A stretch of DNA of 64,000 bases from an uncultured Methanosarcinales archaeon. Lineage in GTDB: Archaea > Nanobdellota > Nanobdellia > Woesearchaeales > UBA12501. Below are positions 1 through 64,000 of this stretch, one piece after another. The stretch is taken from positions 6,100-70,099 of the forward strand of contig CAYFJX010000001.1 of the NCBI GenBank assembly GCA_964343705.1. Direction: 5' to 3'. Both the position numbers and the translations under genes were made by a program. The notes under the pieces are model-generated. The model worked only from the letters and a program-made list of their open reading frames with translations. It searched no databases and was not told the DNA's origin. Within the stretch, counting starts at the first letter, position 1. Every line of letters starts with the position of its first letter.

Positions 1-576
1 ATGGGAATGGTAAATGAAGAACAAAAAAAAGCATTGACAATCATGGATAAAGAAAGCTCGCGTCTGGGCGAACTTATCAATGACATTCTTGACCTGTCAA
101 AGTTTGAAAGTGGCAAAGAAAAGTTAAAGCTAAAAAAGCACAATCTACCCACCTTACTCGATCATCGTGCGTATGAAAGCATGATAAAAGAGAAAAAGAT
201 TACATTCACCAACAAGGTTCCACCACAGTTCCCTGTTAAAGTTGATGGTCCTCGATTTAAACAAGTATTTGTAAACTTACTGAGCAATGCCCTGAAGTAC
301 AGCGAGGAAGGTGGTGCAATTACCATTGGAGCAGAGCAAGGACCTAAAACCTGGCAGTTTTGGGTGCAAGATACTGGATTAGGTATTGGTAAAGAAGACC
401 AAAAAAAGATTTTTGAGAAATTTTATCAGGTTGAACACTACTTAACCAGACAAAAAGGTGGTACTGGCTTAGGTTTGCCAATAACAAAAAAAATTGTTGA
501 GATGCACAATGGCACCATCAACGTTGATTCTACCCCTGGAAAAGGAAGTAGGTTTACAGTTGAGTTTCCTGTGTAA
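1..576 (+). CDS. Sensor histidine kinase, C-terminal part (HisKA dimerisation helix plus HATPase_c); 5' end lies outside the window
   Basis: HATPase_c motifs in the ORF translation: NLLSNALKYS (N box), QDTGLGIG (G1), GGTGLGLPITKKIVEMHNG (G2). ORF runs to the window edge. Confidence 0.85.
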   Translation: MGMVNEEQKKALTIMDKESSRLGELINDILDLSKFESGKEKLKLKKHNLPTLLDHRAYESMIKEKKITFTNKVPPQFPVKVDGPRFKQVFVNLLSNALKYSEEGGAITIGAEQGPKTWQFWVQDTGLGIGKEDQKKIFEKFYQVEHYLTRQKGGTGLGLPITKKIVEMHNGTINVDSTPGKGSRFTVEFPV

Positions 577-1378
577 CATCCCGAGATCGCATTGCTTGAC
601 TGGACAGTGCGCTCTGATATGCTTGAGCCTCATCATACTGGTCTCCTGCTTCTACAAGATGTGCAAGCGGGTCAACAGGAACTGCAACAATTTCTGGCCC
701 TGAACGATCAACCTTGAACTCTCCTGTGTCAACAAGTGATGAAGCAGGTGTTAGATCAACAGTATCATCATACTGCCCTAATTCTCTTGCTAGATGTAGA
801 TGAACTGGACGTTCATCAAAAACAGGGAGGTCAACACCAGGTTCTTCATGGCCATATCCCTCACCAAGATCTACGTCACCAACATAGTGGCCAGTTAGAG
901 TAGTGTACACTCCTTCGTCTAGACCCCCATCATGGGTTTCAGGACCATCTAGTGCATCAAGTGCAGCAAGTTGATCAATAGACTCTCGACTTTGAATTCC
1001 AACACCTTCAATGTATGAATCAGAAAAACCACTGACAGACTTAACATTACTCATCCCCTCATAACCTGCAGCTACATCCACAAAGAGTCGCTCTTCTTGG
1101 TCAGCAATAGCTGTATGGGTTAAACGATCATCGTCAGAAACCATTGCACCAAATCTTTTAGCTTTGTTTCTTGTTGTAGCCTCAAAAAGTGTAGTGTAAC
1201 CAGCGCTTTCAACAATTACTGCTGCAGCTTCTGGTGTAGCGTATGCATCTAATTTGGCGAGTGGAAAAAAAACTCTGCCTTCAAGACGTACAGGGCCATC
1301 CCTGTTAAAATAATGTTCTCCGTTTTTACCAGCACCGTTACTGGTGCCATTACCTTTACTCATAGCAATCCCTCCCAT
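554..1378 (-). CDS. Hypothetical, very acidic (D/E-rich) protein
   Basis: 274-aa uninterrupted ORF. Local sequence looks more GC-rich than its surroundings. No recognisable motif. Overlaps the HK stop by 23 nt (convergent). Confidence 0.45.
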   Translation of the reverse strand: MGGIAMSKGNGTSNGAGKNGEHYFNRDGPVRLEGRVFFPLAKLDAYATPEAAAVIVESAGYTTLFEATTRNKAKRFGAMVSDDDRLTHTAIADQEERLFVDVAAGYEGMSNVKSVSGFSDSYIEGVGIQSRESIDQLAALDALDGPETHDGGLDEGVYTTLTGHYVGDVDLGEGYGHEEPGVDLPVFDERPVHLHLARELGQYDDTVDLTPASSLVDTGEFKVDRSGPEIVAVPVDPLAHLVEAGDQYDEAQAYQSALSSQAMRSRDVTQETQL

Positions 1379-1426
1379 CCGCGTTGCGGATTGTAGTAGT
1401 AGATACTACAGAGGTATATAAAGATT

Positions 1427-2467
1427 ATGAATAGTGCCGATAGCTTTATAAAACGAGAATACTTTAAAAAGCCCATGTTTGGCCAAAGTAAAAAAGAGGT
1501 TTTTACATTCTTTGTTATGTTTGTAGTTATTGCAAGTAGCTTTATGCTACTGCACAACCACAAAATAAAAGTTATCAATGCAGAATACACTGGTCAACTC
1601 ACTGCCATGCAAAGTGAAATGCGAGAGAGATATGACAAATTCGATTACCAGATTAAGCGACTTGCTGATGAAGTTGAAGAAAAAACACTTAAGATTCAAC
1701 AACAAGCAGAAAGTGATAATAAGCGAGTTGCTAGTGACCTAAGCAGTAAACTTGACATTCTCAAAAAAGATAATACCAAGAAACTAAATCTTATAACTGG
1801 ACAGCTTAACAGAGTACAAGTGGAAAAGGATGAAGCACTTGAACAAGTAAATAGACAACTCAAACAAGTAAGTGCAGACCAAGGGGACTTTTCTAAGGCT
1901 ATTGAAGACTCTATGAAGTCAACTGTGAGTGTTGAGACTCTTACTGGCAGAGCATCTGGTACGATTGTTTCAGATGATGGTTATATTGTCACGTCAAAGC
2001 ATGTTGTTGCTGATGCAAAAGCAGTAGTTGTTGGATTGTATAAAAAAGGCCAGAAACATGTTGAGCGGAAAACTGCAAGGATTGTAAAGAGTAATGATGT
2101 GTATGATCTTGCTGTACTAAAGATTAGTCTTGACAAGCCACTGCGAGCATTACCATTTGGCGACTCTCGAAAAGTCAAGCTTGGTGAAAAAGTTTTTGCT
2201 CTTGGCAACCCTGGTGCAATTGGCTTCACTGCAACAGAAGGCATTGTCAGCGCAACTAATAGGTATGTTGGCACGGTGCCATACGTGCAAACAGATAGCC
2301 CCATTAATATTGGTAATTCCGGTGGGCCACTTATTAATCGACGTGGAGAACTAGTTGGAATTAATACACTTAAAGTAACTGGCTATGATGGCATTAGTCT
2401 TGCACTGCCGTCGTATATTGTGCAAAGTGTTTCTAATGGCATTATTAGAAATGATCGTGGGCATTAG
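1427..2467 (+). CDS. Trypsin-like (S1/HtrA-like) serine protease with N-terminal TM anchor and coiled-coil linker
   Basis: Catalytic-triad contexts: TSKHVVADA (His), DLAVLKI (Asp), GNSGGPLIN (Ser). TM helix at the N-terminus. Confidence 0.8.
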   Translation: MNSADSFIKREYFKKPMFGQSKKEVFTFFVMFVVIASSFMLLHNHKIKVINAEYTGQLTAMQSEMRERYDKFDYQIKRLADEVEEKTLKIQQQAESDNKRVASDLSSKLDILKKDNTKKLNLITGQLNRVQVEKDEALEQVNRQLKQVSADQGDFSKAIEDSMKSTVSVETLTGRASGTIVSDDGYIVTSKHVVADAKAVVVGLYKKGQKHVERKTARIVKSNDVYDLAVLKISLDKPLRALPFGDSRKVKLGEKVFALGNPGAIGFTATEGIVSATNRYVGTVPYVQTDSPINIGNSGGPLINRRGELVGINTLKVTGYDGISLALPSYIVQSVSNGIIRNDRGH

Positions 2468-2886
2468 TGGTATTTGACGAGGTGTTCTTTGTATTCTTGT
2501 CTAAAGTCTTTGAGTTCTTGTTTTACTACAGCCATATCTTGCTCTAAAACTGTTAGGCGAAAGAGTAAACGCTGGAAAAATCTACCTCCTTTAAAAAAAA
2601 TAAAACCTATATTTCCGCAAAAAGTAAGAATCACCACAATAGCTCCCAAGCTAGGGAGTAGACGAATCCAGAGAGGAGTATTGATGATACCAATAGCTTT
2701 GAGCATAAACCACACAACGAGAAATAAAGATGATAAGATAAAGCTAGTGAGCCAAAATTCTAGTGATGGCCCTTTTTCTACAACAACTTTCATAATTCTC
2801 CAAAAAAGTTTATTTTCATCAAACAGGGGATTAACTTGTTTTTTCATACACCCCTTATTGTTTTCATCCTTAATAAGTCTTCCCAT
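2464..2886 (-). CDS. Hypothetical membrane protein
   Basis: 140-aa ORF with 2-3 hydrophobic helices. Overlaps the protease stop by 4 nt. Confidence 0.4.
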   Translation of the reverse strand: MGRLIKDENNKGCMKKQVNPLFDENKLFWRIMKVVVEKGPSLEFWLTSFILSSLFLVVWFMLKAIGIINTPLWIRLLPSLGAIVVILTFCGNIGFIFFKGGRFFQRLLFRLTVLEQDMAVVKQELKDFRQEYKEHLVKYH

Positions 2887-2992
2887 TTAATTTCCGGAAG
2901 AATTTCGACGACAAAACAAAGATTCCAACAACATCCGAAAACTTTCCGGAATCAAACTAAAAAGACAAAATCTTTCCAAGAACAATGAAACA

Positions 2993-3913
2993 CTAAATCT
3001 TTACTTCCCCACCTACAAGAGTGTGATCCTTGAAGTTAACAAGACGTTGTGCTGCTTTCTTAGTATCAGCCGGTGCATAGCCTCCAATATACAGTGCAAT
3101 GTTTCGTGCTGACGTCGGGAATAATTTAATGATTGCTTCACCTGGACTAAATATTTGGCAAGTATTATTCATTGCCACTATTTTCTCTCGCCACAAGTCT
3201 GCTGCTGCAGGATTGTCACAAGGATTTCCAACAACAATATAATCTTTTTTTCCCAAAGTAATCTCACTTGCAAGCAATCCTTTTCCTGCTTTTTGCGTTT
3301 CACTTGCAAGACTAGTCATAATATCTTGAGATATAGTAACATCTTCAGCTGGAGCCTTGTCACCAACAACAATGGAAAGTCCTTTAGCAATATTGAGATA
3401 GTTTGCCAGGTCAAGTTTGTCTTTTTGTACAAATATACTGGAAGTACAGCAATCTTGGAAGCAACTGTTACAGGTTTCATCTGGTGTACACATACCATCC
3501 CCACAGCATGCTGCTGCTTTGCTTGGGACACATTGGTCTGCTTGACACACACCAGTCATGCATGCACCAAAGCTTTTTTCTTCACACTTGCCACAGTCAT
3601 TAGGGCAGTTACACTCATTTTCAGATGCACTACACACGCTGTCTCCACACACAGTTTGCACTTCTTCTTTATCACATACACCATTTGAGTCAGAGTCTGC
3701 ACAGCAAGCTCCATCAATCAACACAAGAGGTGCTGCACAAATAGGAGCAAGGTCTTCAACAGTTCCTTGTGCTTCTTGAACAGCATCTGGAGAAGTAGTT
3801 TCATCTGACGAGTCTGTTGTTGATGAAGAAGAGACTTCACCACCTTTAAGATCTATACTACAACCTGCCAAAAGCATAGCTATACAGAGACCCACCGCCA
3901 GGAATTGTTTCAT
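2993..3913 (-). CDS. Cys-rich secreted lipoprotein-like surface protein
   Basis: N-terminal signal with lipobox-like LLAGCS, a long Cys-rich central segment, and a C-terminal conserved domain. 4-nt overlap with the upstream small ORF. Confidence 0.5.
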   Translation of the reverse strand: MKQFLAVGLCIAMLLAGCSIDLKGGEVSSSSTTDSSDETTSPDAVQEAQGTVEDLAPICAAPLVLIDGACCADSDSNGVCDKEEVQTVCGDSVCSASENECNCPNDCGKCEEKSFGACMTGVCQADQCVPSKAAACCGDGMCTPDETCNSCFQDCCTSSIFVQKDKLDLANYLNIAKGLSIVVGDKAPAEDVTISQDIMTSLASETQKAGKGLLASEITLGKKDYIVVGNPCDNPAAADLWREKIVAMNNTCQIFSPGEAIIKLFPTSARNIALYIGGYAPADTKKAAQRLVNFKDHTLVGGEVKI

Positions 3914-4155
3914 TTTTTGAATACCCCTATGACCAGTGCCAGGATAATGATCAAGATAAGAACAATAAGAAACCAGATATTAAGAGTGGCCAAACCACCT
4001 CGTGTACTGAGAAATGCCATGAGAATTACTAAGGCACCAAACACACACCAGGGATACAGCCTCTTTTTCATAGAGAGTCTTTCTGGACGCCTATATTTAA
4101 AGTTTGTTGTGACCGCAAGGTTTATAAACCCCCTGGGATTCCACAAAGGTATCAA
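3910..4155 (-). CDS. Small hypothetical membrane protein
   Basis: 81-aa ORF with two TM helices. Translationally coupled (ATGA overlap) to the lipoprotein gene. The opposite-strand ORF looks like noise. Confidence 0.35.
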   Translation of the reverse strand: MIPLWNPRGFINLAVTTNFKYRRPERLSMKKRLYPWCVFGALVILMAFLSTRGGLATLNIWFLIVLILIIILALVIGVFKK

Positions 4156-4237
4156 GGGATAATTCGGTCCTCGGGCTTGATTATACCGGCGAGATAAGAA
4201 GACTTATTCTCGTACAAACTAACATGGAGATGAAATT

Positions 4238-4693
4238 ATGGCACGTATGCATTCACGTAAACGCGGAAAATCAGGCTCTAACCGGCCACTAACCAAGACA
4301 GCTAAGAGCTGGATTAGGTACAAACCTAAAGAAGTAGAAATCCTTATTGTAAAACTAGCTAAGGAAGGTCACAATGCTTCAACCATTGGATTAATACTGC
4401 GAGACAGTTATGGTATTCCAAGTGTTAAGGATCTTACCAAGAAGAGCATTACACAGATTATGAAGGATCGTAAAATTGCAAAAGAACTTCCAGAGGATCT
4501 CCTTAACTTAATTAAGAAGTCTGTTAGGTTACAAAAACATCGTGAGACCAATAGGCAAGATAACACCTCATTGCGAGGCTTGCAATTAACAGATTCTAAG
4601 ATCAGGCGAATTGTAAAGTATTACAAGGAAACTAAAGTATTGCCTGCTGATTGGAAGTATGACGCAAAGAGCCTTAGAATGCATGTAGAATAA
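4238..4693 (+). CDS. rps15: 30S ribosomal protein S15 (uS15, archaeal S13e type)
   Basis: N-terminus MARMHSRKRGKSGS and overall basic profile typical of archaeal S15P/S13e. Confidence 0.9.
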   Translation: MARMHSRKRGKSGSNRPLTKTAKSWIRYKPKEVEILIVKLAKEGHNASTIGLILRDSYGIPSVKDLTKKSITQIMKDRKIAKELPEDLLNLIKKSVRLQKHRETNRQDNTSLRGLQLTDSKIRRIVKYYKETKVLPADWKYDAKSLRMHVE

Positions 4694-5126
4694 GCATGCC
4701 CACTTTTTTCTTTTTTTCATTTATTTCTTTAACCAAAACTTTTTATATGAGACCTTCCAAAGAGATAATCCGCTTGCATGATTGAGAGCGCGCAAGTAGA
4801 AAATGGGTTGGAGGTGTGCTATGAGAGGGTATAATCATACTGTGCTACCAGAGGGGGAAAGAGCAATAAGTGATTTTTCTTTTACCACTATACTGATCGC
4901 ACTAGGAGTTACCTTTGTATTAGTATTATTAGTTATGATTTAATTTTTTATTCTATTTTTTTAGTTTTTATTTAGTTCTTTTTCAGTGTATATTTGAAAC
5001 AATAACAAATACATATACATATTCAGACCATTTCCAGTGCATATCCGTACTAGAAAAAAGTGACATAAAGAAAGAAACAACAAATTTTTTAAAGAAAAGC
5101 TCCCAAAAAGGCTTTGAGGTGAATAT

Positions 5127-5402
5127 ATGCATAAACTTGATCTTGAATTATACGCATGGGTGCTCAGAGGGTCCCAACGCAGAGAAATCATAAAAGTCAT
5201 GCATGACATGAAAATTCCTGCCCAAATCTTTCGTGACGCTCAACAAGCAAACGCTAAAATTTCACGTAACAGTGTGAGTGATGTTCTTAGATCATTTGTT
5301 GATAAGAATCTTGCAAAATGCATTAATCCTGATGAGACCAAAGGACGATTATATGAACTAACACCTCATGGTCGACTAATTAGGCATGAGATGGTTAAAT
5401 AA
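5127..5402 (+). CDS. Small winged-helix transcription regulator
   Basis: 91-aa protein with an HTH-like segment and C-terminal wing (GRLYELTPHG). Confidence 0.45.
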   Translation: MHKLDLELYAWVLRGSQRREIIKVMHDMKIPAQIFRDAQQANAKISRNSVSDVLRSFVDKNLAKCINPDETKGRLYELTPHGRLIRHEMVK

Positions 5403-5403
5403 A

Positions 5404-6036
5404 CTATTTCTGTGCAATAACTTCCAGACTCATCGGAATGTAAGGAATGCGCAAGAAAGGAAAATTAAGCGAGTAGTTCTTTTTGACAATAGTAAAGCCA
5501 GCATCAGTGATCATTTTGAGAAATGCCTTTGAACCAGGCACTGACACATGGCTTTTGTCGATATCAACGAGATGGAACAATCGTCCAAGCAGTGTGTTTC
5601 GAAGAGGCACTGTTGCTATAAAGTAACCACTTGTCTTAAGTTTTGGATAAATCTTTGCAAGTATTGCTGGTATTGAGTTAGTGTGTTCAAGCACATCAAT
5701 TGCAGTGATGCAATCAAAGTTATTATCTGCAAAAGGCAAATCTTTTTTTTCAAGATCAAGATGGTGTAATTGTGCTCGTGGACAGTGTTGTTGTGCTTGT
5801 GCAAGTGCAAAGGTTGATATATCAAGTCCATGCACGTCATCAAAAAAAGGTTGTACACGTTTCAAGAGAAAGCCAAATGCGCATCCAACATCAAGAAACG
5901 ACCCACCAAGTCTTTTTTGTTTGATAAAAGAAACAATGTGTTTCCAAAAGCGATCATTGTCATACGAGTCGTAATTGTTGTAGTTAGAATTCTTTCGGCC
6001 ATAATAGTAATCGCAAGAAAAATAGTCTTGGTCCAT
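5404..6036 (-). CDS. Class I SAM-dependent methyltransferase
   Basis: Motif I FLDVGCAFGFL, acidic end of beta-2 (GLDIS), motif IV ITAIDVLEH. Confidence 0.8.
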   Translation of the reverse strand: MDQDYFSCDYYYGRKNSNYNNYDSYDNDRFWKHIVSFIKQKRLGGSFLDVGCAFGFLLKRVQPFFDDVHGLDISTFALAQAQQHCPRAQLHHLDLEKKDLPFADNNFDCITAIDVLEHTNSIPAILAKIYPKLKTSGYFIATVPLRNTLLGRLFHLVDIDKSHVSVPGSKAFLKMITDAGFTIVKKNYSLNFPFLRIPYIPMSLEVIAQK

Positions 6037-7085
6037 TAGTCTTCACCAACCACAGGCTGATCTTCATTGCCTTGTAAACCACGAAGAATTTCACGGGAAA
6101 GACGTAGTTTACCATGGTATTCTTTTGCTAGTTTGAGACAGTTAACATTGTCAGGAAATGGCATGATAAGAGGAGTCACCCCATTTTCATACAAGCATTC
6201 AACAATGCCTCGTGATGCTTCATTCAGGACAGGATACGGAGTAGAAGAAGCCTGACCCCTATTTACAAAGAGTGATTTAGACCTACCTGCAAGAACATAC
6301 ACAAGCTGGTGATTTGGATACAATGAATTTAAGGGGTCAAACAAATTACTTGTTGGATTGTTACCATTTTTTTTCCGACCCCACATGTTACTGGCAACTT
6401 GATTACCTGCTTTTGATTCACCAACAATCAAATATTTTTCACCCTGCCTACCATCTGTATGAAACCAAGCAAGACCATCAATATCAGTAAGCTCCAAACC
6501 TTCTCTTCCTTGACGATACCTAAAACGATGAGAACCCTCACGTACTTTTTTTAGCAGCCTAAATGTTGTTCGACGATCAAACTGCAACAAGTAATCATTG
6601 TTGAAGTAAACAATATCTGTTTTGCCTGGCCGATATGATGCTTTTTGACGCAAAACTTCTGCCTCTGCATTACGAAAACCATTACGTCTTGCTTGTTTAA
6701 CCACCCCTTGCATAAGAGCGTCAAGCATGAGTGTCAATACCCTCTCACCAATCCTTCCTTGAAAGTGTTTAGTAAAATAATTATCTGCGCCCTTCCAACT
6801 TAGTATGTCTTTAATTTTAGCAAGAGGATAATGGACACTTCCAATCCGAGCAACAGTGTCAACAAGATCTGTTCCCCCAATAAGCTCAATTTCAGTTTCA
6901 TACACATCTGGCACAACCCACCTGTCTTTAAGGCATTTGTGTCCATCCTCAGCCGCAACAATCTGATCAAGCCTTGGACAATAACGAGCTGGCTCAAACT
7001 TAGAAAAAGGATTAAATGCTTCATCACCACTTGTTTGCATGACCAAAATAAATAAAACGAGTTTAAAAAATTTGTTGCACTCCAA
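6036..7085 (-). CDS. Hypothetical secreted protein
   Basis: N-terminal signal peptide (FKLVLFILVMQTSG). 349-aa ORF, 1-nt overlap with the MTase gene. No family recognised. Confidence 0.5.
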   Translation of the reverse strand: MECNKFFKLVLFILVMQTSGDEAFNPFSKFEPARYCPRLDQIVAAEDGHKCLKDRWVVPDVYETEIELIGGTDLVDTVARIGSVHYPLAKIKDILSWKGADNYFTKHFQGRIGERVLTLMLDALMQGVVKQARRNGFRNAEAEVLRQKASYRPGKTDIVYFNNDYLLQFDRRTTFRLLKKVREGSHRFRYRQGREGLELTDIDGLAWFHTDGRQGEKYLIVGESKAGNQVASNMWGRKKNGNNPTSNLFDPLNSLYPNHQLVYVLAGRSKSLFVNRGQASSTPYPVLNEASRGIVECLYENGVTPLIMPFPDNVNCLKLAKEYHGKLRLSREILRGLQGNEDQPVVGED

Positions 7086-7138
7086 TAATTATTTTCCATA
7101 CAGAAAAATATATAAAGCAAAAAGCCCAAAATACACCT

Positions 7139-7462
7139 ATGCCCCGTGGACGTCCTGTGAAAAGCCTGGTGCGGCAGCACATGATTGAAGTACTGGCTTT
7201 TCTTGGAAGCGCAAGTGGCTATGATATTTACAAAGTATATCGTGCAATATACCCCAAGTGCACCTTGCGACTGATGTATTACCACCTTAAACGTGGCATT
7301 GATCTGGGCGTCTTTGTTGTTGACAAAGTTGAAAAAACAACAGGCGATTACTCATGGGGTAAGACTGCAGAAAAAACATTGTACAAGCTTGGACCTAAGG
7401 CAAAGCCAAAAATGGACAAGCGTGTAAAAGAATATTTAGAAAAAGAGGGACACAATGCATAA
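7139..7462 (+). CDS. Winged-helix DNA-binding protein (PadR/MarR-like)
   Basis: 107 aa, HTH-like core YDIYKVYRAIYPKCTLRLMYYHLKRG. Confidence 0.45.
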   Translation: MPRGRPVKSLVRQHMIEVLAFLGSASGYDIYKVYRAIYPKCTLRLMYYHLKRGIDLGVFVVDKVEKTTGDYSWGKTAEKTLYKLGPKAKPKMDKRVKEYLEKEGHNA

Positions 7463-8297
7463 AAGAACTCCAATACTCCTGCTTGCAGGTATGGTTGTAT
7501 TAAGCTTGTTTCTTATGTCAATGGTCAATGAAATAACTGGCCAAGCATATAGTAGATCCCTCGGCAGAAGCACAGGAAAAGCATTTGCCAAAGATTGCAC
7601 CTCCAATGAAGAGTGTCCTGCTGGAACAGCATGTCGAACCTATGGAGTCTATCAGCGATTTAGAAAACGAGCACGAACAGCGTGCATGTCGATTTGTGAA
7701 GATCCTGAAAAAAATAGGATTCCATTTGGCATTCAAGACGCACTAAGAGCAGAACATGACCTTGACAAGGTAAGTGGTTTTAACCCGTTTAAGTCCCGAC
7801 CAACCTACTACCGACCACGAAATAGTTTTGAAACATTTGGCTACACAAGTGATTGTAAGGATGATGCAACACTGGTCGAACCCTTCTGTGTTAATGGAGG
7901 TAGCAACCAAGCAACAGTTGCAACTATTGAAATTGATTGTGCAAGTATTGGCAGTAGTCTAAAATGTATTAAGGATGATAACTTGTTTGGTACTTGTGGC
8001 CAAGAAGGTGGAGAAATAGATGAAGAAGGCGGTGAAATCACACAAGGCCCATCTCTTCCTGCTGCAGATGTTGAAGTGAGTGTGCCAGAAACAATAGAAG
8101 ACACTTCTGAACTTGAAGAAGAAAGCGAAGAGGAAGAAGTAAAAGAACCAAGCCCTGAACCAGAAGAATCATTTGAAGTACCTACATTTGATGAGAGCGA
8201 AGAGGAGGAAGAATCCTTTGAGGTCCCGGAGTTTGATGAAGATGACGAAGATACAGAAGAGGAATTGGAAGATGATGCTGAAGAAGAACTAGAATAA
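7455..8297 (+). CDS. Secreted protein with tandem acidic C-terminal repeats
   Basis: Signal/TM at the N-terminus. C-terminus has E-rich repeats (EESFEVP-FDE x2). 8-nt overlap with the upstream regulator gene. Confidence 0.5.
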   Translation: MHKRTPILLLAGMVVLSLFLMSMVNEITGQAYSRSLGRSTGKAFAKDCTSNEECPAGTACRTYGVYQRFRKRARTACMSICEDPEKNRIPFGIQDALRAEHDLDKVSGFNPFKSRPTYYRPRNSFETFGYTSDCKDDATLVEPFCVNGGSNQATVATIEIDCASIGSSLKCIKDDNLFGTCGQEGGEIDEEGGEITQGPSLPAADVEVSVPETIEDTSELEEESEEEEVKEPSPEPEESFEVPTFDESEEEEESFEVPEFDEDDEDTEEELEDDAEEELE

Positions 8298-8349
8298 CAA
8301 ACATTAAAAACTACAAAGTATACTAAAAACAAAAAGAACAAGTGATAGC

Positions 8350-8634
8350 ATGGTTGAAAACAAAATACGGGCATACATTGATGGTGCACTCGCGCGCCAC
8401 CACAAGGTTGAAGATATTATGGCTAATTTAATCAATGCTGGCCATGATTCACACACTGTTCGTTCGTTAACAAAGGAACGAGTACAACACAGGATTAGAC
8501 ACCTTGAGGGTAAGAAGAGTGCATTAACAAAAAAGTATTCTGGTGTTATGAGCTTGATGTTCTCATTCCTTATTCGTGGAGCAGTAGGAGTTGTTGCTGT
8601 ATGGGCCCTAACAAGTGTTGTTGTAACTGCTTAA
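8350..8634 (+). CDS. Small hypothetical protein with C-terminal TM helix
   Basis: 94-aa ORF ending in a hydrophobic helix (GAVGVVAVWALTSVVV). Confidence 0.35.
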   Translation: MVENKIRAYIDGALARHHKVEDIMANLINAGHDSHTVRSLTKERVQHRIRHLEGKKSALTKKYSGVMSLMFSFLIRGAVGVVAVWALTSVVVTA

Positions 8635-9323
8635 CGTCGCTTGAGTAATTTCTTAAAAAATCCCATAAGTGCAAATGATTCTCGCTTGGTGAGAAAGGAT
8701 TTACTTATAATCTTGTTCCATAACACATTCTGTGTTTCTTTTTTGTCTTCTGTTGTAAACTCAATGGTTTCAATAACTTCTTCTGCAAGTTTTTTGGCGT
8801 GGTCAATGTCAACCTTGGACGCATATTCAATATGTGATGTACTAGTCTCGCCCTGAAGTGCAAGAAAGAGCTCGTACAGAATAATACCACAAGCGTGACT
8901 GATGTTAAGAGTCTTATACTTGGGTGATGATGGAATTGAAACAATGACATCACAGAGTTCTATTTCATGATTATGTAACCCACTGTCTTCCCTTCCCAGG
9001 ACAATACAGATTTTTTGTCCTACAGTGATTTTCTCCCCTAGTTGTCGTGGTGTGAGTGGCTGACGAGGAAAATTAGTGTTTCCACCAAGTTGTGCTGTAG
9101 TACCAATAACATAGTCAAACTCTTGCAATGCTGACAAGTCTGCTTTTCTAGCATTTTTGAGAACGTCTTGGGCATGGCATGCCCTGTCCATTGCAGTCTT
9201 TGCAAGATGATCAACTGGTGAGTCTATTAACAGAAGATCAATAACTCCAAAGTTTTTCATAACACGAGCTATAGCTCCAATGTTTCCTTCGACACGCATA
9301 CCAATACAGGCAAGAGTTATCAT
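8631..9323 (-). CDS. SPOUT (SpoU/TrmH-class) RNA 2'-O-methyltransferase, TrmJ/aTrm56-like
   Basis: SPOUT motifs ICIVLGREDSGL and LNISHACGIILYEL. Rossmann-like N-terminus GNIGAIARVMKNFG. Confidence 0.8.
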   Translation of the reverse strand: MITLACIGMRVEGNIGAIARVMKNFGVIDLLLIDSPVDHLAKTAMDRACHAQDVLKNARKADLSALQEFDYVIGTTAQLGGNTNFPRQPLTPRQLGEKITVGQKICIVLGREDSGLHNHEIELCDVIVSIPSSPKYKTLNISHACGIILYELFLALQGETSTSHIEYASKVDIDHAKKLAEEVIETIEFTTEDKKETQNVLWNKIISKSFLTKRESFALMGFFKKLLKRR

Positions 9324-9399
9324 ATGCTACAGAAATAAGAAGTGGTATTTAAGGGTTTATTGTTGGTTGCAAAAAAGACTGAGATATTAGTTTCAGCCA

Positions 9400-9497
9400 G
9401 GGCTGTTTCTTAATTATCATAACATTGCACAGTTGTAACCGCGCTTTGCGTGGATTAAACAGCCAGTGGCTGCCAAATCTGTGCTATTGAAAATGTT
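9400..9497. ncRNA. Candidate structured RNA element, copy 1 of 2 (family with compensatory hairpins)
   Basis: Blocks CATTGCACAGTT-TAACC-[hairpin]-GGATTAAACAGC-[hairpin]-ATCTGTGC-TTGAAATGTT are shared with 12413..12504. The hairpin stems differ but stay paired. Strand undetermined. Confidence 0.3.
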
Positions 9498-9733
9498 ATA
9501 TAATGAAAAAAACAAATATATACCTATTTAAAGAAATCTTTTCCTTATCTCAGATTTTATTTTATTCCCGATGCTCTCTGCCTCCTCTTTTGTCAATTTA
9601 CTTTGATTAAGCAGCTTATCTATCCACAAAAATCTTTTTATTTTAATCTCATTTTCTAGTGTCCTAAAAGCAATAAATATAAACACCAGCCCTGCTAAAA
9701 AGATTATAATCCGATAATAGTTTAACGTCTCAG

Positions 9734-9925
9734 TTAAAAAGTATTTCCTGTACTTCCAAGATATATCGATGAAACGCCCCCATAAAAAATACCTCCTGCA
9801 AGAAAAGAACGAATTAGTCCATTTAAATTCATCTTGTTCCTACGAAATACAAAAACCACATAAACACTAATCAAGCCCATAATGATGGGTAAAGTTATTT
9901 CGTTAATATACCGAAATAAGAACAT
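9734..9925 (-). CDS. Small hypothetical membrane protein
   Basis: 63-aa ORF with two TM helices, immediately downstream of a glycine-zipper mini-ORF. Confidence 0.3.
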   Translation of the reverse strand: MFLFRYINEITLPIIMGLISVYVVFVFRRNKMNLNGLIRSFLAGGIFYGGVSSIYLGSTGNTF

Positions 9926-9927
9926 GC

Positions 9928-10062
9928 CTATCTTCTCCTAACTGAAGAACCCACAATAGCCCCAATAATCCCACCAATTACTGCACCAGGAACAGAACCC
10001 ACTGCACCACCAAGTATTGCTCCACCAACCAATCCAGCAAGAATTGATTCATCCTTTCTCAT
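9928..10062 (-). CDS. Glycine-zipper small membrane peptide (44 aa)
   Basis: Hand-translated from the sequence: MRKDESILAGLVGGAILGGAVGSVPGAVIGGIIGAIVGSSVRRR. GxxxG repeats, then a basic tail. Too short for the ORF track. Confidence 0.25.
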   Translation of the reverse strand: MRKDESILAGLVGGAILGGAVGSVPGAVIGGIIGAIVGSSVRRR

Positions 10063-10106
10063 AATAAACAAAATATCGTTATTCTTTATAAATTTTCTTT
10101 AAATCC

Positions 10107-11303
10107 TTACCCTGTGCAGCTCTTGAATATGATCATTACCAGCACTAAGCAAAAGACAATTCCAACATAGCCCCATATCTTATGTGCTAATGCCTCGTTC
10201 TTTTTGCCAAATATCTTCAATAAGGCAATTTGGAACATCCGTCCACCATCACAGATAGCAACAGGTAAGAGGTTAAAGAACCCAATACCCAGATTAATAA
10301 GATATAACCAAAACAACAATCCCATGCTCCACATGATTGCTGCAGGAACAAATTCACCATATTGTTCTTTGAAACTTTCTTTAATTTTAGTTTTGTCAGC
10401 TACAAACACACCAAGGTACGGAGCTGAGCTGTTAGTTGGGTGAATTCCCAGTTCAATATCATACGCAGTCCTGTTTGTCACAATGTTAATTGTCTCACCT
10501 GGCTTTTTTTCTGCCATGACTGCTGAGAACTCCTTAACTCGCATAACTGACTGGCCATCCATTTCAGTGATTATTTCACCTTTTGTAAGACCTGATTCTT
10601 GGACTGGATACACTCCATCTTCTACAATGCCATGGACTGATACACCTGTGTGGTCAAGAACTGCAGCGTCAATAGGTGTTGCAATAACCATGAACAAACC
10701 AATAATTAAAAACCCAAGGACAATGTTAGACAATGGCCCTGCTGCAATAACACTCAATTGTTGTTTTGCTGGCCGCTTACGCATTTCTTTTTCATCTGGT
10801 TCAACAAACGCAATAGGAATTACTGGCGCGATAATACCAATAACACCAACACCGCTTGATGTCACCTTGAGTTTGTGTACTCGTGCAAGCACCCCATGAC
10901 TAAACTCATGGATGACAACGACCACAAAGAGTGATATAATAAAGTAAAAGAAGGGAACGTAAATTGTTCCGGGAAGATTTTGTGAAAATGGTTGGAGTAT
11001 ACCTACACCTGGCACTGCTTTTTCAGACACAAACATAAGATAGAGATTTTCTACGAGTTTGTACGAGATAAAAACCATACCTGCGTAACCAAGCCAGATA
11101 AAACTGTAACCTGCATACTTGAGTAATCGCGGAAACTTCTTTGCCAGTCGATCCATTGCTTTAAGTCCGATCTTAGTTCGGTACATAAAGATGTAAAGAA
11201 AGGGGAAAAGTACTTTTTGGAGAATTAGTTTTTTCCTTTCAATATAGACCACAATAGCCAGCAAGACTATAAACCCTAATGCAAAGAATGCTTGTATATC
11301 CAT
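10107..11303 (-). CDS. Site-2 protease (M50 family zinc metalloprotease) with PDZ domain
   Basis: HEFSHG zinc motif in a TM helix, a PDZ-like segment, and C-terminal NLLPVAICDGGRM (LDG motif). Multiple TM helices. Confidence 0.8.
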   Translation of the reverse strand: MDIQAFFALGFIVLLAIVVYIERKKLILQKVLFPFLYIFMYRTKIGLKAMDRLAKKFPRLLKYAGYSFIWLGYAGMVFISYKLVENLYLMFVSEKAVPGVGILQPFSQNLPGTIYVPFFYFIISLFVVVVIHEFSHGVLARVHKLKVTSSGVGVIGIIAPVIPIAFVEPDEKEMRKRPAKQQLSVIAAGPLSNIVLGFLIIGLFMVIATPIDAAVLDHTGVSVHGIVEDGVYPVQESGLTKGEIITEMDGQSVMRVKEFSAVMAEKKPGETINIVTNRTAYDIELGIHPTNSSAPYLGVFVADKTKIKESFKEQYGEFVPAAIMWSMGLLFWLYLINLGIGFFNLLPVAICDGGRMFQIALLKIFGKKNEALAHKIWGYVGIVFCLVLVMIIFKSCTG

Positions 11304-11393
11304 CCTGTACCTCTTTAGTCAAATTATAGGAATACCTCTTTTTATAGTTTGTTATTTTACAGAAGAGAATGTTTGGAAGAAAGTTTAAAAGAT

Positions 11394-11555
11394 CTACTTC
11401 TTCCTAACTGGCCGCAGACTAGTAGAGCCACACTTACGGCATTTCATCTTACCTGCCATAACCTTACGGCTAGAAGTTCTACGTTTTGTCTTACAATTTC
11501 TGCAGACATAAATGTTACGCTGCGTCCGTGCAGCTGCTTCTGGAAATTTTGCCAT
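11394..11555 (-). CDS. rpl40e: 50S ribosomal protein L40e
   Basis: Hand-translated minus-strand ORF: MAKFPEAAARTQRNIYVCRNCKTKRRTSSRKVMAGKMKCRKCGSTSLRPVRKK. L40e signature MAKFPEA plus a C4 zinc ribbon. The plus-strand 69-aa ORF over it is spurious. Confidence 0.8.
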   Translation of the reverse strand: MAKFPEAAARTQRNIYVCRNCKTKRRTSSRKVMAGKMKCRKCGSTSLRPVRKK

Positions 11556-11568
11556 TGATAATCACAAT

Positions 11569-11970
11569 TTAATTGCTTTGTTTAACTTGTTTCATAACTT
11601 TTGCGTCAAGGACAACCCAATATAGGACATTACATCCGTCAACACAGTCATCTTTGAGGTCGTCTGGAATGTCAAGATCAAATGTTTCATAGGTCTCAGA
11701 GTCCATAACATTTGCCTTGCCTCCTTGTATTGACAAGACCTGAGCTGTTTTTTTTCCAATAATCGGTGATTCAATACTATCATGACCTGGCATGACAATA
11801 ACACGTTTTTTGCCATCAAGGATGCCAACACCAGTCAATCGCACTTTTGCGTGACCATGTTTTCCTGGCCGAGATGTTTGCGTGTCTGTAACACGACAAG
11901 CTGCGCCGTCAAGCACCACATAATTGCCTTTTTGTAGGCTCCCTACACTTACTGGTTTTGTATTACTCAT
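11569..11970 (-). CDS. eif5a: Translation initiation factor 5A (aIF-5A)
   Basis: Hypusination loop TSRPGKHGHAKV and an OB-fold C-terminus. Confidence 0.9.
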   Translation of the reverse strand: MSNTKPVSVGSLQKGNYVVLDGAACRVTDTQTSRPGKHGHAKVRLTGVGILDGKKRVIVMPGHDSIESPIIGKKTAQVLSIQGGKANVMDSETYETFDLDIPDDLKDDCVDGCNVLYWVVLDAKVMKQVKQSN

Positions 11971-12102
11971 TGTCTAAACACCTTCCAAATTGAGTAGTTG
12001 TCTACCTCACCGTGTAAACTGATCATATTTAAATATTTCTATAAACGCACCTGAAGTAGGCAAAAAAAGCCGTTTAAGAAGTCCCAATGCTGTTTGCATA
12101 GT

Positions 12103-12300
12103 CTAAGGCATATTGATGTAGGTGTTTGGAGCATACCTCATAGTGTCTGTCCGTGATGTTTTACCTACTGTTTTAGAGGTTATAATAACCTTGCCACCTT
12201 TTTTCTGTGTACCTACAACGCGGTACAATGACTGCCTAATAAAAACTTTATCACCAGCTTGAATATTTTTTGCTTGTACTCTTTTTACCATGTCTATCAC
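12103..12300 (-). CDS. Small basic hypothetical protein (possible KOW/TRAM-like RNA-binding fold)
   Basis: 65-aa ORF with a TATA-like box about 30 nt upstream. No secure family assignment. Confidence 0.35.
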   Translation of the reverse strand: MIDMVKRVQAKNIQAGDKVFIRQSLYRVVGTQKKGGKVIITSKTVGKTSRTDTMRYAPNTYINMP

Positions 12301-12412
12301 ACCTCAGTGGTTTTAAGAATATCAAGGGCTTGTACTATTTAAAGTTTGTTATGAAAAAATAAGGATGGATAGGGGTACACTGAGAATAACTAGGTTAAGT
12401 TTGGGCTGTTCC

Positions 12413-12504
12413 ATAATCAAATCAGACATTGCACAGTTTTAACCGAGCCGGGTCCCGGCTCGGATTAAACAGCTTTGCTGTATGATCTGTGCAGTTGAAA
12501 TGTT
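12413..12504. ncRNA. Candidate structured RNA element, copy 2 of 2
   Basis: Same conserved blocks as 9400..9497. Perfect hairpin CCGAGCCGGG-T-CCCGGCTCGG replaces copy 1's CGC-TTT-GCG. Second hairpin ACAGC-TTT-GCTGT replaces CAGCC-AGT-GGCTG. Confidence 0.3.
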
Positions 12505-12560
12505 CTTTGATTTTGAAGACTTTGCAGAGATTAGCTCACCTACAAAAAGTAAAAAGACAT

Positions 12561-13331
12561 TCAAAACAATTTCCTAAATTTTTTCAGTAATGATCCAGAA
12601 CGTCCAGCAACATGTCGTACTGCGCGCTGTCTCCGAACCCTCCCTAAAGCTCGCTTCAGCTCACCATCAACTGCATGAAAGTTTTCAAACTGTTCCTCAG
12701 CACGCCGAAACTTGGCATCATGGTAACAGTTCCTGCCATTCTTACTGCGATACTTGTGCACCTTGTGTAACATCTCATGATACATCACCACATCAAGCAA
12801 TGCCGGATTTTCATGGATAAGATCTTGAAACACCTTACTAATGCTAATCTGGTCAAGTTTAAAATCATAACACCCTAGCTTAGTGGTCGAGTACCTCCCC
12901 CACTCAAGATTTGGTTTATCAACCATCCCAAGAAAGTAGCGTTCATTAACCCGTGCAAAAGATGCTTCAAGCAGAGGGTCACCTTGCTTTTTTTCAACTG
13001 TTAAATGCAAGTTGCGTAAGAAGTTGTTGTACAAGTCAAGGTAAAGATGATCAATTTCCCCTCGCTGACTTTTTGTTCGCTTCCACATTTTTAAGTACAG
13101 ATCTTGCAGCAAGCCCATTTTGATTTCTGGACTTACTCGCTTCCATTTCTTACACAGATTAGCCTGCAACCTATTGCCTTGCATCACTATGTTGGCATTG
13201 TATGCAGAAAATCGTCCTGAATATGTTAGTTTGGCATTGTAAGAAAAATCTCTTCCTGGAAAAAGATGGTTAAATGCCTGCTCCATAATTTCCCTATCAA
13301 TGTCTGCTTGTGGTCGTCTGAATCTAAACAC
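12561..13331 (-). CDS. SprT-like zinc metallopeptidase domain protein
   Basis: HExxH motif (VVMYHEMLHKVHKY) with a downstream C/H cluster. 256 aa. Confidence 0.6.
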   Translation of the reverse strand: MFRFRRPQADIDREIMEQAFNHLFPGRDFSYNAKLTYSGRFSAYNANIVMQGNRLQANLCKKWKRVSPEIKMGLLQDLYLKMWKRTKSQRGEIDHLYLDLYNNFLRNLHLTVEKKQGDPLLEASFARVNERYFLGMVDKPNLEWGRYSTTKLGCYDFKLDQISISKVFQDLIHENPALLDVVMYHEMLHKVHKYRSKNGRNCYHDAKFRRAEEQFENFHAVDGELKRALGRVRRQRAVRHVAGRSGSLLKKFRKLF

Positions 13332-13358
13332 CTCGTTTGTTTGTAACAGTTATGAATC

Positions 13359-15977
13359 TCAATAATTTGTGTCAAACCTAAGAATCGCTGCAACTCTTCC
13401 AATGTCACGAAGCTGCACACCTTCTCGTGTTTCAGTGGAAATAATCTTAACTTTAGTACCTAATTCGCGTGCCTTTTCTTCAAACTGTTCAAGAAGGTTA
13501 TCTGCCAACTCTTCAGAAAGCAATAAAGTATCAACAACACCAGTTTCTAGATGTTTAAGACAGTCAGCTTGACCATAACTTACCATTCCTGGCTTGGTTG
13601 AAAGTAATGTAAAAAATTTAGTCATTACCTGTTTTTCCTCTGCAATCTCTTCTTTAGCAAGGACATCTTGGCTCTTGTCAACAAGTTCTTGCAATCCAAA
13701 TTCTTCAGTGTAACTAAGATCTTTCACTGCAATTATTTTCTTCTTAACTTGATCAGTAATGAAGTTTCCCTCAACAAATGAGTACTTTGTAGGGCCAGGA
13801 CCACCGACAAGAATGCCTTTTAGGTCTTTCATCATCATAAACTGTTCTTTCATATAGTTCCCGACTTTTTTGTAGTGATCCTTTGCAGCACCTTCACGCA
13901 ATCGGGCAAAACGTTGAGCTGAGTTGTGTACAATAACACCATTTGCTATGAAGTTTTGGTTCCCAACAGAAATATCAACCATTTCAACTTCTTTTTCTTC
14001 AATTTCAATTTTACTTATTTTGACAGGGAGGAAAGGGTGATTATGTATTTTCTCAAGCTTTTCATGTAAGTCTTTGTCTGTTATATTACATAGAATGGAA
14101 TTGTTGAATGCCTCCTTGCTCATCATACGCTCATTTCTAAAAAAACTGTTAACTTTAGGAAACAATTCCAGATTATACCCTGAGTTTTCTATAATTTTCC
14201 GGATTTCTGTACCAGGAATGAGTATTTGCCTCACATTACTTTTTACTGATTTTCCATCAATAATTTGATTTAATCTTGCATTCTTAATTTCACTTGTTAA
14301 CCCGATATTTTTTCTAAAAAGTTCTAAAGATTCCTTTTCAGTGATGTCAATGGTAAAGCGTGGATTATCACTGTAAGGGTTTCTTCTGTTATCATATTCA
14401 TGCAAAGATGAGATTATGCTAAATCTAAGCAATGCCATTTGTACCTGTTGGGCAAGAATCTTGTTACTAATCCCCAATGCAACTTGTTTTCGGGTAGAAA
14501 CATAGCCTTCAGCGTCAAAGATTCCTTTAAGAAATGAAGCTAGTATTTCGTCAGGAGAGTTTAGTATTTTCTTTGGAATCTCAGAGTCATGAGTCTTTTT
14601 TATTTCTGGAAACTCGCTTATAATCATCCTGACTAAAGGTCTGCTTGTGAACCTCAATTGATGGTAATTTTTAGATTCTCTGAACCTATAAGATGAGATC
14701 ATATGTAAATAATTATCAAATATTTCCTTATATTTCAAAGCAACCTGTTTATTTTGTTCAAAAAAAGTAATTCGATCCTTCTCAATACAACCATCACCAA
14801 GCAAATACCCTAAGAACTGTGCTAGTTTATGGTCAACAACTACAGGGAGTTTCATACTGGCATGCAAATCAGGTGTAGTATACTTTCTCAAAAAATCATA
14901 AAAATCTATTTCTAAAGCAGCACACACTTTCTGAAGAGGAATCCGTCTAGCACTCATTTTACCTATTTCATACGAAGAAATAGTTGTTTGAGTAATACCC
15001 AGTTGCTTAGCTAATTGCTTTTGGAAAAGGCCTTTCTCCATCCTTTTCTGCTTAAGTAAAGCCTGCCCCTGTTCATTAATAGAGAAGGCGTTGTAGTATT
15101 GAATAGAATTAATTGTTTGAATAGAGCTCTTGACTGTAATCTTTTCTGGCATTATAAGATACTCTCCTTCTTTCAACTGCTCAGCTGGTTTTTCTTCAAT
15201 GCCATTCTCACCACGAACAAAAAAGACATGATCTTTGGACGCTTGAATTTCAAATCGAGGTGATTTTGTGGTGATCTTGTAAATATGAGACTTCTTTACA
15301 TCCCATCGATCAGTGACAGGTGAATCCGCAAGTGAAAAATTTTCCATAACCATTGTCTTAAGGACACAAGGGTTATGAGAAAATTTGAGCTGAAGGATTC
15401 CACCATCACAAGATTGGATTAGAGTATCCTTGACAAGACACTGACCACCAGCACGAAACTTTCCTGGAACTTCAGAATGAGTTTTTAGCAATGGCACAAT
15501 TGTTTTTCCTTTAAGCAATGCAAGATGTGCATCTCGCCTGTCCATAACAACAAGGCCAAACACTTCTGAAGCCTCACACATTTGAGCAAGGGGTTCAAGA
15601 AGAAACTCCTTGTCACATCGGTAAATACGCGTGTTTAATTCAACAGGAGGTTCAATACTCCACACACGCAAATCAGACTTACCTTCCTTTGAAGCAATGT
15701 TACCTGAGAAAACAGCAAGACCATTAGGTGGTGTTTTCTTGAACAAACGCAAGTGTTGAATCATTCGCTCAAGAGCATCAGTGACATTTTTTCGTGTACT
15801 TGCAGATTTAATGTTGGATGCAGTTCCTTGCTCTTGAGAAAGATGTTGTATAATTTTTATAAGGTCATATCCCTTAGGAATGTATACACTAACAAACTCT
15901 GTATGCCGACCTCGATGCGGCTTTAATTCCTTCATAAACTTTTTGAGTTTAAACTTAGTTGCTTGTTCCATTACCAT
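13359..15977 (-). CDS. prf1: Peptide chain release factor aRF1 interrupted by a 506-aa intein
   Basis: aRF1 N-terminus (RGRHTEFVSVYIPKGY, GTASNIKS, NIKS-like). GGQ motif is followed immediately by Cys, and the frame resumes as SAQRFARLREG after an HN dipeptide. Confidence 0.9.
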   Translation of the reverse strand: MVMEQATKFKLKKFMKELKPHRGRHTEFVSVYIPKGYDLIKIIQHLSQEQGTASNIKSASTRKNVTDALERMIQHLRLFKKTPPNGLAVFSGNIASKEGKSDLRVWSIEPPVELNTRIYRCDKEFLLEPLAQMCEASEVFGLVVMDRRDAHLALLKGKTIVPLLKTHSEVPGKFRAGGQCLVKDTLIQSCDGGILQLKFSHNPCVLKTMVMENFSLADSPVTDRWDVKKSHIYKITTKSPRFEIQASKDHVFFVRGENGIEEKPAEQLKEGEYLIMPEKITVKSSIQTINSIQYYNAFSINEQGQALLKQKRMEKGLFQKQLAKQLGITQTTISSYEIGKMSARRIPLQKVCAALEIDFYDFLRKYTTPDLHASMKLPVVVDHKLAQFLGYLLGDGCIEKDRITFFEQNKQVALKYKEIFDNYLHMISSYRFRESKNYHQLRFTSRPLVRMIISEFPEIKKTHDSEIPKKILNSPDEILASFLKGIFDAEGYVSTRKQVALGISNKILAQQVQMALLRFSIISSLHEYDNRRNPYSDNPRFTIDITEKESLELFRKNIGLTSEIKNARLNQIIDGKSVKSNVRQILIPGTEIRKIIENSGYNLELFPKVNSFFRNERMMSKEAFNNSILCNITDKDLHEKLEKIHNHPFLPVKISKIEIEEKEVEMVDISVGNQNFIANGVIVHNSAQRFARLREGAAKDHYKKVGNYMKEQFMMMKDLKGILVGGPGPTKYSFVEGNFITDQVKKKIIAVKDLSYTEEFGLQELVDKSQDVLAKEEIAEEKQVMTKFFTLLSTKPGMVSYGQADCLKHLETGVVDTLLLSEELADNLLEQFEEKARELGTKVKIISTETREGVQLRDIGRVAAILRFDTNY
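13923..15440 (-). mobile_element. Intein with LAGLIDADG homing endonuclease and an HTH (XRE-like) insert, at the aRF1 GGQ site
   Basis: Starts with Cys right after GGQ and ends VIVHN before the +1 Ser. Two LAGLIDADG blocks (LAQFLGYLLGDGCI, ILASFLKGIFDAEGYV). HTH-like LAKQLGITQTTISSYEIGK. Confidence 0.8.
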
Positions 15978-16069
15978 AAGATATCATACTGGAGGCAGCT
16001 CCAGGGGTTTAAAAAGCTTTAGGTGGTAATAAGAGAAAAATTAAATAGCGATAACCAGGTATAGGTATC

Positions 16070-16737
16070 ATGACAATCACTGATCTTGTAAAAGCACTTT
16101 TTTTCCAGTAACTGCATTTGATGATCTTGTCCTAAAACCAATTGATGCAAAGGTACATAAAAAAGCAGATAGGTTTGCTAGCTGGCTTGAAGAAAAAGGC
16201 GTTGCGCGTGGAACAACACGTACAGTTCTTAGATATGGAGGTCTCATTCCCTTTGTTGGTGCCATTAAATGTGTTGGAAAATACATCCCATCAGAAGCTG
16301 CTGCCTTAGGAGTGGGCATTTTCTATGCCCTACCTGCAGCAATGGATGAATCTCAAGCAATAAAAAAAGGAAAACACTTATCACAAACAGGACATGAGGA
16401 AACGCTCTCTCCAGACCTTGAGTTTCTAACAACATTGATTAGAGTACAACGAAGATACTTGATTATCGGAGGTGCCATATCTCTCGCATATGGCATTGCC
16501 ACACAAGATCTTTTTTATGTAAATACAGGATTAGCAGCAAAGTCCGTTAGCTTGAGTAGTTATGTTAATGACACAGATCCACCAAGTAAAAGTAAACTCT
16601 GGAAAAACTTTAGAGACTGGCGCGCAGAGCAAAAAGAAGCACGACAAAAAAGAAAACAAACAACACAGCCAATCATACTCCCACAACCAACAACAGCTTA
16701 TTCAATGTTGGAACAGACTGCAAATACACCATTCTAA
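16070..16737 (+). CDS. Hypothetical membrane protein with the N-terminal frame disrupted at a T7 homopolymer
   Basis: ATG at 16070 opens a 13-codon frame that ends after a T x7 run (16098-16104). The long ORF is open from 16084 in another frame and has no ATG before codon ~90. One extra T would fuse the two. The ORF track used a GTG at 16312. Confidence 0.35.
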
Positions 16738-16795
16738 AACCATGGTAAGGATTATCAGAAAACTATATAAGGCACCGCCCCACTCAGGTTAGATT

Positions 16796-17803
16796 ATGAC
16801 CACAATGAAAGACCTCATTGCACAAATGAGAAAAAACGCAAAAGCTACACGAAGAAAGGTTATTGTAGCTGAAGGCTGGGATGAACGATGCTTAAGAGCG
16901 TCAGCCAATATTCTCAAAGATGATGTGTGTGATCTTATTCTGCTAGGTGATCCAGAAAAAATCAATGCAGAAGCAGAAAAGTTAGGTGTTGACATTAGTA
17001 AAGCAGAGATTATCAACCCTCCAGAATATGAAAAACGAGCAGAACTGGTGAAAGAGTTGGTAGAACTGCGGAAACATAAAGGACTTACAGAAAAAGAAGC
17101 AGACAAACTCTTAGAAGATGTTAACTATTTTGGGTGTATGCTTTTACACAGGGGTGTTGCTGATGGCATGGCTGGATCTGCAATTTGCCCTACAGCTGAA
17201 CTTATGCGACCAACACTCCAAATTATCAAAACTAAAAAAGGAGCAAGCCTTGTTTCAGAAGTAGTAATCGCAGAGGATGTTAAAAATAAGCGTGTTCTTT
17301 TCTTTACTGACTGCAGTCTTAATCCTGACCCAAGTGCAGAAGATTTAGCTCAAATTGCTGTGAATGGTGGAGACTGTGCTAAAGCATTTGGCTTTGAACC
17401 AAAAATAGCCTTCCTCTCATACTCCACAAAGGGAAGCGGTGGCACTAGTGAAATTATTGAAAGAACAAGAGAAGCTGTTGAACTAGCACGAAAAAAACAG
17501 CCAGACTATGTGTTTGAAGGTGAAATGCAAGGGGATGCTGCTCTTAATCCATTTGGTGCAAAACGAAAATGCCCCGATGCGCAGATTAAAGGCGATGCAA
17601 ATGTTCTTGTGTTCCCTAACTTGACTGCTGCAAATATTTTCTGCCATCTTATGATGCAACTTTGTGACATGGGCATTGGATTAAGTGCTGGAGTTGGATT
17701 AAGAAAACCTGTGGCTGTTCTTGGAAGAAGTAATAGTGCAGAAAGTATAGAAAATCTTATTATTAGCTGTGCAATGAAGGCTAATGCTAGTGATAAAAAG
17801 TAG
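16796..17803 (+). CDS. pta: Phosphate acetyltransferase
   Basis: Close colinear resemblance to archaeal Pta (ELRKHKG, SAICPTAELMRP, LSYSTKGSG, VFPNLTAANI). 335 aa. Confidence 0.88.
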   Translation: MTTMKDLIAQMRKNAKATRRKVIVAEGWDERCLRASANILKDDVCDLILLGDPEKINAEAEKLGVDISKAEIINPPEYEKRAELVKELVELRKHKGLTEKEADKLLEDVNYFGCMLLHRGVADGMAGSAICPTAELMRPTLQIIKTKKGASLVSEVVIAEDVKNKRVLFFTDCSLNPDPSAEDLAQIAVNGGDCAKAFGFEPKIAFLSYSTKGSGGTSEIIERTREAVELARKKQPDYVFEGEMQGDAALNPFGAKRKCPDAQIKGDANVLVFPNLTAANIFCHLMMQLCDMGIGLSAGVGLRKPVAVLGRSNSAESIENLIISCAMKANASDKK

Positions 17804-17839
17804 TAAAAGTAAGAAAAAATAGCAATAAAGAATAGTACA

Positions 17840-19270
17840 ATGAAAGATATTCTTAACCAAATCAAAAAAACTGAGTGGTATAAGCAAGCTGGAAACAGTA
17901 AAGTCTACTATATTTTTCCTCCGTGCCGAGGAGCTGCTGACCATTTGGGAACTGACTTAACAATATGGTCGCTCAAGGACAGAAAGCTAATGGAGTGGGT
18001 TTCACCACGAAAGAACTTTATTGACACTGCAACAAATGCCCTTGACAAGCAAAAAAAAGATCATGCCTTTATTGACAAGCACATGGCTGTGTGTGAGAAA
18101 AAAAGTCTTGCACTGGAAAAATTCTATGAGAAATTTCTAAAGAAAGATCCATCAACATTTGATCTCAAGAAAGTCATTGCAACATTGCAAGAACTTGAAA
18201 AGCTGAGTTATGATTACTGGCTTGATGCTTACCTCTGTGATGCATTTGATCCTGAAGGTGATAAGATGCTCAAGGAGGAAATTGAAAAGCACAAGATAAC
18301 CCTGGATGAAAATGAGATAGCTGTTTTTATGCGTACTAGCTGGCTGAATTATATGCAAGAAGAACGATTAGACATGCTTAACCTTGCCAAGAAGGTCAAA
18401 GGGAAAAAGTGTTCTATAAAAAATGCGCATGTTGAACTTGAAAAACATGCAATGAAGTTTTTTTATGTTGACAACAGCTGGGAGTCAACAACAGTGTTAA
18501 TGGTTAATGATTTTGCAAAGCGACTTGATGCAACACTTCATGGAGACATAGATAAACAGATTGCAGAGTTAGAAACAAACTGGGAAGAAAAACACACGGA
18601 GTTGCAAGAAAAACATAGCATTCCTGACGAGCTTATGAATGTTTTTTATTTCTTTAGCCAGTTATTCAAACTGAGAGATCAACGAAAAAAGCACACTCTT
18701 TTGAGCAATCATGTGTATGATATGCTGTTCCAGTGTATTGGTGAGCTCTTTGACATACGCTTCAAGCACCTTGCCGTTATAGCTGCTGAAGAAATCACTG
18801 AGCAAACAACAACAGAAGACTTAAAGAAAAAAATAAGTGAGCGAGAAGACATTATTCTCGAAGTGTATTCTAAAAAGAAGACAGATTTTTATGAAGGAGA
18901 AGAAGGAATGGAAATTGACACTGCAATTCAAAAAACCTTTGCTCACAAAGGTGACACTATAAAAGGAACACCAGCGTGTAAAGGAGTGGTGCAAGGTGTT
19001 GTACGTGTCATCAGAGGAGAAGTACACTTTAGCAAATTCAATAAAGGGGAAATATTAGTTGCTCCAATGACACGGCCAGAATACTTGCCACTTATGAAAA
19101 AAGCAAAAGCAATAGTAACAGATGAGGGTGGTGTGACCTGTCATGCTGCGATTGTATCCAGAGAACTTGGTGTACCCTGTATAATTGGTACAGGTGTAGC
19201 AACACAGAAACTCCATGATGGTGAGCTTGTTGAGGTGGACGCTGATAAAGGCGTGGTGAAACGCCTATGA
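17840..19270 (+). CDS. PEP-utilizing-enzyme swivel (phosphohistidine) domain protein, paralog 1 of 7, with uncharacterised N-terminal domain
   Basis: C-terminus GEILVAPMTRPEYLPLMKKAKAIVTDEGGVTCHAAIVSRELGVPCIIGT is the PEP-utilizers mobile-domain signature with the catalytic His. N-terminal motifs shared with the paralogs. Confidence 0.75.
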   Translation: MKDILNQIKKTEWYKQAGNSKVYYIFPPCRGAADHLGTDLTIWSLKDRKLMEWVSPRKNFIDTATNALDKQKKDHAFIDKHMAVCEKKSLALEKFYEKFLKKDPSTFDLKKVIATLQELEKLSYDYWLDAYLCDAFDPEGDKMLKEEIEKHKITLDENEIAVFMRTSWLNYMQEERLDMLNLAKKVKGKKCSIKNAHVELEKHAMKFFYVDNSWESTTVLMVNDFAKRLDATLHGDIDKQIAELETNWEEKHTELQEKHSIPDELMNVFYFFSQLFKLRDQRKKHTLLSNHVYDMLFQCIGELFDIRFKHLAVIAAEEITEQTTTEDLKKKISEREDIILEVYSKKKTDFYEGEEGMEIDTAIQKTFAHKGDTIKGTPACKGVVQGVVRVIRGEVHFSKFNKGEILVAPMTRPEYLPLMKKAKAIVTDEGGVTCHAAIVSRELGVPCIIGTGVATQKLHDGELVEVDADKGVVKRL

Positions 19271-20115
19271 GCAGAGAAACACTTGAAACGAATTTATATA
19301 CTGATGTGTGGGATGATTTTTCACGAAGATACGCGTACATGCGAACACCTGTAACCCCTTCTGTAAATGATGTAAAAATTATTGAAGAATATCTCAAGAA
19401 GATCCTAGAAACCAATTCTCAACCAAGTGTGCTTATTCTTGGTGCAACCTTTGCTTACAGGAAGATGATTGCAGAAAACAACATACCTGTCACCTTGGTT
19501 GACTTGAGCAGGCAAATGTATGATGTAAACAGCAAGATTCTTGACAATGAACTTGGATGTCCAGAGCGTACTGAAAAGCTTATCATTGCAAACTGGATGG
19601 AAATGGATCTACATCAGGAGTTTGATCTTATTATTGGAGATTTTGTTGTTAATAACATCAAAGCTGAACTTAAAGAACAGTTCCACGCACAGATAGCAAA
19701 ACACATGACACCCAATGGCTTTTTTGTGACTCGTATTATGAACCAACCAAGGAACTTGGATCCTGTTGAAGATATGTTTGCACGATTTAAGGATAAGGAA
19801 ATTAACAGGGAAACAACCAATGAATTATTGTTTGATGCACTGTGCCATTTTGGTATTGATAGAGAAAAGAACATTCTTGTTAACAAACAGCGGTGGCATA
19901 AAGTTGTTGAAGCTGCTGAGGAGTATCCGTTTATGAAAAAGTTGATTAAACACTGTGAAGAAAACGTGCCCATGGGAGATAAGGAGTGGAGTATTCTCTC
20001 AGATGCTGATCAAGAAGCAGAATTGCGAAATGCTTATAAGGTATGTGCTATTCGCTATGGTAAAGATTACATGTATTCAGATGCATGTCCAACATATGTG
20101 CTGCAACGTGTGTGA
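19267..20115 (+). CDS. Class I methyltransferase-like protein, paralog A of 4
   Basis: VLILGATFAYR (degenerate motif I), VTLVDLS, FDLIIGDFVVNNI (motif IV), MTPNGFFV. ATGA overlap with the upstream swivel-domain gene. Confidence 0.6.
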   Translation: MSRETLETNLYTDVWDDFSRRYAYMRTPVTPSVNDVKIIEEYLKKILETNSQPSVLILGATFAYRKMIAENNIPVTLVDLSRQMYDVNSKILDNELGCPERTEKLIIANWMEMDLHQEFDLIIGDFVVNNIKAELKEQFHAQIAKHMTPNGFFVTRIMNQPRNLDPVEDMFARFKDKEINRETTNELLFDALCHFGIDREKNILVNKQRWHKVVEAAEEYPFMKKLIKHCEENVPMGDKEWSILSDADQEAELRNAYKVCAIRYGKDYMYSDACPTYVLQRV

Positions 20116-20136
20116 TACAAAAAGTGTGATGCAACA

Positions 20137-20943
20137 ATGACAAAAGTAGTTGAACAATGGCGCCAAGGTTTTGTGCATTTCTGGAAGTATTACCTTCCCC
20201 CAGCGAGAGCATCACCCTCTGACCTGGAGTTCATTAAAAAGAAGATTCTTGAAAAAGGCAAGGACGTAAAAGTTCTTATTCTTGGTTCAACCTCAGAATA
20301 TAGGAATATCTGTGGAGAGCTTGGTATTCCAGTGACCTGTTTTGATTTTAGTGAATATAATTATAACTACCTAAAAGATGAAGTCAAGAAAATGCCACAG
20401 GAACGTTATGTCAATGGCAATTGGTTCACACACAAACTTGATGAGCAGTTTGACATTATTCTTGGAGATGTAATTATCAATCTACAAGACAAGAAAAAAC
20501 TGCCAAATCTTTTTAGAAACATAGCAAGCTGGCTAAAACCAAATGGGTTGTTTATGCCAAGAACCTATATCAGAGATAAGGATGAAACATGTACAGCAGA
20601 AGAAGCAATCAAAAGATACCGTAAAAAAACAGGACAAAGGTTGTATACTGGATCAACTAGAGATCTGTACCTAGCTGGATATGATTTTGAAAAAGAAACA
20701 GTAAATTTTAGGAAATTGTGGGCAATGTTGATAGATTTGCATGCACAAAAAATTGTTACAGATGAAGAGTTTGAAGATTACAAAAAGTTATCTTTTGATA
20801 CAGATATGCATTTTTACATGCCTATCCGAGAAGAGTTTGACAAACTATTCGAAGAATTCTTTACTATCAAAGAAATCATTCACGGTCCAGAACCTTATTT
20901 GAAAGAACGTATGTGGCCATTGCATGTGTTGACAACAAAGTGA
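20137..20943 (+). CDS. Class I methyltransferase-like protein, paralog B
   Basis: VLILGSTSEYR, VTCFDFS, FDIILGDVIINL, LKPNGLFM. Colinear with paralog A. Confidence 0.6.
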   Translation: MTKVVEQWRQGFVHFWKYYLPPARASPSDLEFIKKKILEKGKDVKVLILGSTSEYRNICGELGIPVTCFDFSEYNYNYLKDEVKKMPQERYVNGNWFTHKLDEQFDIILGDVIINLQDKKKLPNLFRNIASWLKPNGLFMPRTYIRDKDETCTAEEAIKRYRKKTGQRLYTGSTRDLYLAGYDFEKETVNFRKLWAMLIDLHAQKIVTDEEFEDYKKLSFDTDMHFYMPIREEFDKLFEEFFTIKEIIHGPEPYLKERMWPLHVLTTK

Positions 20944-21029
20944 TTATTTCTAAGCTAATTTGGCATTCTAAGCGCTAGATACCACAACATTTATATATAA
21001 GTTATAATCTATAAGTTATAAGTGGAATC

Positions 21030-21224
21030 ATGAATACAACTGTTGCTGTTAAAGAAGACACATTTGCATTATTGAAAGATGTAAAAGAAAAAACAGAAGC
21101 ACCTAGTTTTGATGAGGTAATAAAAAAGTTGATCATGGAAACAAAAAAACCAAAAAAAAGTCTTAGAGGATTGGCAAAAAATACACCTGAATTTGTGAGG
21201 GAAGAAATTGACCGTTTTGCTTGA
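21030..21224 (+). CDS. vapB: VapB-like antitoxin
   Basis: 64-aa ORF immediately upstream of, and overlapping, a PIN-domain gene. Two direct repeats ATAAGTTATAA lie in its promoter. Confidence 0.5.
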   Translation: MNTTVAVKEDTFALLKDVKEKTEAPSFDEVIKKLIMETKKPKKSLRGLAKNTPEFVREEIDRFA

Positions 21225-21585
21225 TTCCTGGGCATGGATAGAATATTTCCGAGATGGTAAAAAGGCCGATATAATAGAAGAATATGTAGAAAGTAATGTA
21301 ACAATTTTCATCAGTTCAGTCAGCATATCTGAAGTATTTAGATGGTTATTAGGAAACGAGACAAAAGCATTGGCAAAAAAGTTGACACAAGAAATGATCC
21401 ACAGATCTTTAGTTGTTCCCGTGCATAATATCATTGCTTGGAAAGCAGCAGAACTAAAACATGAGCATAAGTGGGGATTAGGAGATGCTCTTATTTATGC
21501 AACTGCCCAAGAAAACAAATCAGTTTTAGTAACAGGTGACAGTGATTTTAAAGAAATTAAAGATGTTACTTATCTGGGAAATTAA
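21208..21585 (+). CDS. vapC: PIN-domain ribonuclease toxin VapC
   Basis: PIN acidic residues in LLDSWAWIEYF, GDALIYATA and TGDSDF. 125 aa. Confidence 0.8.
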   Translation: MTVLLDSWAWIEYFRDGKKADIIEEYVESNVTIFISSVSISEVFRWLLGNETKALAKKLTQEMIHRSLVVPVHNIIAWKAAELKHEHKWGLGDALIYATAQENKSVLVTGDSDFKEIKDVTYLGN

Positions 21586-22385
21586 TCATTTTTCAAAATA
21601 TAAATAGGATGGTTTGCATGCTTCTCATCATCCTTGCCACGCATCACTTCCTTGATAACAAAGTGTTTACTCAGTAGTTCTTCAAATGGTTCTTTGTGCA
21701 TGATATGCAAATGCAAATCTCCTTTCCCAATTGCTCCAAATGCATTAAAGAAGTTATCAAGTTGTTCTTGGTTGATTTTGTTTTGTTCCCTAAGTTTTTT
21801 CATATAGTTTAATGCATCACTCACGCGCGATGCGCCATTTTCCAAAGGGCCAAATGCACAAGGAAATTTTACCATCAAATATGCCATATGTTGACCAGGT
21901 GCTTTTCTTAGAACTTCTTCTTCTGTTTCTTCAACACGAATCATTGCTTTGAGTACAAACACACCACCTTGCTTTAGTGATTTCTTTACCTGCAACAAAA
22001 AGGGTTCAAAGTCACTGACAGGCACAATGTTTATTGATTGTTCTGCAAATGCAACATCGAATTGTTCAGTAAAAGGTAGGTCTAACCAATTGCATTGAAC
22101 AAGATTTTCATCGCAGGACTCCCTAGTCATGAGTTGTTTCATACCCTCAAGCATGTCCGGGTTTATATCTGCACAAGTAACGCGTAATTTGTTTTTTGCT
22201 CCAAGGTCTCTAAACTCTGGTGTTGATCCAAGAATAAGAAGGTCTTTGCCGCTCTGTTCAGCCATAAGCTTGTCAAACACCACTATCTCCTTTTCACTTG
22301 GCCGTGCTGGAAACACAGCTCTCCGCCAGGCTTCTACAAACTGAGAATATCGTGCTGCATTTGGTGGTTGCTGTTCTGGTTGCAT
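21582..22385 (-). CDS. Class I methyltransferase-like protein, paralog C
   Basis: LLILGSTPEFR, VTCADIN, FDVAFAEQSINIV, LKQGGVFV. Same family as paralogs A, B and D. Confidence 0.6.
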   Translation of the reverse strand: MQPEQQPPNAARYSQFVEAWRRAVFPARPSEKEIVVFDKLMAEQSGKDLLILGSTPEFRDLGAKNKLRVTCADINPDMLEGMKQLMTRESCDENLVQCNWLDLPFTEQFDVAFAEQSINIVPVSDFEPFLLQVKKSLKQGGVFVLKAMIRVEETEEEVLRKAPGQHMAYLMVKFPCAFGPLENGASRVSDALNYMKKLREQNKINQEQLDNFFNAFGAIGKGDLHLHIMHKEPFEELLSKHFVIKEVMRGKDDEKHANHPIYILKND

Positions 22386-22387
22386 GG

Positions 22388-23695
22388 TTATTCAGAATTG
22401 TACATCGCTTCAAAGGTTTCTTGCAAAAATTTAGCAACAACAGTATGATCTGGGATACGACCAACTGCTAAACGTATTGTTCCAGGTGGGTAATCAGAAG
22501 GAATACCAAGTGTGCTTTCACCAATCATAAGATAGCGTTCATCACCTAAACTGACTTGGTATGAGATTGGTGAGCGTACATCACTTTCTACACGAGCAAT
22601 AAACTCTTTTTCCCTTGCAAGTTTTTCTTTTGCTGTTTTTCCGGCAAGTTCAAAGGTCACCACACCGCCTGCCAAACCATCGCGTGAAAGATCACCAAGA
22701 TCTGGGTAGTGCACCGTATCAACATGAGGTGAATCTTGTAGGAATCTTGTTACAAGCCCATAGGCGTTATTAGTATGATCTCTCATACGTTGTGGAAGAT
22801 CTGCAAGGCGGTGATATAATGTTTCAGCAACTGTTTGATCTATCACTGATCCAGTTACTGTTTGCCATGCTCGCAGGTGTCTAATGAAATCTTTTGGTCC
22901 AATAACTGCACCACCAAGAACATCGCCATGACCACTTATGTACTTGGTCATAGAATGTATAACAATGTCAGCTCCCATACGGAATGGTTGTTGTAAGTAA
23001 GGTGTAAGAAATGTATTATCTACAATCACTGGAATACCATGTTCCTGTGCCATACGTGCAACTTTGCGTGTGTCTGTTACTTCAATAAGTGGGTTAGTAA
23101 CTCCTTCATAAAACAGAGCAATGGTTTGCCTGCCCCTTTCTTGTAATGCTTTGTATACTTCTGCAAGGTTAGTTGTATCTACAGCAAGTGCTTTATTGAT
23201 ACAAGTTTCCTGTGGAATAACTTCATCAAAAACAGCTTCTGTATTAACAAAAACTGTTTTCCCACGCATAAAAAAAAGATCAATATGTTCCCTGTTTGAA
23301 TGCTCTATATTTCGAGCTAGTGCCTTTGCAACGCCGTAAATGGCAGCCATGCCAGAGGGGAATACGGTTGCATCAATAAAATCAAAGGGATCTCCTTCAT
23401 CAGCAAAGTAGCCTGCTTCTGCTTCCACCAAGCGGTCACATAATACTCGTTCTTGTGGTGTGCCTGCGCGTGCGTAGAAATAGCCATCCCGAGAACCTTC
23501 TAGAACTTGGCCAAGATACCCCTCCCCATCCATATTAAAACTTGTTCTTGAAGGCAGTCCAAGATCAGGACCTCGAGCAAGACTTACTTTCAAAGGACCG
23601 ATATCATCAGAGCTTTGTTTAGTGGCAAGTAATTCTTTTGCTCTCTGCCAATCTGCTCCAAAAAAATCATGTACCAACATTCTACGGGCAACCAT
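22388..23695 (-). CDS. PLP-dependent Cys/Met-metabolism family enzyme (cystathionine gamma-synthase / O-acetylhomoserine sulfhydrylase-like)
   Basis: PLP-lysine context SMTKYISGHGDVLGG with DNTFLTP upstream. 435 aa. 2-nt gap to MTase paralog C. Confidence 0.8.
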   Translation of the reverse strand: MVARRMLVHDFFGADWQRAKELLATKQSSDDIGPLKVSLARGPDLGLPSRTSFNMDGEGYLGQVLEGSRDGYFYARAGTPQERVLCDRLVEAEAGYFADEGDPFDFIDATVFPSGMAAIYGVAKALARNIEHSNREHIDLFFMRGKTVFVNTEAVFDEVIPQETCINKALAVDTTNLAEVYKALQERGRQTIALFYEGVTNPLIEVTDTRKVARMAQEHGIPVIVDNTFLTPYLQQPFRMGADIVIHSMTKYISGHGDVLGGAVIGPKDFIRHLRAWQTVTGSVIDQTVAETLYHRLADLPQRMRDHTNNAYGLVTRFLQDSPHVDTVHYPDLGDLSRDGLAGGVVTFELAGKTAKEKLAREKEFIARVESDVRSPISYQVSLGDERYLMIGESTLGIPSDYPPGTIRLAVGRIPDHTVVAKFLQETFEAMYNSE

Positions 23696-23783
23696 ACAAA
23701 AAAGGAAACTTCCACTCCTTTATATACCTTCCCCCCTAAAACAGCCTAAAGCTATAAATAGAACCCCCTCACCCGATATACTA

Positions 23784-25217
23784 ATGAGACTTATAAAGCT
23801 ACAAACAAAGGGCAATTGCTATCCTGATGTTAATATTCAAGCAATTGCGGTGATGTTGTTGTGTGATTATCACAAGGCATTTGGTGTATCCTTTGGTTTG
23901 GATGTTGTTACTACTTTTGAAAATGAGACAATGGTCTGGTATGGTTATGATGAAGAGTATGAACGGCTAAAAAAAGAAACAAGCGCTCTTCTTATGGAAA
24001 AACCAGAGTTGGCAAAAAAATGTCAAAAGAATTTTTTTGAAGGAGCAAAAGTATTCCTGGAATTTATTAAGAAAATCAACCAAACAAACTTTAGCAAGCT
24101 CAGCAACAAAGAACTCCAAGATTTATATGAAGACTATTTTAACAGAAATCGTGCATTAGGTATTTGGGGAGAGCCATTGCCACATTACACGCGAGAAGAC
24201 GTACCAAAATTTCTGCTCAAGTGCCTAAATGAAATAAGCAAAACCCCAAGCGATGATCTAAACCTACTTACTGCACCAAACTATGTTTCTTTCACAAAAC
24301 AAGAGGAGATGGACTTACTTAAGATTGCCATACAGATCAAAGCAGATCCAGAAAATACAGAACTCAAAGAACAACTCATTAAAGAACACACCAAGAAATG
24401 GTTTTGGATACCTTATGATTATGGTGTAACAACATGGGATGAAAAGCATTTCATGGATGAGCTTGAAGAGGTACAAGATCCAGAAAAAAAACTCAAAGAA
24501 ATAGAAATCACATATAAGGAACTACCAAAAAAACAACAAGCTCGACTTAAAGAACTAGCCATTGATCCACATACAGAAGAGATTTTCCAAGCACTACAAA
24601 TTTGCACTATTCTCATGGATTACAAAAAAGAAGTATTTACTAAAGCACATTATTCAACACGTCGCTTGCATAAAGAAATAGCACAGCGACTTGGACTCAC
24701 ATATGAACAAACCAAAGTACTGCTCATAAAAGAAGTAAGCCAAGCACTCTTAGAAAACAAACCCCCTACACCTGAAGAACTTGATGGACGACTCAAATTT
24801 AGTGTATTAAAACTCAGCAAGGATGGAGAGTACAGCTTTGTAAGTGGTGAAAAAGCAAAGGAATGGGTCAAAAGAATACAAGCAGATGAAGAGAAGTCAG
24901 ATGAACTCACTGGCTTTCCTGCATGCAAAGGACAATACACTGGTACTGTTCGGTGTATTCTTGATGCAAGAAATATTCATGAACTAAAAAAAGGAGAAGT
25001 ATTAGTCACATACATGACAAGCCCTGACTACACTATTGGCATGAAAAAAGCAGGAGCTATTGTAACAGATGAAGGTGGCATTAGCAGTCACGCGGCGATT
25101 GTGTCCCGTGAGTTAGGAGTGCCATGTGTAATTGGAACAAAGCACGCAACGCGTGTACTAAAAACAGGTGATAGAGTTGCAGTTGATGCAGAAAAAGGAG
25201 TCATTACAAAACTATAA
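23784..25217 (+). CDS. PEP-utilizing swivel-domain protein, paralog 2
   Basis: C-terminus GEVLVTYMTSPDYTIGMKKAGAIVTDEGGISSHAAIVSRELGVPCVIGT, plus FWIPYDY. The ORF-track start at 23622 overlaps the PLP gene, so the start was moved to Met55 (MRLIKLQ). Confidence 0.7.
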   Translation: MRLIKLQTKGNCYPDVNIQAIAVMLLCDYHKAFGVSFGLDVVTTFENETMVWYGYDEEYERLKKETSALLMEKPELAKKCQKNFFEGAKVFLEFIKKINQTNFSKLSNKELQDLYEDYFNRNRALGIWGEPLPHYTREDVPKFLLKCLNEISKTPSDDLNLLTAPNYVSFTKQEEMDLLKIAIQIKADPENTELKEQLIKEHTKKWFWIPYDYGVTTWDEKHFMDELEEVQDPEKKLKEIEITYKELPKKQQARLKELAIDPHTEEIFQALQICTILMDYKKEVFTKAHYSTRRLHKEIAQRLGLTYEQTKVLLIKEVSQALLENKPPTPEELDGRLKFSVLKLSKDGEYSFVSGEKAKEWVKRIQADEEKSDELTGFPACKGQYTGTVRCILDARNIHELKKGEVLVTYMTSPDYTIGMKKAGAIVTDEGGISSHAAIVSRELGVPCVIGTKHATRVLKTGDRVAVDAEKGVITKL

Positions 25218-25233
25218 CAAAAAACCTGAAAAG

Positions 25234-26106
25234 ATGACTAACCCCACAGAACCTTGGACAGAAGAACAGTCTGTAGCAGCGCGAGCTTCACGCGGTGAAG
25301 GGACCTCAGCCCCAAACAAAACAGAATGTGCTGTGTATGCTGATGAACTAGAAAAAGCACTGCGTGGCAAAAATAAAACGCGAGTTCTTGTTCTTGGTGC
25401 AACACCTGAACTACGAGACATTGCAATTCAACTTGGTGCCGAGACTATTGCAGTTGATTTTACCCAAGAAATACTTTTCAAACTGACCAATGTAATGAAA
25501 CATAAAGACTCAGCACTAAACAAGCTGATTCTTGCAGACTGGTTAGAACTAGGCAATGTATTGGTAAAAGATTCATTTGACGCTGTACTTGCAGATGCAT
25601 CATTTAACAATGTTACACCTGAAAATCACCCCCTGCTTCTTGAAATATTACATAAACTTTTGAGGCCAGGTGGTGTGTTTATCACACGCCATGTTACTTT
25701 TGCACCACGAGCAATGCTTCGTGCAATTACTGAAATTACTGATGAATACAGAGCAGGAAAGAACACAACCCTTGGTTTTTTTACTGAGATTGGTTTACAA
25801 AGCCCAGTTATGCCAGAAGCATACAATATCAAAACAAAACAGTTTAAGTGGAGTATTGTTTGTGAAAAACTCCCCTTGCTTATGGAAGGTTTGCCTGAAG
25901 AGAAAAAAGCAGTAGTTGAAAAACTTGCAACACAAGCACAAACCTTGACACAAACTATTTTCCCACAGGAAGAATGGCATAGCATGCTTGGCCAGTTTCT
26001 AAAAGTAAAAAAAGTGATTGCACTCCCCCATTGGCCATACACACAAAATGTACCAATATATGTTGCTGAAAAAGAATCAGTTACTTCTTTGCAAACTCCC
26101 ACATAA
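25234..26106 (+). CDS. Class I methyltransferase-like protein, paralog D
   Basis: VLVLGATPELR, IAVDFTQ, FDAVLADASFNNV, LRPGGVFI. Start trimmed to MTNPTEPW to avoid overlap with the upstream gene. Confidence 0.55.
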   Translation: MTNPTEPWTEEQSVAARASRGEGTSAPNKTECAVYADELEKALRGKNKTRVLVLGATPELRDIAIQLGAETIAVDFTQEILFKLTNVMKHKDSALNKLILADWLELGNVLVKDSFDAVLADASFNNVTPENHPLLLEILHKLLRPGGVFITRHVTFAPRAMLRAITEITDEYRAGKNTTLGFFTEIGLQSPVMPEAYNIKTKQFKWSIVCEKLPLLMEGLPEEKKAVVEKLATQAQTLTQTIFPQEEWHSMLGQFLKVKKVIALPHWPYTQNVPIYVAEKESVTSLQTPT

Positions 26107-26809
26107 ACTTAAAGTGTTTTCTGTAGCCATCTGCGACTTCTTTGTTCTGTATAACAATTGCCATGATGTCTGTTGTTGCAAGAAGAATAACAACTAAGTC
26201 CCCGCAAACATCAACCATCACAGGACTTTTGAATTTGTTAGGGAGGTATTTAATGGTCCATTTCTGTGTTGAAATCTTTTTTCCCCTTGCTGACTCGTAA
26301 TACAGCCCATACACATGCATACCTTTTTTCAGCCGAGCTTTATCAAACTTAATATGACGATGCTTAAGATATTTCCTGTTAAGCCCTTGCCCACCAAGAG
26401 CATAAATATCCTTTTCTTGTTCCAACATCATCCCATAGGCACTCATTACCCCTTCTGCTCCTTTGAATACAAACACATCTTGCTTTTCCTTACGCATGTT
26501 GTAATCAAGTACAAGTTCTGGCATCACAGTCTTAACATGTTCCTGGCGCTCATGTAACATTTCAAGAATTTTGTGAGGGGATGAGGGTTCATAGAACTTC
26601 TTAGCTCCTTCAACCACTGAACTTACAAGGCCTTTCTGCACTAATCGTTCAATAATGTCATACGCATTTACCCGATGCACTCCTGCTTTTCTTGAAATTT
26701 CATTAACACTGGCTGAACCAATACGAAGCATGGCAAGGTAGACTTTTGCTTCATTTGCTGTGAGTCCTGCTGCAAGCAGTGCATCATATTTAGTGGTTGA
26801 AATAGCCAT
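26081..26809 (-). CDS. TrmB-family transcriptional regulator
   Basis: N-terminal wHTH (LTANEAKVYLAMLRIGSASVNEISRKAGVHRVNAYDIIERLVQKGLV) plus a TrmB-like C-terminal domain. Confidence 0.75.
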   Translation of the reverse strand: MAISTTKYDALLAAGLTANEAKVYLAMLRIGSASVNEISRKAGVHRVNAYDIIERLVQKGLVSSVVEGAKKFYEPSSPHKILEMLHERQEHVKTVMPELVLDYNMRKEKQDVFVFKGAEGVMSAYGMMLEQEKDIYALGGQGLNRKYLKHRHIKFDKARLKKGMHVYGLYYESARGKKISTQKWTIKYLPNKFKSPVMVDVCGDLVVILLATTDIMAIVIQNKEVADGYRKHFKFMWEFAKK

Positions 26810-26917
26810 ACTCCTACTTAAAACACCACCTTATATAAGCTTTTCGGTCTGTAGTAATAAATATTGCTACACCCTTATATATACCTAGCTAAACACCCTT
26901 AGAGTAGGTGAAAAACA

Positions 26918-27055
26918 ATGGCAAACAGTGCAATACTCTACCAGGCAGAACAAGACCTACAAAAACAGCAAAATAACCGCGGCCACCACACAGACCTTCA
27001 AGTAGTAGGAATTCTTGTGGTGATTTTCTTGATATTATTGTTTTTTGTAGCGTAA
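26918..27055 (+). CDS. Small tail-anchored membrane peptide (45 aa)
   Basis: Hand-translated MANSAILYQAEQDLQKQQNNRGHHTDLQVVGILVVIFLILLFFVA. GGTGA lies 6 nt upstream. Divergent from trmB. Confidence 0.25.
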   Translation: MANSAILYQAEQDLQKQQNNRGHHTDLQVVGILVVIFLILLFFVA

Positions 27056-27098
27056 GAAGCAACAATCTTTAAAAAAAAGCGTAGAATGAGAAACACCA

Positions 27099-28604
27099 AT
27101 GACACTTACAATCATCCATGGACACACACAGAAGAATCTCAAGAAGTGGACAGGCAAAAAATGGTACCACCAACGTTTTGATGGGTCCCCCTACCTATTG
27201 CACTTTATTGCTGAGGCTGAGATTGCAAAAGAACCACGCAAATTAGATGGCCACAACTATGTACATTACTGCTTTTTTGATAATGGCAAGGCAGACTGGT
27301 ACATTGAAATGGTGGACATCAAAAGAATTTACACCAGTGTAATCACCGCAGGAAAGAGCAATCCAAAAATTAGCACGCAGTTTCTTGCTGATTGGAAAAA
27401 TGATGAACATGAATTCTATGAAAAATGCATAGAGATAGGTAACACCAATCTCTCAGAGCTTCGTGATACTGAGCTTCTTGCATTGCATGATGATTTCCTA
27501 CATATAACCCTACGACGTAACAGCAGCAGCTCAGTTATTGATGGTTTTGCACTTGGAACAGACACACTTATTGCAGAAAAAATAAAGGTAGTGTATGAAA
27601 CTTCCAAGCTCAAAGAGACAATGAGATCAACAGAAGTATTTTCCATACTCACAGCCCCAGTTCATCTTTCATTTATCAATCATGCAGAAGTTGCCCTCCT
27701 GAAACTAGCAGTAGCAGTCAAGAAAGACCCCAACAGAAAAGAAGACCTACTTGCAGAACATCAAAAGAACTTTTTTTGGATTCGAAATAATTATGTTGAT
27801 GCAAATGTACTAGATACTGTATACTTTAACGAAGAATTAGACAAGATTTTTTCAATTAACATTGATGTTGAAGAAGAAATAAAGAAAATAGAGGAAACAC
27901 CTCAAGTAAACAAAAATAGAAAAGCAGAGCTTATGAAAAAACTTACATTAGATGATGAACTCAAACTGTTAATTAAAGTGTCAGAAGATTTTACCTATTG
28001 GCAAGATGAAAGAAAAAAGGCAACATTCTGGACTGCACACTATGCAACACTAATCCTTGAAGAAATTGGCAAGAGGGTAGGAATAAGTGCAGATCTTCTC
28101 AAATACGCAAGCCCACGGGAAATCGCTGCAGTGTTCAAAAAAGAAATCACCCAGGAAGAGCTCACAGAACGACAAAAGAATAGCGTGTTTTATTGGGATA
28201 CTGAGGGACATGAATGTCTCAGTGGAGAAGAGGCAGAAAAAGTAAAACAAACAATTTTAGGCACCACTGATTTATCAGATGTTGATGACTTCAGAGGCCT
28301 CACTGCAAGCATGGGTAAGGCAACAGGCACAGTAAAAGTCCTTAAATCTGCAAAAGAAGTTGACAAAGTGGAAGAAGGTGACATCCTTGTGGCAGTAATG
28401 ACAAGACCTGATTATGTTCCCGCCATGAAAAAAGCAGCCGCCATAGTAACAGATGAAGGTGGTGTAACGTGTCACGCAGCAATAGTCAGTAGGGAACTTG
28501 GCATCCCATGTATAATCGGCACCAAAATTGCCACAAAGGTTTTAAAAGATGGAATGCAAGCAGAGGTCAACGCTAATCATGGCTGGGTGAAAATAGTAAA
28601 ATAA
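27099..28604 (+). CDS. PEP-utilizing swivel-domain protein, paralog 3
   Basis: KKWYHQRF, NFFWIRNNY, WQDERKK, and C-terminus GDILVAVMTRPDYVPAMKKAAAIVTDEGGVTCHAAIVSRELGIPCIIGT. Confidence 0.75.
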   Translation: MTLTIIHGHTQKNLKKWTGKKWYHQRFDGSPYLLHFIAEAEIAKEPRKLDGHNYVHYCFFDNGKADWYIEMVDIKRIYTSVITAGKSNPKISTQFLADWKNDEHEFYEKCIEIGNTNLSELRDTELLALHDDFLHITLRRNSSSSVIDGFALGTDTLIAEKIKVVYETSKLKETMRSTEVFSILTAPVHLSFINHAEVALLKLAVAVKKDPNRKEDLLAEHQKNFFWIRNNYVDANVLDTVYFNEELDKIFSINIDVEEEIKKIEETPQVNKNRKAELMKKLTLDDELKLLIKVSEDFTYWQDERKKATFWTAHYATLILEEIGKRVGISADLLKYASPREIAAVFKKEITQEELTERQKNSVFYWDTEGHECLSGEEAEKVKQTILGTTDLSDVDDFRGLTASMGKATGTVKVLKSAKEVDKVEEGDILVAVMTRPDYVPAMKKAAAIVTDEGGVTCHAAIVSRELGIPCIIGTKIATKVLKDGMQAEVNANHGWVKIVK

Positions 28605-28628
28605 ACAGAATAAAGGAATAATACCACA

Positions 28629-30098
28629 ATGACAAAAACAACAGGCAATCAAGCAATAACAAAAGAAACCATCTTCAAACAGATTAAGAAGAAGTGGTAT
28701 GCGCAAGGATTTAACTGCACACCCTTACTTCTAGGTGGACCTGGCCTCAGCGGATTTGATGTCAAGCCAACATTAGGAGATAATTATAAGAGCTTTCTGT
28801 GGGAATTCAAAAACGAGTACGGTAAAATGTACTATGCTGTTGATGACCTAGAACGACTTGGCAAACTACTTGTTGCCAAAATCAAAAAAGAAAAAAACTA
28901 CATTGACATGCTTAGGAAAAAAGATCAAAAACGGCAAGAAAAAACAATACAAGATGTTATTGCAATCCCAGAAAAGGAATACAAAAACCTGTCTGACAAA
29001 GAATTATACAATCTTCTTCGTAAAGCAGCAAAAGCAAACAGAGACGTTGGAAAAATATCCCACATAATAGAAGGATTTTCTCTCACAGCAGACACTGAAA
29101 TAAAAGAACGACTCGAGAAGTATGTAAAAGATAGAAAAAAACTCAACAAATACCTCTCACTTCTATCCACACCAACAGAGCGCTCATTTATCAACGAACG
29201 AGAAGAGGACCTACATGAGATTGCACAGATTACAGACAAGGACAAACGAAAAAAAGCAATAGAAAAACATCTTAAGAAATTTTACTGGGTGCAAAACACG
29301 TATGCTGGACGTGTACGACTTACACCAGAAGAAATAGAAAAAGAATTAAGCACACTTCAGTATGAAGCAATTGACTTTGCAAAAATAGAACAAGAAAAAA
29401 ATGAAGCACTCAAACTCCTGCAACTTGATGAAGAACTAACCATGCTACTTCAGGCATCTGTTGACATCACAAGCTGGCAAGATGAAAGAAAAAAGAACAT
29501 TTTCATTAACATTGATGTAATAGAAGGAGTTATTGAAGAGATAGGTAAGCGATTAGAAATTGACCATAAACTTCTGAGGTACATTACTTACCATGAAGCA
29601 GTTGAAGGGGATATATTCTTGCAAGAAAATCTCAAGGAAACACTCACAACACGACGAGCAGGAATGATCCATTTTGCTGATGACACAAACACAGATGGAA
29701 TTCTTATTGGAGACGAGTACAAAGAATTCCATGAACGTATAGGTGAGGAAGAAAAAAAGCAACTTGAAACAAAAGAATTCAAAGGCATGGCTGCTTGTAC
29801 TGGCATAGCAATTGGAAAAGTTCGCGTTTGCACTAGTCTACAAGCAATACAAGATTTTAAAGAAGGAGAAGTGCTTGTTGCATCCATGACTCGTCCAGAA
29901 TATCTTCCAGCAATGAAAAAAGCATGTGCCATAGTTACTGACGAAGGAGGGATTACCTGCCACGCAGCTATTGTGTCCCGGGAACTTGGTATTCCCTGCA
30001 TCATCGGCACCAAGATTGCAACTAAGACCCTTCAAGATGGTGATACAGTTGAAGTTAAGGCAAACCATGGATTAGTTATAATCAGGGAAAAGGGATGA
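28629..30098 (+). CDS. PEP-utilizing swivel-domain protein, paralog 4
   Basis: KKWYAQGF, KFYWVQNTY, WQDERKK, and C-terminus GEVLVASMTRPEYLPAMKKACAIVTDEGGITCHAAIVSRELGIPCIIGT. Confidence 0.75.
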   Translation: MTKTTGNQAITKETIFKQIKKKWYAQGFNCTPLLLGGPGLSGFDVKPTLGDNYKSFLWEFKNEYGKMYYAVDDLERLGKLLVAKIKKEKNYIDMLRKKDQKRQEKTIQDVIAIPEKEYKNLSDKELYNLLRKAAKANRDVGKISHIIEGFSLTADTEIKERLEKYVKDRKKLNKYLSLLSTPTERSFINEREEDLHEIAQITDKDKRKKAIEKHLKKFYWVQNTYAGRVRLTPEEIEKELSTLQYEAIDFAKIEQEKNEALKLLQLDEELTMLLQASVDITSWQDERKKNIFINIDVIEGVIEEIGKRLEIDHKLLRYITYHEAVEGDIFLQENLKETLTTRRAGMIHFADDTNTDGILIGDEYKEFHERIGEEEKKQLETKEFKGMAACTGIAIGKVRVCTSLQAIQDFKEGEVLVASMTRPEYLPAMKKACAIVTDEGGITCHAAIVSRELGIPCIIGTKIATKTLQDGDTVEVKANHGLVIIREKG

Positions 30099-30111
30099 TA
30101 AGGGAAACTAC

Positions 30112-31614
30112 ATGAAAGCAATTAAGAACGCTGTTATTCCAAAAGAAAAAGTATTTGAGCAAGTCAAGAACAAGTGGTATACACAAGGCTTTAATGGAGC
30201 CCCTATTCTTTCTGCACCAGCTGGCACATTAAGTAGTTTTGACATTGGTGAAACCTTAGGAGATGAGTTTCAACACCAACTTCTTGAGTTCAAAGAAGAT
30301 GTTGCAAAATTACACTACCCTGTTGATGACCTAGAACGCCTATCAAAAATCATACTTACAAAACTTGAAAAAGATAAGAACTTCTTTGAAAAAGTGGAAA
30401 AAAAATACCAAGCAACATTTGACAAAGCATTTCAAGACTTACTTGGAGAAGCACAAACACCTTTTGCTTTTGCAGAGGGGTTGACAGATATTTCCAACAC
30501 AGAACTTGTTGCACTCATTAACAAAGCTTTGGATGTTGTTCGCCTGTCAGTTGGACAAGGCCATATCATAGAAGCTTTTGCATTAACAACTGACAAGCAG
30601 CTTTTGGAATCACTCAGAAAATATATCCCCAATCAAAAAAAACTCAATAGTGCATATGCAAAACTTTCATCCCCCACAAAAAGATCATTTATAGGCAAAA
30701 GTGAAGCAGACCTTGGAAAAATAGCGTGTATTAAGGATGATAAGAAACGAGATGCTGCTATACAAAAACATATAGAAAAATTCTTCTGGATCAAGAACAG
30801 TTTTGCAGGTAAAGTCACCATTTCCCCTGAAGATATTGAAGAGGAATTACCCCTGTACTACAACTACAAAGAAACAGACCTTGGTGCTTTGGAGAAAGAA
30901 CAAAAAGAAATGATCAGTGAGTACAAAATAACTGGAAAAACCCTAACCTTGTTACAAGCCACAAAGTATGTTGCATTATTTCAAGACAATCGAAAAGTGA
31001 ACATGCTCAGGAGCTTTCACTATGGAGATATCCTAATAGAAGAACTTAGCAAGCGGTTAGGAATTGACATTAAACTGGTGAGATATTTGTCTGCATACGA
31101 ATTTAATGAATCAGTATTTACTGATACCACACTAAAAAAGACACTTGAAGAACGACGCAGAGGAACAATAATGTACCATACTCCTAGCGGTGAGGGGATA
31201 CTAACAGGAGATGATTACAAGAAATTCTGCGCGGAATTGCAAAAGGCAAGAGGTGTAGAAATTGATCTAAAACAATTAAATGGCTTATCTGCGTCAGTGG
31301 GAACTGCTTTGGGCAAAGTAAGTATTTGCAGTAGCCTAGACGACATCAACAATTTCGAAAAAGGCGATATTCTTGTTGCATCAATGACCAAGGTTGAGTT
31401 CTTACCTGCAATGAGAAAAGCAGCAGCCATTATTACTGATGAAGGTGGCATCACATGCCATGCAGCAATAGTCAGCAGAGAATTTGGCATCCCTTGCGTT
31501 ATTGGCACCAAACATGCAACAAGAGTTTTGCACAATGGTGATCTTGTCGAAGTACGAGCAAACCATGGAGTGGTAATCATTAAGGAAAGAACCATAGAAC
31601 GGAGTCAACAGTAG
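30112..31614 (+). CDS. PEP-utilizing swivel-domain protein, paralog 5
   Basis: NKWYTQGF, KFFWIKNSF, FQDNRK, and C-terminus GDILVASMTKVEFLPAMRKAAAIITDEGGITCHAAIVSREFGIPCVIGT. Confidence 0.75.
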   Translation: MKAIKNAVIPKEKVFEQVKNKWYTQGFNGAPILSAPAGTLSSFDIGETLGDEFQHQLLEFKEDVAKLHYPVDDLERLSKIILTKLEKDKNFFEKVEKKYQATFDKAFQDLLGEAQTPFAFAEGLTDISNTELVALINKALDVVRLSVGQGHIIEAFALTTDKQLLESLRKYIPNQKKLNSAYAKLSSPTKRSFIGKSEADLGKIACIKDDKKRDAAIQKHIEKFFWIKNSFAGKVTISPEDIEEELPLYYNYKETDLGALEKEQKEMISEYKITGKTLTLLQATKYVALFQDNRKVNMLRSFHYGDILIEELSKRLGIDIKLVRYLSAYEFNESVFTDTTLKKTLEERRRGTIMYHTPSGEGILTGDDYKKFCAELQKARGVEIDLKQLNGLSASVGTALGKVSICSSLDDINNFEKGDILVASMTKVEFLPAMRKAAAIITDEGGITCHAAIVSREFGIPCVIGTKHATRVLHNGDLVEVRANHGVVIIKERTIERSQQ

Positions 31615-31615
31615 A

Positions 31616-32926
31616 ATGCCACTGAAGAAAAAAGTTGGAGGAGTTCTCATTTTCATTGTAACAATTATGGTATTGTTTGTGGTGACTGAAGTTGGCTTGC
31701 GAGCATTCTACCCTCAATTAACACCAACAACAAATGAACCATCCAAAAGTTTTAACCAGTGTGCAGCACAGATTGAATTCAGTGAGCAGGGTGAAAAAAA
31801 GAAGTCAATCATACAAGTACCTGATTTCCTTATATCAGATCCAATTATAATCTATTCAAACAAGGGTAAGAAAAGGGATATACCTATTGAAGCATTACCC
31901 TTTCCTGAACTTAGCGCGATTGGGCTTAAACCAGTACCTTATTGTAAGATCAGTAAAACAAGTGAAAACCCCCCAAACATGGCAAACTACAGATTAAACA
32001 ATCTTGGTATGCGCATGAACAAGGACAGTACGCCAAAGCCACGTGTCGGCACAAAAAGAATCCTTCTCATTGGAGACTCTTTTGTTTTTGGCACAGGAAT
32101 TGACCAGAATGAGACACTTAATTATTTTTTAGACAATCTTCTCCCTGAAAATACCGAAGTGCTTAATGGGGGTATCCCCACACTTTCAAGTCTACAAACA
32201 AACTTGCTTTTTAGCAGCACGTACAAAACACTGGAAGCAGACACAGTAATTTTCTTACAGTACATGAATGATGTAACAGATAACCTTCGTCCATCTTCTA
32301 AGTACCGACGACCAACATACATACCAGAAAATGATACAATAGAAAAAATAATGGCTGAAAAAAAACCTACGAAAAAAGAAAGCCCCCCTCCCAATCCGTT
32401 AATTCACAAATCTCACTTCCTAACGCTGTTTAGTAAGACAATGGAAAAAATTACAACCCCAAAAAAGCCATTGGGTACAAACCCCAGACTCCTTCCTTTG
32501 CTCCAACTGCTAAGAAAACAACCAATACCTGTTATAGAAAAAGCATACATATTCAACTGCGACCAAGTACTTGCTCCACTCAAAGAAGCTGTAGGTGAAA
32601 CTGGTGCACGTTTCATGCTAGTCCATATCCCTTCACGATTAGAAATGGACAGGAAAGCATTTGTAGATACAATTAAGAATCATGCAGACCTCTCTGTGGA
32701 TGAATTTGACCAAGAATTAGTTGGGAGAAAAATAGCAGAATGCGCAAAAGAACACAACATCCCATTCATTAACCTCCAACCATACTTCAAAAAATACACC
32801 ACCCAATCAGGGGCTGAATGGTACAACTCTCATGGCAGTCATTGGTCGCCTAAAGCAACACAATTAACAGCTCGAGTGTTAAACACTGTCCTTAGCAAGG
32901 AATTTAAAAACAGAATAAAAGAATAA
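31616..32926 (+). CDS. SGNH/GDSL-like hydrolase or acyltransferase-fold membrane protein, paralog 1 of 3
   Basis: N-terminal TM, RILLIGDSFVFGTGIDQNETLNYFL (block I Ser), C-terminal EWYNSHGSHWSPKAT. ATG lies 2 nt after the paralog-5 stop. Confidence 0.6.
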   Translation: MPLKKKVGGVLIFIVTIMVLFVVTEVGLRAFYPQLTPTTNEPSKSFNQCAAQIEFSEQGEKKKSIIQVPDFLISDPIIIYSNKGKKRDIPIEALPFPELSAIGLKPVPYCKISKTSENPPNMANYRLNNLGMRMNKDSTPKPRVGTKRILLIGDSFVFGTGIDQNETLNYFLDNLLPENTEVLNGGIPTLSSLQTNLLFSSTYKTLEADTVIFLQYMNDVTDNLRPSSKYRRPTYIPENDTIEKIMAEKKPTKKESPPPNPLIHKSHFLTLFSKTMEKITTPKKPLGTNPRLLPLLQLLRKQPIPVIEKAYIFNCDQVLAPLKEAVGETGARFMLVHIPSRLEMDRKAFVDTIKNHADLSVDEFDQELVGRKIAECAKEHNIPFINLQPYFKKYTTQSGAEWYNSHGSHWSPKATQLTARVLNTVLSKEFKNRIKE

Positions 32927-32965
32927 TAAAAGAATTTTTAAATACCTATAGGAGAACTGACGCAG

Positions 32966-34111
32966 ATGGGTCAAAAAAAACGCATAAAAGACGCTCTTAA
33001 ACAACTCCAAGGAGGAGATGCAAGAACAACTACTGTAGAACTTGAATACCCAAAGAAGATCCGTACAAAAAGTAAGCCACGCGTCTGGTACAATAAGTTT
33101 GTTTTTGCATTGCAAAAAAAACTTGTACCAAGCCACTTCAAAAATTGGCTTCTGGGCACAACAGGAATGAATGTTGGACACGACTGCTGTATCCCTCACG
33201 ATATTTCTTTTGATCCTTACTTTCCAGAACTGATTACACTTGGACCAGGTACGTTAGTAGGTGGTGGTTCAACCCTCAAAGCACACACAGTAAAAGATAA
33301 CAAACTCACACTTGGTAAGATAACCTTTGCTGAACGAGCAATGTGCGGAGGAATGTCTCTAATTCTTCCTGGCGCAGGAATTCAGAAGAATTCAATTCTT
33401 AACATGCATGCGACACTGGACAAAGTTATGCCAGAAGCAGAACTATGGGCAGGTGAACCTGCAAAGTGCACCATGAAGTTTACACCTGAGCTTGTAGATA
33501 AATTCTTTAAGAAAGCAACAACAGACCCTGCTGAGCAAAAGAAATACTACAAAGAAGCAAAAGCAAAGATTCAAGCATTTATCAAAGATCCCAAGCAATC
33601 CTACTTAAAGATTTACTACAATGGAAACCGCGCAGGCGCAGGTAATGACTGGTTTAGGGCACGAAGTACCTTCCGCATTTTTTATAATGGAATTATCACA
33701 GAATTTACCCGACTCCTCCCACACTGCTGGTTCAAAACAGTACTACTTAAAATGATGGGTGCCAAGATTGGCAAAAATTGCTACATTGGAAAAGGAGTTG
33801 TGTTTGATCATATTTATGGCGACATGGTGACATTAGAAGATAATGTGCGTGTTGATGACTATGCTTATTTTGATGGCCATGAATACACTCTTACTCAAAC
33901 AGTATTTGGGCGTGTACTATGTAAAAAAGGTTCCTGGATAAAAAAACACACGTTGATTCGATGTGGTTGTATTATTGGTGAAGGCGCTATTATTGAGAAA
34001 AAAAGCCTTGCTGGTAAAGAAATCCCTGCTGGAGAGGTCTGGGGTGGTGTACCAGCAAAACTCATTAGAAAAGTATCTGACAAAGACCGCGAAGCAAAAA
34101 AACAGTTCTAA
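32966..34111 (+). CDS. Tandem left-handed beta-helix (hexapeptide-repeat) acyltransferase-like protein
   Basis: Two runs of [LIV]-G-x-x-x-x hexapeptide repeats, residues ~60-160 and ~250-370. Confidence 0.65.
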   Translation: MGQKKRIKDALKQLQGGDARTTTVELEYPKKIRTKSKPRVWYNKFVFALQKKLVPSHFKNWLLGTTGMNVGHDCCIPHDISFDPYFPELITLGPGTLVGGGSTLKAHTVKDNKLTLGKITFAERAMCGGMSLILPGAGIQKNSILNMHATLDKVMPEAELWAGEPAKCTMKFTPELVDKFFKKATTDPAEQKKYYKEAKAKIQAFIKDPKQSYLKIYYNGNRAGAGNDWFRARSTFRIFYNGIITEFTRLLPHCWFKTVLLKMMGAKIGKNCYIGKGVVFDHIYGDMVTLEDNVRVDDYAYFDGHEYTLTQTVFGRVLCKKGSWIKKHTLIRCGCIIGEGAIIEKKSLAGKEIPAGEVWGGVPAKLIRKVSDKDREAKKQF

Positions 34112-34162
34112 ACACCTTAAAACTAATAAAAAATAAAAAGGCCAAGGTTCTGAAATACGTAT

Positions 34163-35467
34163 ATGATACTAGAGGTGATACTAGGATTCTGTATACTTTC
34201 AACTACATTATTACTCTTCCAGCAAAAACGGAAGTATAAAAGGCTCAAGAAAGAAATAGAAGATAGTGAATCAGGGGAGATCTGGGACCCAAAAAAATGG
34301 ATGCCAGATAAAGAATCACATTCTAAGCTTGAAGAGGAAATTGAAAATGCACCTCTTGAACCAACCATGCTTAGTTCAAAAAAGCCTTCACAGTACGCTA
34401 TTGATAATAGCCCACAAAGTGAGTATAGTAAAGACCCCACTAAGGAAGGAATGCGTGGTGTTCGAGAAAATCTTTCTGATGCAAGACAACGAATGCCAAC
34501 ACCAAAATCCCTTAAAGAAAAAATAGGAACTATGCTCAAAAATGTGAAAAACATTGCATACAATGGTTTTGACAATACTGTTGGTTTGCCTATTGCACTG
34601 TACCAAAATCATAAAACAAAAAAGCATTTTAAGAAAAACCCAAATAGTAAAGATCCTCTGACATACCTTATGCATGGGTTAGGTCAAAACAGGGGAAGTC
34701 AGTGGCGGCGAGCTCGTGATTTACGTAAAAGAGGTATGCATGCTTATCATTTGAAAGGAAATCATGATCTTGGAAATAAAGGATCCACAGATGAAGCTTT
34801 TGATCAAATAGAAGAGTTTCATGAAGATACTGGACTAGAACGAAAATCAAAAGGACACTACAGAGCATTTAGTGGGCACAGTAGCGGGGGTAATACTGGT
34901 ATTTCCATGGCAAGTGATAAGCGCATAAAAAAGTATGGAATTAACCATGTGCAGGCTGTTGCGCCAACACCTGCTGGCTTTGAAAAATTACGAACTGCAG
35001 AAGTAAAAGCAGCTGGGATTATTATCAATGTTGATCATGAAGATACTCGAAAAAGCAAGCCTGCTCGAAAAGAAGCAATCAGACTTCATCGAGAAAAACC
35101 TAATGTGCCAGTGTATGTTGTTTCGGGTGAGCATGATGCACTTGTTCCACCTGATGATGCAGTATACAAACATGCAAAAGGGTATAAAGTACTGAAAGGA
35201 GAACACACCACTCATTTTGGTACAAGTGGTGTCAATGAAAAAGCAAATAAGGAGCTTAATGAGTTGCTAACTGATAAGTCAGGGTACCGACCAACTGAGT
35301 GGTACAAGCCAAAAACAGGCTCTGTGAAGGAACACAAACGTGACTTTTTAGGACGTGATGAACATGGGCGAAAAGAGCTGCAGAAATGGGAACAAAACAA
35401 AAAAAAGTACCAGGGAGAAAAGCCTGTTGTTGAATATGAAGTTAAGAAACAGAAAAAAGCCGCATAA
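34163..35467 (+). CDS. Lys-rich alpha/beta-hydrolase-fold protein with N-terminal TM
   Basis: HGLGQN oxyanion-type motif, nucleophile elbow FSGHSSGGN (GxSxG), later acidic and His residues (DHED, GEHDALVP, HTTHF). Confidence 0.5.
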   Translation: MILEVILGFCILSTTLLLFQQKRKYKRLKKEIEDSESGEIWDPKKWMPDKESHSKLEEEIENAPLEPTMLSSKKPSQYAIDNSPQSEYSKDPTKEGMRGVRENLSDARQRMPTPKSLKEKIGTMLKNVKNIAYNGFDNTVGLPIALYQNHKTKKHFKKNPNSKDPLTYLMHGLGQNRGSQWRRARDLRKRGMHAYHLKGNHDLGNKGSTDEAFDQIEEFHEDTGLERKSKGHYRAFSGHSSGGNTGISMASDKRIKKYGINHVQAVAPTPAGFEKLRTAEVKAAGIIINVDHEDTRKSKPARKEAIRLHREKPNVPVYVVSGEHDALVPPDDAVYKHAKGYKVLKGEHTTHFGTSGVNEKANKELNELLTDKSGYRPTEWYKPKTGSVKEHKRDFLGRDEHGRKELQKWEQNKKKYQGEKPVVEYEVKKQKKAA

Positions 35468-35525
35468 TTCTAAGAGATATGAAAAACCGAAAGCTTTTTA
35501 TACATGAAGTAATAATAATTACCAA

Positions 35526-36116
35526 ATGGTAAAAAAAATTACCAAAACAGAAATTATTGCACAATATCTCAATGATTATGGTAAAAGATATTATCTCAGA
35601 GAATTAGCCAATATTCTCAACAAACCCCACCAGACTATAAAGCCATATTTACAAGATCTTGTAAAGGAAAAAATACTTCTCAAATTTGAAAGGAAAAACT
35701 TTGTTGAATACGGACTCAACATGAAAAACTCCCAAATTTACGACCACTTAGTTATCACTGAAAAAGAAAAACTCATGAAAAGATTGCAAGAAGACACATA
35801 TTTAAGAGTATTTTTTGAAAAACTCACCCCTTTTTTCCAGCAAAACACATTTATACTTTTTGGCTCAGCAGTAAATAAAATACAAAAAGGGTCAGACATA
35901 GATATTGTAAACATATGGAAAAAAGATGCGAAAAAAGGAATACAAGAATTTGAACAAGTATATAATAAGAAAATCCATGAAATCTCTGTCCCAAGCATAA
36001 AAAAAATCTCCCCTAGATTAATCAAAGAAATATACAAAAAACACCTTATTTTAAACAACACAGAAGAAGTAATAAGATATTTTGGTGAACTTTATGAAAA
36101 AAATCAATTGGTGTAA
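35526..36116 (+). CDS. Minimal nucleotidyltransferase (MNT, Pol-beta-like) with N-terminal wHTH
   Basis: NTase signature FGSAVNKIQKGSDIDIV (G-S...D-x-D). Paired with an overlapping downstream HEPN-like ORF. Confidence 0.65.
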   Translation: MVKKITKTEIIAQYLNDYGKRYYLRELANILNKPHQTIKPYLQDLVKEKILLKFERKNFVEYGLNMKNSQIYDHLVITEKEKLMKRLQEDTYLRVFFEKLTPFFQQNTFILFGSAVNKIQKGSDIDIVNIWKKDAKKGIQEFEQVYNKKIHEISVPSIKKISPRLIKEIYKKHLILNNTEEVIRYFGELYEKNQLV

Positions 36117-36576
36117 AAAGCAAGTAAACGGAATAAAATTAGTAGAGCCAAATGATAATATTAGCCAAGAATATTTTGAAAATGCTGAAGAAAGTTTACA
36201 GGTTCTAAGAAGTATTTATGAAACAAGATCAAATATGTGGCTTGCAACAACAAAATACTATATTGAATATTTCGCTATTTATTCAGTTTTAATGAAAATA
36301 GGAATAAAATGTGAAATACATGATTGCACAATTTTATTAGTAAACTTTCTTGAAAAGGAAAAGATCTTTAAGGAAGGTGTAAGCAAGATTTTAGAAGAAG
36401 ATAAAGGACTAAGAATAGATAACCAATACTATTTAAAGAATAAAGAAGTGCCTATAAATTTTGAAGAATTAGCAGATTTCCTGATTTCAATAAAGAATAT
36501 GCTAGATATGTTAGACAAAGAAAGAATAGAAGAGATTAGGAAAAAGATACAAGATGAAGAAGTAACAAAAACATAA
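36082..36576 (+). CDS. HEPN-like protein (partner of MNT)
   Basis: All-helical 164-aa ORF overlapping the MNT gene 3' end. The canonical Rx4-6H motif is not obvious. Confidence 0.4.
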   Translation: MVNFMKKINWCKKQVNGIKLVEPNDNISQEYFENAEESLQVLRSIYETRSNMWLATTKYYIEYFAIYSVLMKIGIKCEIHDCTILLVNFLEKEKIFKEGVSKILEEDKGLRIDNQYYLKNKEVPINFEELADFLISIKNMLDMLDKERIEEIRKKIQDEEVTKT

Positions 36577-36631
36577 TATACAACCATCAAAAGAGTATGA
36601 TTTATATAAGATATATTTCTACACTCATCTA

Positions 36632-37948
36632 ATGAATCAAAAGAACCAAAAAGAACTTATCAAGAAAGTAAACACCATGAAATGGGAGCATTGGTTGTAT
36701 AGAAACTTCCCTCCTTTTAGTGGCCATATTATTGCTTCTGGAGCATTACCTTCTGAATATGAACGCATGGGGTACCCGGCAAAGGGTGTTGAGGGTTTTA
36801 TTTATGACAGTAACAATTGGTGGCGTTGCATGCCTGTATACGATGCAAGTGCAGATTGGGTAGATGAGTACTTACAAAAGCACACTGTTTTCGAAACAAC
36901 CAAAGCAATCCAGAAACATTATGATAAATACAAAAACAGAATTAAAGAGATTGCTGCTGACACAAGTAGCGACCCAATTGAACAATTTAGGGAAGTATGT
37001 GATATTCTTAGGCCAATCTGTGTGTGGATTTGGATTTGCCACCAGTTTGAAGTATGGATAAAGAAGGAAGTAAAAAAACAAATCCCTCCCTTTCTTAAAA
37101 AAGGAGAAGATCTTGATTTGTATGTGGGGGATATAAGTCTTCCAACAAAAAAGAACCACCATGAGCTCATGGCAGACGCCCTGATTGCAGGACAAGACCC
37201 AAAAGAAGTACATAAAGAATATGGATGGATCAAAGCACGAGGTAGAAGTGGATTTGCAAAAGGGTACACACTTGAAGAAGTAAAGCAAATGCAAAAAGAC
37301 TTACAAAAGAAAAAGAGCCACAAACTTAAACCAAAAAAAGTACCAGCTGAACTTGAAGAACTTCAAAAGCAATTGCAAGAATTAGTGTGGTTTCGCTTAT
37401 TCCGGACAGATATTGCGTACGAATTTGTATATAATTCACACCCACTCTTTGAAAGAGTTGCAAAAGCACGGGGTATTGAAAAAGTAGAAGACTACCTGTA
37501 CACCGACATTCTTGATACAACTAAGGAACCAAAAAAGTATGACCCCAATAATTATGCAGTACTAAAAGAAGGCACCACCCTTCTTATTGTCGACCACGCA
37601 GTCTTGGAACATGATGAAGTCAAAGACACTGAACTTAAAGGAGTGACTGCAATGAGAGGCAAAGCAACAGGCACAGCAAAAATAGTTATGAATGTTAATG
37701 ACATGCACAAAGTCAAGAAAGGAGATATTCTTGTAACTCCCATGACTATTGCACCTTATGTTCCTGCAATGGAGCGATCAGCAGCGTTTGTAACTGACGA
37801 AGGAGGTATTACCTGCCACGCAGCTATTCTCTCGCGAGAAATGAGCAAGCCATGCATTATTGGAACTAAAAAAGCAACCAGTGCATTTAAAGATGGTGAT
37901 GTTCTCGAAGTAGACGCTGATGCAAGCATTGTTAAGAAAATACGATAA
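36632..37948 (+). CDS. PEP-utilizing swivel-domain protein, paralog 6 (most divergent)
   Basis: C-terminus GDILVTPMTIAPYVPAMERSAAFVTDEGGITCHAAILSREMSKPCIIGT. N-terminus has MKWEHWLYRNF. Confidence 0.7.
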   Translation: MNQKNQKELIKKVNTMKWEHWLYRNFPPFSGHIIASGALPSEYERMGYPAKGVEGFIYDSNNWWRCMPVYDASADWVDEYLQKHTVFETTKAIQKHYDKYKNRIKEIAADTSSDPIEQFREVCDILRPICVWIWICHQFEVWIKKEVKKQIPPFLKKGEDLDLYVGDISLPTKKNHHELMADALIAGQDPKEVHKEYGWIKARGRSGFAKGYTLEEVKQMQKDLQKKKSHKLKPKKVPAELEELQKQLQELVWFRLFRTDIAYEFVYNSHPLFERVAKARGIEKVEDYLYTDILDTTKEPKKYDPNNYAVLKEGTTLLIVDHAVLEHDEVKDTELKGVTAMRGKATGTAKIVMNVNDMHKVKKGDILVTPMTIAPYVPAMERSAAFVTDEGGITCHAAILSREMSKPCIIGTKKATSAFKDGDVLEVDADASIVKKIR

Positions 37949-37968
37949 TAACAAAAAATAATAGTTAT

Positions 37969-39588
37969 TTATCCAACAACCTTTTTGTTCTTCATCCACT
38001 GATGCACAATTTTTGCGCTTTCTTTTGTTGCCTTTGGAGACCAATGGTTTCCTGCTTGATTGTACCATTCAAGTGTTTGGGGAGTGAAATGATTATGCAA
38101 GTCAATGAAATCAATTCCATGCTTTTCTGAACAGGACTGCAACTTTGTTCGCATAAGCTCAAGATCAAAGTCATCTGGATCTGCACCAATATACGATTTC
38201 ATAGTTCGCTGAAAAGAAGGTGCATGAAGTTCTGCTTTAGACGGCACATACAGAACCAAGAATGGCACGTCAGTTGACTGTTGAAAGATGCGCAGCACTG
38301 CGTCGCAATTAAATGTGTATGCTTCTTGTGCTTGAGGAAGCAACTCTTTGCGTACCATTTGATAAATATCCATTTCTATTGGTTTTTCTTCCATTACTCT
38401 GCGTCGATTAAGCAGAACATCTTTGTTTTTGTCAATGAGCGCCAGGAAGTGTGATGAATACACAAACGGCCCTTGCCGTTTACCAATGCTATTCTTCTTT
38501 TCTTTAAATGGAACAAACATGTCAGCACGAACGTTTTTTGTTTCAAAGTCATACAGGGGTTTTTCATAATGTTTTATTTCAAGGTTACCTCGCACGTCAT
38601 TGAAAGAATGTACCAACACCACGGCATCTGGTTGGTATTCTTTGTATACTCGTTGGTAGAGTAGCAAACTTTGAAGTGTTGATATACCACTGATTCCCCC
38701 GTTAAGAACTTCAACTTTTTCACTGAAGGATTCACCCAATGACTCACCTAAGTAATGACTAAGTGTTTGATCTTGATCTAGACCTGCTCCAAAAGCAAAG
38801 GAGTCACCCACAACTAAAACGCGTTTAACACCTGTTGGTTTTTCCAGAGTGATATTATTGTCCATACGAAATGCGTGATTGTTCATGTGGAATGTTGCCA
38901 GGCCAGGAGGGTTTTCACTCATCTTGACAATTCTACAATTAGGAAGTGTTCCAATACCTGCTGCAAGCAAACGAGGATCATCACCAAGAAGACTAATTTC
39001 TTTTCCATCTCCTAGGCTAATAGCAATTGGATTAATCAAGGTAACATCTCGCGCCATGAGTTCAACTTCTCCTGTTTCACCAAGATGTAATCGCTTGTCT
39101 TTAACTGTAAAATATTGCGTACAGTCTCTTTTGTTCTGATTCAAAATAGATAAGCCAAGGGTTGTATTCTGCTGTGCTTGAGGATAGGTTGTTGCAAGTG
39201 AGAATTCAACAACCACTGATGAAACAACTAGAATACTAATGAAGAGTAAGATGCTCAGCTTCTTGTTCCAAGCCCTACCAAAGAGATGTTTCCATCTTCT
39301 CGGCTTTCGAAGAGGAGGGATAAATATAAGCGCAAAAAGAAGAGGTGCAAATAACCCCCACAATGCCAATTCAAGTATCTCAGGGGCAAACGAAAAACTG
39401 AGAGTGTTAAAAACCAGAGAGAAAAAATGAGTCAACATTAATTTCCCCACTGAAACCCATTCTAGCCCCAGTGTTCCCAGATCTTCAATGTAAAAAGGGT
39501 GAATTTGATGGGGAACTGGAATAAACATCAAGAGTAGAAAAAGTGCAATAAGCACGTGCTTCTTCTTTAAGGTTGCTTTGAGATCCAT
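37969..39588 (-). CDS. SGNH/GDSL-like membrane protein, paralog 2
   Basis: Four N-terminal TM helices with IPVPHQIHPFYIED, RVLVVGDSFAFGAGLDQDQTLSHYL, and C-terminal EWYNQAGNHWSPKAT. Confidence 0.6.
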   Translation of the reverse strand: MDLKATLKKKHVLIALFLLLMFIPVPHQIHPFYIEDLGTLGLEWVSVGKLMLTHFFSLVFNTLSFSFAPEILELALWGLFAPLLFALIFIPPLRKPRRWKHLFGRAWNKKLSILLFISILVVSSVVVEFSLATTYPQAQQNTTLGLSILNQNKRDCTQYFTVKDKRLHLGETGEVELMARDVTLINPIAISLGDGKEISLLGDDPRLLAAGIGTLPNCRIVKMSENPPGLATFHMNNHAFRMDNNITLEKPTGVKRVLVVGDSFAFGAGLDQDQTLSHYLGESLGESFSEKVEVLNGGISGISTLQSLLLYQRVYKEYQPDAVVLVHSFNDVRGNLEIKHYEKPLYDFETKNVRADMFVPFKEKKNSIGKRQGPFVYSSHFLALIDKNKDVLLNRRRVMEEKPIEMDIYQMVRKELLPQAQEAYTFNCDAVLRIFQQSTDVPFLVLYVPSKAELHAPSFQRTMKSYIGADPDDFDLELMRTKLQSCSEKHGIDFIDLHNHFTPQTLEWYNQAGNHWSPKATKESAKIVHQWMKNKKVVG

Positions 39589-39607
39589 AAGAACTGCAAA
39601 ATAGGTT

Positions 39608-39620
39608 GGTTATAAAAATG
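39608..39620 (-). promoter_or_regulatory. TATA box for the SGNH paralog-2 gene
   Basis: TTATAAAAA about 22 nt upstream of the ATG at 39588 on the minus strand. Leaderless-type spacing. Confidence 0.35.
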
Positions 39621-39624
39621 TTGT

Positions 39625-39634
39625 CGAATCAGAG
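39625..39634. repeat. 10-bp direct repeat CGAATCAGAG (left copy, putative target-site duplication)
   Basis: Identical 10-mer at 39837..39846, immediately outside the inverted termini. Confidence 0.4.
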
Positions 39635-39836
39635 GGTGTGTCCCAAGAGTCTTTCTGAGAGGTGGCACTGCCGCAAGGTTTTATCAGGAAATCTCAAGGG
39701 ACGAAGCTCCTTGACGCATCTGAGCTTTGCTCAGATTGCGGCCGAATAATGAGGCGATTTCCGTATGAATGGATTTGAGTAGTTAACACCGCAGTGCCAC
39801 CCCTCCTGCACAAAAAGCAAGATTTGGGACACACCC
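39635..39836. mobile_element. MITE-like nonautonomous element (~202 bp), or alternatively a long-stem structured RNA, in a divergent promoter region
   Basis: Terminal inverted repeats GGTGTGTCCCAA and TTGGGACACACC(C). Sub-terminal inverted repeats GAGGTGGCACTGCCG / CGCAGTGCCACCCCTC. Internal hairpins ATCTGAGC-TTT-GCTCAGAT and GGAAATC...GATTTCC. No ORF. Confidence 0.4.
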
Positions 39837-39846
39837 CGAATCAGAG
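39837..39846. repeat. 10-bp direct repeat CGAATCAGAG (right copy)
   Basis: Matches 39625..39634. Confidence 0.4.
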
Positions 39847-39851
39847 GAAGC

Positions 39852-39859
39852 TTTAAATA
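39852..39859 (+). promoter_or_regulatory. TATA box for swivel-domain paralog 7
   Basis: TTTAAATA 23 nt upstream of the ATG at 39882. Confidence 0.35.
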
Positions 39860-39881
39860 GGTGATGACTAACCCGAGGAAC

Positions 39882-41318
39882 ATGGAAATCAGCAAGTTTA
39901 CAAACAAGAAATGGGTCATACAGGGTGCTGTCATCACACCTCACCTGAACGCGTTTGCAGTCGATGCACTCACCAAGGGCCTCCAAGATATTACAGGACA
40001 TGGTTTGAGTGTTATTCTCACGTTTATGACACAAGAAGGAGAGTACAGCCATTGGGTACTTGATGAAGAATCATTGAATACAGAGGGAAAATGGTATGAT
40101 GATCACCCTGAAGAACTCAAGAAACTCTTCATGGCATGGGAAAAAGCGCGTGATGTCTATTATGAATACATTGAAGGCATCATGGAAAAAGGTGTTACTG
40201 ACCCCATTACAGAATACAAGCAATTTAGAGAACATTATCAAAATGCGTACGCTCATGCTCTTGTGACAGAACACTTTATTGTGTGGGGTGACAAGATACT
40301 TGCAACAATTCTTGAAAAGATACCTAAAGAAAAAAGAAAACAGGTTGAAATACTGACTGCACCAATCAAACACACTTTCTTAAATGATGAGGAGCTTGGC
40401 CTTCTTAAGATAGGATTACAATTTAAGCAAACAGGAAAAATCTCTGAAGAAGACTTGAAGAAACACACTAAGAAATTTTTCTGGATCAGAAACAATTACA
40501 AGAACACTAAGCCAATGAGTTTACAAGAATTTGAAAAACGTTTGCATGCATCCATTGCAGAACTAACTGAAAAACAAGTTACAGCAAAGATTGCAGAGTT
40601 AGAAACATATGAGCAAGATCTAATTAAGAAAAAAGAACAAGCTCGAGAAAAGCTTGGCTTGGCAAAGGAAGATGAGGAAAAGCTTGAACTTCTTTCTTTA
40701 GTTGCATGGTGGCATGACCAACGTAAAAAAGGAAATCTTCTTGGCGATCATGTTGCAGGATTGTTTTTTGAAAAAGCGGCAAAAGACCATACCGCTCCCT
40801 TAATTGATATTAAATTTATGCTGCCAGATGAATTCTTAAAGTTTCTCGAAACAGGAGAGTACAATAAAGATGAAATACAAGAACGAAAAAAAGCATGTGT
40901 GTACATAACAGCAAATACAGGTGAGAAAAGCATGCATACTGGGAAGACCTATGAAGAACTTAGTGAAACAGTACTTGAACAAGAATATGAAGAAAAAATA
41001 AAGGATGTTCGTGGAATGACTGCTTCGTATGGCCATGCAAAAGGTCCAGTAAAAGTAGTTCTAAACCCCAAGGATACTGATATAGAAAAAGGAGACGTTC
41101 TTGTAACAAGTATGACAAGGCCTGAATATGTCCCTCTTATGAAAAAAGCAGCAGCAATAGTAACAGATGAAGGAGGAGTTACAAGTCATGCAGCTGTAAT
41201 TTCACGAGAATTGGGAATACCTTGTATTGTTGGTACACGTATTGGAACAAAGGTACTTAAGGACGGCATGGTTGTTGAAGTCCGTTGTAACCATGGCCTT
41301 GTTAAGATTTGTGATTAA
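39882..41318 (+). CDS. PEP-utilizing swivel-domain protein, paralog 7
   Basis: NKKWVIQGA, KFFWIRNNY, WHDQRKK, and C-terminus GDVLVTSMTRPEYVPLMKKAAAIVTDEGGVTSHAAVISRELGIPCIVGT. Start set at the ATG positioned for the TATA box. The ORF track starts at a GTG at 39861. Confidence 0.7.
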   Translation: MEISKFTNKKWVIQGAVITPHLNAFAVDALTKGLQDITGHGLSVILTFMTQEGEYSHWVLDEESLNTEGKWYDDHPEELKKLFMAWEKARDVYYEYIEGIMEKGVTDPITEYKQFREHYQNAYAHALVTEHFIVWGDKILATILEKIPKEKRKQVEILTAPIKHTFLNDEELGLLKIGLQFKQTGKISEEDLKKHTKKFFWIRNNYKNTKPMSLQEFEKRLHASIAELTEKQVTAKIAELETYEQDLIKKKEQAREKLGLAKEDEEKLELLSLVAWWHDQRKKGNLLGDHVAGLFFEKAAKDHTAPLIDIKFMLPDEFLKFLETGEYNKDEIQERKKACVYITANTGEKSMHTGKTYEELSETVLEQEYEEKIKDVRGMTASYGHAKGPVKVVLNPKDTDIEKGDVLVTSMTRPEYVPLMKKAAAIVTDEGGVTSHAAVISRELGIPCIVGTRIGTKVLKDGMVVEVRCNHGLVKICD

Positions 41319-41332
41319 GCCTACAACGTATC

Positions 41333-43030
41333 TTATGAAGCATTGAGCACTCCGTTCTCCATCATCCATTCTTTGACACTATGTGCAGTAACATTGGTTG
41401 CTCGTGGAGACCAGTGACCTCCTGGTCGATTATACCACTCCCGCGGGCGCACATTTCTATGAGAATTAAACACTTCAGCCAAGTCAAGTAAGGGAATACC
41501 ATGTTTTTTTGCACAGACATGGATATACGCATTGCCTTGTAACCTGTCAAATTCACCTGGATCTGCATCAAGATAGCTTCTGATTGTTCTTTTAAAGTAA
41601 GGCTCGTCAAGTTCAATGTGAGGTGGAATGTAAATCAACAAAAAGGTTGCATTGTTTGCCAGAACAAGATCATAAAAAGGTTTGAGAACATAATTACAAT
41701 TAACGTTAAGAGCGTGGATCATAGATTGAGGAGGTTTTGTATTGAAGACATGAAACATAGATAAGTGACGAGGATTATCCCCCATAATTCGTTTTAGATT
41801 AAGTAGCTCATTTTTGACACCCTCAGCAAAGGAGACAAAATGAGAATAGGGAACAAGCGGTCCTGTGCTGGAACTAATGCCAAGGCGATCAATAGCTTTC
41901 CCAATAGGAGCATGCCGAATTAAGGTTTCATCTTGCAGAGAAAAAATAGGCATCTCATAATCAGATCGCTGTTCAAGATTACCATTGATATCATTAGGGT
42001 AGTGAAAAAAAAGCACTATATCAGGATCCCAATATTGTAAGGTGTCATTGTACATCAAATAACTTTGTAGAGAAGAAAAGCCTTGTACACCTGCGTTCAA
42101 AACTTGCGTTGTATCGCTTGTTAGTGCATTAAGATAATGACTCACTGTTTCATCTTGATCCATGCCCGCACCAAACGCAAAAGAATCTCCCATAACCATA
42201 ACTCGCTGTGAAATATTTTCTTTAGAACGGGTCACATTTTTTTGCATACGAAAACCATGATTATTAGTAACATAATCAACAAGATGAGTGCCGTCTTCAC
42301 CAACTTTTCTTGCTTTACAGTTGGGAACATTCTTAATCCCTGCTGAAACATTAAATCTGATTTCCACATTCTTCCCTGAAGCCGAATCAATTATTTTGGA
42401 AGGAGATGTAAGAACATAATGATGAAAATGGAACCCTCGCAATACTTTTCTCCCATCTGATTCAACTGGAGCAACAAAAGGACAATAAATCTGACTTGAT
42501 AATTCTTTTGCAACATCAGGAGAAATTTTCTTAGTAGGAAAAGACATTGCAAATACCAGCTCAATAACCAAGAGTATGATTATGCAAGTAGCAATACCTA
42601 ACAACAAATTCTTTGCCACAGTTCTATTGAACCCAGGTTGAAAGGAAAAAACAGGTTTAGACAAAAACCTTGGACCAAACCTAGGCAAGCCAGCTGCTGC
42701 TAAACACGTAAAAAAAAAGACTAAAGAACAATACAAAAAAACAGGGAGAACCAGCCCCCATATAAAAACATGGAACGTATAAGGATTAAAGGTTAATGTA
42801 AGAGCGTACAAAACAGAGGTTATTGCATGTGAGAAGAAAATGTTCCCTAGGAAAGCAGACTCAATTCCAAATGTGCCAACTTGTTCTATGTAAAATGCAT
42901 GTATCTCATGAGGAAAAGGAATCAGACAAACCAGGACAAAGATAAGAAGGTAAATTATACGAACTCTTGTCAATTCCCGAGAAAACCTCCTGAGAAAAGC
43001 CCTACTACCAGTTTTTCCTCTATCCCCCAT
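41333..43030 (-). CDS. SGNH/GDSL-like membrane protein, paralog 3
   Basis: IPFPHEIHAFYIEQ TM domain, RVMVMGDSFAFGAGMDQDETVSHYL, and C-terminal EWYNRPGGHWSPRAT. Confidence 0.6.
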   Translation of the reverse strand: MGDRGKTGSRAFLRRFSRELTRVRIIYLLIFVLVCLIPFPHEIHAFYIEQVGTFGIESAFLGNIFFSHAITSVLYALTLTFNPYTFHVFIWGLVLPVFLYCSLVFFFTCLAAAGLPRFGPRFLSKPVFSFQPGFNRTVAKNLLLGIATCIIILLVIELVFAMSFPTKKISPDVAKELSSQIYCPFVAPVESDGRKVLRGFHFHHYVLTSPSKIIDSASGKNVEIRFNVSAGIKNVPNCKARKVGEDGTHLVDYVTNNHGFRMQKNVTRSKENISQRVMVMGDSFAFGAGMDQDETVSHYLNALTSDTTQVLNAGVQGFSSLQSYLMYNDTLQYWDPDIVLFFHYPNDINGNLEQRSDYEMPIFSLQDETLIRHAPIGKAIDRLGISSSTGPLVPYSHFVSFAEGVKNELLNLKRIMGDNPRHLSMFHVFNTKPPQSMIHALNVNCNYVLKPFYDLVLANNATFLLIYIPPHIELDEPYFKRTIRSYLDADPGEFDRLQGNAYIHVCAKKHGIPLLDLAEVFNSHRNVRPREWYNRPGGHWSPRATNVTAHSVKEWMMENGVLNAS

Positions 43031-43164
43031 ACAGAGAGCAATATAACAAGGTATTAAAAAGATTTATATGATAAGAAGGTAGACTTGAAAAGACCTAAGT
43101 AAAGGCCCCTATAACCGCAAAGTTTAAAAAGGGCCGTCTTCTCCTCCAAACATACCTTTAAAAG

Positions 43165-43270
43165 GGGGCTATGGTGTAGCTTGGCTAGCATTGGAGGTTT
43201 GGGGCCTCCGGACCCCGGTTCAAAGCAGTGAACGGCGAAGCTCTTCACTATGAAAGTCCGGGTAGCCCCA
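43165..43270 (+). tRNA. tRNA-Pro (anticodon UGG) with a 32-nt intron in the T-loop (position 59/60)
   Basis: Acceptor GGGGCUA/UAGCCCC with U8. D-loop has A14, G18G19, A21. Anticodon stem GGAGG/CCUCC with loop UUUGGGG. T-stem CCCGG/CCGGG. Removing 43225..43256 gives T-loop UUCAAAU. Discriminator A, T-run after. Confidence 0.75.
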
Positions 43271-43338
43271 CTTTTATATGAAACATGGAGCGATACACCC
43301 TATATCGAGAAAAACAAAATGGCATTACCAAAAGAAAT

Positions 43339-43690
43339 AGGAACAATTAAACGGTTTGGAACACGATACGGTCGAACCGGCAAACACAAAGTTGGCATGA
43401 TTGAACATACTCAAAGGCAAAAACACAAGTGCCCTTACTGTTCTTACTCACGTGTTAAACGTCTTGCAGCAGGAATATGGTTCTGTACTAAGTGCGCTGC
43501 TGAATTCACCGGCAAAGCATACACACTTGCAAAGAAAAAAGCAAGTGCACAAGAGCTTTTTGCTGAGGTTGAAGAAGAACAAGCTATTGAAGAAACAGAA
43601 AACACAGAAGAGGAAGAAGAAGCAACAACATATAAAGAACCTGTTACAAAAGTAGAAGAAGAGCAGGGATCAGCTGAGGAGGCTGCGTAG
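43339..43690 (+). CDS. rpl37ae: 50S ribosomal protein L37ae with an acidic C-terminal extension
   Basis: KRFGTRYGRTGKHKV...HTQ...KCPYC...VKRLAAGIWFCTKC matches the L37ae zinc-ribbon pattern. Start taken at MALPKEIG. The ORF track starts upstream. Confidence 0.85.
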
Positions 43691-43695
43691 GGAAA

Positions 43696-43830
43696 ATGGA
43701 ATACAAATGTTTTACATGCAATCACAAAGTAGGTGATGAATACCTGCGTAAAAAAATTAGATGCCCTTATTGTGGGAGTAAGATCTTGTTTAAGCCACGC
43801 AGTGTTACAACAAAAGTTAAGGCAAGGTAA
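43696..43830 (+). CDS. rpoP: DNA-directed RNA polymerase subunit P (Rpo12/RpoP)
   Basis: Hand-translated 44-aa ORF MEYKCFTCNHKVGDEYLRKKIRCPYCGSKILFKPRSVTTKVKAR. CxxC...CxxC zinc ribbon, in the conserved position after L37ae. Confidence 0.8.
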   Translation: MEYKCFTCNHKVGDEYLRKKIRCPYCGSKILFKPRSVTTKVKAR

Positions 43831-43832
43831 AA

Positions 43833-44081
43833 ATGCGTTTTACCGCCACAATTACTGTGCAGGACGAATCTGCAGAAGAATTGTATAAAGTTTCCTTGCC
43901 AGAAATACAACAGAGTGATAGAGAGAGAACGCACACAGAAATCTCACACACCAAAGATCAAGTGGTATTCAATATTCAAGCAAAAGATCCAATTGCGCTT
44001 AAAGCAATAACAAACACAATAATCAAAATAATTACTGTTTTTGACAAGATGAAAACAATCCGAGATGATACAAATGACTGA
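43833..44081 (+). CDS. pcc1: KEOPS complex subunit Pcc1-like
   Basis: 82 aa. AEELYKVSLPEI...DRERT...VVFNIQAKDPIALKAITNTI fits the Pcc1 profile, with synteny with rpoP and pfdB. Confidence 0.6.
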   Translation: MRFTATITVQDESAEELYKVSLPEIQQSDRERTHTEISHTKDQVVFNIQAKDPIALKAITNTIIKIITVFDKMKTIRDDTND

Positions 44082-44409
44082 CATGAGTAAACAAGCAGAA
44101 CAAAAAATTGAACAACTTCAAATGATGGAGCAAAATCTCCGTACATTTGCAACACAACGACAACAATTTTCAAGCCAACTTCTAGAAGTTGATTCTGCAT
44201 TGAAAGAAATTGAAACATCAGAAGAAGCTTACAAAATAGTAGGTGGAATCATGGTTGCTACAAAAAAAGAAGATCTAAAAAAAGACTTGCAAAAAAAGAA
44301 AGAAATGCTTGAACTTCGCATTACAACTATAGAAAAGCAAGAAGAGAAGATTAAAGAGAAAGCAAGTAGCACACAAAAAGAAGTGCTTAAGGAAATGGAG
44401 AAAAAATGA
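44065..44409 (+). CDS. pfdB: Prefoldin beta subunit
   Basis: Coiled-coil, hairpin, coiled-coil layout. QLQMMEQNL...ALKEIE...EAYKIVGGIMVATKKEDLKKDL is typical of PfdB. Confidence 0.75.
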   Translation: MIQMTDMSKQAEQKIEQLQMMEQNLRTFATQRQQFSSQLLEVDSALKEIETSEEAYKIVGGIMVATKKEDLKKDLQKKKEMLELRITTIEKQEEKIKEKASSTQKEVLKEMEKK

Positions 44410-44666
44410 ATTCTGAAGTTGACACACTTAACGGCATTATTGAAGCAATGAGTGATTTGCAAGAGGATAACACCCTCCCAAAAAATATAAAGAGCAAACT
44501 TCAAACTATAGGAGAGATGCTAAAACAAGAAACAGAAGATCAACGAATGGTAATCAATAAAGCTCTTGACCAACTGAGTGAACTATCAGAGGATGTCAAC
44601 ATCCAACCTTACACCCGAACACAGTTATGGAATATAGTATCCATGCTTGAATCATTATCAGGATAA
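44406..44666 (+). CDS. Small helical hypothetical protein (possibly UPF0147-like)
   Basis: 86-aa all-helical ORF, 4-nt overlap with pfdB. Confidence 0.4.
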   Translation: MNSEVDTLNGIIEAMSDLQEDNTLPKNIKSKLQTIGEMLKQETEDQRMVINKALDQLSELSEDVNIQPYTRTQLWNIVSMLESLSG

Positions 44667-44675
44667 AGAATTCTT

Positions 44676-45239
44676 ATGGCACCGACCATTCTCACTAATG
44701 TCTTAGGTTCAGCAGAAGCGCTGTTCAAAGGAGTGTACCTCAATGTAATAGTTGCTGTCATAATTTTACTGTTGGGATTTATTTGTGGTAGAATCCTTAG
44801 TCGGCTTACCTACAAAATTCTTAGAGAGGTAGAGCTTAGAAAGATTCTAAAAAAAGCAGGAGTACAATTTAAGATTGAAAAACACACCAGTTCATTTGTT
44901 GCTTACTTAGTGTATTTCATAAGTGTTATTATGGCATTAAATCAGTTAAAAATTGCCACCACTATTTTACATATGATTCTTGGTGCAATCCTCATTATAA
45001 TCATTGTATCCTTAGTTATGGGGATCAAGGACTTCATACCTAACATGTTTGCTGGCCTTGCAATATATAAAGACAAAATAATTGAGATTGGAGAACATAT
45101 AGAAACGCAAGGTGTTCAGGGCAAAGTAGTACAGATTACCTTGGTAAAGACAAAACTTGAAACCAAAGAAGGTGATATTGTTTTTGTTCCTAACTCAGTT
45201 ATCATCAAAAAAGGCGTTATAAAGAAAAAACATAAATAG
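44676..45239 (+). CDS. Small-conductance mechanosensitive channel (MscS family, short form)
   Basis: Three TM helices, then the MscS beta-domain motif IIEIGEHIETQGVQGKVVQITLVKTKLETKEGDIVFVPNS. Confidence 0.7.
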   Translation: MAPTILTNVLGSAEALFKGVYLNVIVAVIILLLGFICGRILSRLTYKILREVELRKILKKAGVQFKIEKHTSSFVAYLVYFISVIMALNQLKIATTILHMILGAILIIIIVSLVMGIKDFIPNMFAGLAIYKDKIIEIGEHIETQGVQGKVVQITLVKTKLETKEGDIVFVPNSVIIKKGVIKKKHK

Positions 45240-45295
45240 CACATGTACCCACCCAACCTCGCTTATGAGGTTGAGAACAATTCTCAATAAACACC

Positions 45296-46729
45296 ATGAC
45301 TAGTATAACAGCTGAAGACCTATCTAAAGGAATAACACAAGACGTGCTTGAACTAGTGTATCCTTCAACATTGATTAGAGGTCTTTTTGAGAAACTCGTA
45401 CAAGAGTATGTAAAAGCAAGAATTCCTAAGGGAGACTTACAAGAGGTTGATTTTGATCTTATCGATAGAATCCATCGAAGTGATGAAAGAGGGCGTCTCA
45501 CAAGACTTATGCGTGAAGCAAATAATCGTAGGCACCATCTTCTTGAAGAAGCTGTTGATGCTATGCTGGAGCACGCAAGTGCACTTCAAGGATTAGACGA
45601 GCGAGCAACTGAACGTGTTGATTATAGAGAGTTTGTGTTTCGTTGTAACAAAAAAGGGCATGAGTATAGGAGACGAGTGCTCCATGAAGGAGAAAACTGG
45701 GAAGAAAAAAGAAAAAGAGTGAATCCTGCACAGATTAAGGTACGACGTGAAAATATTTTGTACACCACTGGAGACGAACTTATTGATGAAGACAATAAGC
45801 TTTTGTGTGGAATCTGTGAAGAGAAAACAGAAGGAGTTCGGTTATCACGAGTACATCTTCTTCGAGAAAGAGGTTACCTTAAACAGGCAAAAGAAAGAGT
45901 AACTGCTGTTCTTGACCAAACCTATGATCGTATGAAAAAGAAGCTTCGCATTCCAAAATCATCATTTGAAGATCGGGTGATTGAAAGTATTGCTGCACGA
46001 TATCCAGATGTTCGACGACTGCGAAGAATAAATTGGGAGAGAATGTATGAAATCCTAGAGAATGTACGAAGAAAAAACATTGATGAAGAGGTAGTTTTCA
46101 GACATGTTTCAGATTTGTCAAGATTTCATGTTGTTGCAGCGATCCAAGAACATATTCCTGCACCAATATGCGCTGCAAGAAGTAGAGAAAAATATAATAT
46201 TAGATTCAGTAAAAAATCATTAAGGTATGTTGTGCGCGTTAGAATCTATGATCAAACCGGAAGAGATGGAAGAGTAGATCCAATCCTAAAACCAATTGAC
46301 TTGTTTGGAATTAGAGGTGTATTTGCAACGATTGCATTATGTAGAGCGATTAATGCCTGTTTAGAAGATGATGATTCATTTATGACTCTGCCCAAGAAAT
46401 TTAAAAAAGATGATCTTCTTGGTGGCCCGAGTTCAGGATACAGATCTTTACATAATGCATTTATCTATCAAGGAGCTCATGGTACACTTCCTTTTGAAGC
46501 ACAGTTTAGAACACATGAAATGGATGCAGACTCAGAATATGCTGATAAAAGACAAGACCATAAGAATATGGAACAAAAAGGCCGACAAATAATTAGAAAT
46601 GCTGCAGATCCCTACATGGAGCCTTTGTTTAATGCATTGCTTGCCCCTGCTGAGCACAAGTACATGATGAAGTTAATAGCGCAGAGCTGTACACCCACTA
46701 ATCCTTTGCCAGAATCCGCCTTGTTTTAG
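45296..46729 (+). CDS. RelA/SpoT-homolog (RSH) nucleotidyltransferase (synthetase-type) domain protein with Arg-rich N-terminal extension
   Basis: Synthetase motifs DLFGIRGVFATIALCRA, SGYRSLHNAFIY and PFEAQFRTHEMDADSEYA, colinear with DxxxxRxI, GYxSLH, VE-Q-RT-MH-AE. Confidence 0.7.
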   Translation: MTSITAEDLSKGITQDVLELVYPSTLIRGLFEKLVQEYVKARIPKGDLQEVDFDLIDRIHRSDERGRLTRLMREANNRRHHLLEEAVDAMLEHASALQGLDERATERVDYREFVFRCNKKGHEYRRRVLHEGENWEEKRKRVNPAQIKVRRENILYTTGDELIDEDNKLLCGICEEKTEGVRLSRVHLLRERGYLKQAKERVTAVLDQTYDRMKKKLRIPKSSFEDRVIESIAARYPDVRRLRRINWERMYEILENVRRKNIDEEVVFRHVSDLSRFHVVAAIQEHIPAPICAARSREKYNIRFSKKSLRYVVRVRIYDQTGRDGRVDPILKPIDLFGIRGVFATIALCRAINACLEDDDSFMTLPKKFKKDDLLGGPSSGYRSLHNAFIYQGAHGTLPFEAQFRTHEMDADSEYADKRQDHKNMEQKGRQIIRNAADPYMEPLFNALLAPAEHKYMMKLIAQSCTPTNPLPESALF

Positions 46730-47195
46730 GAACGTAATTCTCAAGCCCTGATTTAACAGCTCGACCGCATCCCATATAATCAGTGGTTGATTCTTCAGTG
46801 TGTCCCACAATGATAAAACCAGTGCCCTCTACAAGACGAGGAAGATCTTGGCCCTTGAGCCATAATCGTGCTTCAGTAGCATCTAAAAGAACCAAGTTCT
46901 TTGTTGCTGACGGCCCAACAAGACGAGAACCCTCCATACTTAAACGTAAACCATACTTAGTAAATTCTGCAATGTATAAACCGGCACGATCAACAATAAC
47001 CTTATTGAAAACAAGGGGATCTAAAGAATCAGTAATACTTCGATTTAATAAGTAAATTTTATCTTTCCTACTTCTCAAATAAATATACTTTTTTTCTTTG
47101 TCAAACACTGCACCCCACTGTTCAAACATTTGCTTGTGCAGGTCTTTGATTTGTTTCGTGTTTAAAACATCATACTTTCGAAAGAGTCGTGCCAT
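46698..47195 (-). CDS. Nip7-like / PUA-domain RNA-binding protein
   Basis: ~165 aa with a C-terminal PUA-like segment (LPRLVEGTGFIIVGHTEE...GCGRAV). Start trimmed to MARLFRKYD. The ORF-track start at 47249 adds 18 hydrophobic residues. Confidence 0.4.
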   Translation of the reverse strand: MARLFRKYDVLNTKQIKDLHKQMFEQWGAVFDKEKKYIYLRSRKDKIYLLNRSITDSLDPLVFNKVIVDRAGLYIAEFTKYGLRLSMEGSRLVGPSATKNLVLLDATEARLWLKGQDLPRLVEGTGFIIVGHTEESTTDYMGCGRAVKSGLENYVPKTRRILAKD

Positions 47196-47245
47196 AAGAA
47201 AAAGAATAAAATAATAGTATTTAATGCTTTTGAATCCTTTGCTAT

Positions 47246-50110
47246 TCACAAAAGCCGATTCATTGACTTAAGCCGGGCATCATCTGCTGCACGTAAGAGT
47301 TTTTCTTCATCTCGATCAGCACAGATTGAAAGCTTGCCCCTATGCATATCAAGTTGGGAAACTAGTTTCTTTACTTCACTTGCGTCAGCACTAGCTGATG
47401 AAGCTCGCAGGTGTTCCACTAAGCCAAGCAATGTTATTTTACTGTGTAACCTCAACAACCTGGAGTGCTCCTGGGGTGTAATCCGCTGTGTGTTGTTTGA
47501 AACAGCTGTTGCCAGGTTACTGTACACTTCAGCTGCTTTGTTAAGATTCATACTATTAACATACTGGTCAGCTTGGTGGATTAATGTTTCTGACCCAGCT
47601 GTGGTTGAAGGTGATGCAGAAACTTTTTCTTGAGGTGATTGCCTCAATAGTCTTGGCTTGGGTATCATTCGTTTACCAAATCGCTTGAGTTCAGTAACCC
47701 CTGGTAAGCGTGAAGTAATCTTTCCTTGAGCTGTCCCTCCACTACCATTTCTTGGAGAGTAATGGTGAACTAAGACACCAAGTACAACAACACCAAGCAA
47801 TCCAAGTAAAAAGTTGTACATGTTGTCACCGTCAGTAACATATCCAATGACACTTCCTGTTATGCTGTTGCCTGATGATCTGCTTACAGATTTGGGAATA
47901 ACAACTGTGTCAATTGCTCGTACAGCTGCAGCATCCATTGCAAGTTCAACAGCATATGTGTAACTTCCTTCTTTTGACGTCCCTCCTTGTAGTTGAGAAA
48001 CAACAATTCCTTTACCAATAATGGATGTTGTCTTTGGATATGCAACAAGGGTTTCAGGTGTATCAGGTATAAGATCATATGACCCCATCATATCAAAGTT
48101 TTGTTCGTTGTTAAAACTAATCTTCTTGGATATGACAGTAAAGGAACGTACTTTATCTTTGTACGTTACATCAAAGCCCACTGCTGAAAAGCTTGTTTGA
48201 GCTGTTGAAGTATGTTCTTGAGCAGCTTCCTTAAGCTCTTTCTTTTTATCTTCTGCTGTACCAAGTGCTGTAAAGACAGTATTGAGTAAACCATCAACTT
48301 TGTCTTCTTCTAAGATTTTTTCGCCTGCAAAATCCCATGTTTTCACAATTGACTCAGGAAGGCTTGTTGAAGTGTTTTCGGTTTCTGATTCCAACTCTTT
48401 AAGTTTGCTAACATCTTTCTCTGCACATGCTCTTTTGTCTACATTGTTAATTCCTTTTTCAAGGTTGTGAAGTACTGTCTCTGTTGTCTTTATTTCTTTT
48501 TTAACACCTGTAACAACTAGTTCATCATACCTTGCGAGTGACTGCAGTAACTTTGCTGTTTTCTTTTGAGTTGTTTCTATTTTACTCCCGATTTTTTTAG
48601 CAAACGCTGTGCAGTTTATTTCCTGTTCAGGTTCAGATGTTTCTTTAGCTTCAGGAGTTGCTTCTATTGTTGTACTTGTGGAATCGCCTTCAGTAACCAC
48701 TAGTTCTTCAGATAATTCACTTTCTTTGCCAAACACATCTACTGCACTAACTCTCACAAACAGGTTGTTTTGGTCACGTGTAAACCCGTAATGTTGTTTA
48801 GTAGTTGTTTGGTAGTTGTCACTTGCAAGCACACCAGGTTTTGAACTACTGTAGATATTATAATATTTAATATCTGAACTGTTTTTTTGACTCCAAGTAA
48901 GAGTTAGCTCATTGTCTTCTTTGTTTACTTCACTATTTAGATTGGTGGGTGTTGGAGGGGGTAATGAATCAACATAAAAGGTTCCGCCACTTACAATGCG
49001 AGTTCCTGTTGTGCCTTCAACATCTGTTCCTGTAAAGGAAAGTTTACCAATTTTGTGCGTATCAGTAGAGCTGATAAAGATGTAGCCATCCCAGGTTTTA
49101 CCAGACCCTTGGACAGGAACAATAATACTGTCTGTGCTGTTGCCACCTGGTTCGCTTAGTGTGTAGGTTACAAGTGGGGGGTCAACCAAGTCTTCTGAAA
49201 CAGTAAGTGTTAATTTTGTTGTTCCAGCTGGCAGAGGTAATTCTTCATCATATACAATAGTCACAGAGGGTGCTAAGTCCACACGAAGTGTAACAGCGTG
49301 GTTCTCAAGTGTATTGTTAGATAAGTCTTTACATGAAACATAGACAGTGTTGGCACCATTACTAAGAGCTTTGATCTTAGTGGTGTGTGTAGTTGCAAAA
49401 GTAGTATCAAAAATAAGTTGGCTGTCAAATCCACTGCTTGTTTTTGCTTGGCGACACTCTGCTGTTTCTGTTGTAACCACTTGTAGTGTTGCATAATTTT
49501 CAGTCACAAGATTAGTAGGACTGTATGAATTAATAGATGGGCTTTGAGTATCAAGGGAAAAGCTTACAACAGCTGACTCTGTCAAAAGTGTTCCACCTGC
49601 TGTTTTACATTGTACATAATAGGTGTAGCTTCCATCTGGTAGGTTTAATTGTTTGGTGTGTGTTGTACTTCCTGTTGTTGCAAACGCAGATGTCATTGCA
49701 TCATAGGCAACATTGCTTGAACTGTATTTACAGGTTGCTGCAAAGCTAGTGGTCACTTTTAGTTCTACAGTTCCACTGTTTTGCTTGCCACTTGGTGACT
49801 TAGTAAGAACATACAAGTCATCAGCCCCTGTATTAAGTATACAGCTTGTTAAACAAGTTGTTTGATTATTACTTACAGTGCAGTTTCCTGCAACACACGT
49901 ATTGCAAGATAAAGTTTGCCCTGTAGTCAAGTTGTTTTGAGTATATGATGTGACTGCAGCTTCGCAGTTAGTTAATGCTGTTGTTTGATCTGCAGCAGCA
50001 GCGCCAGTGAGTATGATAGTGGATGAAGCTGCAAGTACTGAGAGTGCAAGAAGAATAGTTGCCAGGATTACAAGAGCTAGTTTTCTGAGGTGTTTATTCA
50101 TTCTTCCCAC
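47246..50110 (-). CDS. Large type-I membrane surface protein with repeated beta-sandwich (Ig/FN3-like) domains and a cytoplasmic tail
   Basis: Signal peptide, T/S-rich repeats with recurring Y-x-Y-x-V-x-C-K motifs, one TM (LLGLLGVVVLGVLV), then a ~190-aa tail. Confidence 0.55.
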   Translation of the reverse strand: MGRMNKHLRKLALVILATILLALSVLAASSTIILTGAAAADQTTALTNCEAAVTSYTQNNLTTGQTLSCNTCVAGNCTVSNNQTTCLTSCILNTGADDLYVLTKSPSGKQNSGTVELKVTTSFAATCKYSSSNVAYDAMTSAFATTGSTTHTKQLNLPDGSYTYYVQCKTAGGTLLTESAVVSFSLDTQSPSINSYSPTNLVTENYATLQVVTTETAECRQAKTSSGFDSQLIFDTTFATTHTTKIKALSNGANTVYVSCKDLSNNTLENHAVTLRVDLAPSVTIVYDEELPLPAGTTKLTLTVSEDLVDPPLVTYTLSEPGGNSTDSIIVPVQGSGKTWDGYIFISSTDTHKIGKLSFTGTDVEGTTGTRIVSGGTFYVDSLPPPTPTNLNSEVNKEDNELTLTWSQKNSSDIKYYNIYSSSKPGVLASDNYQTTTKQHYGFTRDQNNLFVRVSAVDVFGKESELSEELVVTEGDSTSTTIEATPEAKETSEPEQEINCTAFAKKIGSKIETTQKKTAKLLQSLARYDELVVTGVKKEIKTTETVLHNLEKGINNVDKRACAEKDVSKLKELESETENTSTSLPESIVKTWDFAGEKILEEDKVDGLLNTVFTALGTAEDKKKELKEAAQEHTSTAQTSFSAVGFDVTYKDKVRSFTVISKKISFNNEQNFDMMGSYDLIPDTPETLVAYPKTTSIIGKGIVVSQLQGGTSKEGSYTYAVELAMDAAAVRAIDTVVIPKSVSRSSGNSITGSVIGYVTDGDNMYNFLLGLLGVVVLGVLVHHYSPRNGSGGTAQGKITSRLPGVTELKRFGKRMIPKPRLLRQSPQEKVSASPSTTAGSETLIHQADQYVNSMNLNKAAEVYSNLATAVSNNTQRITPQEHSRLLRLHSKITLLGLVEHLRASSASADASEVKKLVSQLDMHRGKLSICADRDEEKLLRAADDARLKSMNRLL

Positions 50111-50354
50111 CTCGTTTCTTGTCTAGAGCGTTTTTCTTGTCAAAAACGGTTTTAACTAGGTCTTCGTCTTGTTTAATGGCATCTGCTATTGCTTGTTGTA
50201 AGTAATCATTGAGAGTTGTATTCTTAAGAATTGCTATGAGCTTTGCTTTTGTGTGCGTTTCAACGCTGATAGAGATATTTACTTTTTTCATGAAAACCTG
50301 GAGTGCGTGCCTTTTGGGGTTGGGTTGGTTGGATGAGTTGTTTGAGTTGCCCAA
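50094..50354 (-). CDS. Small hypothetical protein
   Basis: 86-aa ORF upstream of, and overlapping, the large surface-protein gene. Confidence 0.3.
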   Translation of the reverse strand: MGNSNNSSNQPNPKRHALQVFMKKVNISISVETHTKAKLIAILKNTTLNDYLQQAIADAIKQDEDLVKTVFDKKNALDKKRGGKNE

Positions 50355-50737
50355 AGGAGTATTTTTACCATAAACCCCATAAAGATATTAACTTATTTAA
50401 ATACTTTTCTATATTTTTCTAATTTAAATAGGAAAATAGTTAGATTTAAAGATCATAAAAGTACTAAAAATATTAAAATATTAAAATATTTTTGTTATAA
50501 AGATAATAAAAGAAGTGAAATATAAAAATAGTTTGGCAGTGCGAAACACCCACTACAAACCACCAACACAACAAAAAGACAAAGGAAATTTACAAAATCA
50601 AGTTCTAACAAAAATAAAGTTTACTTATTCAACACTAAATATTTAAAGGTCACATACCAATATAAAACAAAAAAGGGTAATTGCAAGCTTGGACTCTTGC
50701 AAGGACTATTATATTCAATTAAAATTGAGGTGATGGA

Positions 50738-51532
50738 ATGAAAAAAAAGCATTTACAGATATCTGTACTACTTGTATTTTCTATAATGTTTCTAGCTATG
50801 GTAGCTATCCACGTAGGAGCAGTCAGTGTTGCGGCCAACCAAAGGAACGCAACATCTGCAAGCAGGGTAGCAGGTACCCAAGCAGGTCAAGGATCTGCAA
50901 CTGACGTTGCAGTTGGGGGAAACGTAACCCAACTTGACTTAACTATGACAGTTGTTACAAACAATTGGGCAGGTTACTATGGGGACCTTACTGTGTCAGG
51001 ACTCAGTATTGGAACTAATAGTGCAACACTATACCAATGGCCTTCACCAGCATCCCTTAAAGGGTATGGAATAGGTGCAACAACACAAGCAGCAATGTCA
51101 TTTACAGGAATTGTCGCTTGCTGTACAGGAACCAACCTTTCTCTTATTGACAGTGCAGAAACCTTTGGTAACACTAATGAGAACGATACATTGGTTCAAA
51201 CATTCGGAGCTGTAAACTCAAGTGGAACCTTCACTGGAACAACAGGAGCAACAACCTCTGAATCCAACATCAGTGCAAACACAAGTTATGCATTTGGTGT
51301 TTCAGGTGTTAACTTGACCTTCCTAAACTCAGGTGAGTCAAATGAAGTATTCCCAGTAGGTGTTATGCATGATGGTGGCGGTGCTACAATCAATGATCTA
51401 CTGTTTGTAACTGCAGTTAACCTATCTACAACAACTGGGTTTGATTCCACGGCAGGAATTGAATACAGCTTGATTGTACCAGTGAATGGAAGCTCAGAGA
51501 CGTATTACTTCTTTGTCTTTGTAAATCCATAA
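50738..51532 (+). CDS. Secreted T/S/G-rich surface protein with many N-x-S/T sequons
   Basis: Signal/TM at the N-terminus, low-complexity T/G/S composition, behind a ~380-nt AT-rich leader. Confidence 0.5.
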   Translation: MKKKHLQISVLLVFSIMFLAMVAIHVGAVSVAANQRNATSASRVAGTQAGQGSATDVAVGGNVTQLDLTMTVVTNNWAGYYGDLTVSGLSIGTNSATLYQWPSPASLKGYGIGATTQAAMSFTGIVACCTGTNLSLIDSAETFGNTNENDTLVQTFGAVNSSGTFTGTTGATTSESNISANTSYAFGVSGVNLTFLNSGESNEVFPVGVMHDGGGATINDLLFVTAVNLSTTTGFDSTAGIEYSLIVPVNGSSETYYFFVFVNP

Positions 51533-51634
51533 ATCTTTTTTTCTTTTTTTCATCACCTTTTTTCTTAGTTTTTTAAGAGTACAAATAGAAGCTAAAAAGT
51601 AACATTTATAATCCTGACCAACCCCTTTTTTAGC

Positions 51635-52612
51635 ATGAAGCATAAGGTTCTTAGAATAGGTTTTCGCTTTTTTCTTTTTGCTCTACTTGTCAGCAGTGTT
51701 CCCATAATACTCCAGGTAATTGCAGCTCTTCTGGGATTTGATGAGCAGTTTTGGATTGCCCAAACCCATCCTTCCCTCTTTATAGCCACAATGGTGCTGT
51801 TGTTCTTTCTTATGAAGCGAAACGACCTCGAGCAGGTCAAGACCTCAAGCAGGGTATCACAAGCATGGTTCTTGGTGGGGTCATTACTTTCTTTTGCTGC
51901 TTATTTTGTTGTTAAGTATGCGTTTCCTTGGAAAGGAATTAGTACGCATTTCACCGTAAAATTGCTCTTTATATGTGCCTTTGTATTCTACTCAGTGGGT
52001 GTTTTTTTATTGTTTCTTGCCATGTTTTCTTGGGTATTTCTAAAACAGTACAAAACAAGCATACTAGGAATACTATTCACCACGATCTTTTATTACGGAT
52101 TTAATTACATTATTCTCAAAAAGATGGCAGTGTTTACTTTTATTGTAGCTAAAATCATTGCAACACCCCTGAGTTGGACAGGATCCCTTTCATTGGGCAC
52201 AACAAGTACTAATGACCCTTTGATTGTGTACAATGGTTTTCATGCTGGTATTGGCACTCCTTGCTCTGGTGTCCAGTCATTAAACATCTTTATGCTCTTG
52301 TCATTACTCTTGCTCTGCTTTGACTGGAACAAACTCAGAAAGGGAAGAAAAGCAATGTTGGGCATTTCCTTGCTTGGTGGATTAGTTGGAGTATACTTAG
52401 TAAACATAGTGCGCGTTTATGTGCTTATGCTCATTGGAGGGCATTTTTCACCTCACTTAGTGGAAGCATTTTTCCATGATAATGCTGGATGGGTTATTTT
52501 CAGCCTGTTTACAGTTGGGTACTGGGCTGTGTTGTATCCAAGACTCTTTAAAAAGAGCGCACCTCGCAAAATCGTCGGGAAAAGCAACACAAAGACACAA
52601 AAAAACATATAA
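51635..52612 (+). CDS. Archaeosortase/exosortase-family polytopic membrane protein (putative)
   Basis: About 8 TM helices. Cys in GIGTPCSGVQSLN (exosortase CSG-type context) and Arg in VNIVRVYVLM. A PEF-CTERM-type substrate gene lies at 60388..63009. Confidence 0.5.
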   Translation: MKHKVLRIGFRFFLFALLVSSVPIILQVIAALLGFDEQFWIAQTHPSLFIATMVLLFFLMKRNDLEQVKTSSRVSQAWFLVGSLLSFAAYFVVKYAFPWKGISTHFTVKLLFICAFVFYSVGVFLLFLAMFSWVFLKQYKTSILGILFTTIFYYGFNYIILKKMAVFTFIVAKIIATPLSWTGSLSLGTTSTNDPLIVYNGFHAGIGTPCSGVQSLNIFMLLSLLLLCFDWNKLRKGRKAMLGISLLGGLVGVYLVNIVRVYVLMLIGGHFSPHLVEAFFHDNAGWVIFSLFTVGYWAVLYPRLFKKSAPRKIVGKSNTKTQKNI

Positions 52613-52692
52613 AGAGTCAAAAATACACTAATACAAGTGTGACTCCAGTATTGAGCAATAAAATCAAGCAATAAAAAAGGTGTGTAAAAAAG

Positions 52693-54930
52693 GTGAAATC
52701 TGAAAAGTTCTTTGTAACTGCACTCATTTGGGTAAACACAGCCATATTCATATTCTTTGTACTGTCTAGCCAAGTTGAAGCACCTACTTTTGAAACACAA
52801 GCATGTACTGAAGATGCGTCTTGCGATTCAGAATGTGGTGGTTCTCCTTCGTATAGGAACTTTGGCACTTGTTTCAGTGATTCTAGTTGTTTTACTGAAT
52901 GTAGTGGTTCAAGCAGTAGTTCGTCTGGTGGGGCAGGGAACTCCACGCAATGTGGCTCAGTAAGTAACAGCATCACATTGATCCAAGATGTAAGTGCTGA
53001 GAATACATGTTACACTTTTGGAGCTAACAACATTGTACTGGATTGTGATGGTTACAACATTACCTATGCAACTAGTGCAATGGGAGGAGGATCAAATGGA
53101 ATCTCTGTACCAGGATATGGTAATTTTACCATAAAAAACTGCGAGATTGCTGAAGGAAAAAATACTTCAAGCCTTAACATAGGTATCTCCCTAGCTGCCA
53201 CGAACAATGGAACAGTACCAGTACAAAACTTCAGTATTAAGAACACAAATGTGACCACAAACACCAATGGTTCACATGGATTGTCTATGACCGGACCAGT
53301 TGATAATTTTAACATTAGTGACCTTAGTGTGTTTACTAAAGGTGCAAATGCAAGTGGTGTATTTATGGAAGGATTACACAATGAATCAGGAACAGACATA
53401 CGAAACAGCACATTTAACACCACAGGAACCAACTCAATTGCAGTCTACATGAACGGTTCAAATTATAGTTTTATTTTTAACTCAACACTGCTCACTACCG
53501 GCGAGGACGCTGATACATTAACCCTTCTTGAAAGCCTGGAAAACACTTTTCTTAATTTAAACATCTCATCAACATATGGTAAGACCATTAACGATACTAC
53601 ACCAGTTGGATATGTTAATCATCTAATATTCAACAACTCATTCGGAGAACTTAAGTGGATCAACAAAGGGGTTGGGGCATTTAACAAAGACTTAAGCCTA
53701 AGTGCACCCATTGCTTTGGGCAAGGATGTTGTGATTGGAGCAAACACAATTGCCTTGAATACCAGTTCATACAACCTCGCCACAGACGACATAAACAAGA
53801 GCGCCAATATTACCCTGAAGAGTCTTAACTTCACAGCTCTTAACGATATTTTCGAACTTCAAAATTTTGAGACAGACAGTGGACAAATACGAAAAAATGG
53901 AACTCAATGTCTTCCCAGTGGAAATGGAAAATGTGTAAAGATAGCATACACATCTAATATACTTTATTTTAACATTACCAGTTTTAGTAGTTACAGTGGT
54001 AATGGTACTGAAGCAGGTGGTGGCACTGCAGATCTTACAATTAATTCATTAAACATTACATTTAATGATTCTGGTTCAACATATATTGGCAATCATCCGA
54101 TAACACTGCGTGGAAATGTAAGTAATCAAGGAAGTGCTGATGCAACAAATGTTAAAGTACAGTTCTTACAACGAACTGGAGCAGCAACATTTGCTGAGAT
54201 AAATAATGCAACCATTAATGTCACTGCTGGTTCAATCACTGAAGCAAATGTAACCTTTACTCCAACTCTTGGTCCAAATAATGTAACAGTAAAAATAGAT
54301 CCAGACAATAGCATTAGTGAATCTGATGAGAATAACAACAATAATTCAAGGATCCTGGATGTATCTGCGTATCAAACATACCATGGAAGTGCGCAAGCAC
54401 GACGTAAACTTGGGCAAAACACCACCACCCTGAGGGAATGGGTTTTAGTTAATGCTTCTGTCATCATGGCTGCTGATATAGATAGTAATCCAACGTTTGC
54501 AGAACTCCAAGAAATTGGGCTGAATACAACTAATGGCTCGTCAAACACAGATTTTACACAATTAGACGCTACCTTTGGAATGACCGGTTTCGACGATTCA
54601 ATAACCACCCTGTATAGCACAAACGGTTCGTCTCCAAATTCAACAGAAAATTTTGTTATTGTCGGCCAAACTCATGCGGCAACACCCATTATAAGTAGCT
54701 CCCCAGGAAGCACCTTTATCACAGGTATACTCTGGGATACAAGTGATGACACTGGTGATGATGGAGAATTTGACCTTTCAGACAGAGAAGATCTAGTCTT
54801 TGTAACACGATGGAATGGTTCACAAAGTACTGAATATGGAGTGAAAGATTATGTGCTCAAAGTGCCTGCAAATTTACAAGGATACATAGGGGAAACTGAT
54901 CAGTTAGCAATTTATGCTGCATTACCATAA
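52693..54930 (+). CDS. Secreted parallel-beta-helix surface protein, heavily N-glycosylation-sequon rich
   Basis: Signal anchor. Repeated N-x-[ST] and G-x-N/S repeats typical of right-handed beta-helix (NITYATSAMGGGSNGISV, NFSIKNTNVTTNTNGSHGLSM). Confidence 0.55.
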   Translation: MKSEKFFVTALIWVNTAIFIFFVLSSQVEAPTFETQACTEDASCDSECGGSPSYRNFGTCFSDSSCFTECSGSSSSSSGGAGNSTQCGSVSNSITLIQDVSAENTCYTFGANNIVLDCDGYNITYATSAMGGGSNGISVPGYGNFTIKNCEIAEGKNTSSLNIGISLAATNNGTVPVQNFSIKNTNVTTNTNGSHGLSMTGPVDNFNISDLSVFTKGANASGVFMEGLHNESGTDIRNSTFNTTGTNSIAVYMNGSNYSFIFNSTLLTTGEDADTLTLLESLENTFLNLNISSTYGKTINDTTPVGYVNHLIFNNSFGELKWINKGVGAFNKDLSLSAPIALGKDVVIGANTIALNTSSYNLATDDINKSANITLKSLNFTALNDIFELQNFETDSGQIRKNGTQCLPSGNGKCVKIAYTSNILYFNITSFSSYSGNGTEAGGGTADLTINSLNITFNDSGSTYIGNHPITLRGNVSNQGSADATNVKVQFLQRTGAATFAEINNATINVTAGSITEANVTFTPTLGPNNVTVKIDPDNSISESDENNNNNSRILDVSAYQTYHGSAQARRKLGQNTTTLREWVLVNASVIMAADIDSNPTFAELQEIGLNTTNGSSNTDFTQLDATFGMTGFDDSITTLYSTNGSSPNSTENFVIVGQTHAATPIISSSPGSTFITGILWDTSDDTGDDGEFDLSDREDLVFVTRWNGSQSTEYGVKDYVLKVPANLQGYIGETDQLAIYAALP

Positions 54931-54965
54931 GAAAGTTTATAAAAAAAAGAAGGTAAAAAAGCACC

Positions 54966-57095
54966 ATGGAACAAGAAGGGGTTGATAGTCACCCACATCA
55001 CACAAGGCACCATCGGCCTGCAATACTCATAGTTAGCGTGGTCCTGGTTCTGCTTATTTCATTATTTGCCTATTCAAAATCAGACATAACTGGTTATTAC
55101 ATTGCTTCTGATATTGCCCAAGGAGGAAATGTCACTCAGCTTGATATAGGAAGAGGACCTCTGTGGGGAGCGGTGTTTGGTAATGTAAGTGGAAACAGTA
55201 GTAGTGGGGCAAAAACTAATATTAGTATTGCGGCAACAGGAGACACAACTGCGTATCCAACAAACATCGCATTTTTACGGTGTTATGAAAATGAAATTTA
55301 TGCAAGTAATGGAACACAACACCTCCAATATGCAAGCAGTCCTATTCAACCAAATACAACTTATCTTGATGGACTAGAAGCTGCACAGAAGACAAAGGTT
55401 GATGAATTTCTTGGTGTTGCACAGCGTGATGAATTCTCAGCAAACAGTACCTTGAATGAAACAACCAGTTTCACCATTGGAGGCAGTAGTATTAGTGCAC
55501 ATAGCGTACCTCTAAACCCCACTAATGAAAGTTATGATGTTGGTGTGCTGCAGGATGCATTTGGTAATATGGTATTTGTCACAAAGGTGAATAATGCAAC
55601 AGGATTTGATAATAATTCTGTTGACTACCAATTTATGCTCCCTTCGTCCCCCACTGGAGGAACCACCTACCACTTTTTTAGAGATGAAAGAGATTGCACC
55701 AATATCAGTATTCAATTTTTATTTTACCCATTCTTTGTAATACAAAACCAAACCCAATACGTAGGATTGGAAATCAATATAACTGAAACAATAAACAACT
55801 TAACACTTACAATAAATGACTCTGACTCAACCTCTTTCAGGTTAAATGAAGCAAACGAAACAGATAGAAACACCAGTGGTGGCCAAATTTTTGTTGCATA
55901 TAGTTTTAATACAACAAAGACCGGGAATCATAGTGTATTTGCCAACCTATCAACAGCAACAACAACAGCTGTTGTGAAAAGTGGATTCGAGGTTCTATTG
56001 CCTAAAACAAATAATTGGACGTCTAGAGGAACAAGAAGCATGCAGCTCATTGATCGTCGGAGGTATGATCAGGGACAAGGTAGTCAGATACTTGAAAATA
56101 GCAGCAACATAACAGGAGAGCACGCGGTTAATGCATACTATCACCTTAACATCTCCTTAGATAATACAAGTGGATTAGGAAATACATCTCAGATATTTTT
56201 TAAGGACATGTTTATTCCAGAAGGTGTAACTGAGCTTTTTAACATTACTGAAACAAATATAACTGTAGTGCCTAATGTAAGTAATACCACAAAAGTATAC
56301 ACGTTCACCATGGAATCAGAGTTATCATTTTCATCATTTGAGTTTACCTATAACTATACCCCTATTGAATCAAATTTCACCAATGAAAGTAACATAGTAT
56401 TGTATAAATGTTCAAACTTAACAAACTGTACCTTTGTTAAACTTAACATAACTATTGACACTGATAGCAATATCATTAACACTACCGCCTCGTCACTCTC
56501 TGTTTTCCAAGTAGGAGAAGACACAAGTAGTAGTTCATCCAGTAGCTCGTCAAGTAGCAGTTCCAGTACTTCAACTGGTGGGCCTGCAGCTGCCAGCAAG
56601 GGTGGTGGTGCAACTGCAACAAGTGCTCGTGCGCGATGTGGAAACCACAAATGTGAAATAGTAAAAGGTGAGAGTTGTCGTACATGCACTATTGACTGCG
56701 GAGTGTGTAAAGCATTACCAAATACCATCCCAAATGCAAGCATACTCTCTAAGAAAGCCATTAGAGCAACACAAGGTGAAACACAGGACCTGCTTAACCA
56801 AGTCAAGGTGCTTCTGACCAATAATAGAGATTGTAGTCACTTGTTAGGCCTTGTACAAGAAGCAAGACAATTGTACAACCAAGGAAAGTACGCAGAAGCA
56901 TACCTACGAGCAGATTCTGTCAGGTATTCCTGTGGAAACATACTTGCAGGTCTTGAAGAAGAACCTCTGCTTGAAATTCCAAGTGGACAATTAAGTAAGT
57001 TTTATGATCAGACTCTTATCTTCTTAATTATACTGTGTTTGATAGTAATTGCACTATTGGCAACTGATGGAATAAAACACAAGAGAAAAAAATAA
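54966..57095 (+). CDS. Surface protein with Ser-rich linker, Cys-knot segment and C-terminal TM plus basic tail
   Basis: Poly-Ser (SSSSSSSSSSSSTSTGG), Cys cluster (CGNHKCEIVKGESCRTCTIDCGVCK), C-terminal LIFLIILCLIVIALL then KHKRKK. Confidence 0.5.
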   Translation: MEQEGVDSHPHHTRHHRPAILIVSVVLVLLISLFAYSKSDITGYYIASDIAQGGNVTQLDIGRGPLWGAVFGNVSGNSSSGAKTNISIAATGDTTAYPTNIAFLRCYENEIYASNGTQHLQYASSPIQPNTTYLDGLEAAQKTKVDEFLGVAQRDEFSANSTLNETTSFTIGGSSISAHSVPLNPTNESYDVGVLQDAFGNMVFVTKVNNATGFDNNSVDYQFMLPSSPTGGTTYHFFRDERDCTNISIQFLFYPFFVIQNQTQYVGLEINITETINNLTLTINDSDSTSFRLNEANETDRNTSGGQIFVAYSFNTTKTGNHSVFANLSTATTTAVVKSGFEVLLPKTNNWTSRGTRSMQLIDRRRYDQGQGSQILENSSNITGEHAVNAYYHLNISLDNTSGLGNTSQIFFKDMFIPEGVTELFNITETNITVVPNVSNTTKVYTFTMESELSFSSFEFTYNYTPIESNFTNESNIVLYKCSNLTNCTFVKLNITIDTDSNIINTTASSLSVFQVGEDTSSSSSSSSSSSSSSTSTGGPAAASKGGGATATSARARCGNHKCEIVKGESCRTCTIDCGVCKALPNTIPNASILSKKAIRATQGETQDLLNQVKVLLTNNRDCSHLLGLVQEARQLYNQGKYAEAYLRADSVRYSCGNILAGLEEEPLLEIPSGQLSKFYDQTLIFLIILCLIVIALLATDGIKHKRKK

Positions 57096-57136
57096 GACAT
57101 AAAATCTAAATTCAGAAATCTAAATTTGATCTAAGA

Positions 57137-57736
57137 CTACTTTAAATTCTGAGGGTGCATAACAATCTTCATTTCAATTCCTTTCTGAGTAATAAACTCT
57201 CTGACAGCTTTTTGTTTGAGCCCTTCTATTTTTTTAGCTTGTTCAGCTGTTAGGTTGCCACTCACGTTTGCGCCGCTTGTCTGTTTAAGCTGTGTTTTTT
57301 TGGCAATAAAGTCCAGCCCAAGCAAACGCAATCCTACAAAGCGTTCAATTGGTTCAAGATCAATAGACGACCCGTCACTCTGCATAAATGCAGAGGGGTT
57401 TTCCTCTTGCATGAGGTGTATACTTTGCTGTACTTCAACACTATTGACTCTAAGCCCTGCTTTTTTTGCTTGGTCAGCTAAAATAAAGTGAGGGACTACA
57501 ATGTCATTAAGGAAAATTTCTGGTTGAAGCTTTGTTGTAGGACCAAACACTTCATATAATGTGTTAAACTCGTGCCGTGTTAGTTTTTCATCTTCTATCT
57601 CCATAACAAGAAGATGTGCTTTCTCATCTTGAACATTATCTGAGAGAATAAAAAAAACAAGGACAAGAACAAGAAGGGATAGAATTGCACAAATAATAAA
57701 GCCCGGTTTAATCTTGTGATTTCGTATCTTAACCAT
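57137..57736 (-). CDS. Membrane-anchored hypothetical protein
   Basis: 199-aa ORF, N-terminal TM. Follows the surface-protein gene 57746..59581 on the same strand. Confidence 0.4.
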   Translation of the reverse strand: MVKIRNHKIKPGFIICAILSLLVLVLVFFILSDNVQDEKAHLLVMEIEDEKLTRHEFNTLYEVFGPTTKLQPEIFLNDIVVPHFILADQAKKAGLRVNSVEVQQSIHLMQEENPSAFMQSDGSSIDLEPIERFVGLRLLGLDFIAKKTQLKQTSGANVSGNLTAEQAKKIEGLKQKAVREFITQKGIEMKIVMHPQNLK

Positions 57737-57745
57737 GAAAATCCC

Positions 57746-59581
57746 CTAGTGGCGGCGTCTCCGTTTTTTCTTTTTGACCAAAAGGAACAACACAATTGCA
57801 AGTAGCGCCACTAAGACAACGAGCTTAACATTGAAATCCTTAACAACAAGGTCTAACTTCTTTGTAAAGCTTTTTAGTAATGCTTCTGGCCGCTCACCAT
57901 ACTTAATCTTAATTGTGAAGTCTGGATTATCTGCAATATCTATTTCATCAAGTTCAATTTTGACAAAGGTCTTTTTTGAACTACCTGGCGTAAGTTGTAT
58001 TTTCCTACCGCTAAAAGCTTGTTGTTCATTGTTCTTTGTAAAATCTATAAGTTCAGGCAATGCATAGGCTTTTACTGACCCTGTGTTAATAAGTTCAACT
58101 TCAAATCGTTGTGTTCGCTTGTTGTAAAAAACTTCCCCAAGAGTAATATCTGCTTTATCTTCATAGGTAACAAATTCTAGCACCCCATCATCTTCTCCGC
58201 TAAAATCCATGCTAGATGGATGATCACCATACACATATTTGCTTGTGACTCGCAAAACATCATCAACATTGTTTGTTAAGTCAATATCATACACCCTTGC
58301 AAGCTCTTCATTCTTGCCAATGAAAAAACTGTCTTCGTCAGCAAGAATATGAAGGGGTTTTGTATCAGATCCCACAAACAATTCATGACTCAGTGACCGA
58401 ACATAGGTCACAAGATCTTTTTCATTCTTAAAGAATACCTCTACCTGTTGTGTAAGGGTGTTGTAGTCAACTTTTGTTATTTTAACCTCTGGCTCATAAG
58501 CAGGTGTTGGATAAAAATCAAGTGCAAGAACATCTGGGCCCACAGCTTTTGCATACTTCACAATAAGTTTTGTGTTGGTCAGCTCAGATAACTCCTCTCC
58601 TTGAGCAAGAAGATTCATACCAATGAGGACAATATGTGTGGTCCCATGATCTTTCATGAATTTTACTGCCTGCGACGGAGCATCGCCTGGCCCAATGAAA
58701 ATTGTTGGAAATTCAGGATTAAAAAGGCTGTTTTCAAGAGTAGTTCCTTGTGCAATCATTACTTGACCTGCATCTTTTCCTGATGCTTCTAAAAAACGTT
58801 CTGCAAGCGCAATGTTGTTGTCATACCTGTTCCCTTTATTCATAATTTCAGGATTAAACCGCCCTAGTTCTTGCCGGACATTATTTTCAGTAGAGCCAAC
58901 AATAAGAATATCTGTAATTTCCAGTTCTTCAATAAGACCAACAACTTCATCAATGTTATCATTGTCAGCAAAAATGACCCAGCTTTTAGTTGCGATTGCA
59001 TAGGGTACAGCACTAAGGGCATTATAAGCAAATGAATCATCCAGGATTAATATTTTTTCTATCTTGCCTTTTTTTGCAAGTCTTCGAGCGAATTCCTTAT
59101 TTAGGTGATCAGAATCCCCAATAATTTCTTCTTCAAACTTAATGTCTGATTCTTCCATCATGTTTGAGAAGCCTTTAATGTAGGGTTGTTTTTTTGATGT
59201 AAACACAAGTAGATTCCCTGTGTCTACAAATAAACCTGACTCAAGCAACCAGGTGCCGTGCAATTCTTCTGCAATGTACTGTAGCCTGTGTACTCCTCCA
59301 AGACCAGAATATAACAAGCCAGAATATACATCCACCCAATCTCTTGAGTTTACAAGAACTTGATCTTCACGTTCTTGGTCTTCGTCAGCAAAGGATACAG
59401 GAAGCATACCAACAGCAAGAACACTTACCAGGAAAAACAATAAGAACGCACGTACAAATGTTTTTGTTGTTGTCATTGAATCCCCATTTCCCCCTGTGTA
59501 ATCGTGTATACTAATCATGTATACTAATGCGCAGTGTGTGATGATTAATACACTGTAATGTGTACGCCTTGCATACAACAA
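57746..59581 (-). CDS. Secreted surface protein with C-terminal TM anchor and poly-basic tail
   Basis: Signal peptide. C-terminus LVVLVALLAIVLFLLV then KKKKRRRRH (sortase-type tripartite end). Confidence 0.5.
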   Translation of the reverse strand: MLYARRTHYSVLIITHCALVYMISIHDYTGGNGDSMTTTKTFVRAFLLFFLVSVLAVGMLPVSFADEDQEREDQVLVNSRDWVDVYSGLLYSGLGGVHRLQYIAEELHGTWLLESGLFVDTGNLLVFTSKKQPYIKGFSNMMEESDIKFEEEIIGDSDHLNKEFARRLAKKGKIEKILILDDSFAYNALSAVPYAIATKSWVIFADNDNIDEVVGLIEELEITDILIVGSTENNVRQELGRFNPEIMNKGNRYDNNIALAERFLEASGKDAGQVMIAQGTTLENSLFNPEFPTIFIGPGDAPSQAVKFMKDHGTTHIVLIGMNLLAQGEELSELTNTKLIVKYAKAVGPDVLALDFYPTPAYEPEVKITKVDYNTLTQQVEVFFKNEKDLVTYVRSLSHELFVGSDTKPLHILADEDSFFIGKNEELARVYDIDLTNNVDDVLRVTSKYVYGDHPSSMDFSGEDDGVLEFVTYEDKADITLGEVFYNKRTQRFEVELINTGSVKAYALPELIDFTKNNEQQAFSGRKIQLTPGSSKKTFVKIELDEIDIADNPDFTIKIKYGERPEALLKSFTKKLDLVVKDFNVKLVVLVALLAIVLFLLVKKKKRRRRH

Positions 59582-59640
59582 AAATGTTTATATAGTTAGT
59601 GTTAAATTGTTAAATTGTAAATTACCTCTTGATTTAATAG

Positions 59641-60231
59641 TTAAATTTTTTTCTCACTCGAATATTTGAGTAATGATTTAGAGTTATTTGATGATAATTG
59701 TCGTTGCAACTCAGCATGTCGCTGTGGAACAATTGGTTTACCCCCCAATGCAAGTTTAAGCACGTCTCGAGCAGTGTTCTTAAGAAGATTAAAATGGGAA
59801 AAAGAATAGGAAGCAATCATATCAAGGTATTCATGATTTCTTGCCCGATTCAAGTGAGTATATCTGTCTCGCTCTGCAGCATCACGAAAAGCTTGAAGAC
59901 GTACAAAAGATGCCTCCCCGTTTGAAGGAACAAAAGATAAAATAGATTCCGGATGCATTTTAAGAGCTTTTAGCGAGTCAGTTTCACCAAAATCCTGCCA
60001 AAAAGCCTGCTTCAGCCTAATAACTTCCAAGGAAAAACTTTGTAACCCTAACTTTTCAAAGTTAAGTGAGCATGAATAACCTTCAATAACACCTGTATCC
60101 TCTAGTTTCTTTCTTATTTTTCCAACTGCTTGTGTTGAAATTTTAAGTTGAGATGCCATTGCAATATCAGTAACACGACCATTATCAAGCAATAAACCAA
60201 GAACTTTCCTCTCATTTTTTGTGAAATCCAT
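59641..60231 (-). CDS. Lrp/AsnC-like winged-helix transcription regulator with extended C-terminal domain
   Basis: N-terminal HTH: NERKVLGLLLDNGRVTDIAMASQLKISTQAVGKIRKKLEDTGVI. Confidence 0.5.
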   Translation of the reverse strand: MDFTKNERKVLGLLLDNGRVTDIAMASQLKISTQAVGKIRKKLEDTGVIEGYSCSLNFEKLGLQSFSLEVIRLKQAFWQDFGETDSLKALKMHPESILSFVPSNGEASFVRLQAFRDAAERDRYTHLNRARNHEYLDMIASYSFSHFNLLKNTARDVLKLALGGKPIVPQRHAELQRQLSSNNSKSLLKYSSEKKI

Positions 60232-60387
60232 CTAACCACCCAAAAATTTTTCAAAATTTGTTTATTATATAACATTCCAGAGTAGAACTAGTTTAAATGT
60301 TTAACGGTAAGTATATAAGTTCTGTTGCCCCTAATAAAAACTGTCTAGTTAGAACTTTATAAATTAAGAGGCTAAAAAGAAGGGGCC

Positions 60388-63009
60388 ATGGGAAAAATAA
60401 ATATGCATGGACAAGACATGCAATCAAAGAAAAAAAGAGCAATAGCGTTTGTTAAGAATAACCCTTACTTAGCACTAGCATTATTTCTTATTTTTGTAGG
60501 AGGAGCCTATGCACTTAATGATCAAACTGGTTTTATTGGTAAGGCTATTTCCTTTGTAGGTCCTGGAGCAGGCGACACAGGAGGTACTGATGCAGGTACA
60601 GGCGATAGTGGCGCTGACGCAGGTGGAGACACTGGAGGTCAAGCAGGAGATTCTGGGAGTTCTGCACAAGGAAGTGAAGGAGCAAGTGGTGATGCAGGCG
60701 GAGACTCAGGAAGTAGTCAGGCAGGAGATTCTGGCTCAGGAGATGGAGGAGGTGACTCACGGTCCCAACGAAGTGGAGGAGGATCACCAGACCCAGAAGA
60801 ACAAGTAGTGTGTATCAAAGGAGATGTGACCACAAGAAAACAAAAGATGAATGTTGAAACTAATTGTGATGGCACCTTTGACTTGGTTCTTTCATCAAAA
60901 CCCCTTAATTACTTAAGTAATGGAGTGTTCTTGCCGATTAGCAATCTACTACAAGAAGCAAACACTAATGGGTTTGAGTACAAGGTTGATGAAAATGTGT
61001 TTGATGTATTGTTTGAAAAAAATCCCACTGACGACAGACTGCTTCAGTTTAAGATAGGAACAAGGCAAATTAATTACAGCTTTTTTGACACAAATAGTGT
61101 CACTGCAACCCTCAGTGGGAATAGTATTATTTACACCAACATGCTTGATGGAGGTACTGTTGACTACAAGATTAGCGCTGATAGTATTAAAGAAACCATA
61201 ACTTATAACGCCTATGTCACAAACGAATGGTACATAAAGATTGTCACAACAAACACATACGCAACAAAAGATAATAATGGCAATGTTAACTTTTATGACA
61301 GTGACACTGATGCCTTACTTTGGCAATTCCTTACACCTTTTATGGAAGATGCTGACGGGGTTAAGCAAGACCTCAACGCCACTATTGTAAATACTGCTGA
61401 GGGATTCAACTTAACACTAACAGGAGACGCTAATTGGATGCAGAACACTGCAGCATATCCTTTAGAGGTCGACCCCACCACAGCACTTCCTGACGCAAGC
61501 ACTGGAGAAGGCGTTGTAACTATCCAAGGTGTTGTTAACCCACCTAGTTCAGTCGACAACAAATTTGTAACTGACAATCAAACCTTTTCTTCCACACAAG
61601 TATTTGCAATTGATACTGCTCTTGAGTTTTCAAAGGCAAATGTTTCTATTCCAAAGACCAGTGGTGCCATAACCCACATTATCAAGTGTAAAGATGCAAA
61701 TTTTGATTATGCAAGTGGCTCGTGTAGCGAGTGGGAAAAAACAAGCATCCCTTTTGTTGATTCAGGAGATAATATTAATTTCAGTGTGACTTCATTTAGC
61801 GCGTATTCAGGAGCTAACCTTGGGTCAGAGCCAACAACAAGCAATGAATTTGGTGAAGGAACTGATCTTGCAAGTGTGTTTGATTACAACAATGTAAGTA
61901 ATCTAAACTTAGCCACAGCATCAGGTGGTATTGTGTGGGATACTGCAAACATAAGCGGCCTTGACTTAAATACACACATAAACATAGGTGATAATTTTAT
62001 TAGTTTAAACAGTGGATCACTCCAAAATCTTAACAAAAGTGCAACAATTACCATTAAGAATGTTGATTGTACAAGTTTCAATAATATTGTGTACGCAAAT
62101 GGATTTCACAGCAATAAAGATGAGATTACAACAGGAGGAATTATATGTGATGCAACAACAAGTCCTGCATGTACAAGCATAAGCTGTAGTGGCAGCACAC
62201 TCACGTTTACTGCATCTCACTTCACTGGTTTTTCATCAACACAGGGTACAGACTTAAGCATTTATGATGTTGCAGACACTGAATTTGGAGGGGCTGGTTT
62301 CATTAATGCTAACACCTCAACATATTATACTGCTTCATACAATGCTTCTGGAGGCGCACCAATCACAGGAGCAACATGTAATTGGGAAGTGACCACAGAA
62401 CCAAAGTCAGGCAATATGACCTTCAATAGTACTGATAGCACGTATTACAAAGTTGATGCTGGAATTTCAGAACCTGGTTTACACAGTTGGAATGTAAGTT
62501 GTGAGAAAAGTGGTGACTTTGCCCAGAACACTGTGGCAGACACACTCTTTGTACTTTCAGCAGACCGAAGTGGTGGTGCTGATGCAACACTCACACTTCT
62601 AGACCAAGTTGACACAGGAGAAGCAGAGTCAAGTAGAATCCAACCTAACACAGCGTTTAAAGTGTATGCTCAATACTACAACCAAAGCAACTCTGCTCTT
62701 ATTCCAAACAGCACTGCTGCTGGAACAGGAGGAGGTTGTGAAGTGGAATTCTCAAGTAATGGCACTGTATATGGTATGACTGCAAATGGGTCTGAGTATT
62801 ATTACATTCGAGAATCAGGTATTGCGTTTGAAGGAACACATGTGTGGAATGTCACGTGTAACCATGGGTATTTTGACAGGTTACAAAAGCAAAATGATTT
62901 CATTATCTCAGCTGTTCCCTTACCAGAGTTTGGGAGCATAATAAGTATGTTCTTGGCAATAAGCATATCATTGTTTGGCTTGTTCTTTGTACGTAGAAGA
63001 CATATGTGA
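60388..63009 (+). CDS. Large surface protein with G/D/S-rich N-terminal repeats and PEF-CTERM sorting signal
   Basis: N-terminal TM/signal, repeat region (GDSGADAGGDTGG...), and C-terminal PLPEFGSIISMFLAISISLFGLFFV-RRRHM (PEF motif, TM, basic). Confidence 0.6.
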   Translation: MGKINMHGQDMQSKKKRAIAFVKNNPYLALALFLIFVGGAYALNDQTGFIGKAISFVGPGAGDTGGTDAGTGDSGADAGGDTGGQAGDSGSSAQGSEGASGDAGGDSGSSQAGDSGSGDGGGDSRSQRSGGGSPDPEEQVVCIKGDVTTRKQKMNVETNCDGTFDLVLSSKPLNYLSNGVFLPISNLLQEANTNGFEYKVDENVFDVLFEKNPTDDRLLQFKIGTRQINYSFFDTNSVTATLSGNSIIYTNMLDGGTVDYKISADSIKETITYNAYVTNEWYIKIVTTNTYATKDNNGNVNFYDSDTDALLWQFLTPFMEDADGVKQDLNATIVNTAEGFNLTLTGDANWMQNTAAYPLEVDPTTALPDASTGEGVVTIQGVVNPPSSVDNKFVTDNQTFSSTQVFAIDTALEFSKANVSIPKTSGAITHIIKCKDANFDYASGSCSEWEKTSIPFVDSGDNINFSVTSFSAYSGANLGSEPTTSNEFGEGTDLASVFDYNNVSNLNLATASGGIVWDTANISGLDLNTHINIGDNFISLNSGSLQNLNKSATITIKNVDCTSFNNIVYANGFHSNKDEITTGGIICDATTSPACTSISCSGSTLTFTASHFTGFSSTQGTDLSIYDVADTEFGGAGFINANTSTYYTASYNASGGAPITGATCNWEVTTEPKSGNMTFNSTDSTYYKVDAGISEPGLHSWNVSCEKSGDFAQNTVADTLFVLSADRSGGADATLTLLDQVDTGEAESSRIQPNTAFKVYAQYYNQSNSALIPNSTAAGTGGGCEVEFSSNGTVYGMTANGSEYYYIRESGIAFEGTHVWNVTCNHGYFDRLQKQNDFIISAVPLPEFGSIISMFLAISISLFGLFFVRRRHM
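60580..60790 (+). repeat. Imperfect tandem nucleotide repeats encoding the G/D/S-rich low-complexity segment
   Basis: Recurring gcaggagattctgg / ggtgatgcaggcgga units. Confidence 0.3.
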
Positions 63010-63031
63010 AATTAGATATGAACTAGGCAAA

Positions 63032-63880
63032 CTACAAGCCTGTAAACAAGTCAACAGTTATGAAGATCTCAGTAAAGGCAGCAATAAGTATCAAAACACA
63101 AGCAATAAGAAATAGGTACAATGAGTCATGAACAACGTTCTTAAACTCTTGCGTGCCAACATGTTCTACAAGAATAGCTTTTGACATGACACCCCCTGCG
63201 ATTGCTGCAATAATAAAACCCATCATCTCTGGGATAAGGTGTAAGGAAAATACAGCAATAAGCTGAACAGCTTTGGCAAAGTTTGAGGAAAGATAACGTA
63301 TCATAAGGACGGCAAAGCTCGCAAACACACTTGCATTAAGTACAATTAAAAACAGGGCTCCTGCGCCAAAAACAACTGAAAGGAAAAACGCTATCAGGGC
63401 AACAGATAAGTTGTGTTGAAGAACACTCAGTGCGTTATCAACAGTTGGAGCTGTAGATTTTGAAAAGAACCTATCTAGGACGTCAGTGTTTATGTGCTCT
63501 TGTTTACTAAGAAAATCTAGTTGGTATTCGAAAATAACTGGAACTTGATCCTGTGCCAGCACCCCAAGTGTAACAAAACCAACAAATGCGCCTAAAAAAA
63601 CAAGGGTATAAATGATAACAATGCTTCGATGATTTTTGAAAAAAGTAAGAATGTTTGTTGGCCTCTCTGCTCGTTCTCGTTTTTCTTCAAGAGACAGCAC
63701 ACCAACAAAGGTTGGCACTACAAACAAGGTAGTTAAAAAAAGCATGGCAATAGAAACACCTTGCTCAAAAAAGAATAGTGTGCCAAGAATGTAACCCATT
63801 ATAGAATAAATAAATCCTAGAAAAAATGAAACATACGGGCGTTCCATAAGCCATTCAGTGTTTATTTCTTCTAGTACCAT
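63032..63880 (-). CDS. Polytopic membrane protein (SpoIIM/DUF95-like?)
   Basis: 282 aa with about 6 TM helices. Family assignment tentative. Confidence 0.4.
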   Translation of the reverse strand: MVLEEINTEWLMERPYVSFFLGFIYSIMGYILGTLFFFEQGVSIAMLFLTTLFVVPTFVGVLSLEEKRERAERPTNILTFFKNHRSIVIIYTLVFLGAFVGFVTLGVLAQDQVPVIFEYQLDFLSKQEHINTDVLDRFFSKSTAPTVDNALSVLQHNLSVALIAFFLSVVFGAGALFLIVLNASVFASFAVLMIRYLSSNFAKAVQLIAVFSLHLIPEMMGFIIAAIAGGVMSKAILVEHVGTQEFKNVVHDSLYLFLIACVLILIAAFTEIFITVDLFTGL

Positions 63881-64000
63881 TGTATCACTTTGTTATCTGT
63901 GTTTTTTAGTCTGTTATTTCAATCGTTTTCGTAAGTAATCATCTAAATCACTTGCTTGCTGTTTAAATTTTTCGGTTGCTACCTTCGGAGGTTTTGACTC

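What the first reader, a model, noticed from the sequence alone, without database searches (positions are those of the whole stretch)
9400..12504. Two intergenic copies of a structured RNA-like element with compensatory hairpin substitutions
Elements at 9400..9497 and 12413..12504 share conserved single-stranded blocks: GGGCTGTT, CATTGCACAGTT-TAACC, GGATTAAACAGC, ATCTGTGC and TTGAAATGTT. Their two internal hairpins have completely different sequences that keep base pairing. Hairpin 1 is CGC-TTT-GCG in one copy and CCGAGCCGGG-T-CCCGGCTCGG in the other. Hairpin 2 is CAGCC-AGT-GGCTG in one and ACAGC-TTT-GCTGT in the other. A long-range GCACAG...CTGTGC pairing encloses both hairpins, and GGCTGTT...AACAGCC pairs across them, giving a pseudoknot-like arrangement. 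Covariation of this kind is the hallmark of a functional RNA rather than a MITE or terminator. Both copies lie ~100-180 nt beyond the TATA boxes of minus-strand genes (the trmJ-like gene and a small basic protein), downstream of other minus-strand genes. I cannot match it to tRNA, SRP, RNase P, C/D or H/ACA consensus.
Basis: seen in the sequence. Interest (0 to 1): 0.65.

Follow-up and report, generated by a model that had tools for sequence, protein, structure and literature searches.

The report
Paired structured intergenic repeat in Woesearchaeota
Two ~100-base look-alike sequences that fold into the same branched hairpin shape sit just upstream of two gene promoters in an uncultured DPANN archaeon; they are real, kept in one sister genome and match no known RNA family, so they are a plausible but unproven new small RNA or a domesticated palindromic repeat.

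Summary
The two elements exist (9400-9497 and 12403-12504, + strand) and are clearly homologous. A covariance model scores them at 103 and 111 bits and finds nothing else in the 64 kb window or in about 16 kb of flanks.

The organism is a Woesearchaeota (DPANN) archaeon. Only one sister genome carries the element, in three partial or complete copies. Seven more distant relatives have short orthologous spacers without it, so it is a lineage-specific insertion at two spacers.

Hairpin P2 shows real compensatory change across four copies. Hairpin P3 does not: its CAGC/GCTG core is invariant in three copies. The enclosing stem GCACAG/CUGUGC never covaries. The GGCUGUU...AACAGCY pairing is mutually exclusive with P3.

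There is no Rfam, tRNA, C/D, H/ACA or K-turn match, and no integrase, transposase or Orc1 gene nearby.

In all four known left flanks the GGCUGUU end faces a divergent TATA box about 45-70 bp away. The transcribed strand is unresolved: P2 folds better on the + strand, while P3, the T-runs and two good TATA boxes favour the - strand.

Best reading (about 0.4): a lineage-restricted small structured RNA that arose from a palindromic insertion. Rivals are a REP/MITE-like DNA repeat (0.3) and a minus-strand transcript-end module (0.2). Interest is moderate to low.

The parts
9400..9497 (.). Copy 1 (E1) core. Tail GGCTGTT 9401-9407. A/U-rich linker 9408-9421. P1a ACATT 9422-9426 pairs with AATGT 9492-9496. 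P1b GCACAG 9427-9432 pairs with CTGTGC 9479-9484. P2 is CCGCGC-TTT-GCGTGG at 9439-9453. P3 is CAGCC-AGT-GGCTG at 9460-9472.
   Evidence: Sequence. Minimum-free-energy fold. Covariance model R1 scores it at 103 bits.
12403..12504 (.). Copy 2 (E2) core. Tail GGCTGTT 12404-12410. P1a 12426-12430 pairs with 12499-12503. P1b 12431-12436 pairs with 12487-12492. P2 is CCGAGCCGG-GTC-CCGGCTCGG at 12443-12463. P3 is ACAGC-TTT-GCTGT at 12469-12481.
   Evidence: Sequence. Minimum-free-energy fold. R1 scores it at 111 bits.
9378..9399 (.). 5' extension of copy 1 (ACTGAGATATTAGTTTCAGCCA). It is homologous to 12379-12402 and to the sister-genome copies (GTTTCAGCC). CAGC...GCTG can form a small hairpin with the tail.
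   Evidence: Alignments.
12379..12402 (.). 5' extension of copy 2 (ACTGAGAATAACTAGGTTAAGTTT).
   Evidence: Alignments.
12505..12560 (.). 3' extension 'z' of copy 2 (TTTGATTTTGAAGAC...TAGCTCACCTACAAAAAGT...). It is 75% identical to the stretch after copy A in the sister genome. GATTTTGA is also present after copy B. It has no significant fold. It overlaps the T-rich terminator region behind the SprT-like gene on the - strand.
9371..9376 (-). T6 run on the - strand, 29 nt after the AACAGCCC end of copy 1 and just before the SpoU promoter.
   Evidence: Sequence. Chance of a T5 or A5 run in a 50-nt intergenic window is 17-32%.
12354..12359 (-). T6 run on the - strand, 47 nt after the AACAGCCC end of copy 2 and just before the promoter of the 65-aa gene.
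   Evidence: Sequence. Background rate.
9523..9533 (-). Consensus archaeal TATA box (CTTTAAATAGG on the - strand). It lies about 25 nt upstream of the point where copy 1 would begin if it is transcribed on the - strand. It overlaps the stop codon of a small ORF.
   Evidence: Sequence. Matches the TTTAAATA boxes of neighbouring genes. The promoter role is inferred.
9345..9355 (-). TATA box (CCTTAAATACC) of the leaderless SpoU/TrmJ-like gene (8631-9323). It lies 45-55 bp from the GGCTGTT end of copy 1.
   Evidence: Sequence. Pfam SpoU_methylase.
12335..12344 (-). TATA box (CTTTAAATAG) of the 65-aa gene (12103-12300). It lies about 60 bp from the GGCTGTT end of copy 2.
   Evidence: Sequence. The promoter region is 86% identical in the sister genome.

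Best explanation
The two elements are paralogous copies of a structured element of about 100-135 nt that is restricted to one Woesearchaeota lineage.

Anatomy (shown):
- A closing stem (GCACAG/CUGUGC).
- A GC-rich hairpin, P2, whose length and sequence vary but whose pairing is kept.
- A short hairpin, P3 (CAGC/GCUG).
- A conserved single-stranded tail, GGCUGUU, joined by an A/U-rich linker. The tail can pair with AACAGCY and thereby open P3.

History (shown):
- The element entered two intergenic spacers (SprT|65-aa gene and M50|SpoU) in the common ancestor of this organism and one sister genome.
- In every known case its GGCUGUU end lies about 45-70 bp from the TATA box of the neighbouring gene.
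- It has since been conserved well above the level of synonymous sites.

Mechanism (inferred): it is expressed as a small non-coding RNA with its own transcription unit. It acts through the invariant single-stranded blocks, with tail/P3 competition giving two alternative conformations. The transcribed strand and the targets are not established.
For: - Homology and exclusivity: R1 scores the two copies at 103 and 111 bits and finds no other hit in the 64 kb window or in about 16 kb of flanks.
- The same three-way-junction fold is the minimum-free-energy structure of copy 1, copy 2 and sister copy A. The tail pairing costs only 1.7-6.6 kcal/mol more.
- P2 keeps pairing through double-sided changes at three to four positions in four copies. 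P3 shows one compensatory pair (A-U to G-C) in copy B.
- Loop and spacer lengths differ between copies: CAGC and GCUG are 3 or 5 nt apart, and P2 has 5 to 9 pairs. This fits a folded strand, not a fixed dimeric DNA site.
- Conservation between the two genomes is 70-76% for the element, against 49% at four-fold degenerate sites.
- No ORF is conserved across the copies, because their indels are not multiples of three.
- No Rfam family explains it.
- Plausible transcription signals exist:
  - On the - strand, TTTAAATA (copy 1) or TTTTAAAT (copy B) lies upstream, and a T5-T6 run lies 14-47 nt downstream in all four flanks.
  - On the + strand, a conserved GATTTTGA lies at a fixed distance after three of four copies.
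Against: - There are no expression data.
- Only four or five copies from two genomes are known. The formal covariation test is not significant (48/500). The closing stem and the tail pairing never covary.
- The strand is ambiguous. P2 is more stable on the + strand (copy 1: -8.7 vs -4.8 kcal/mol; copy B: -7.9 vs -3.5). P3 is more stable on the - strand.
- Other intergenic spacers of this locus are even better conserved between the two genomes, at 77-86%. The element's conservation is therefore not exceptional for non-coding DNA here.
- The element is absent from seven related genomes.
- Sister copy A carries an 85-nt insertion and a G.A mismatch in the closing stem.
Confidence: 0.4

Rival explanations
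1. A REP/MITE-like palindromic DNA repeat. A small non-autonomous element inserted into intergenic spacers. Its hairpins matter, or once mattered, at the DNA level: single-stranded hairpins during transposition or replication, or recombination substrates. Any transcription is incidental.
For: - The element is a lineage-specific insertion. The orthologous spacers are 33-134 nt in relatives and carry no element.
- It occurs at two or more loci per genome.
- Both strands fold about equally well.
- Related genome L012 carries a different GC-rich palindromic repeat in the same SprT|62-aa spacer, plus a second copy 2 kb away.
- In the sister genome, two copies in opposite orientation share 90 identical bases and both contigs break there. 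This fits ongoing recombination or gene conversion between copies.
Against: - Only two copies were found in about 80 kb.
- There are no terminal inverted repeats or target-site duplications at the borders.
- No transposase, RAYT or integrase was found among the 27 proteins scanned by Pfam, which cover window positions 1-34111, or among the precomputed Pfam calls for the flanking loci. ORFs at 34-63 kb of the window were not scanned.
- Copies sit at orthologous positions in two genomes whose synonymous sites are near saturation, yet they keep 70-76% identity and their pairing. This indicates host-level constraint rather than a decaying selfish relic.
Confidence: 0.3
2. A cis-acting module on the minus strand, which is the coding strand of all neighbouring genes. 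The element forms the structured end of the upstream transcription unit, or a terminator/insulator. The structure followed by a T5-T6 run stops or stabilises read-through transcripts just ahead of the next promoter.
For: - In the window both copies lie between co-directional minus-strand genes: SprT -> E2 -> 65-aa gene, and M50/small ORFs -> E1 -> SpoU.
- In L010, copy B lies 85 nt behind M50.
- In all four known flanks a T5-T6 run follows the element on this strand, before the next TATA box. The chance rate is 17-32% per flank.
- P3 is more stable on this strand.
Against: - T5-T7 runs already lie between the upstream stop codon and the element: T7 at 9506-9512, and two T5 runs at 12544-12558. 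Most transcripts should therefore end before reaching it.
- Archaeal termination is not known to need hairpins (general knowledge).
- In the sister genome at least one copy has no upstream gene on that strand.
- P2 has A.C mismatches on this strand in copies 1 and B.
- The terminator scan found nothing at the elements.
Confidence: 0.2
3. A riboswitch or attenuator-like leader that controls the downstream gene through the mutually exclusive pairings (segments CAGCC / GGCUGUU / AACAGCC / GGCUG, followed by a T-run on the minus strand).
For: - Copies 1, A and C have a 1-2-3-4 arrangement of complementary segments followed by a T-run on the minus strand.
- The energies of the two folds are close.
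Against: - A canonical BRE/TATA promoter with a leaderless or short-leader start lies between the element and each downstream gene. The element is therefore not in the 5' UTR.
- The downstream genes are unrelated (SpoU, a 65-aa protein, a 238-aa protein).
- Segment 4 is missing in copy 2.
- There is no Rfam riboswitch match.
Confidence: 0.03
4. Replication-origin recognition boxes (ORB-like) or another double-stranded protein-binding array.
For: GCAGTTGAAATG and CACAGTTKTAACC loosely resemble the archaeal ORB core. That resemblance is recalled from memory and was not tested.
Against: - No Orc1/Cdc6 gene lies within +/-10 kb.
- The copies are direct repeats 3 kb apart with housekeeping genes between them.
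- There is no AT-rich unwinding region and no skew inflection.
- Hairpin covariation and variable spacing are not explained by this reading.
Confidence: 0.02

Closest known systems
Bacterial REP/BIME elements (repetitive extragenic palindromes)
   Same: Intergenic and lineage-specific. They are imperfect palindromes whose stems keep pairing between copies. They often lie behind genes and can be transcribed as part of neighbouring mRNAs. They are substrates for recombination.
   Different: REPs are about 35 nt single hairpins present in hundreds of copies, and they are linked to RAYT transposases. This element is a ~100 nt three-way junction with a conserved tail, has only 2 copies in about 80 kb, has no RAYT in the scanned part of the window or the flanking loci, and is archaeal.
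MITEs, and the palindrome-associated elements (PATEs) of archaea
   Same: Small, non-coding, structured insertions found in several intergenic spacers of one lineage.
   Different: This element has no terminal inverted repeats, no target-site duplication and no parent IS. Its copies are old, positionally conserved and constrained.
Paralogous small regulatory RNA pairs (e.g. bacterial OmrA/B, PrrF1/2, Qrr)
   Same: Two nearby paralogous genes of about 100 nt. Their single-stranded blocks are identical while the hairpins differ.
   Different: No expression, promoter, chaperone or target is known here. The organism is a DPANN archaeon, where no such family has been described to my knowledge.
Integron attC sites
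   Same: Recombination sites that are recognised as folded single strands. Their structure is conserved, but the sequence and length of the apical part vary widely.
   Different: The R''/R' consensus (RYYYAAC...GTTRRRY) and its spacing are not met: GTTTAAT...GTTAAAA lie only 32-38 nt apart. No integrase was found among the proteins scanned, and the flanked genes are housekeeping genes with their own promoters.
Transcription attenuators and riboswitch expression platforms
   Same: Mutually exclusive helices built from repeated complementary segments next to a T-run.
   Different: The element lies upstream of the gene's own promoter, not in its leader. Hairpin-dependent attenuation is not established in archaea.

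Membership tests
Any Rfam 15 family | Score at or above the family's gathering threshold | tested here: not met
   There are 0 hits at gathering thresholds in the whole window. In E-value mode only sub-threshold noise appears, and it is not shared by the two copies. The best is BcKCsr2 at 24 bits against a threshold of 40, on copy 2 only.
tRNA (including intron-containing) | Cloverleaf with a T-arm next to the 3' acceptor strand | tested here: not met
   ARAGORN finds none. The Rfam tRNA model finds none in the window, although it does find an intron-containing tRNA in L087. By inspection, the hairpin before AACAGCC has a 3-nt loop and a 5-nt spacer, which is not a T-arm.
Archaeal C/D box sRNA | C box RUGAUGA and D box CUGA near the ends, forming a K-turn | tested here: not met
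   By inspection of both strands, only UGAUWAU is present on the - strand. There is no conserved D box partner. No snoRNA model reaches its threshold.
Archaeal H/ACA sRNA | Hairpin with a two-sided pseudouridylation pocket, a K-turn or K-loop, and an ACA box directly 3' of the lower stem | tested here: not met
   The fold is a three-way junction, not a pocket hairpin. No ACA lies within 3 nt of the closing stem on either strand.
K-turn (L7Ae site) | A 3-nt bulge followed by tandem sheared G.A pairs | tested here: not met
   The internal loop of P1 has UGA on the 3' strand, but UU or CU rather than GA on the opposing strand.
MITE | Terminal inverted repeats, target-site duplication and many dispersed copies | tested here: not met
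   No TIR or TSD is present at the homology borders. There are only 2 copies in about 80 kb. The copy number in the whole genome could not be tested.
REP/BIME | Short (about 20-40 nt) palindromic units in high copy number, with an associated RAYT | tested here: inconclusive
   The element is palindromic, intergenic and lineage-specific. However, it is a ~100 nt composite with low copy number in the sampled 80 kb. No RAYT/Y1 transposase was found among the 27 proteins scanned or in the precomputed Pfam calls for flanking loci. ORFs at 34-63 kb of the window were not scanned, and the rest of the genome is not available.
Integron attC | R''(RYYYAAC)-L''...L'-R'(GTTRRRY) with unpaired spacers, total length of at least ~55 bp, and an IntI integrase and cassette array nearby | tested here: not met
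   The closest strings, GTTTAAT and GTTAAAA, each match 6 of 7 positions and lie only 32-38 nt apart. No tyrosine recombinase was found among the proteins scanned. The flanked genes are aIF5A and the M50 peptidase, each with its own promoter.
Archaeal replication origin (ORB) | Inverted ORBs flanking an AT-rich unwinding element, usually next to orc1/cdc6 | tested here: not met
   The copies are direct repeats 3 kb apart. No Orc1/Cdc6 domain is found in the neighbouring genes. There is no compositional inflection.
Riboswitch / cis-regulatory leader | Located within the 5' UTR of the regulated gene on the same strand | tested here: not met
   A TATA box lies between the element and the start codon, 26-52 nt before the ATG. 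On the + strand no gene lies downstream in the window.
Structured non-coding RNA (generic) | Statistically supported covariation and a defined transcript | tested here: inconclusive
   P2 covaries by manual tally. The formal test on 4 sequences is not significant. Transcription cannot be tested with these tools.

The most novel reading that the evidence does not exclude
A previously undescribed family of small RNAs in DPANN archaea. It would have been born from a palindromic insertion and then domesticated. It folds into a three-way junction, and its conserved 5' tail competes with hairpin P3, giving a two-state switch. It is always placed next to a promoter, where it could couple its own expression or structure to the divergent or downstream gene.
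Probability: 0.2. Interest if true: 0.55.

Novelty: new member of a known kind. Interest (0 to 1): 0.35.

Why it matters
Almost nothing is known about regulatory or structural RNAs in DPANN archaea, which have tiny genomes and are uncultured. A confirmed lineage-specific small RNA next to translation-related genes (aIF5A, aRF1, a tRNA/rRNA methyltransferase) would be a rare entry point. If it is instead a REP-like repeat, it shows that these reduced genomes still acquire and keep small palindromic intergenic elements that can drive local rearrangements. Either way, its narrow distribution (two genomes) limits its general importance.

Tried and rejected
1. Known RNA families. Four Rfam scans, ARAGORN and manual checks for tRNA, C/D, H/ACA, K-turn, hammerhead core and a BHB intron found no match.

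2. More copies, by DNA pattern:
- ACAGTTNTAACC..GGATTAAACAG against 185,579 species genomes gave 3 hits, all coding or chance.
- The 5'-half pattern against JGI metagenomes and IMG/VR gave 0 hits.
- The 3'-half pattern that fits all four copies gave 65 + 3 hits. None scored with the model; the best was 22 bits with E = 0.35, and L051 was inspected and is not homologous.

3. More copies, by synteny. Loci were fetched for aIF5A, SpoU and SprT homologues. Only the sister genome (L010, L090) has the element. L011, L012, L087, L089, L091, L092 and L093 do not.

4. Coding potential.
- A 26-32 codon ORF runs through z (MFFDFEDFAEISSPTKSKK...) and is open in both genomes.
- The excess of third-position changes (6 of 12) is not significant by my own hand count.
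- Copy B lacks the start codon.
- Across the element the indels break all frames.
- Rejected.

5. Strand assignment from G-U pairs was inconclusive.

6. Origin of replication: rejected.

7. attC or another recombination site: rejected on consensus and context.

8. I first read sister copy A as a recombinant of copies 1 and 2, with an inverted gene block. This is now uncertain. The 90-nt exact repeat shared with contig L090 means the join in L010 may be an assembly path or one of two inversion isomers.

9. The 22-nt match between A's insertion and L087 (E = 0.03) is treated as possibly chance.


Full report
**1. The observation**

Both elements are present on the + strand. Copy 1 spans 9400-9497.

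They align with 73% identical positions. The 17-base block CATTGCACAGTTNTAACC and the 12-base block GGATTAAACAGC each occur in both copies, against 0.34 and 0.50 matches expected by chance. The extra near-matches at 25541 and 58851 lie inside coding sequence.

A covariance model (R1) scores the two copies at 103 and 111 bits. With filters off it finds nothing above 14 bits elsewhere in the window.

It covers about 22 nt on the 5' side (ACTGAGA...). For copy 2 it also covers about 55 nt on the 3' side, a stretch I call z.

**2. The structure**

The minimum-free-energy fold of each copy is a three-way junction. Its parts are:
- a closing stem P1 (ACAUU+GCACAG paired with CUGUGC..AAUGU);
- a GC-rich hairpin P2;
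- a short hairpin P3.

- **P3.** It has the same core (CAGC/GCUG) in both copies. Only the register and the loop differ.
- **P2.** It shares its base, CCG.GC/GC.YGG. It has one double-sided change and one G-U, and copy 2 is three pairs longer.
- **Tail pairing.** GGCUGUU...AACAGCY uses the 5' arm of P3. It is therefore an alternative to P3, not an addition. It costs 1.7-6.6 kcal/mol more than the three-way junction.

Folding z-scores are modest and similar on both strands.

**3. Organism and context**

The neighbouring genes are all on the - strand:
- aRF1 with an intein;
- a SprT-like protein;
- [copy 2];
- a 65-aa protein;
- aIF5A;
- an M50 peptidase;
- small ORFs;
- [copy 1];
- a SpoU/TrmJ-like methyltransferase.

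aIF5A homologues place the organism in the Woesearchaeota, a DPANN lineage. The same sequence occurs in several ENA assemblies of project PRJEB17505 and on a 255 kb NCBI contig.

No transposase, integrase or Orc1/Cdc6 gene was found among the 27 proteins scanned by Pfam (window positions 1-34111) or in the precomputed Pfam calls for flanking loci. ORFs at 34-63 kb of the window were not scanned.

**4. Related sequences**

Pattern scans found no homologue in the three public collections searched:
- 185,579 species genomes;
- JGI metagenome contigs;
- IMG/VR viral contigs.

Protein-anchored synteny was more useful. The nearest relative has 89% aIF5A, 82% SpoU and 87% SprT identity. The next relatives drop to about 57%. 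The nearest relative comes from JGI sample 3300076214 and carries the element three times:
- **Copy A.** It lies in L010 at 3319-3499, between SpoU and the 65-aa gene, and includes z.
- **Copy B.** It lies in L010 at 6052-6112, 85 nt behind M50. It is cut by the contig end inside P2.
- **Copy C.** It lies in L090 at 2554-2643, next to a 238-aa gene that follows SprT. It is cut by the contig end.

C and the 5' half of A are identical over 90 nt, right up to the end of L090. The sister genome therefore holds two copies in opposite orientation with identical 5' halves. The join seen in L010 may be an assembly path or one of two inversion isomers. I therefore do not rely on my earlier reading of A as a recombinant.

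Seven more distant Woesearchaeota lack the element (R1). Their orthologous spacers are mostly too short to hold it: SprT|62-aa is 54-86 nt and M50|SpoU is 33-134 nt. The element is therefore an insertion that reached two spacers in the common ancestor of the two genomes.

L012 has a different GC-rich palindromic repeat in the same SprT|62-aa spacer, with a second copy 2 kb away.

**5. Constraint**

Four-fold degenerate sites of five shared genes are 49% identical between the two genomes, against 30% expected by chance. The element copies are 70-76% identical and z is 75% identical. They are not decaying freely.

Other spacers of this locus are 77-86% identical, however. The element is therefore not unusually conserved for non-coding DNA here.

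Pair by pair, P2 changes as follows:
- pairs 1 and 2 switch C-G to U-A in copy B;
- pair 4 appears as C-G, A-U and G-C;
- pair 5 switches G-C to U-G.

P3 shows one compensatory A-U to G-C change and one mismatch, both in copy B. P1b is invariant, apart from a G.A mismatch in copy A.

The formal count on four sequences is not significant: 48 of 500 shuffles reach the observed score. Half-site spacing varies in both hairpins, which fits a folded single strand better than a double-stranded protein site.

**6. Position and strand**

In all four distinct left flanks (SpoU twice, the 65-aa gene, the 238-aa gene) the GGCUGUU end faces a divergently oriented TATA box about 45-70 bp away.

Features read on the - strand:
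- The element sits upstream of, and co-directional with, that neighbouring gene.
- A T5-T6 run lies in between in all four flanks. The chance rate is 17-32% per flank.
- Consensus TATA boxes lie upstream of copies 1 and B.

Features read on the + strand:
- A conserved GATTTTGA follows three of four copies at a fixed distance.
- P2 is clearly more stable on this strand.

P3 is more stable on the - strand. The strand is unresolved.

**7. Interpretation**

The best-supported reading is a lineage-restricted structured element that began as a palindromic insertion and is now kept under selection. It is most likely expressed as a small RNA whose invariant single-stranded blocks and tail/P3 competition carry its function (confidence 0.4).

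The rivals are:
- a REP/MITE-like DNA repeat (0.3);
- a minus-strand transcript-end or insulator module (0.2);
- a riboswitch or attenuator (0.03);
- an origin or other double-stranded protein-binding site (0.02).

The last two, and an attC-like recombination site, were tested against their defining features and fail.

**8. Verdict**

This is a real and moderately interesting orphan element. Sister-genome copies partly rescue it for one hairpin (P2). Function and strand need expression data and more copies.

Noticed in passing
window 17840-19270, 23622-25217, 27099-28604, 28629-30098, 30112-31614, 36632-37948, 39861-41318: Seven paralogous ORFs of about 440-530 aa. Five of them were scanned by Pfam and carry a C-terminal PEP-utilizers mobile domain; the ORFs at 36632 and 39861 were assigned only from DNA repeat family D1. 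They are interleaved with several SAM-dependent methyltransferases. This is an unusual gene array for a small DPANN genome.
   Followed up: partly
window 13359-15977 (-): The aRF1 gene carries an intein with HTH_3 and LAGLIDADG_3 domains, giving 872 aa. In relatives L012, L087, L089, L091 and L092, aRF1 is 364-367 aa without an intein.
   Followed up: partly
L012 9430-9520 and 7164-7251: A related Woesearchaeota MAG (GCA_053533855.1) has its own GC-rich palindromic repeat (core GCGAAAATCCGGCGCCGGATTTTCGC). One copy lies in the same SprT|62-aa spacer that holds copy 2 in the window. The other lies upstream of aRF1. There is no Rfam match.
   Followed up: partly
L087 3170-3308 and 3503-3540: A tRNA gene with a long intron was found by the Rfam tRNA model but missed by ARAGORN. 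A 38-nt duplicate of its 3' end lies about 200 nt downstream. This arrangement resembles an att site, i.e. a possible scar of an integrated element.
   Followed up: no
L010 3309-3398 and L090 2554-2643: A 90-nt exact repeat is shared by two contigs of one metagenome, and both contigs break at the element. The sister genome probably has inverted copies. These either flip the 65-aa/aIF5A/M50 block or confuse the assembler.
   Followed up: partly
window 9528-10071 (-): Three small ORFs lie between the M50 peptidase gene and copy 1. Two are hydrophobic or glycine-zipper-like (e.g. MRKDESILAGLVGGAILGGAVGSVPGAVIGGIIGAIVGSSVRRR). They are absent from the sister genome, where the element lies 85 nt behind M50.
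   Followed up: no
window 12103-12300 (-) and 11394-11555 (-): The 65-aa basic protein next to aIF5A looks, by eye, like a stand-alone copy of the aIF5A N-terminal barrel. A conserved 53-aa Cys-rich ORF lies in the aIF5A|M50 spacer, which is 85% identical in the sister genome. Neither has a Pfam hit.
   Followed up: no
L090 1764-2480 (-): A 238-aa gene has no homologue in the window or in the other loci. In the sister genome it is inserted between SprT and the element, and its promoter faces the element's GGCUGUU end.
   Followed up: no

Follow-up and report, generated by a model that had tools for sequence, protein, structure and literature searches.

The analysed window, a 64,000-nucleotide stretch of an archaeal contig, carries on its minus strand a gene for the release factor aRF1 (13359..15977) that encodes an 872-aa precursor followed by a stop codon and comprises an N-extein, an intein and a C-extein; all features described here lie on this strand. 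The N-extein (15441..15977, residues 1-179) contains aRF1 domain 1, with the NIKS and YxCxxxF motifs, and the start of domain 2; it matches Pfam eRF1_1 with 62.8 bits and ends in the GGQ codons (15441-15449). The C-extein (13359..13922, residues 686-872 and the stop codon) holds the remainder of domain 2 and then domain 3, and its first residue, Ser+1 (13920-13922), lies within the universal GGQ-S-A-x-R-F sequence. Across the insert the precursor reads ...KFRAGGQ/CLVKDT...GVIVHN/SAQRFARLREG, where slashes mark the junctions. The motifs TASNIKS, YRCDKEF and AGGQ can be read directly in the exteins and identify the protein as an aRF1. The TIGR03676 score rises from 389 to 418 bits once the insert is removed (cut-off 234.7), and after in-silico splicing Pfam eRF1_2 gives a single unbroken match (positions 2-132 of 133); the extein halves are therefore one continuous aRF1, as had been proposed. 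Several independent profiles match the gene and its insert with E values from 1e-10 to 1e-125, so that the pattern did not arise by chance. Archaea are not known to have any class-I release factor besides aRF1, and the intein resides in the only functional centre of its domain 2.

The insert itself (13923..15440) is 506 aa long, from Cys1 (codon 15438-15440) to His505-Asn506 (terminal Asn codon 13923-13925), and its limits agree to the base with those given in the original prediction. The N-terminal part of the Hint domain (intein residues 1-105, 15126..15440) starts with Cys1 in block A and includes block B, S68-K-D-H71 (15228-15239), while the C-terminal part (residues 469-506, 13923..14036) contains block F, VEMVDISV with D489, and block G, which ends in NGVIVHN. 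All splicing residues are in place, and intein profiles, which had been suggested as a check, give 65.3 bits for Pfam Intein_splicing on the insert (cut-off 35.8) and 17.7 bits for TIGR01443 intein_Cterm on the C-terminal part (cut-off 15.6). Cys1, the nucleophile of class 1 inteins, is found without exception in 92 close homologs, in 60 species representatives and in 10 divergent ones. Block B follows the T/S-x-x-H pattern in the homologs, with an invariant H71 and either S or T at position 68, and D489, H505 and N506 are invariant as well. Ser+1, the native serine of GGQ-S, is found in at least 90% of homologs. The insert adopts a Hint fold, and its MSA-based AlphaFold model (pLDDT 93.7) matches the solved endonuclease inteins TliVMA, PI-TkoII, PI-PfuI and PI-SceI. 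We conclude that the insert is a complete class-1 intein placed exactly after GGQ, the position claimed for it, and that it is predicted to splice.

Between the two Hint parts lie three further domains. The homing endonuclease domain (intein residues 203-380, 14301..14834) has a tandem alpha-beta-beta-alpha-beta-beta-alpha fold and matches LAGLIDADG_3 with 71.4 bits in two stretches, which bears out the two LAGLIDADG blocks seen earlier. The first motif, LAQFLGYLLGDGC (14787-14825), ends in ...LLGD216G and the second, LASFLKGIFDAEGY (14502-14543), in ...FDAE311G, where D216 and E311 are the catalytic acidic residues. Conservation of the endonuclease (0.64) is close to that of the N-extein (0.65). 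Between the endonuclease and the C-terminal Hint part is a helical accessory domain (residues 381-468, 14037..14300; AF2 helices 384-466). The third domain, likewise noticed at the outset, is an XRE/Cro-C1 helix-turn-helix (HTH) in the linker between the N-terminal Hint part and the endonuclease (residues 122-188, 14877..15077). Pfam HTH_3 matches it with 40.8 bits (cut-off 23) over residues 129-182, spanning LAKQLGITQTTISSYEIGK; it has the five-helix lambda-repressor-like fold, and this part of the AlphaFold model matches the 434 and P22 repressors and C.BclI.

A search of orthologs for an empty site, also proposed as a check, found it. All of the closest 120 extein relatives (68-76% identity, 364-399 aa) are intein-less. 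Among them, a 76%-identical ortholog (P0270, locus L005) reads GGQ/SAARF at the uninterrupted site, ...AAAGCGGGGGGACAG/AGCGCTGCCCGTTTC..., and has in common with the query the gene order aRF1, SprT-like, a 63-65-aa ORF, aIF5A and M50 peptidase. Within the family of allelic inteins, the best 120 matches all read GGQ/C. Among the best 80 loci from GTDB species representatives, 64 are aRF1 genes interrupted at the GGQ site, from six DPANN lineages. GGQ/C is present in 58 of the 60 complete loci of these representatives, and 59 of the 60 retain C1, H71, D216, E311, D489, H505 and N506; the same seven residues are retained in representatives at only 28-45% identity. Overall, the allelic intein occupies the GGQ site in hundreds of aRF1 genes from Woese-, Nano-, Pace-, Aenigmat-, Iain- and Micrarchaeota. 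Some relatives carry an additional intein in the aRF1 stop-codon-recognition motif YxCxxxF. Elsewhere in the window we found neither further inteins of the aRF1-GGQ family nor an intact copy of the reconstituted 24-bp target, and the window gave no tRNA or Rfam matches.

On the host tree, occupied alleles are intermingled with empty ones, and an extein phylogeny of 226 taxa requires at least 29 presence/absence changes, compared with about 75 for random labels. The closest relatives of the query by extein are empty, whereas the closest by intein are housed in exteins that are more distant from it. Degenerate alleles also occur, including one without both acidic residues (L046) and a 271-aa remnant (P0172), so that the occupied, empty and degenerate states of a homing cycle are all represented. 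The intein tree broadly follows host lineages, and the congruence between distances of inteins and of exteins is only partial (Mantel r 0.48 and 0.56). The overall GC content of the intein is lower (0.344 versus 0.390), but this stems from codon positions 1 and 2, while GC3 equals that of the host (0.302 versus 0.305); a recent foreign origin was therefore rejected. Since GC3 is that of the host and the intein has diverged more or less in step with its host, inheritance may be largely vertical, with rare homing. The intein is a typical selfish element, widespread in DPANN archaea.

Based on these findings, we consider it likely that the aRF1 gene harbors an active homing intein in which the HTH serves as an accessory DNA-binding module for target recognition, a reading that draws on sequence conservation and structural models. 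The gene would be translated as the 872-aa precursor, which should be inactive because its GGQ loop is split. Through Cys1, S-x-x-H71, D489, His505-Asn506 and Ser+1, the Hint domain would then excise the 506-aa intein and ligate ...AGGQ to SAQRF..., yielding a normal aRF1 of 366 aa. The freed intein would act as a single-chain LAGLIDADG endonuclease that uses D216 and E311 to cleave aRF1 alleles lacking the intein where they encode GGQ, and repair of the break would copy the intein into them. The two domains next to the nuclease, the XRE-type HTH on its N-terminal side and the helical domain on its C-terminal side, would be additional modules that bind DNA and so extend or tune how the conserved sequence around the cut site is recognised.

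It could instead be that the intein still splices but its endonuclease has retired from homing, and that the element is kept since imprecise deletion destroys the GGQ loop and Hint needs the endonuclease scaffold, with the HTH being vestigial. Such a history would fit the host-like GC3, the correlated intein and extein distances and the intein tree, and mutualism between Hint and endonuclease has been discussed (PMC8966425). Structural dependence of Hint on the scaffold could indeed explain part of the residue conservation in the endonuclease. It would not, however, account for the acidic residues D216 and E311, which together with their surrounding motif are near-invariant across phylum-level divergence, something that scaffold selection alone does not require. 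The interleaving of occupied and empty alleles and the discordance between the nearest extein and intein relatives of the query also speak against retirement, as does the existence of truly degenerate alleles, which look different from the query. We therefore regard retirement as unlikely, though it deserves more weight than the explanations that follow.

The original prediction raised the possibility that the HTH gives the intein a second role in DNA binding or regulation. In such a case the precursor or the excised intein would control transcription, for example by repressing aRF1 itself or by acting on other genes, and the exaptation would resemble that of WhiA. The variation of the module argues against this. 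At the aRF1 site the HTH is cleanly missing from about one-third of the alleles, which are nested among HTH-bearing ones; it has been gained or lost repeatedly with the intein retained, and where it was lost the remaining intein is intact. Since, in addition, many close relatives lack the intein altogether, no host function depends on the HTH. The same layout, with an HTH in the linker, occurs in inteins at unrelated sites, namely those of FttA (at HxHxDH), a dCMP deaminase, a DHHA1 protein and others. Scaffold positions of the HTH are conserved in the aRF1-site family and at other host sites alike, but positions of the recognition helix are conserved in the former and variable in the latter: Q is found in 77/83 members of the aRF1-site family and S in 74/83, compared with 5/20 and 7/20, respectively, at other host sites, a contrast confounded by the greater diversity of the latter group. 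Taken by itself, this contrast would fit binding of a homing site and binding of a conserved operator alike. Conservation of the helix from Micrarchaeota to Woesearchaeota would suit a conserved target in coding DNA better than fast-evolving promoters. The element also does not resemble a WhiA-like domesticated regulator, as its nuclease residues are nearly invariant and it is missing from the closest relatives. Endonuclease inteins are known to carry accessory DNA-binding domains, some of which are HTH-like, and cases in which HTH-like domains alter cleavage behaviour are on record (PMC8966425). Given the kept catalytic residues, the repeated loss and gain of the module, its presence in unrelated hosts and this precedent, an accessory role in homing-site recognition appears to be the more economical reading, and we judge a regulatory role improbable.

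The equal conservation of intein and aRF1 and the persistence of the element across phylum-level divergence could also be taken to mean that the intein is more than a parasite, in that conditional splicing gates the DPANN release factor or the HTH of the excised intein is a transcription factor at an early, WhiA-like stage of exaptation; we give this broader proposal little credence. Its first half would make splicing of a co-opted intein responsive to redox state, temperature or another signal, which would thereby control how much active release factor is present and how efficiently translation terminates; on its own, this seems very improbable. In its favour, other inteins are known to splice conditionally, an insertion in the catalytic loop ensures that the precursor is inactive, Cys1 does not vary, and the intein is spread across DPANN and matches its host in conservation. 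Intein-less alleles are nevertheless common in the closest relatives, which means that the host does not need the intein, and selfish inteins normally lie in catalytic motifs. No sequence feature suited to such control, for instance a second Cys positioned for a disulfide trap, was identified. Finally, a non-splicing insertion in a pseudogene or an assembly chimera can practically be dismissed, as the frame is open over 872 codons, a protein of identical sequence (P0001) recurs on 8 independent metagenome contigs from several runs, hundreds of homologs keep all the splicing residues, and the interrupted gene encodes the only release factor of its class that is known in archaea.

An active homing intein of this kind does not constitute a new type of system, but it adds the GGQ loop of aRF1 to the list of intein homing sites and implies that in many DPANN archaea translation termination would depend on prior protein splicing. 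It had been supposed that the GGQ loop is not a commonly catalogued intein site. This holds for the literature, in which a search of mostly open sources found no paper describing an aRF1, eRF1 or GGQ intein; it does not hold for sequence data, since the allele is abundant in public DPANN genomes and metagenomes, where annotation pipelines already label such proteins 'eRF1/intein/homing endonuclease'. The paper on Bodo saltans virus mentions both eRF1 and inteins, though in separate genes. The locus further documents a recruitment, detectable from sequence, of a transcription-factor-type (XRE/Cro-C1) domain into an endonuclease intein, and accessory-domain acquisition of such a kind was hypothesised by Beyer et al. 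(PMC8966425). The alleles at this one site, some bearing the HTH and others lacking it, form a natural series for studying how accessory domains tune homing specificity, and the GGQ intein could serve as an engineered release-factor switch.

Among known systems, the TliVMA and PhoVMA inteins (PDB 7qss/7qsu/7qst; Beyer et al. 2022, PMC8966425) reside in the V-ATPase A subunit rather than in aRF1. In their structures the connection from Hint-N to the endonuclease is an unstructured loop of 28-32 residues (PMC8966425), whereas here it is a folded domain of ~65 aa that matches HTH_3. An HTH in this linker was not found in any of the matched solved intein structures. The helical domain, in turn, sits where the TliVMA, PI-TkoII and PI-PfuI inteins have their accessory domains (PMC8966425). 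PI-TkoII (PI-PkoII, 2cw7/2cw8) and PI-PfuI (1dq3) are hosted by DNA polymerase B and ribonucleotide reductase, respectively, and their extra domains are not XRE-type by sequence. In PI-SceI, the yeast VMA1 intein, the host is eukaryotic and the accessory region, which is not HTH_3, is inserted within Hint. The archaeal aIF2 (IF-2) intein of NCBIfam PRK14845 is likewise located in a translation factor, but in another protein and at another site. This family is the best intein-containing NCBIfam match of our insert (76.8 bits), and its alignment of 357 query residues to 235 model positions is consistent with a model that lacks the HTH module. WhiA (3hyi, 8dy9) is not an intein; according to the literature on it, it is a dedicated regulator with a C-terminal HTH and has lost the nuclease acidic residues, which are nearly invariant in the element described here. 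The HTH of the intein has in common with 434 cI, P22 c2, C.BclI and C.AhdI the five-helix fold and the signature Q..LA...G.[ST]Q..IS..E.G. XRE/Cro-C1 repressors and restriction-modification controllers, however, are free-standing proteins that are known to bind palindromic operators as dimers, whereas the intein embeds a single copy, from which we would expect, by analogy, at most a half-site-type contact.

The aRF1 precursor is encoded by a single ORF of 872 codons (13359..15977, minus strand), which translates as ...SEVPGKFRAGGQ/CLVKDTLIQS...NFIANGVIVHN/SAQRFARLREG... (slashes mark the insert junctions). The Cys codon lies at 15438-15440 and the terminal Asn codon at 13923-13925, so that 13923..15440 bounds precisely a 506-aa insert. 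The ORF reading and the Pfam and NCBIfam matches fully bear out the original prediction of an intein that splits aRF1 at GGQ. Comparison of the insert with intein profiles, which that prediction had called for, returned Intein_splicing (65.3 bits), LAGLIDADG_3 (71.4 bits, in two stretches) and HTH_3 (40.8 bits, E 2e-10, intein residues 129-182) from Pfam, and intein_Cterm from NCBIfam along with partial matches to the intein-containing aIF2, DnaB, GyrA, RNA polymerase A'' and Tes models. The extein halves form one aRF1, since in silico removal of the insert leaves a 366-aa protein that scores 418 bits against the aRF1 equivalog model (cut-off 234.7), up from 389, and in which eRF1_2 is a single unbroken match; the NIKS, YxCxxxF and GGQ motifs are each found. 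Both the host aRF1 and the XRE-type HTH are standard representatives of their kinds.

It should be noted that the spliced aRF1 is short, as ~40 aa of domain 3 are absent relative to the TIGR03676 model and to the aRF1 of Aenigmat-, Micr- and Iainarchaeota, a feature common to its Woese- and Nanoarchaeota relatives. Public gene calls place the start of an identical protein (P0001, 858 aa) 14 codons 3' of the ATG at 15977 (15936-15977); the 872-aa start is favoured by the homolog alignment (consensus MxxTxxQKxxLKKFIKELE) and by a TIGR03676 match beginning at residue 8. Downstream of aRF1 lies a SprT-like ORF with the zinc-metalloprotease motif HEMLH (12561-13331, minus strand), and upstream, on the opposite strand, a phosphate acetyltransferase gene (PTA_PTB, 16796-17803, plus strand).

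The AlphaFold2 model of the intein, built with a 92-sequence alignment, is confident (pLDDT 93.7, pTM 0.92). It opens with the Hint-N beta strands (intein aa 1-105), which hold Cys1 and block B S68-x-x-H71. A bundle of five helices (aa 122-188) comes next, then the LAGLIDADG domain (aa 203-380), whose two motifs are LLGD216G and FDAE311G, and a second helical domain at aa 381-468. The Hint-C strands (aa 469-506) close the chain and contain D489 and H505-N506. Its best Foldseek matches in the PDB are the TliVMA intein (E 4e-24), PI-PfuI, PI-TkoII, PhoVMA and PI-SceI, followed after the intein structures by free LAGLIDADG enzymes and WhiA. The intein is not of the WhiA type, given that it has kept its acidic residues and is missing from close relatives. 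In a sequence-only comparison, the HTH hits C.BclI (E 2.5e-6) and the 434 repressor (E 6e-3).

The intein belongs to a large allelic family. Searching with the intein alone recovered 471 proteins at E<=1e-5 in a 90%-clustered database, the best 120 of which are all aRF1 precursors or their fragments, most of ~870 aa, labelled Woesearchaeota or Nanoarchaeota and 53-72% identical across the intein. Each of the 120 has the GGQ/C junction; Pfam finds intein, LAGLIDADG and aRF1 domains in all of them, and HTH_3 in all but one. An exhaustive search against 50%-identity representatives gave 81 clusters at E<=1e-30, and segment HMMs reached aRF1 precursors occupied at the same site with <30% identity. 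Scanning one GTDB genome per species revealed at least 181 loci with a relative of the intein; aRF1 is interrupted at the GGQ site in 64 of the best 80, in Woese-, Nano-, Pace-, Aenigmat-, Iain- and Micrarchaeota (among the last, Ca. Fermentimicrarchaeum limneticum with its complete genome) and Asbonarchaeaceae. Both junctions are complete in 60 of these 64 and read GGQ/C in 58, the remaining two being GGW/C (L058, Woesearchaeota RIFCSPLOWO2_01_FULL_28_39) and GGM/C (L073, Aenigmatarchaeota JZ-2_201705_bins_275). In these two loci the catalytic Gln would be substituted in the spliced product, which could reflect an error in the sequencing, an inactive paralog or a genuine change. Some aRF1 genes, such as those of P0178 (1187 aa) and P0195 (1452 aa), carry a second intein besides that at GGQ, inserted as YLY[MR]/C...VHN/CDDH within the domain 1 stop-codon-recognition motif YxCxxxF, with the motif Cys as +1 nucleophile.

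One rival explanation is that the element is a relic that only splices and in which the HTH is vestigial. Residues C1, H71, D216, E311, D489, H505 and N506 are retained in 59 of the 60 complete loci and show no variation among ten representatives at 28-45% identity. Across 106 close homologs, mean pairwise identity is as high in the endonuclease (0.64) as in the N-extein (0.65) and somewhat lower in the HTH (0.51) and second accessory domain (0.55).

The HTH sits in the stretch joining Hint-N to the first LAGLIDADG helix and is modular. It is absent from about one-third of the aRF1-site alleles through a clean ~75-90-aa gap, and these alleles are dispersed among HTH-bearing ones, with approximately six changes on an intein tree computed without the HTH columns. 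Inteins of FttA/aCPSF1, dCMP deaminase, a DHHA1-domain protein and others share the order Hint-N, HTH_3, LAGLIDADG, Hint-C. In FttA/aCPSF1, a beta-CASP transcription termination factor, a related intein directly follows the metal-binding HxHxDH (SHAHLDH/C; L075, L085, L077, P0212, P0235), and that site likewise has both HTH-bearing and HTH-less alleles. A second rival is that the intein moonlights as a regulator. We set 83 HTHs of aRF1-site inteins against 20 found at other host sites: the scaffold is conserved in both (Q(-8) 79/83 versus 15/20, E 81/83 versus 17/20, G 74/83 versus 14/20), while conservation at the start of the recognition helix is limited to the aRF1 family (Q 77/83 versus 5/20, S 74/83 versus 7/20). 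This contrast fits a domain that reads insertion-site DNA, with the caveat that the other-site group is the more diverse one, which confounds the comparison. The intein's HTH region also matched P0243 (736 aa), which has nine tandem HTH_3-like repeats.

The empty site sought in orthologous aRF1 genes was found. The 120 best matches of the spliced extein are all intein-less aRF1 proteins of 364-399 aa at 68-76% identity, whereas intein-bearing exteins average 62% identity to the query. The best, P0270 (GCA_053532235.1), reads GGQ/SAARF uninterrupted, and its locus (L005) shares with the window the downstream order aRF1, SprT-like, a small ORF of 63-65 aa, aIF5A and M50 peptidase. When 106 occupied and 120 empty alleles are placed on a neighbour-joining tree of their exteins, at least 29 presence/absence changes are required, versus ~75 with shuffled labels. 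Distances between inteins correlate significantly, though only in part, with those between exteins (Mantel r 0.48, n=106; 0.56, n=60). The closest intein relative (72% identity) resides in a 62%-identical extein, and an extein 72% identical to the query holds an intein only 61% identical. Degenerate alleles occur at the GGQ site: L046 (Iainarchaeum CSSed10_239) has lost both LAGLIDADG acidic residues (D216V, E311K), and P0172 retains a 271-aa remnant with a truncated endonuclease. Recent arrival from a compositionally foreign donor is ruled out, because GC3 of the intein (0.302) matches the values for the extein (0.287) and for 35 long window ORFs (0.305 +/- 0.04). Taken as a whole, these findings appear to be the signature of a long-running homing cycle within DPANN, in which descent, as read from crude trees and best-hit-biased sampling, would be mostly vertical, broken by loss, decay and re-invasion.

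GGQ has an established role in aRF1, and we therefore infer that translation would yield an inactive precursor, its GGQ loop being split by 506 residues. Class-1 splicing would very likely follow via Cys1, the block B His, the block F Asp and His-Asn, with the native Ser of GGQ-S as +1 nucleophile. A third rival makes this step a conditional-splicing switch, and the last regards the gene as a pseudogene. The free intein would probably cut the GGQ-coding DNA of empty aRF1 alleles, with repair then copying it in, given the invariant D/E and the patchy distribution. On balance, we expect that the HTH and second helical domain add flanking DNA contacts.

No paper mentioning an aRF1, eRF1 or GGQ intein was found in the searchable literature, and none of the insert's NCBIfam matches is an 'intein-containing aRF1' model. 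Proteins with this intein are already present by the hundreds in public databases under automatic labels such as 'eRF1/intein/homing endonuclease' or 'transcriptional regulator with XRE-family HTH domain'. New relative to the literature found are the host site (aRF1 GGQ), the placement and identifiable XRE ancestry of the extra domain, and a natural set of HTH-bearing and HTH-less alleles at a single site.

Overall, the insert shows every computationally testable feature of a LAGLIDADG-endonuclease intein and is predicted to work like one. In VMA inteins, accessory domains, one of them HTH-like, change the choice of cleavage site, and Beyer et al. proposed that such domains were acquired from transcription factors (PMC8966425); the aRF1-intein HTH_3 offers a sequence-level example of that proposed acquisition. 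The solved VMA inteins have an unstructured loop of 28-32 residues between Hint-N and endonuclease and an accessory domain after the endonuclease (PMC8966425). Like them, the aRF1 intein has a helical domain after the endonuclease; unlike them, it carries an HTH in the Hint-N-to-endonuclease connection, and thus two accessory domains flank its nuclease.

What the first reader, a model, noticed from the sequence alone, without database searches (positions are those of the whole stretch)
17840..43030. Accessory island: seven-fold expansion of swivel-phosphohistidine (PEP-utilizer) proteins, interleaved with MTase-like and SGNH-like paralog families
Seen in sequence: seven ORFs (17840, 23784, 27099, 28629, 30112, 36632, 39882) share a nearly invariant C-terminal block, GD/E-ILV-x-MT-x-P-x-Y-x-P-x-M-x-KA-x-AIVTDEGG-x-T/S-C/S-HAAI-x-SRE-x-G-x-PC-x-IGT. 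By established knowledge this is the PEP-utilizing-enzyme mobile (swivel) phosphohistidine domain of PEP synthase, PPDK, PTS enzyme I and rifampin phosphotransferase. Here it is fused to a ~350-aa N-terminal domain with its own conserved motifs (KKWY-x-QGF, FFWI-R/K-N-x-Y, WQDERKK) and no recognisable ATP-grasp or PEP/pyruvate TIM-barrel partner. They are interleaved and translationally coupled with other genes. Paralog 1 overlaps MTase-like paralog A by ATGA, and the paralog-5 stop lies 2 nt before SGNH paralog 1. The partners are four class-I-MTase-like paralogs, three SGNH/GDSL-fold membrane paralogs, a PLP enzyme, an LbH acyltransferase, an alpha/beta hydrolase and pta. Inference: a diversifying phosphotransfer/methylation/acyl-transfer toolkit. 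One reading is decoration of surface glycans or S-layer proteins, by analogy with the Campylobacter MeOPN pathway that uses a PEP-synthase-family glutamine kinase plus MTases. Another is inactivation of small molecules by phosphorylation (Rph-like). The domain architecture and paralog array look undescribed.
Basis: partly seen in the sequence, partly recalled or inferred. Interest (0 to 1): 0.85.

Follow-up and report, generated by a model that had tools for sequence, protein, structure and literature searches.

The report
Split small-molecule dikinase acceptor-subunit array
A tiny symbiotic archaeon carries seven diverged copies of the substrate-binding, phosphate-carrying half of a rifampin-phosphotransferase-like kinase, whose ATP-binding half is encoded once about 21 kb away; the enzyme type is known, but one ATP module apparently serving many acceptor modules has not been described and their substrates are unknown.

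Summary
Seven intact ORFs carry a C-terminal PEP-utilizer swivel phosphohistidine domain after a ~340-400 aa N-domain with no Pfam match. They are old paralogs, not assembly duplicates.

The N-domain is not a new fold. A confident AlphaFold model aligns over 404 residues to rifampin phosphotransferase (RPH). The family motif WQDERKK aligns with RPH Arg666/Glu667/Lys670, the second phosphotransfer site.

The architecture is therefore that of the acceptor (H/A) subunit of characterised two-component dikinases (HpeHI, CreHI, PpsAB). The "missing" ATP-grasp exists: a stand-alone 312-aa PPDK_N gene lies about 4 kb left of the window on the same contig.

Relatives in DPANN archaea and CPR bacteria show arrays of 2-11 acceptor genes. 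About half have a single ATP-grasp gene within 10 kb, and there are fusions of one ATP-grasp with two acceptor units.

Most likely mechanism: one ATP-grasp subunit charges the conserved swivel histidine of each paralog, and each diverged N-domain phosphorylates a different small molecule. Substrates are unknown.

In DPANN, pta, an LbH acyltransferase, a serine hydrolase and a TrmB regulator are conserved partners. The methyltransferase/PLP genes are a separate module found with the arrays only in this lineage.

Verdict: new variant of a known kind.

The parts
16796..17803 (+). pta (phosphate acetyl/butyryl transferase), 36 nt upstream of S1
   Evidence: PF01515 E 4.8e-91. 55% identical to a pta embedded in the related island L007. 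pta is present in 12 of 38 archaeal loci and 0 of 40 bacterial loci, often overlapping H genes and next to the ATP-grasp gene.
17840..19270 (+). S1, acceptor (H-type) subunit: RIF-binding-like N-domain plus swivel His domain
   Evidence: PF00391 E 8.8e-28 at residues 400-471. Motif LRDQRKK at the RPH R666/E667/K670 position. Only 22-28% N-domain identity to any other copy.
19267..20115 (+). Methyltransferase-like A, ATGA overlap with S1
   Evidence: Weak Methyltransf_12/25 hits. Member of family A4 with motif VLILG(S/A)TPE(F/Y)RD. Junction read.
20137..20943 (+). Methyltransferase-like B
   Evidence: Methyltransf_25/11 hits. 48% identical to L004 14346-15143.
21582..22385 (-). Methyltransferase-like C
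22388..23695 (-). PLP enzyme of the Cys/Met-metabolism family (gamma-lyase/gamma-synthase type)
   Evidence: PF01053 E 6.4e-54. NCBIfam best hits are methionine gamma-lyase and cystathionine gamma-synthase, all below their curated cut-offs. 39% identical to the L004 copy.
23784..25217 (+). S2, acceptor subunit
   Evidence: PF00391 E 1.9e-26. Motif LMDYKKE. Best relative is L004 16980-18422 at 35%. The longest ORF starts at GTG 23622, which would overlap the PLP gene.
25234..26106 (+). Methyltransferase-like D (longest ORF from GTG 25168)
   Evidence: Methyltransf_31 E 1.3e-6. 44% identical to the L004 methyltransferase that follows the S3 orthologue. Start inferred from alignment A4.
26081..26809 (-). 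TrmB-family transcriptional regulator, divergent from S3 across a 289-nt gap
   Evidence: PF01978 E 6.7e-16. The same divergent pairing with the S3-type gene is seen in 16 of 17 other placements; the family occurs in 19 loci.
27099..28604 (+). S3, the conserved core acceptor subunit; first gene of the S3-S4-S5-SGNH1-LbH-hydrolase operon
28629..30098 (+). S4, acceptor subunit
   Evidence: PF00391 E 7.7e-26. WQDERKK present. 41% N-domain identity to S5.
30112..31614 (+). S5, acceptor subunit
   Evidence: PF00391 E 3e-25. Motif FQDNRKV.
31616..32926 (+). SGNH/GDSL-fold protein 1 with one N-terminal TM segment, 1 nt after S5
   Evidence: ALGX and Lipase_GDSL_2 hits. TM scan and 31-34% identity to the other two SGNH proteins.
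32966..34111 (+). LbH (hexapeptide-repeat) acyltransferase
   Evidence: Hexapep E 2.7e-9. NCBIfam O-acetyltransferase families. 53-57% identical copies in L004 and L007. Present in 10 of 38 archaeal loci.
34163..35467 (+). Membrane-anchored serine hydrolase (GHSSG nucleophile elbow), always downstream of LbH
   Evidence: Weak Abhydrolase_1 hit. 38-42% identical copies after LbH in L004 and L007. One N-terminal TM segment.
36632..37948 (+). S6, deviant acceptor subunit: swivel intact, N-domain motifs lost
   Evidence: PF00391 E 1.3e-22. FRLFRTD in place of WQDERKK. No relative above 28% identity.
37969..39588 (-). SGNH/GDSL-fold membrane protein 2
   Evidence: Lipase_GDSL_2 E 6.4e-11. Three TM-like segments.
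39882..41318 (+). S7, acceptor subunit
   Evidence: PF00391 E 7.9e-25. Motif WHDQRKK.
41333..43030 (-). SGNH/GDSL-fold membrane protein 3
   Evidence: Lipase_GDSL_2 E 3.7e-6. Three TM-like segments.

Best explanation
The seven proteins are acceptor (H-type) subunits of a split, RPH-like small-molecule dikinase.

Proposed mechanism:
1. A separate ATP-grasp subunit binds ATP and transfers the beta-phosphate to the conserved histidine of the swivel domain. In this genome the candidate is a 312-aa PPDK_N protein encoded about 21 kb upstream of pta.
2. The swivel domain swings back onto its own N-domain, the homologue of the rifampin-binding domain of RPH.
3. There a Q...D-x-R-K site passes the phosphate to a bound small molecule. 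Net reaction: ATP + X + H2O -> AMP + Pi + X-P.

The swivel domains are well conserved and the N-domains highly diverged. This suggests that one donor charges all seven (eight with its own operon partner), and that each paralog phosphorylates a different substrate.

Shown here: domain homology, conservation of the phosphotransfer residues in five or six of seven copies, presence of the ATP-grasp gene on the same contig, and recurrent linkage of one ATP-grasp gene to several acceptor genes in relatives.

Inferred: phosphorylation in trans, the one-to-many relay, and small-molecule substrates.

Substrates are unknown. Conserved DPANN partners are pta, a CoA-dependent LbH acyltransferase, a membrane-anchored serine hydrolase, phosphohydrolases and a TrmB regulator. 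These point to processing of scavenged or envelope-bound small molecules involving phospho- and acyl-intermediates. The SAM methyltransferase/PLP module is a lineage-specific addition.

Sequence: profile alignments reach into the RPH, PigC and PRK05849 central domains. A three-domain CPR enzyme aligns to all seven paralogs over its central plus swivel regions, E down to 6e-41.

Catalytic site: WQDERKK aligns with RPH Y665-R666-E667-Y-P-K670. R666A and E667A abolish rifampin phosphorylation (PMC4844700). D-x-R-K is kept in S1, S3, S4, S5 and S7, and D-x-K-K in S2.

Precedent: HpeHI, CreHI and PpsAB have the same split (PMC12167813).

Donor: a stand-alone PPDK_N of 312 aa sits on the same contig. 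It is 55% identical to the I-type subunit of a related DPANN island.

One-to-many linkage:
- CPR operon ATP-grasp -> H -> H -> HAD -> H.
- A fusion of one PPDK_N with two H units.
- An H-plus-ATP-grasp fusion at the end of an 11-copy island.
- Of 48 related loci of at least 15 kb, 36 have two or more H genes and 25 have an ATP-grasp gene, almost always a single one.

Divergence: N-domain identity averages 20.7% against 54.9% for the swivel.
Against: No biochemistry exists for any member of this clade.

The ATP-grasp gene here is 21 kb from the island. It is translationally coupled to an eighth swivel protein with a different N-domain, so it may serve only that partner.

About half of the related loci show no ATP-grasp within 10 kb.

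S6 lacks the phosphotransfer motif, and S2 has only part of it.

The swivel motif is PEP-synthase-like, with the regulatory Thr, rather than RPH/HpeH-like (Met). This leaves open a different donor or an additional layer of regulation.

NCBIfam models that probably represent PpsA/HpeH-type subunits (PRK08296, my reading) match only the swivel part.

HTH-fused and TrmB-linked S3-type members hint at a regulatory rather than a catalytic role for that subfamily.
Confidence: 0.65

Rival explanations
1. Same enzyme class, but the biological role is a detoxification battery. Each paralog would inactivate a different host- or community-derived antibiotic or toxin by phosphorylation, as RPH does with rifamycins. 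Arms-race selection would drive the expansion and the divergence of the N-domains.
For: RPH is the only solved structure matching the whole protein. The RPH family is described as widespread, with some members acting on antibiotics. The arrays are large and the N-domains fast-diverging. The family is shared between CPR and DPANN at up to 57% identity, as expected for exchanged accessory genes. Toxin-antitoxin genes are interspersed in the island.
Against: No resistance-type neighbours such as efflux pumps were seen. The S3 subfamily is conserved at 57-63% across domains, which looks like a fixed housekeeping substrate. Conserved linkage to pta, LbH and HAD/HD phosphohydrolases suggests the phospho-product is an intermediate rather than a dead end. 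There are no PADLOC hits, although PADLOC covers anti-phage systems only.
Confidence: 0.2
2. The acceptor subunits work without an ATP-grasp. They would be charged by a phospho-metabolite, for example acetyl phosphate made by the adjacent Pta or another phosphorylated small molecule, and act as transphosphorylases between metabolites.
For: pta is adjacent to S1, and is embedded in or overlapping H genes in 12 of 38 archaeal loci. HpeH alone catalyses phosphotransfer from 4-phosphoacetophenone to acetovanillone. There is no ATP-grasp within the island or within 10 kb in about half of the loci.
Against: From general knowledge, phosphohistidine in this family has a higher group-transfer potential than acetyl phosphate, so charging His from acetyl-P is uphill. 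pta is absent from all 40 bacterial loci, which still carry arrays. In DPANN relatives pta usually sits beside the ATP-grasp gene rather than replacing it. An ATP-grasp gene is present on this contig.
Confidence: 0.1
3. The proteins, or at least the S3 subfamily, are regulatory phosphocarriers or sensors rather than enzymes. Ligand binding in the N-domain and the phosphorylation state of the swivel His would control transcription or partner proteins, by analogy with PTS-linked regulation.
For: S3-type proteins are fused to an XRE-type HTH in at least five CPR loci. They are paired divergently with a TrmB regulator in 16 of 17 placements, including this window. The swivel motif keeps the PEP-synthase regulatory Thr.
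Against: The phosphotransfer residues of the acceptor site are strongly conserved in the S3 subfamily (invariant W301 Q302 D303 E304 R305 K306 K307 in alignment A7). That is expected for catalysis. A divergent regulator next to an operon is also ordinary operon control. Most paralogs have no DNA-binding link.
Confidence: 0.1
4. Surface-glycan or S-layer decoration pathway analogous to Campylobacter O-methyl phosphoramidate synthesis (kinase plus methyltransferases).
For: Methyltransferases are translationally coupled to S1 and adjacent to S2. Membrane-anchored SGNH (AlgX-like) proteins, an LbH acyltransferase and a hydrolase sit in the same operon as S3-S5.
Against: Pfam scans of the window's larger ORFs found no cytidylyltransferase, glutamine amidotransferase/amidase or glycosyltransferase. 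The methyltransferase family is absent from all 78 related loci, and SGNH genes occur in only 2. The methyltransferase/PLP module occurs alone in a CPR genome. The methyltransferase fold is generic small-molecule type.
Confidence: 0.07
5. Artefact: assembly duplications, or decaying fragments of PEP synthase genes.
For: None beyond the repeated C-terminal block.
Against: Whole-protein identity to S3 is 25-36% and all ORFs are intact. The locus was recovered in independent assemblies. There are thousands of homologous clusters with the same architecture. The N-domain is neither an ATP-grasp nor a TIM barrel.
Confidence: 0.01

Closest known systems
HpeH / CreH / PpsA, acceptor subunits of the two-component small-molecule dikinases HpeHI, CreHI and phenylphosphate synthase PpsAB (PMC12167813)
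   Same: Same domain architecture: an RPH rifampin-binding-like substrate domain followed by a C-terminal swivel phosphohistidine domain, with no ATP-grasp. A separate ATP-grasp (PPDK_N-only) subunit of about 310 aa is encoded in the genome. [quoted passage not shown]
   Different: The known systems are 1:1 adjacent gene pairs acting on phenolic substrates in aromatic catabolism of free-living bacteria. Here there are seven (eight) acceptor genes to one detected ATP-grasp gene, which is 21 kb away. The N-domains are about 100-200 aa shorter. NCBIfam PRK08296 models, which I take to be the PpsA-like family, match only the swivel part. The swivel motif is PEP-synthase-type GGxT(C/S)H rather than the GGxM.H type of HpeH and RPH. 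The hosts are DPANN/CPR symbionts, and no aromatic-catabolic genes were seen nearby.
Rifampin phosphotransferase RPH (PDB 5FBS/5FBT/5FBU/5HV1)
   Same: Fold of the N-domain and swivel. Conserved second-phosphotransfer residues: RPH R666/E667/K670 against the family's Q-D-x-R-K.
   Different: RPH has the ATP-grasp fused at its N-terminus, is single-copy, and acts on rifamycins. Sequence identity is only about 15-17%.
PigC / RedH / HapC prodiginine condensing enzymes
   Same: NCBIfam PigC aligns to S3 residues 254-499, covering the central and swivel domains. Same superfamily.
   Different: Three-domain fused enzymes that activate an aldehyde for condensation. Scores are far below the family cut-offs (68 bits versus 1300).
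PEP synthase (PpsA) and pyruvate phosphate dikinase
   Same: The swivel domain is most similar to archaeal PEP synthase (8a8e, E 3e-49), including the regulatory-Thr motif. The genome's ATP-grasp subunit also resembles the PpsA N-domain most closely (for a DPANN orthologue).
   Different: No PEP/pyruvate-binding TIM barrel (PF02896) is present. The acceptor domain has an unrelated helical fold.
Campylobacter Cj1418 L-glutamine kinase / MeOPN pathway (compared from my own knowledge, not tested by sequence here)
   Same: An RPH-type dikinase encoded near SAM methyltransferases.
   Different: Cj1418 carries its own ATP-grasp. The pathway's cytidylyltransferase, amidase and second kinase were not found in the window.

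Membership tests
PEP-utilizer mobile (swivel) phosphohistidine domain, PF00391 | Match to the Pfam model above the gathering score | tested here: met
   All seven score 79.7-96.2 bits against a cut-off of 23.1, over the full-length domain.
PEP-utilizer mobile (swivel) phosphohistidine domain, PF00391 | Catalytic His in the T/S-x-x-G-G-x-x-x-H loop | tested here: met
   TDEGG(V/I)(T/S)(C/S)HAA is present in all seven. The motif definition comes from PMC12167813.
RPH-like small-molecule dikinase superfamily | Central substrate-binding domain with the RPH rifampin-binding-domain fold | tested here: met
RPH-like small-molecule dikinase superfamily | Residues of the second phosphotransfer site (RPH Arg666, Glu667, Lys670) | tested here: inconclusive
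   The HMM alignment puts WQDERKK opposite Y665-R666-E667-Y-P-K670. The acidic residue and the Lys are aligned; the Arg is shifted by three positions. The motif is kept in S1, S3, S4, S5 and S7, partial in S2 and lost in S6. The spatial arrangement could not be inspected.
RPH-like small-molecule dikinase superfamily | ATP-grasp domain in the same polypeptide | tested here: not met
   No PPDK_N hit in any of the seven. No tblastn hit anywhere in the window.
Two-component small-molecule dikinases (HpeHI / CreHI / PpsAB) | Acceptor subunit made of a substrate-binding domain plus swivel, without an ATP-grasp | tested here: met
   architecture as described.
Two-component small-molecule dikinases (HpeHI / CreHI / PpsAB) | Separate ATP-grasp-only subunit encoded in the genome | tested here: met
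   A 312-aa PPDK_N-only gene lies on the same contig, about 3.7-4.7 kb left of window position 1. Orthologous stand-alone subunits sit within related DPANN islands.
Two-component small-molecule dikinases (HpeHI / CreHI / PpsAB) | One acceptor gene paired with one adjacent ATP-grasp gene | tested here: not met
   Seven acceptor genes sit 21-45 kb from the single detected ATP-grasp gene, which is itself coupled to an eighth, different swivel protein. Relatives show 2-11 acceptor genes per ATP-grasp gene.
Two-component small-molecule dikinases (HpeHI / CreHI / PpsAB) | Sequence-level membership in the PpsA/HpeH subunit family | tested here: not met
   NCBIfam PRK08296 models align only to the C-terminal ~105-125 residues and score far below their cut-offs. 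That PRK08296 represents PpsA-like proteins is my assumption. HpeH, CreH and PpsA sequences themselves were not available to compare.
Two-component small-molecule dikinases (HpeHI / CreHI / PpsAB) | ATP-dependent phosphorylation of a small molecule requiring both components, via phospho-His | not testable with these tools
   Needs biochemistry.
PEP synthase / PPDK | C-terminal PEP/pyruvate-binding TIM barrel (PF02896) and N-terminal ATP-grasp | tested here: not met
   Neither domain is detected. PpsA and PPDK structures align only over the swivel domain.
PTS Enzyme I | HPr-binding helical subdomain and PEP-binding domain flanking the swivel | tested here: not met
   EI structures align over about 100 residues only, with Foldseek TMq at most 0.19.
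MeOPN (O-methyl phosphoramidate) pathway | Glutamine kinase with ATP-grasp plus cytidylyltransferase, gamma-glutamyl amidase and a 3'-kinase | tested here: not met
   None of these were found among the window ORFs scanned with Pfam. The pathway composition is from my own knowledge.

The most novel reading that the evidence does not exclude
The arrays are a combinatorial phosphohistidine relay typical of ultra-small symbionts and exchanged between CPR bacteria and DPANN archaea. One ATP-grasp module would charge up to about eleven interchangeable acceptor modules, giving a compact multi-substrate kinase toolkit.

In DPANN the relay would be wired to Pta and a CoA-dependent LbH acyltransferase. 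Some acceptor modules would phosphorylate carboxylates to acyl phosphates, Pta would convert these to acyl-CoA, and LbH, SGNH and the hydrolase would transfer or trim acyl groups at the envelope. That would be a previously unknown route of carboxylate activation and of using host-derived compounds in organisms lacking standard pathways.
Probability: 0.15. Interest if true: 0.8.

Novelty: new variant of a known kind. Interest (0 to 1): 0.55.

Why it matters
The enzyme class is established: an RPH-like dikinase split into an ATP-grasp subunit and an acceptor subunit. Only a handful of members have known substrates, namely rifamycins, phenolics, prodiginine precursors and glutamine.

This window belongs to a very large uncharacterised clade. 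There are 4,712 clusters at 50% identity, and every related locus I recovered came from a genome labelled, or plausibly mislabelled, as DPANN or CPR. These organisms have about 1 Mb genomes yet spend 1% or more of their coding capacity on up to eleven diverged copies.

If one ATP-grasp really serves many acceptor modules, this is a modular multi-substrate kinase system of a kind not described. Its substrates could show what these symbionts take up, activate or neutralise.

The hypothesis is directly testable with a small set of recombinant proteins.

Tried and rejected
- **Assembly duplication.** Rejected: whole-protein identity to S3 is 25-36%, and the locus appears in independent assemblies.
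- **ATP-grasp or its remnant inside the window.** tblastn with CPR and five DPANN ATP-grasp proteins found nothing at E <= 10 apart from chance-level fragments. The gene was then found just outside the window. The right flank has none.
- **Anti-phage defence.** No PADLOC hit for the swivel proteins.
- **MeOPN-like pathway.** Its other enzymes were not found.
- **Swivel, methyltransferase and SGNH genes as one conserved triad.** Rejected by a census of 78 loci.
- **Technical failure.** A 22-sequence N-domain alignment (A6) was too divergent for the pattern-based genome scan, so a five-sequence S3-subfamily alignment (A7) was used instead. This biases the 78 loci towards genomes that have an S3-type gene.
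- **Literature.** Searches for this family in DPANN/CPR found nothing specific.
- **dN/dS.** Not attempted, because at about 20% protein identity synonymous sites are saturated.

Full report
**Observation.** Pfam PF00391, the PEP-utilizer mobile domain, matches the last ~72 residues of the domain region in each, with E from 1e-22 to 9e-28. Nothing in Pfam matches the preceding 340-400 residues. All seven keep the loop TDEGG(V/I)(T/S)(C/S)HAA that carries the phospho-histidine.

Whole proteins are 25-36% identical to S3. Pairwise identity averages 20.7% (12.8-40.6) in the N-domains and 54.9% (47-68) in the swivel domains. Parts of the locus occur in separate assemblies of four sequencing runs of PRJEB17505. 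These are old paralogs, not assembly duplicates.

The ATGA overlap between S1 and the first methyltransferase gene is real. The S5 stop is 1 nt from the SGNH-1 start.

The neighbours are as described:
- pta
- four class I methyltransferase-like genes
- a Cys/Met-metabolism PLP enzyme
- a TrmB regulator
- an LbH acyltransferase
- a membrane-anchored GxSxG hydrolase
- three membrane-anchored SGNH proteins

The flanks are archaeal housekeeping genes: aRF1 with an intein, L37ae and prefoldin.

**What the N-domain is.** A profile of the seven proteins aligns to rifampin phosphotransferase (RPH) structures beyond the swivel domain. NCBIfam models of PigC, RPH and PRK05849 likewise align to S3 from about residue 254 onward.

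In the HMM alignment, the family's most conserved N-domain motif, WQDERKK, lies opposite RPH Y665-R666-E667-Y-P-K670. In RPH these residues hold the phosphate and His825, and R666A and E667A abolish rifampin phosphorylation while leaving the ATP half-reaction (PMC4844700). D-x-R-K is kept in S1, S3, S4, S5 and S7. S2 has D-x-K-K, and S6 has lost the motif.

**Architecture is already described.** Dexter et al. (PMC12167813) characterise HpeHI and group it with CreHI and phenylphosphate synthase PpsAB as two-component small-molecule dikinases:
- HpeI is an ATP-grasp subunit.
- HpeH consists of the RPH rifampin-binding-like domain plus the swivel domain.
- RPH is the only PDB structure aligning over most of HpeH, as I find for S3.

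Differences remain. The swivel motif here is the PEP-synthase type, with the regulatory Thr, where HpeH and RPH have Met. The swivel is most similar to archaeal PEP synthase. NCBIfam PRK08296 models match only the swivel part.

**Where the ATP-grasp is.** tblastn with the ATP-grasp of a three-domain CPR enzyme, and with five stand-alone DPANN ATP-grasp proteins, finds nothing in the 64 kb window. Looking up the contig beyond the left end of the window (L090) shows a stand-alone PPDK_N gene of 312 aa. It overlaps by 4 nt a 365-aa gene with a swivel domain.

In window coordinates these two genes lie at about -4681 to -2649 on the + strand, roughly 21 kb upstream of pta. The ATP-grasp protein is 55% identical to the one in a related DPANN island and 43% to CPR ones. 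The 365-aa protein has a different N-domain and a GGMLSH swivel motif. The right flank holds no PPDK_N.

**Relatives.** The N-domain profile finds 4,712 clusters at 50% identity (3,155 at E <= 1e-10). Most are 470-520 aa, with some tandem fusions of two to four units. Named hits are from Nanoarchaeota, Woesearchaeota and Patescibacteria, annotated only as 'PEP-utilizing enzyme' or 'phosphohistidine swiveling domain-containing protein'. Some CPR members carry an N-terminal XRE-type HTH.

Contexts:
- A Woesearchaeote island has 8 acceptor genes, 5 methyltransferases, the PLP enzyme, LbH and the hydrolase.
- A DPANN island has 10 acceptor genes plus a 785-aa protein that begins like the N-domain and lists the swivel before PPDK_N, with pta embedded.
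- A CPR operon reads ATP-grasp (345 aa) -> H -> H -> HAD -> H, the last 57% identical to S3 in the N-domain.
- A 1,341-aa protein has one PPDK_N followed by two acceptor units.
- Stand-alone ATP-grasp proteins of about 315 aa are very abundant and 70-78% identical to the CPR query.

**Census.** A scan of species-representative genomes with an S3-subfamily alignment returned 78 loci from DPANN and CPR. I scored them with local HMMs.

| Loci of at least 15 kb | 2 or more acceptor genes | 7 or more | ATP-grasp | pta | LbH | Methyltransferase family |
|---|---|---|---|---|---|---|
| Archaeal (24) | 15 | 5 | 13 | 8 | 8 | 0 |
| Bacterial (24) | 21 | 10 | 12 | 0 | 0 | 0 |

In the nearest relatives the order is, for example, LbH, hydrolase, pta, S3-orthologue, ATP-grasp (L015), or H, pta, H, ATP-grasp with overlapping genes (L020).

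Unbiased clustering of neighbouring ORFs adds a TrmB regulator (19 loci), HAD (13) and HD (7) phosphohydrolases. TrmB is divergent and upstream of the S3-type gene in 16 of 17 other placements, as it is here.

A CPR locus carries the PLP enzyme with 12 tandem methyltransferase paralogs and no swivel genes. The methyltransferase/PLP set is therefore a separable module that joined the array in this lineage.

**Paralog history.** S3 has orthologues at 57-63% N-domain identity in both DPANN and CPR. S4 and S5 are a younger pair (41%). S2 has a 35% counterpart in the Woesearchaeote island. S1, S6 and S7 resemble nothing above 28%.

**Mechanism proposed.** One ATP-grasp subunit phosphorylates the conserved swivel histidine of each acceptor subunit. 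The swivel then docks on its own N-domain and transfers the phosphate to a bound small molecule, which differs between paralogs.

The homology, the conserved site, the presence of the donor gene and the one-to-many gene linkage are shown here. The trans reaction, the shared donor and the small-molecule substrates are inferred.

Within the window, S3-S4-S5-SGNH1-LbH-hydrolase form one tight operon (gaps of 1-51 nt) divergent from TrmB. This links cytosolic phosphorylation to acyl chemistry at the membrane. pta linkage in DPANN suggests acyl-phosphate or acyl-CoA intermediates, but that is speculation.

The methyltransferases have a generic small-molecule class I fold with an unusual motif I. 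Their substrates are unknown.

**Rivals.** These are a detoxification battery (same chemistry, different role), ATP-grasp-independent transphosphorylation fed by acetyl phosphate, a regulatory phosphocarrier role for the S3 subfamily, and an MeOPN-like surface decoration. They are weighed in the rival section of this report. None is excluded except assembly artefact.

**Novelty.** The kind is known. I found no description of the following: the many-acceptors-per-donor organisation, the PEP-synthase-type swivel on an RPH-type acceptor domain, the permuted and multi-unit fusions, the DPANN-specific pta/LbH/hydrolase/TrmB linkage, and the size and DPANN/CPR distribution of the clade.

**Caveats:**
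- The library searched lacks most subscription journals.
- The 78 loci are biased towards genomes with an S3-type gene.
- Several MAG titles ('uncultured Methanosarcinales', 'Gammaproteobacteria') are probably mislabelled, and I assigned them to domains by title only.
- Only S3 and one methyltransferase were modelled.

Noticed in passing
L090 14028-16060 (minus strand); about -4681 to -2649 in window coordinates: A stand-alone ATP-grasp gene (312 aa) is translationally coupled to an eighth swivel protein (365 aa). Its ~255-aa N-domain does not match the family N-domain HMM, and its swivel motif is GGMLSH (RPH/HpeH-like, no regulatory Thr). A HisKA/HATPase_c kinase and a response regulator lie between it and the window start.
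   Followed up: partly
window 13359-15977 (-): The aRF1 release factor (872 aa) is interrupted by an intein with a LAGLIDADG domain and an XRE-type HTH.
   Followed up: partly
window 21208-21585 (+); 35526-36116 and 36082-36576 (+): Toxin-antitoxin-type genes are interspersed in the island: a PIN-domain protein whose end overlaps methyltransferase C by 4 nt, and an overlapping nucleotidyltransferase (MNT)/HEPN pair between the hydrolase and S6.
   Followed up: partly
L009 6453-15966 (Patescibacteria GCA_028715115.1): About 12 tandem paralogs of the same unusual methyltransferase family (motif I LILG(S/A)TPE.R instead of GxGxG) follow a Cys/Met PLP enzyme, with no swivel genes nearby. This is a second, independent paralog-array phenomenon shared by CPR and DPANN.
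   Followed up: partly
L005/L045 10001-11749; L030, L032, L033, L035: S3-type acceptor proteins are fused to an N-terminal XRE-family HTH in CPR bacteria. In L005 the fusion sits directly upstream of an 829-aa ATP-grasp + central + swivel enzyme. In DPANN the same subfamily is instead paired with a divergent TrmB regulator.
   Followed up: partly
proteins P0121, P0125, P0131, P0132, P0224: Single polypeptides of 983-2,309 aa contain two to four tandem N-domain + swivel units, and one of them has a single N-terminal ATP-grasp. Whether these are true fusions or gene-calling read-through was not checked.
   Followed up: partly
window 45296-46729 (+): A 477-aa protein in this archaeal genome has a RelA/SpoT nucleotidyltransferase-region hit (PF04607, E 2.5e-6) and a weak PADLOC candidate hit (PDC-S33).
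   Followed up: no
window 47246-57095: A cluster of large, probably secreted or surface proteins (954, 745 with a CARDB domain, and 709 aa) surrounds an exosortase/archaeosortase-family membrane protein (51635-52612).
   Followed up: no
window 15978-16795: An ~820-nt stretch between aRF1 and pta holds only a 141-aa GTG ORF (16312-16737) with no Pfam match. It is not an ATP-grasp remnant by tblastn.
   Followed up: partly
loci L012-L014, L036, L037, L041, L049, L054, L055 and others: Several MAG records titled 'uncultured Methanosarcinales archaeon' or 'uncultured Gammaproteobacteria bacterium' carry islands typical of DPANN or CPR. The automatic taxon labels are probably wrong.
   Followed up: no
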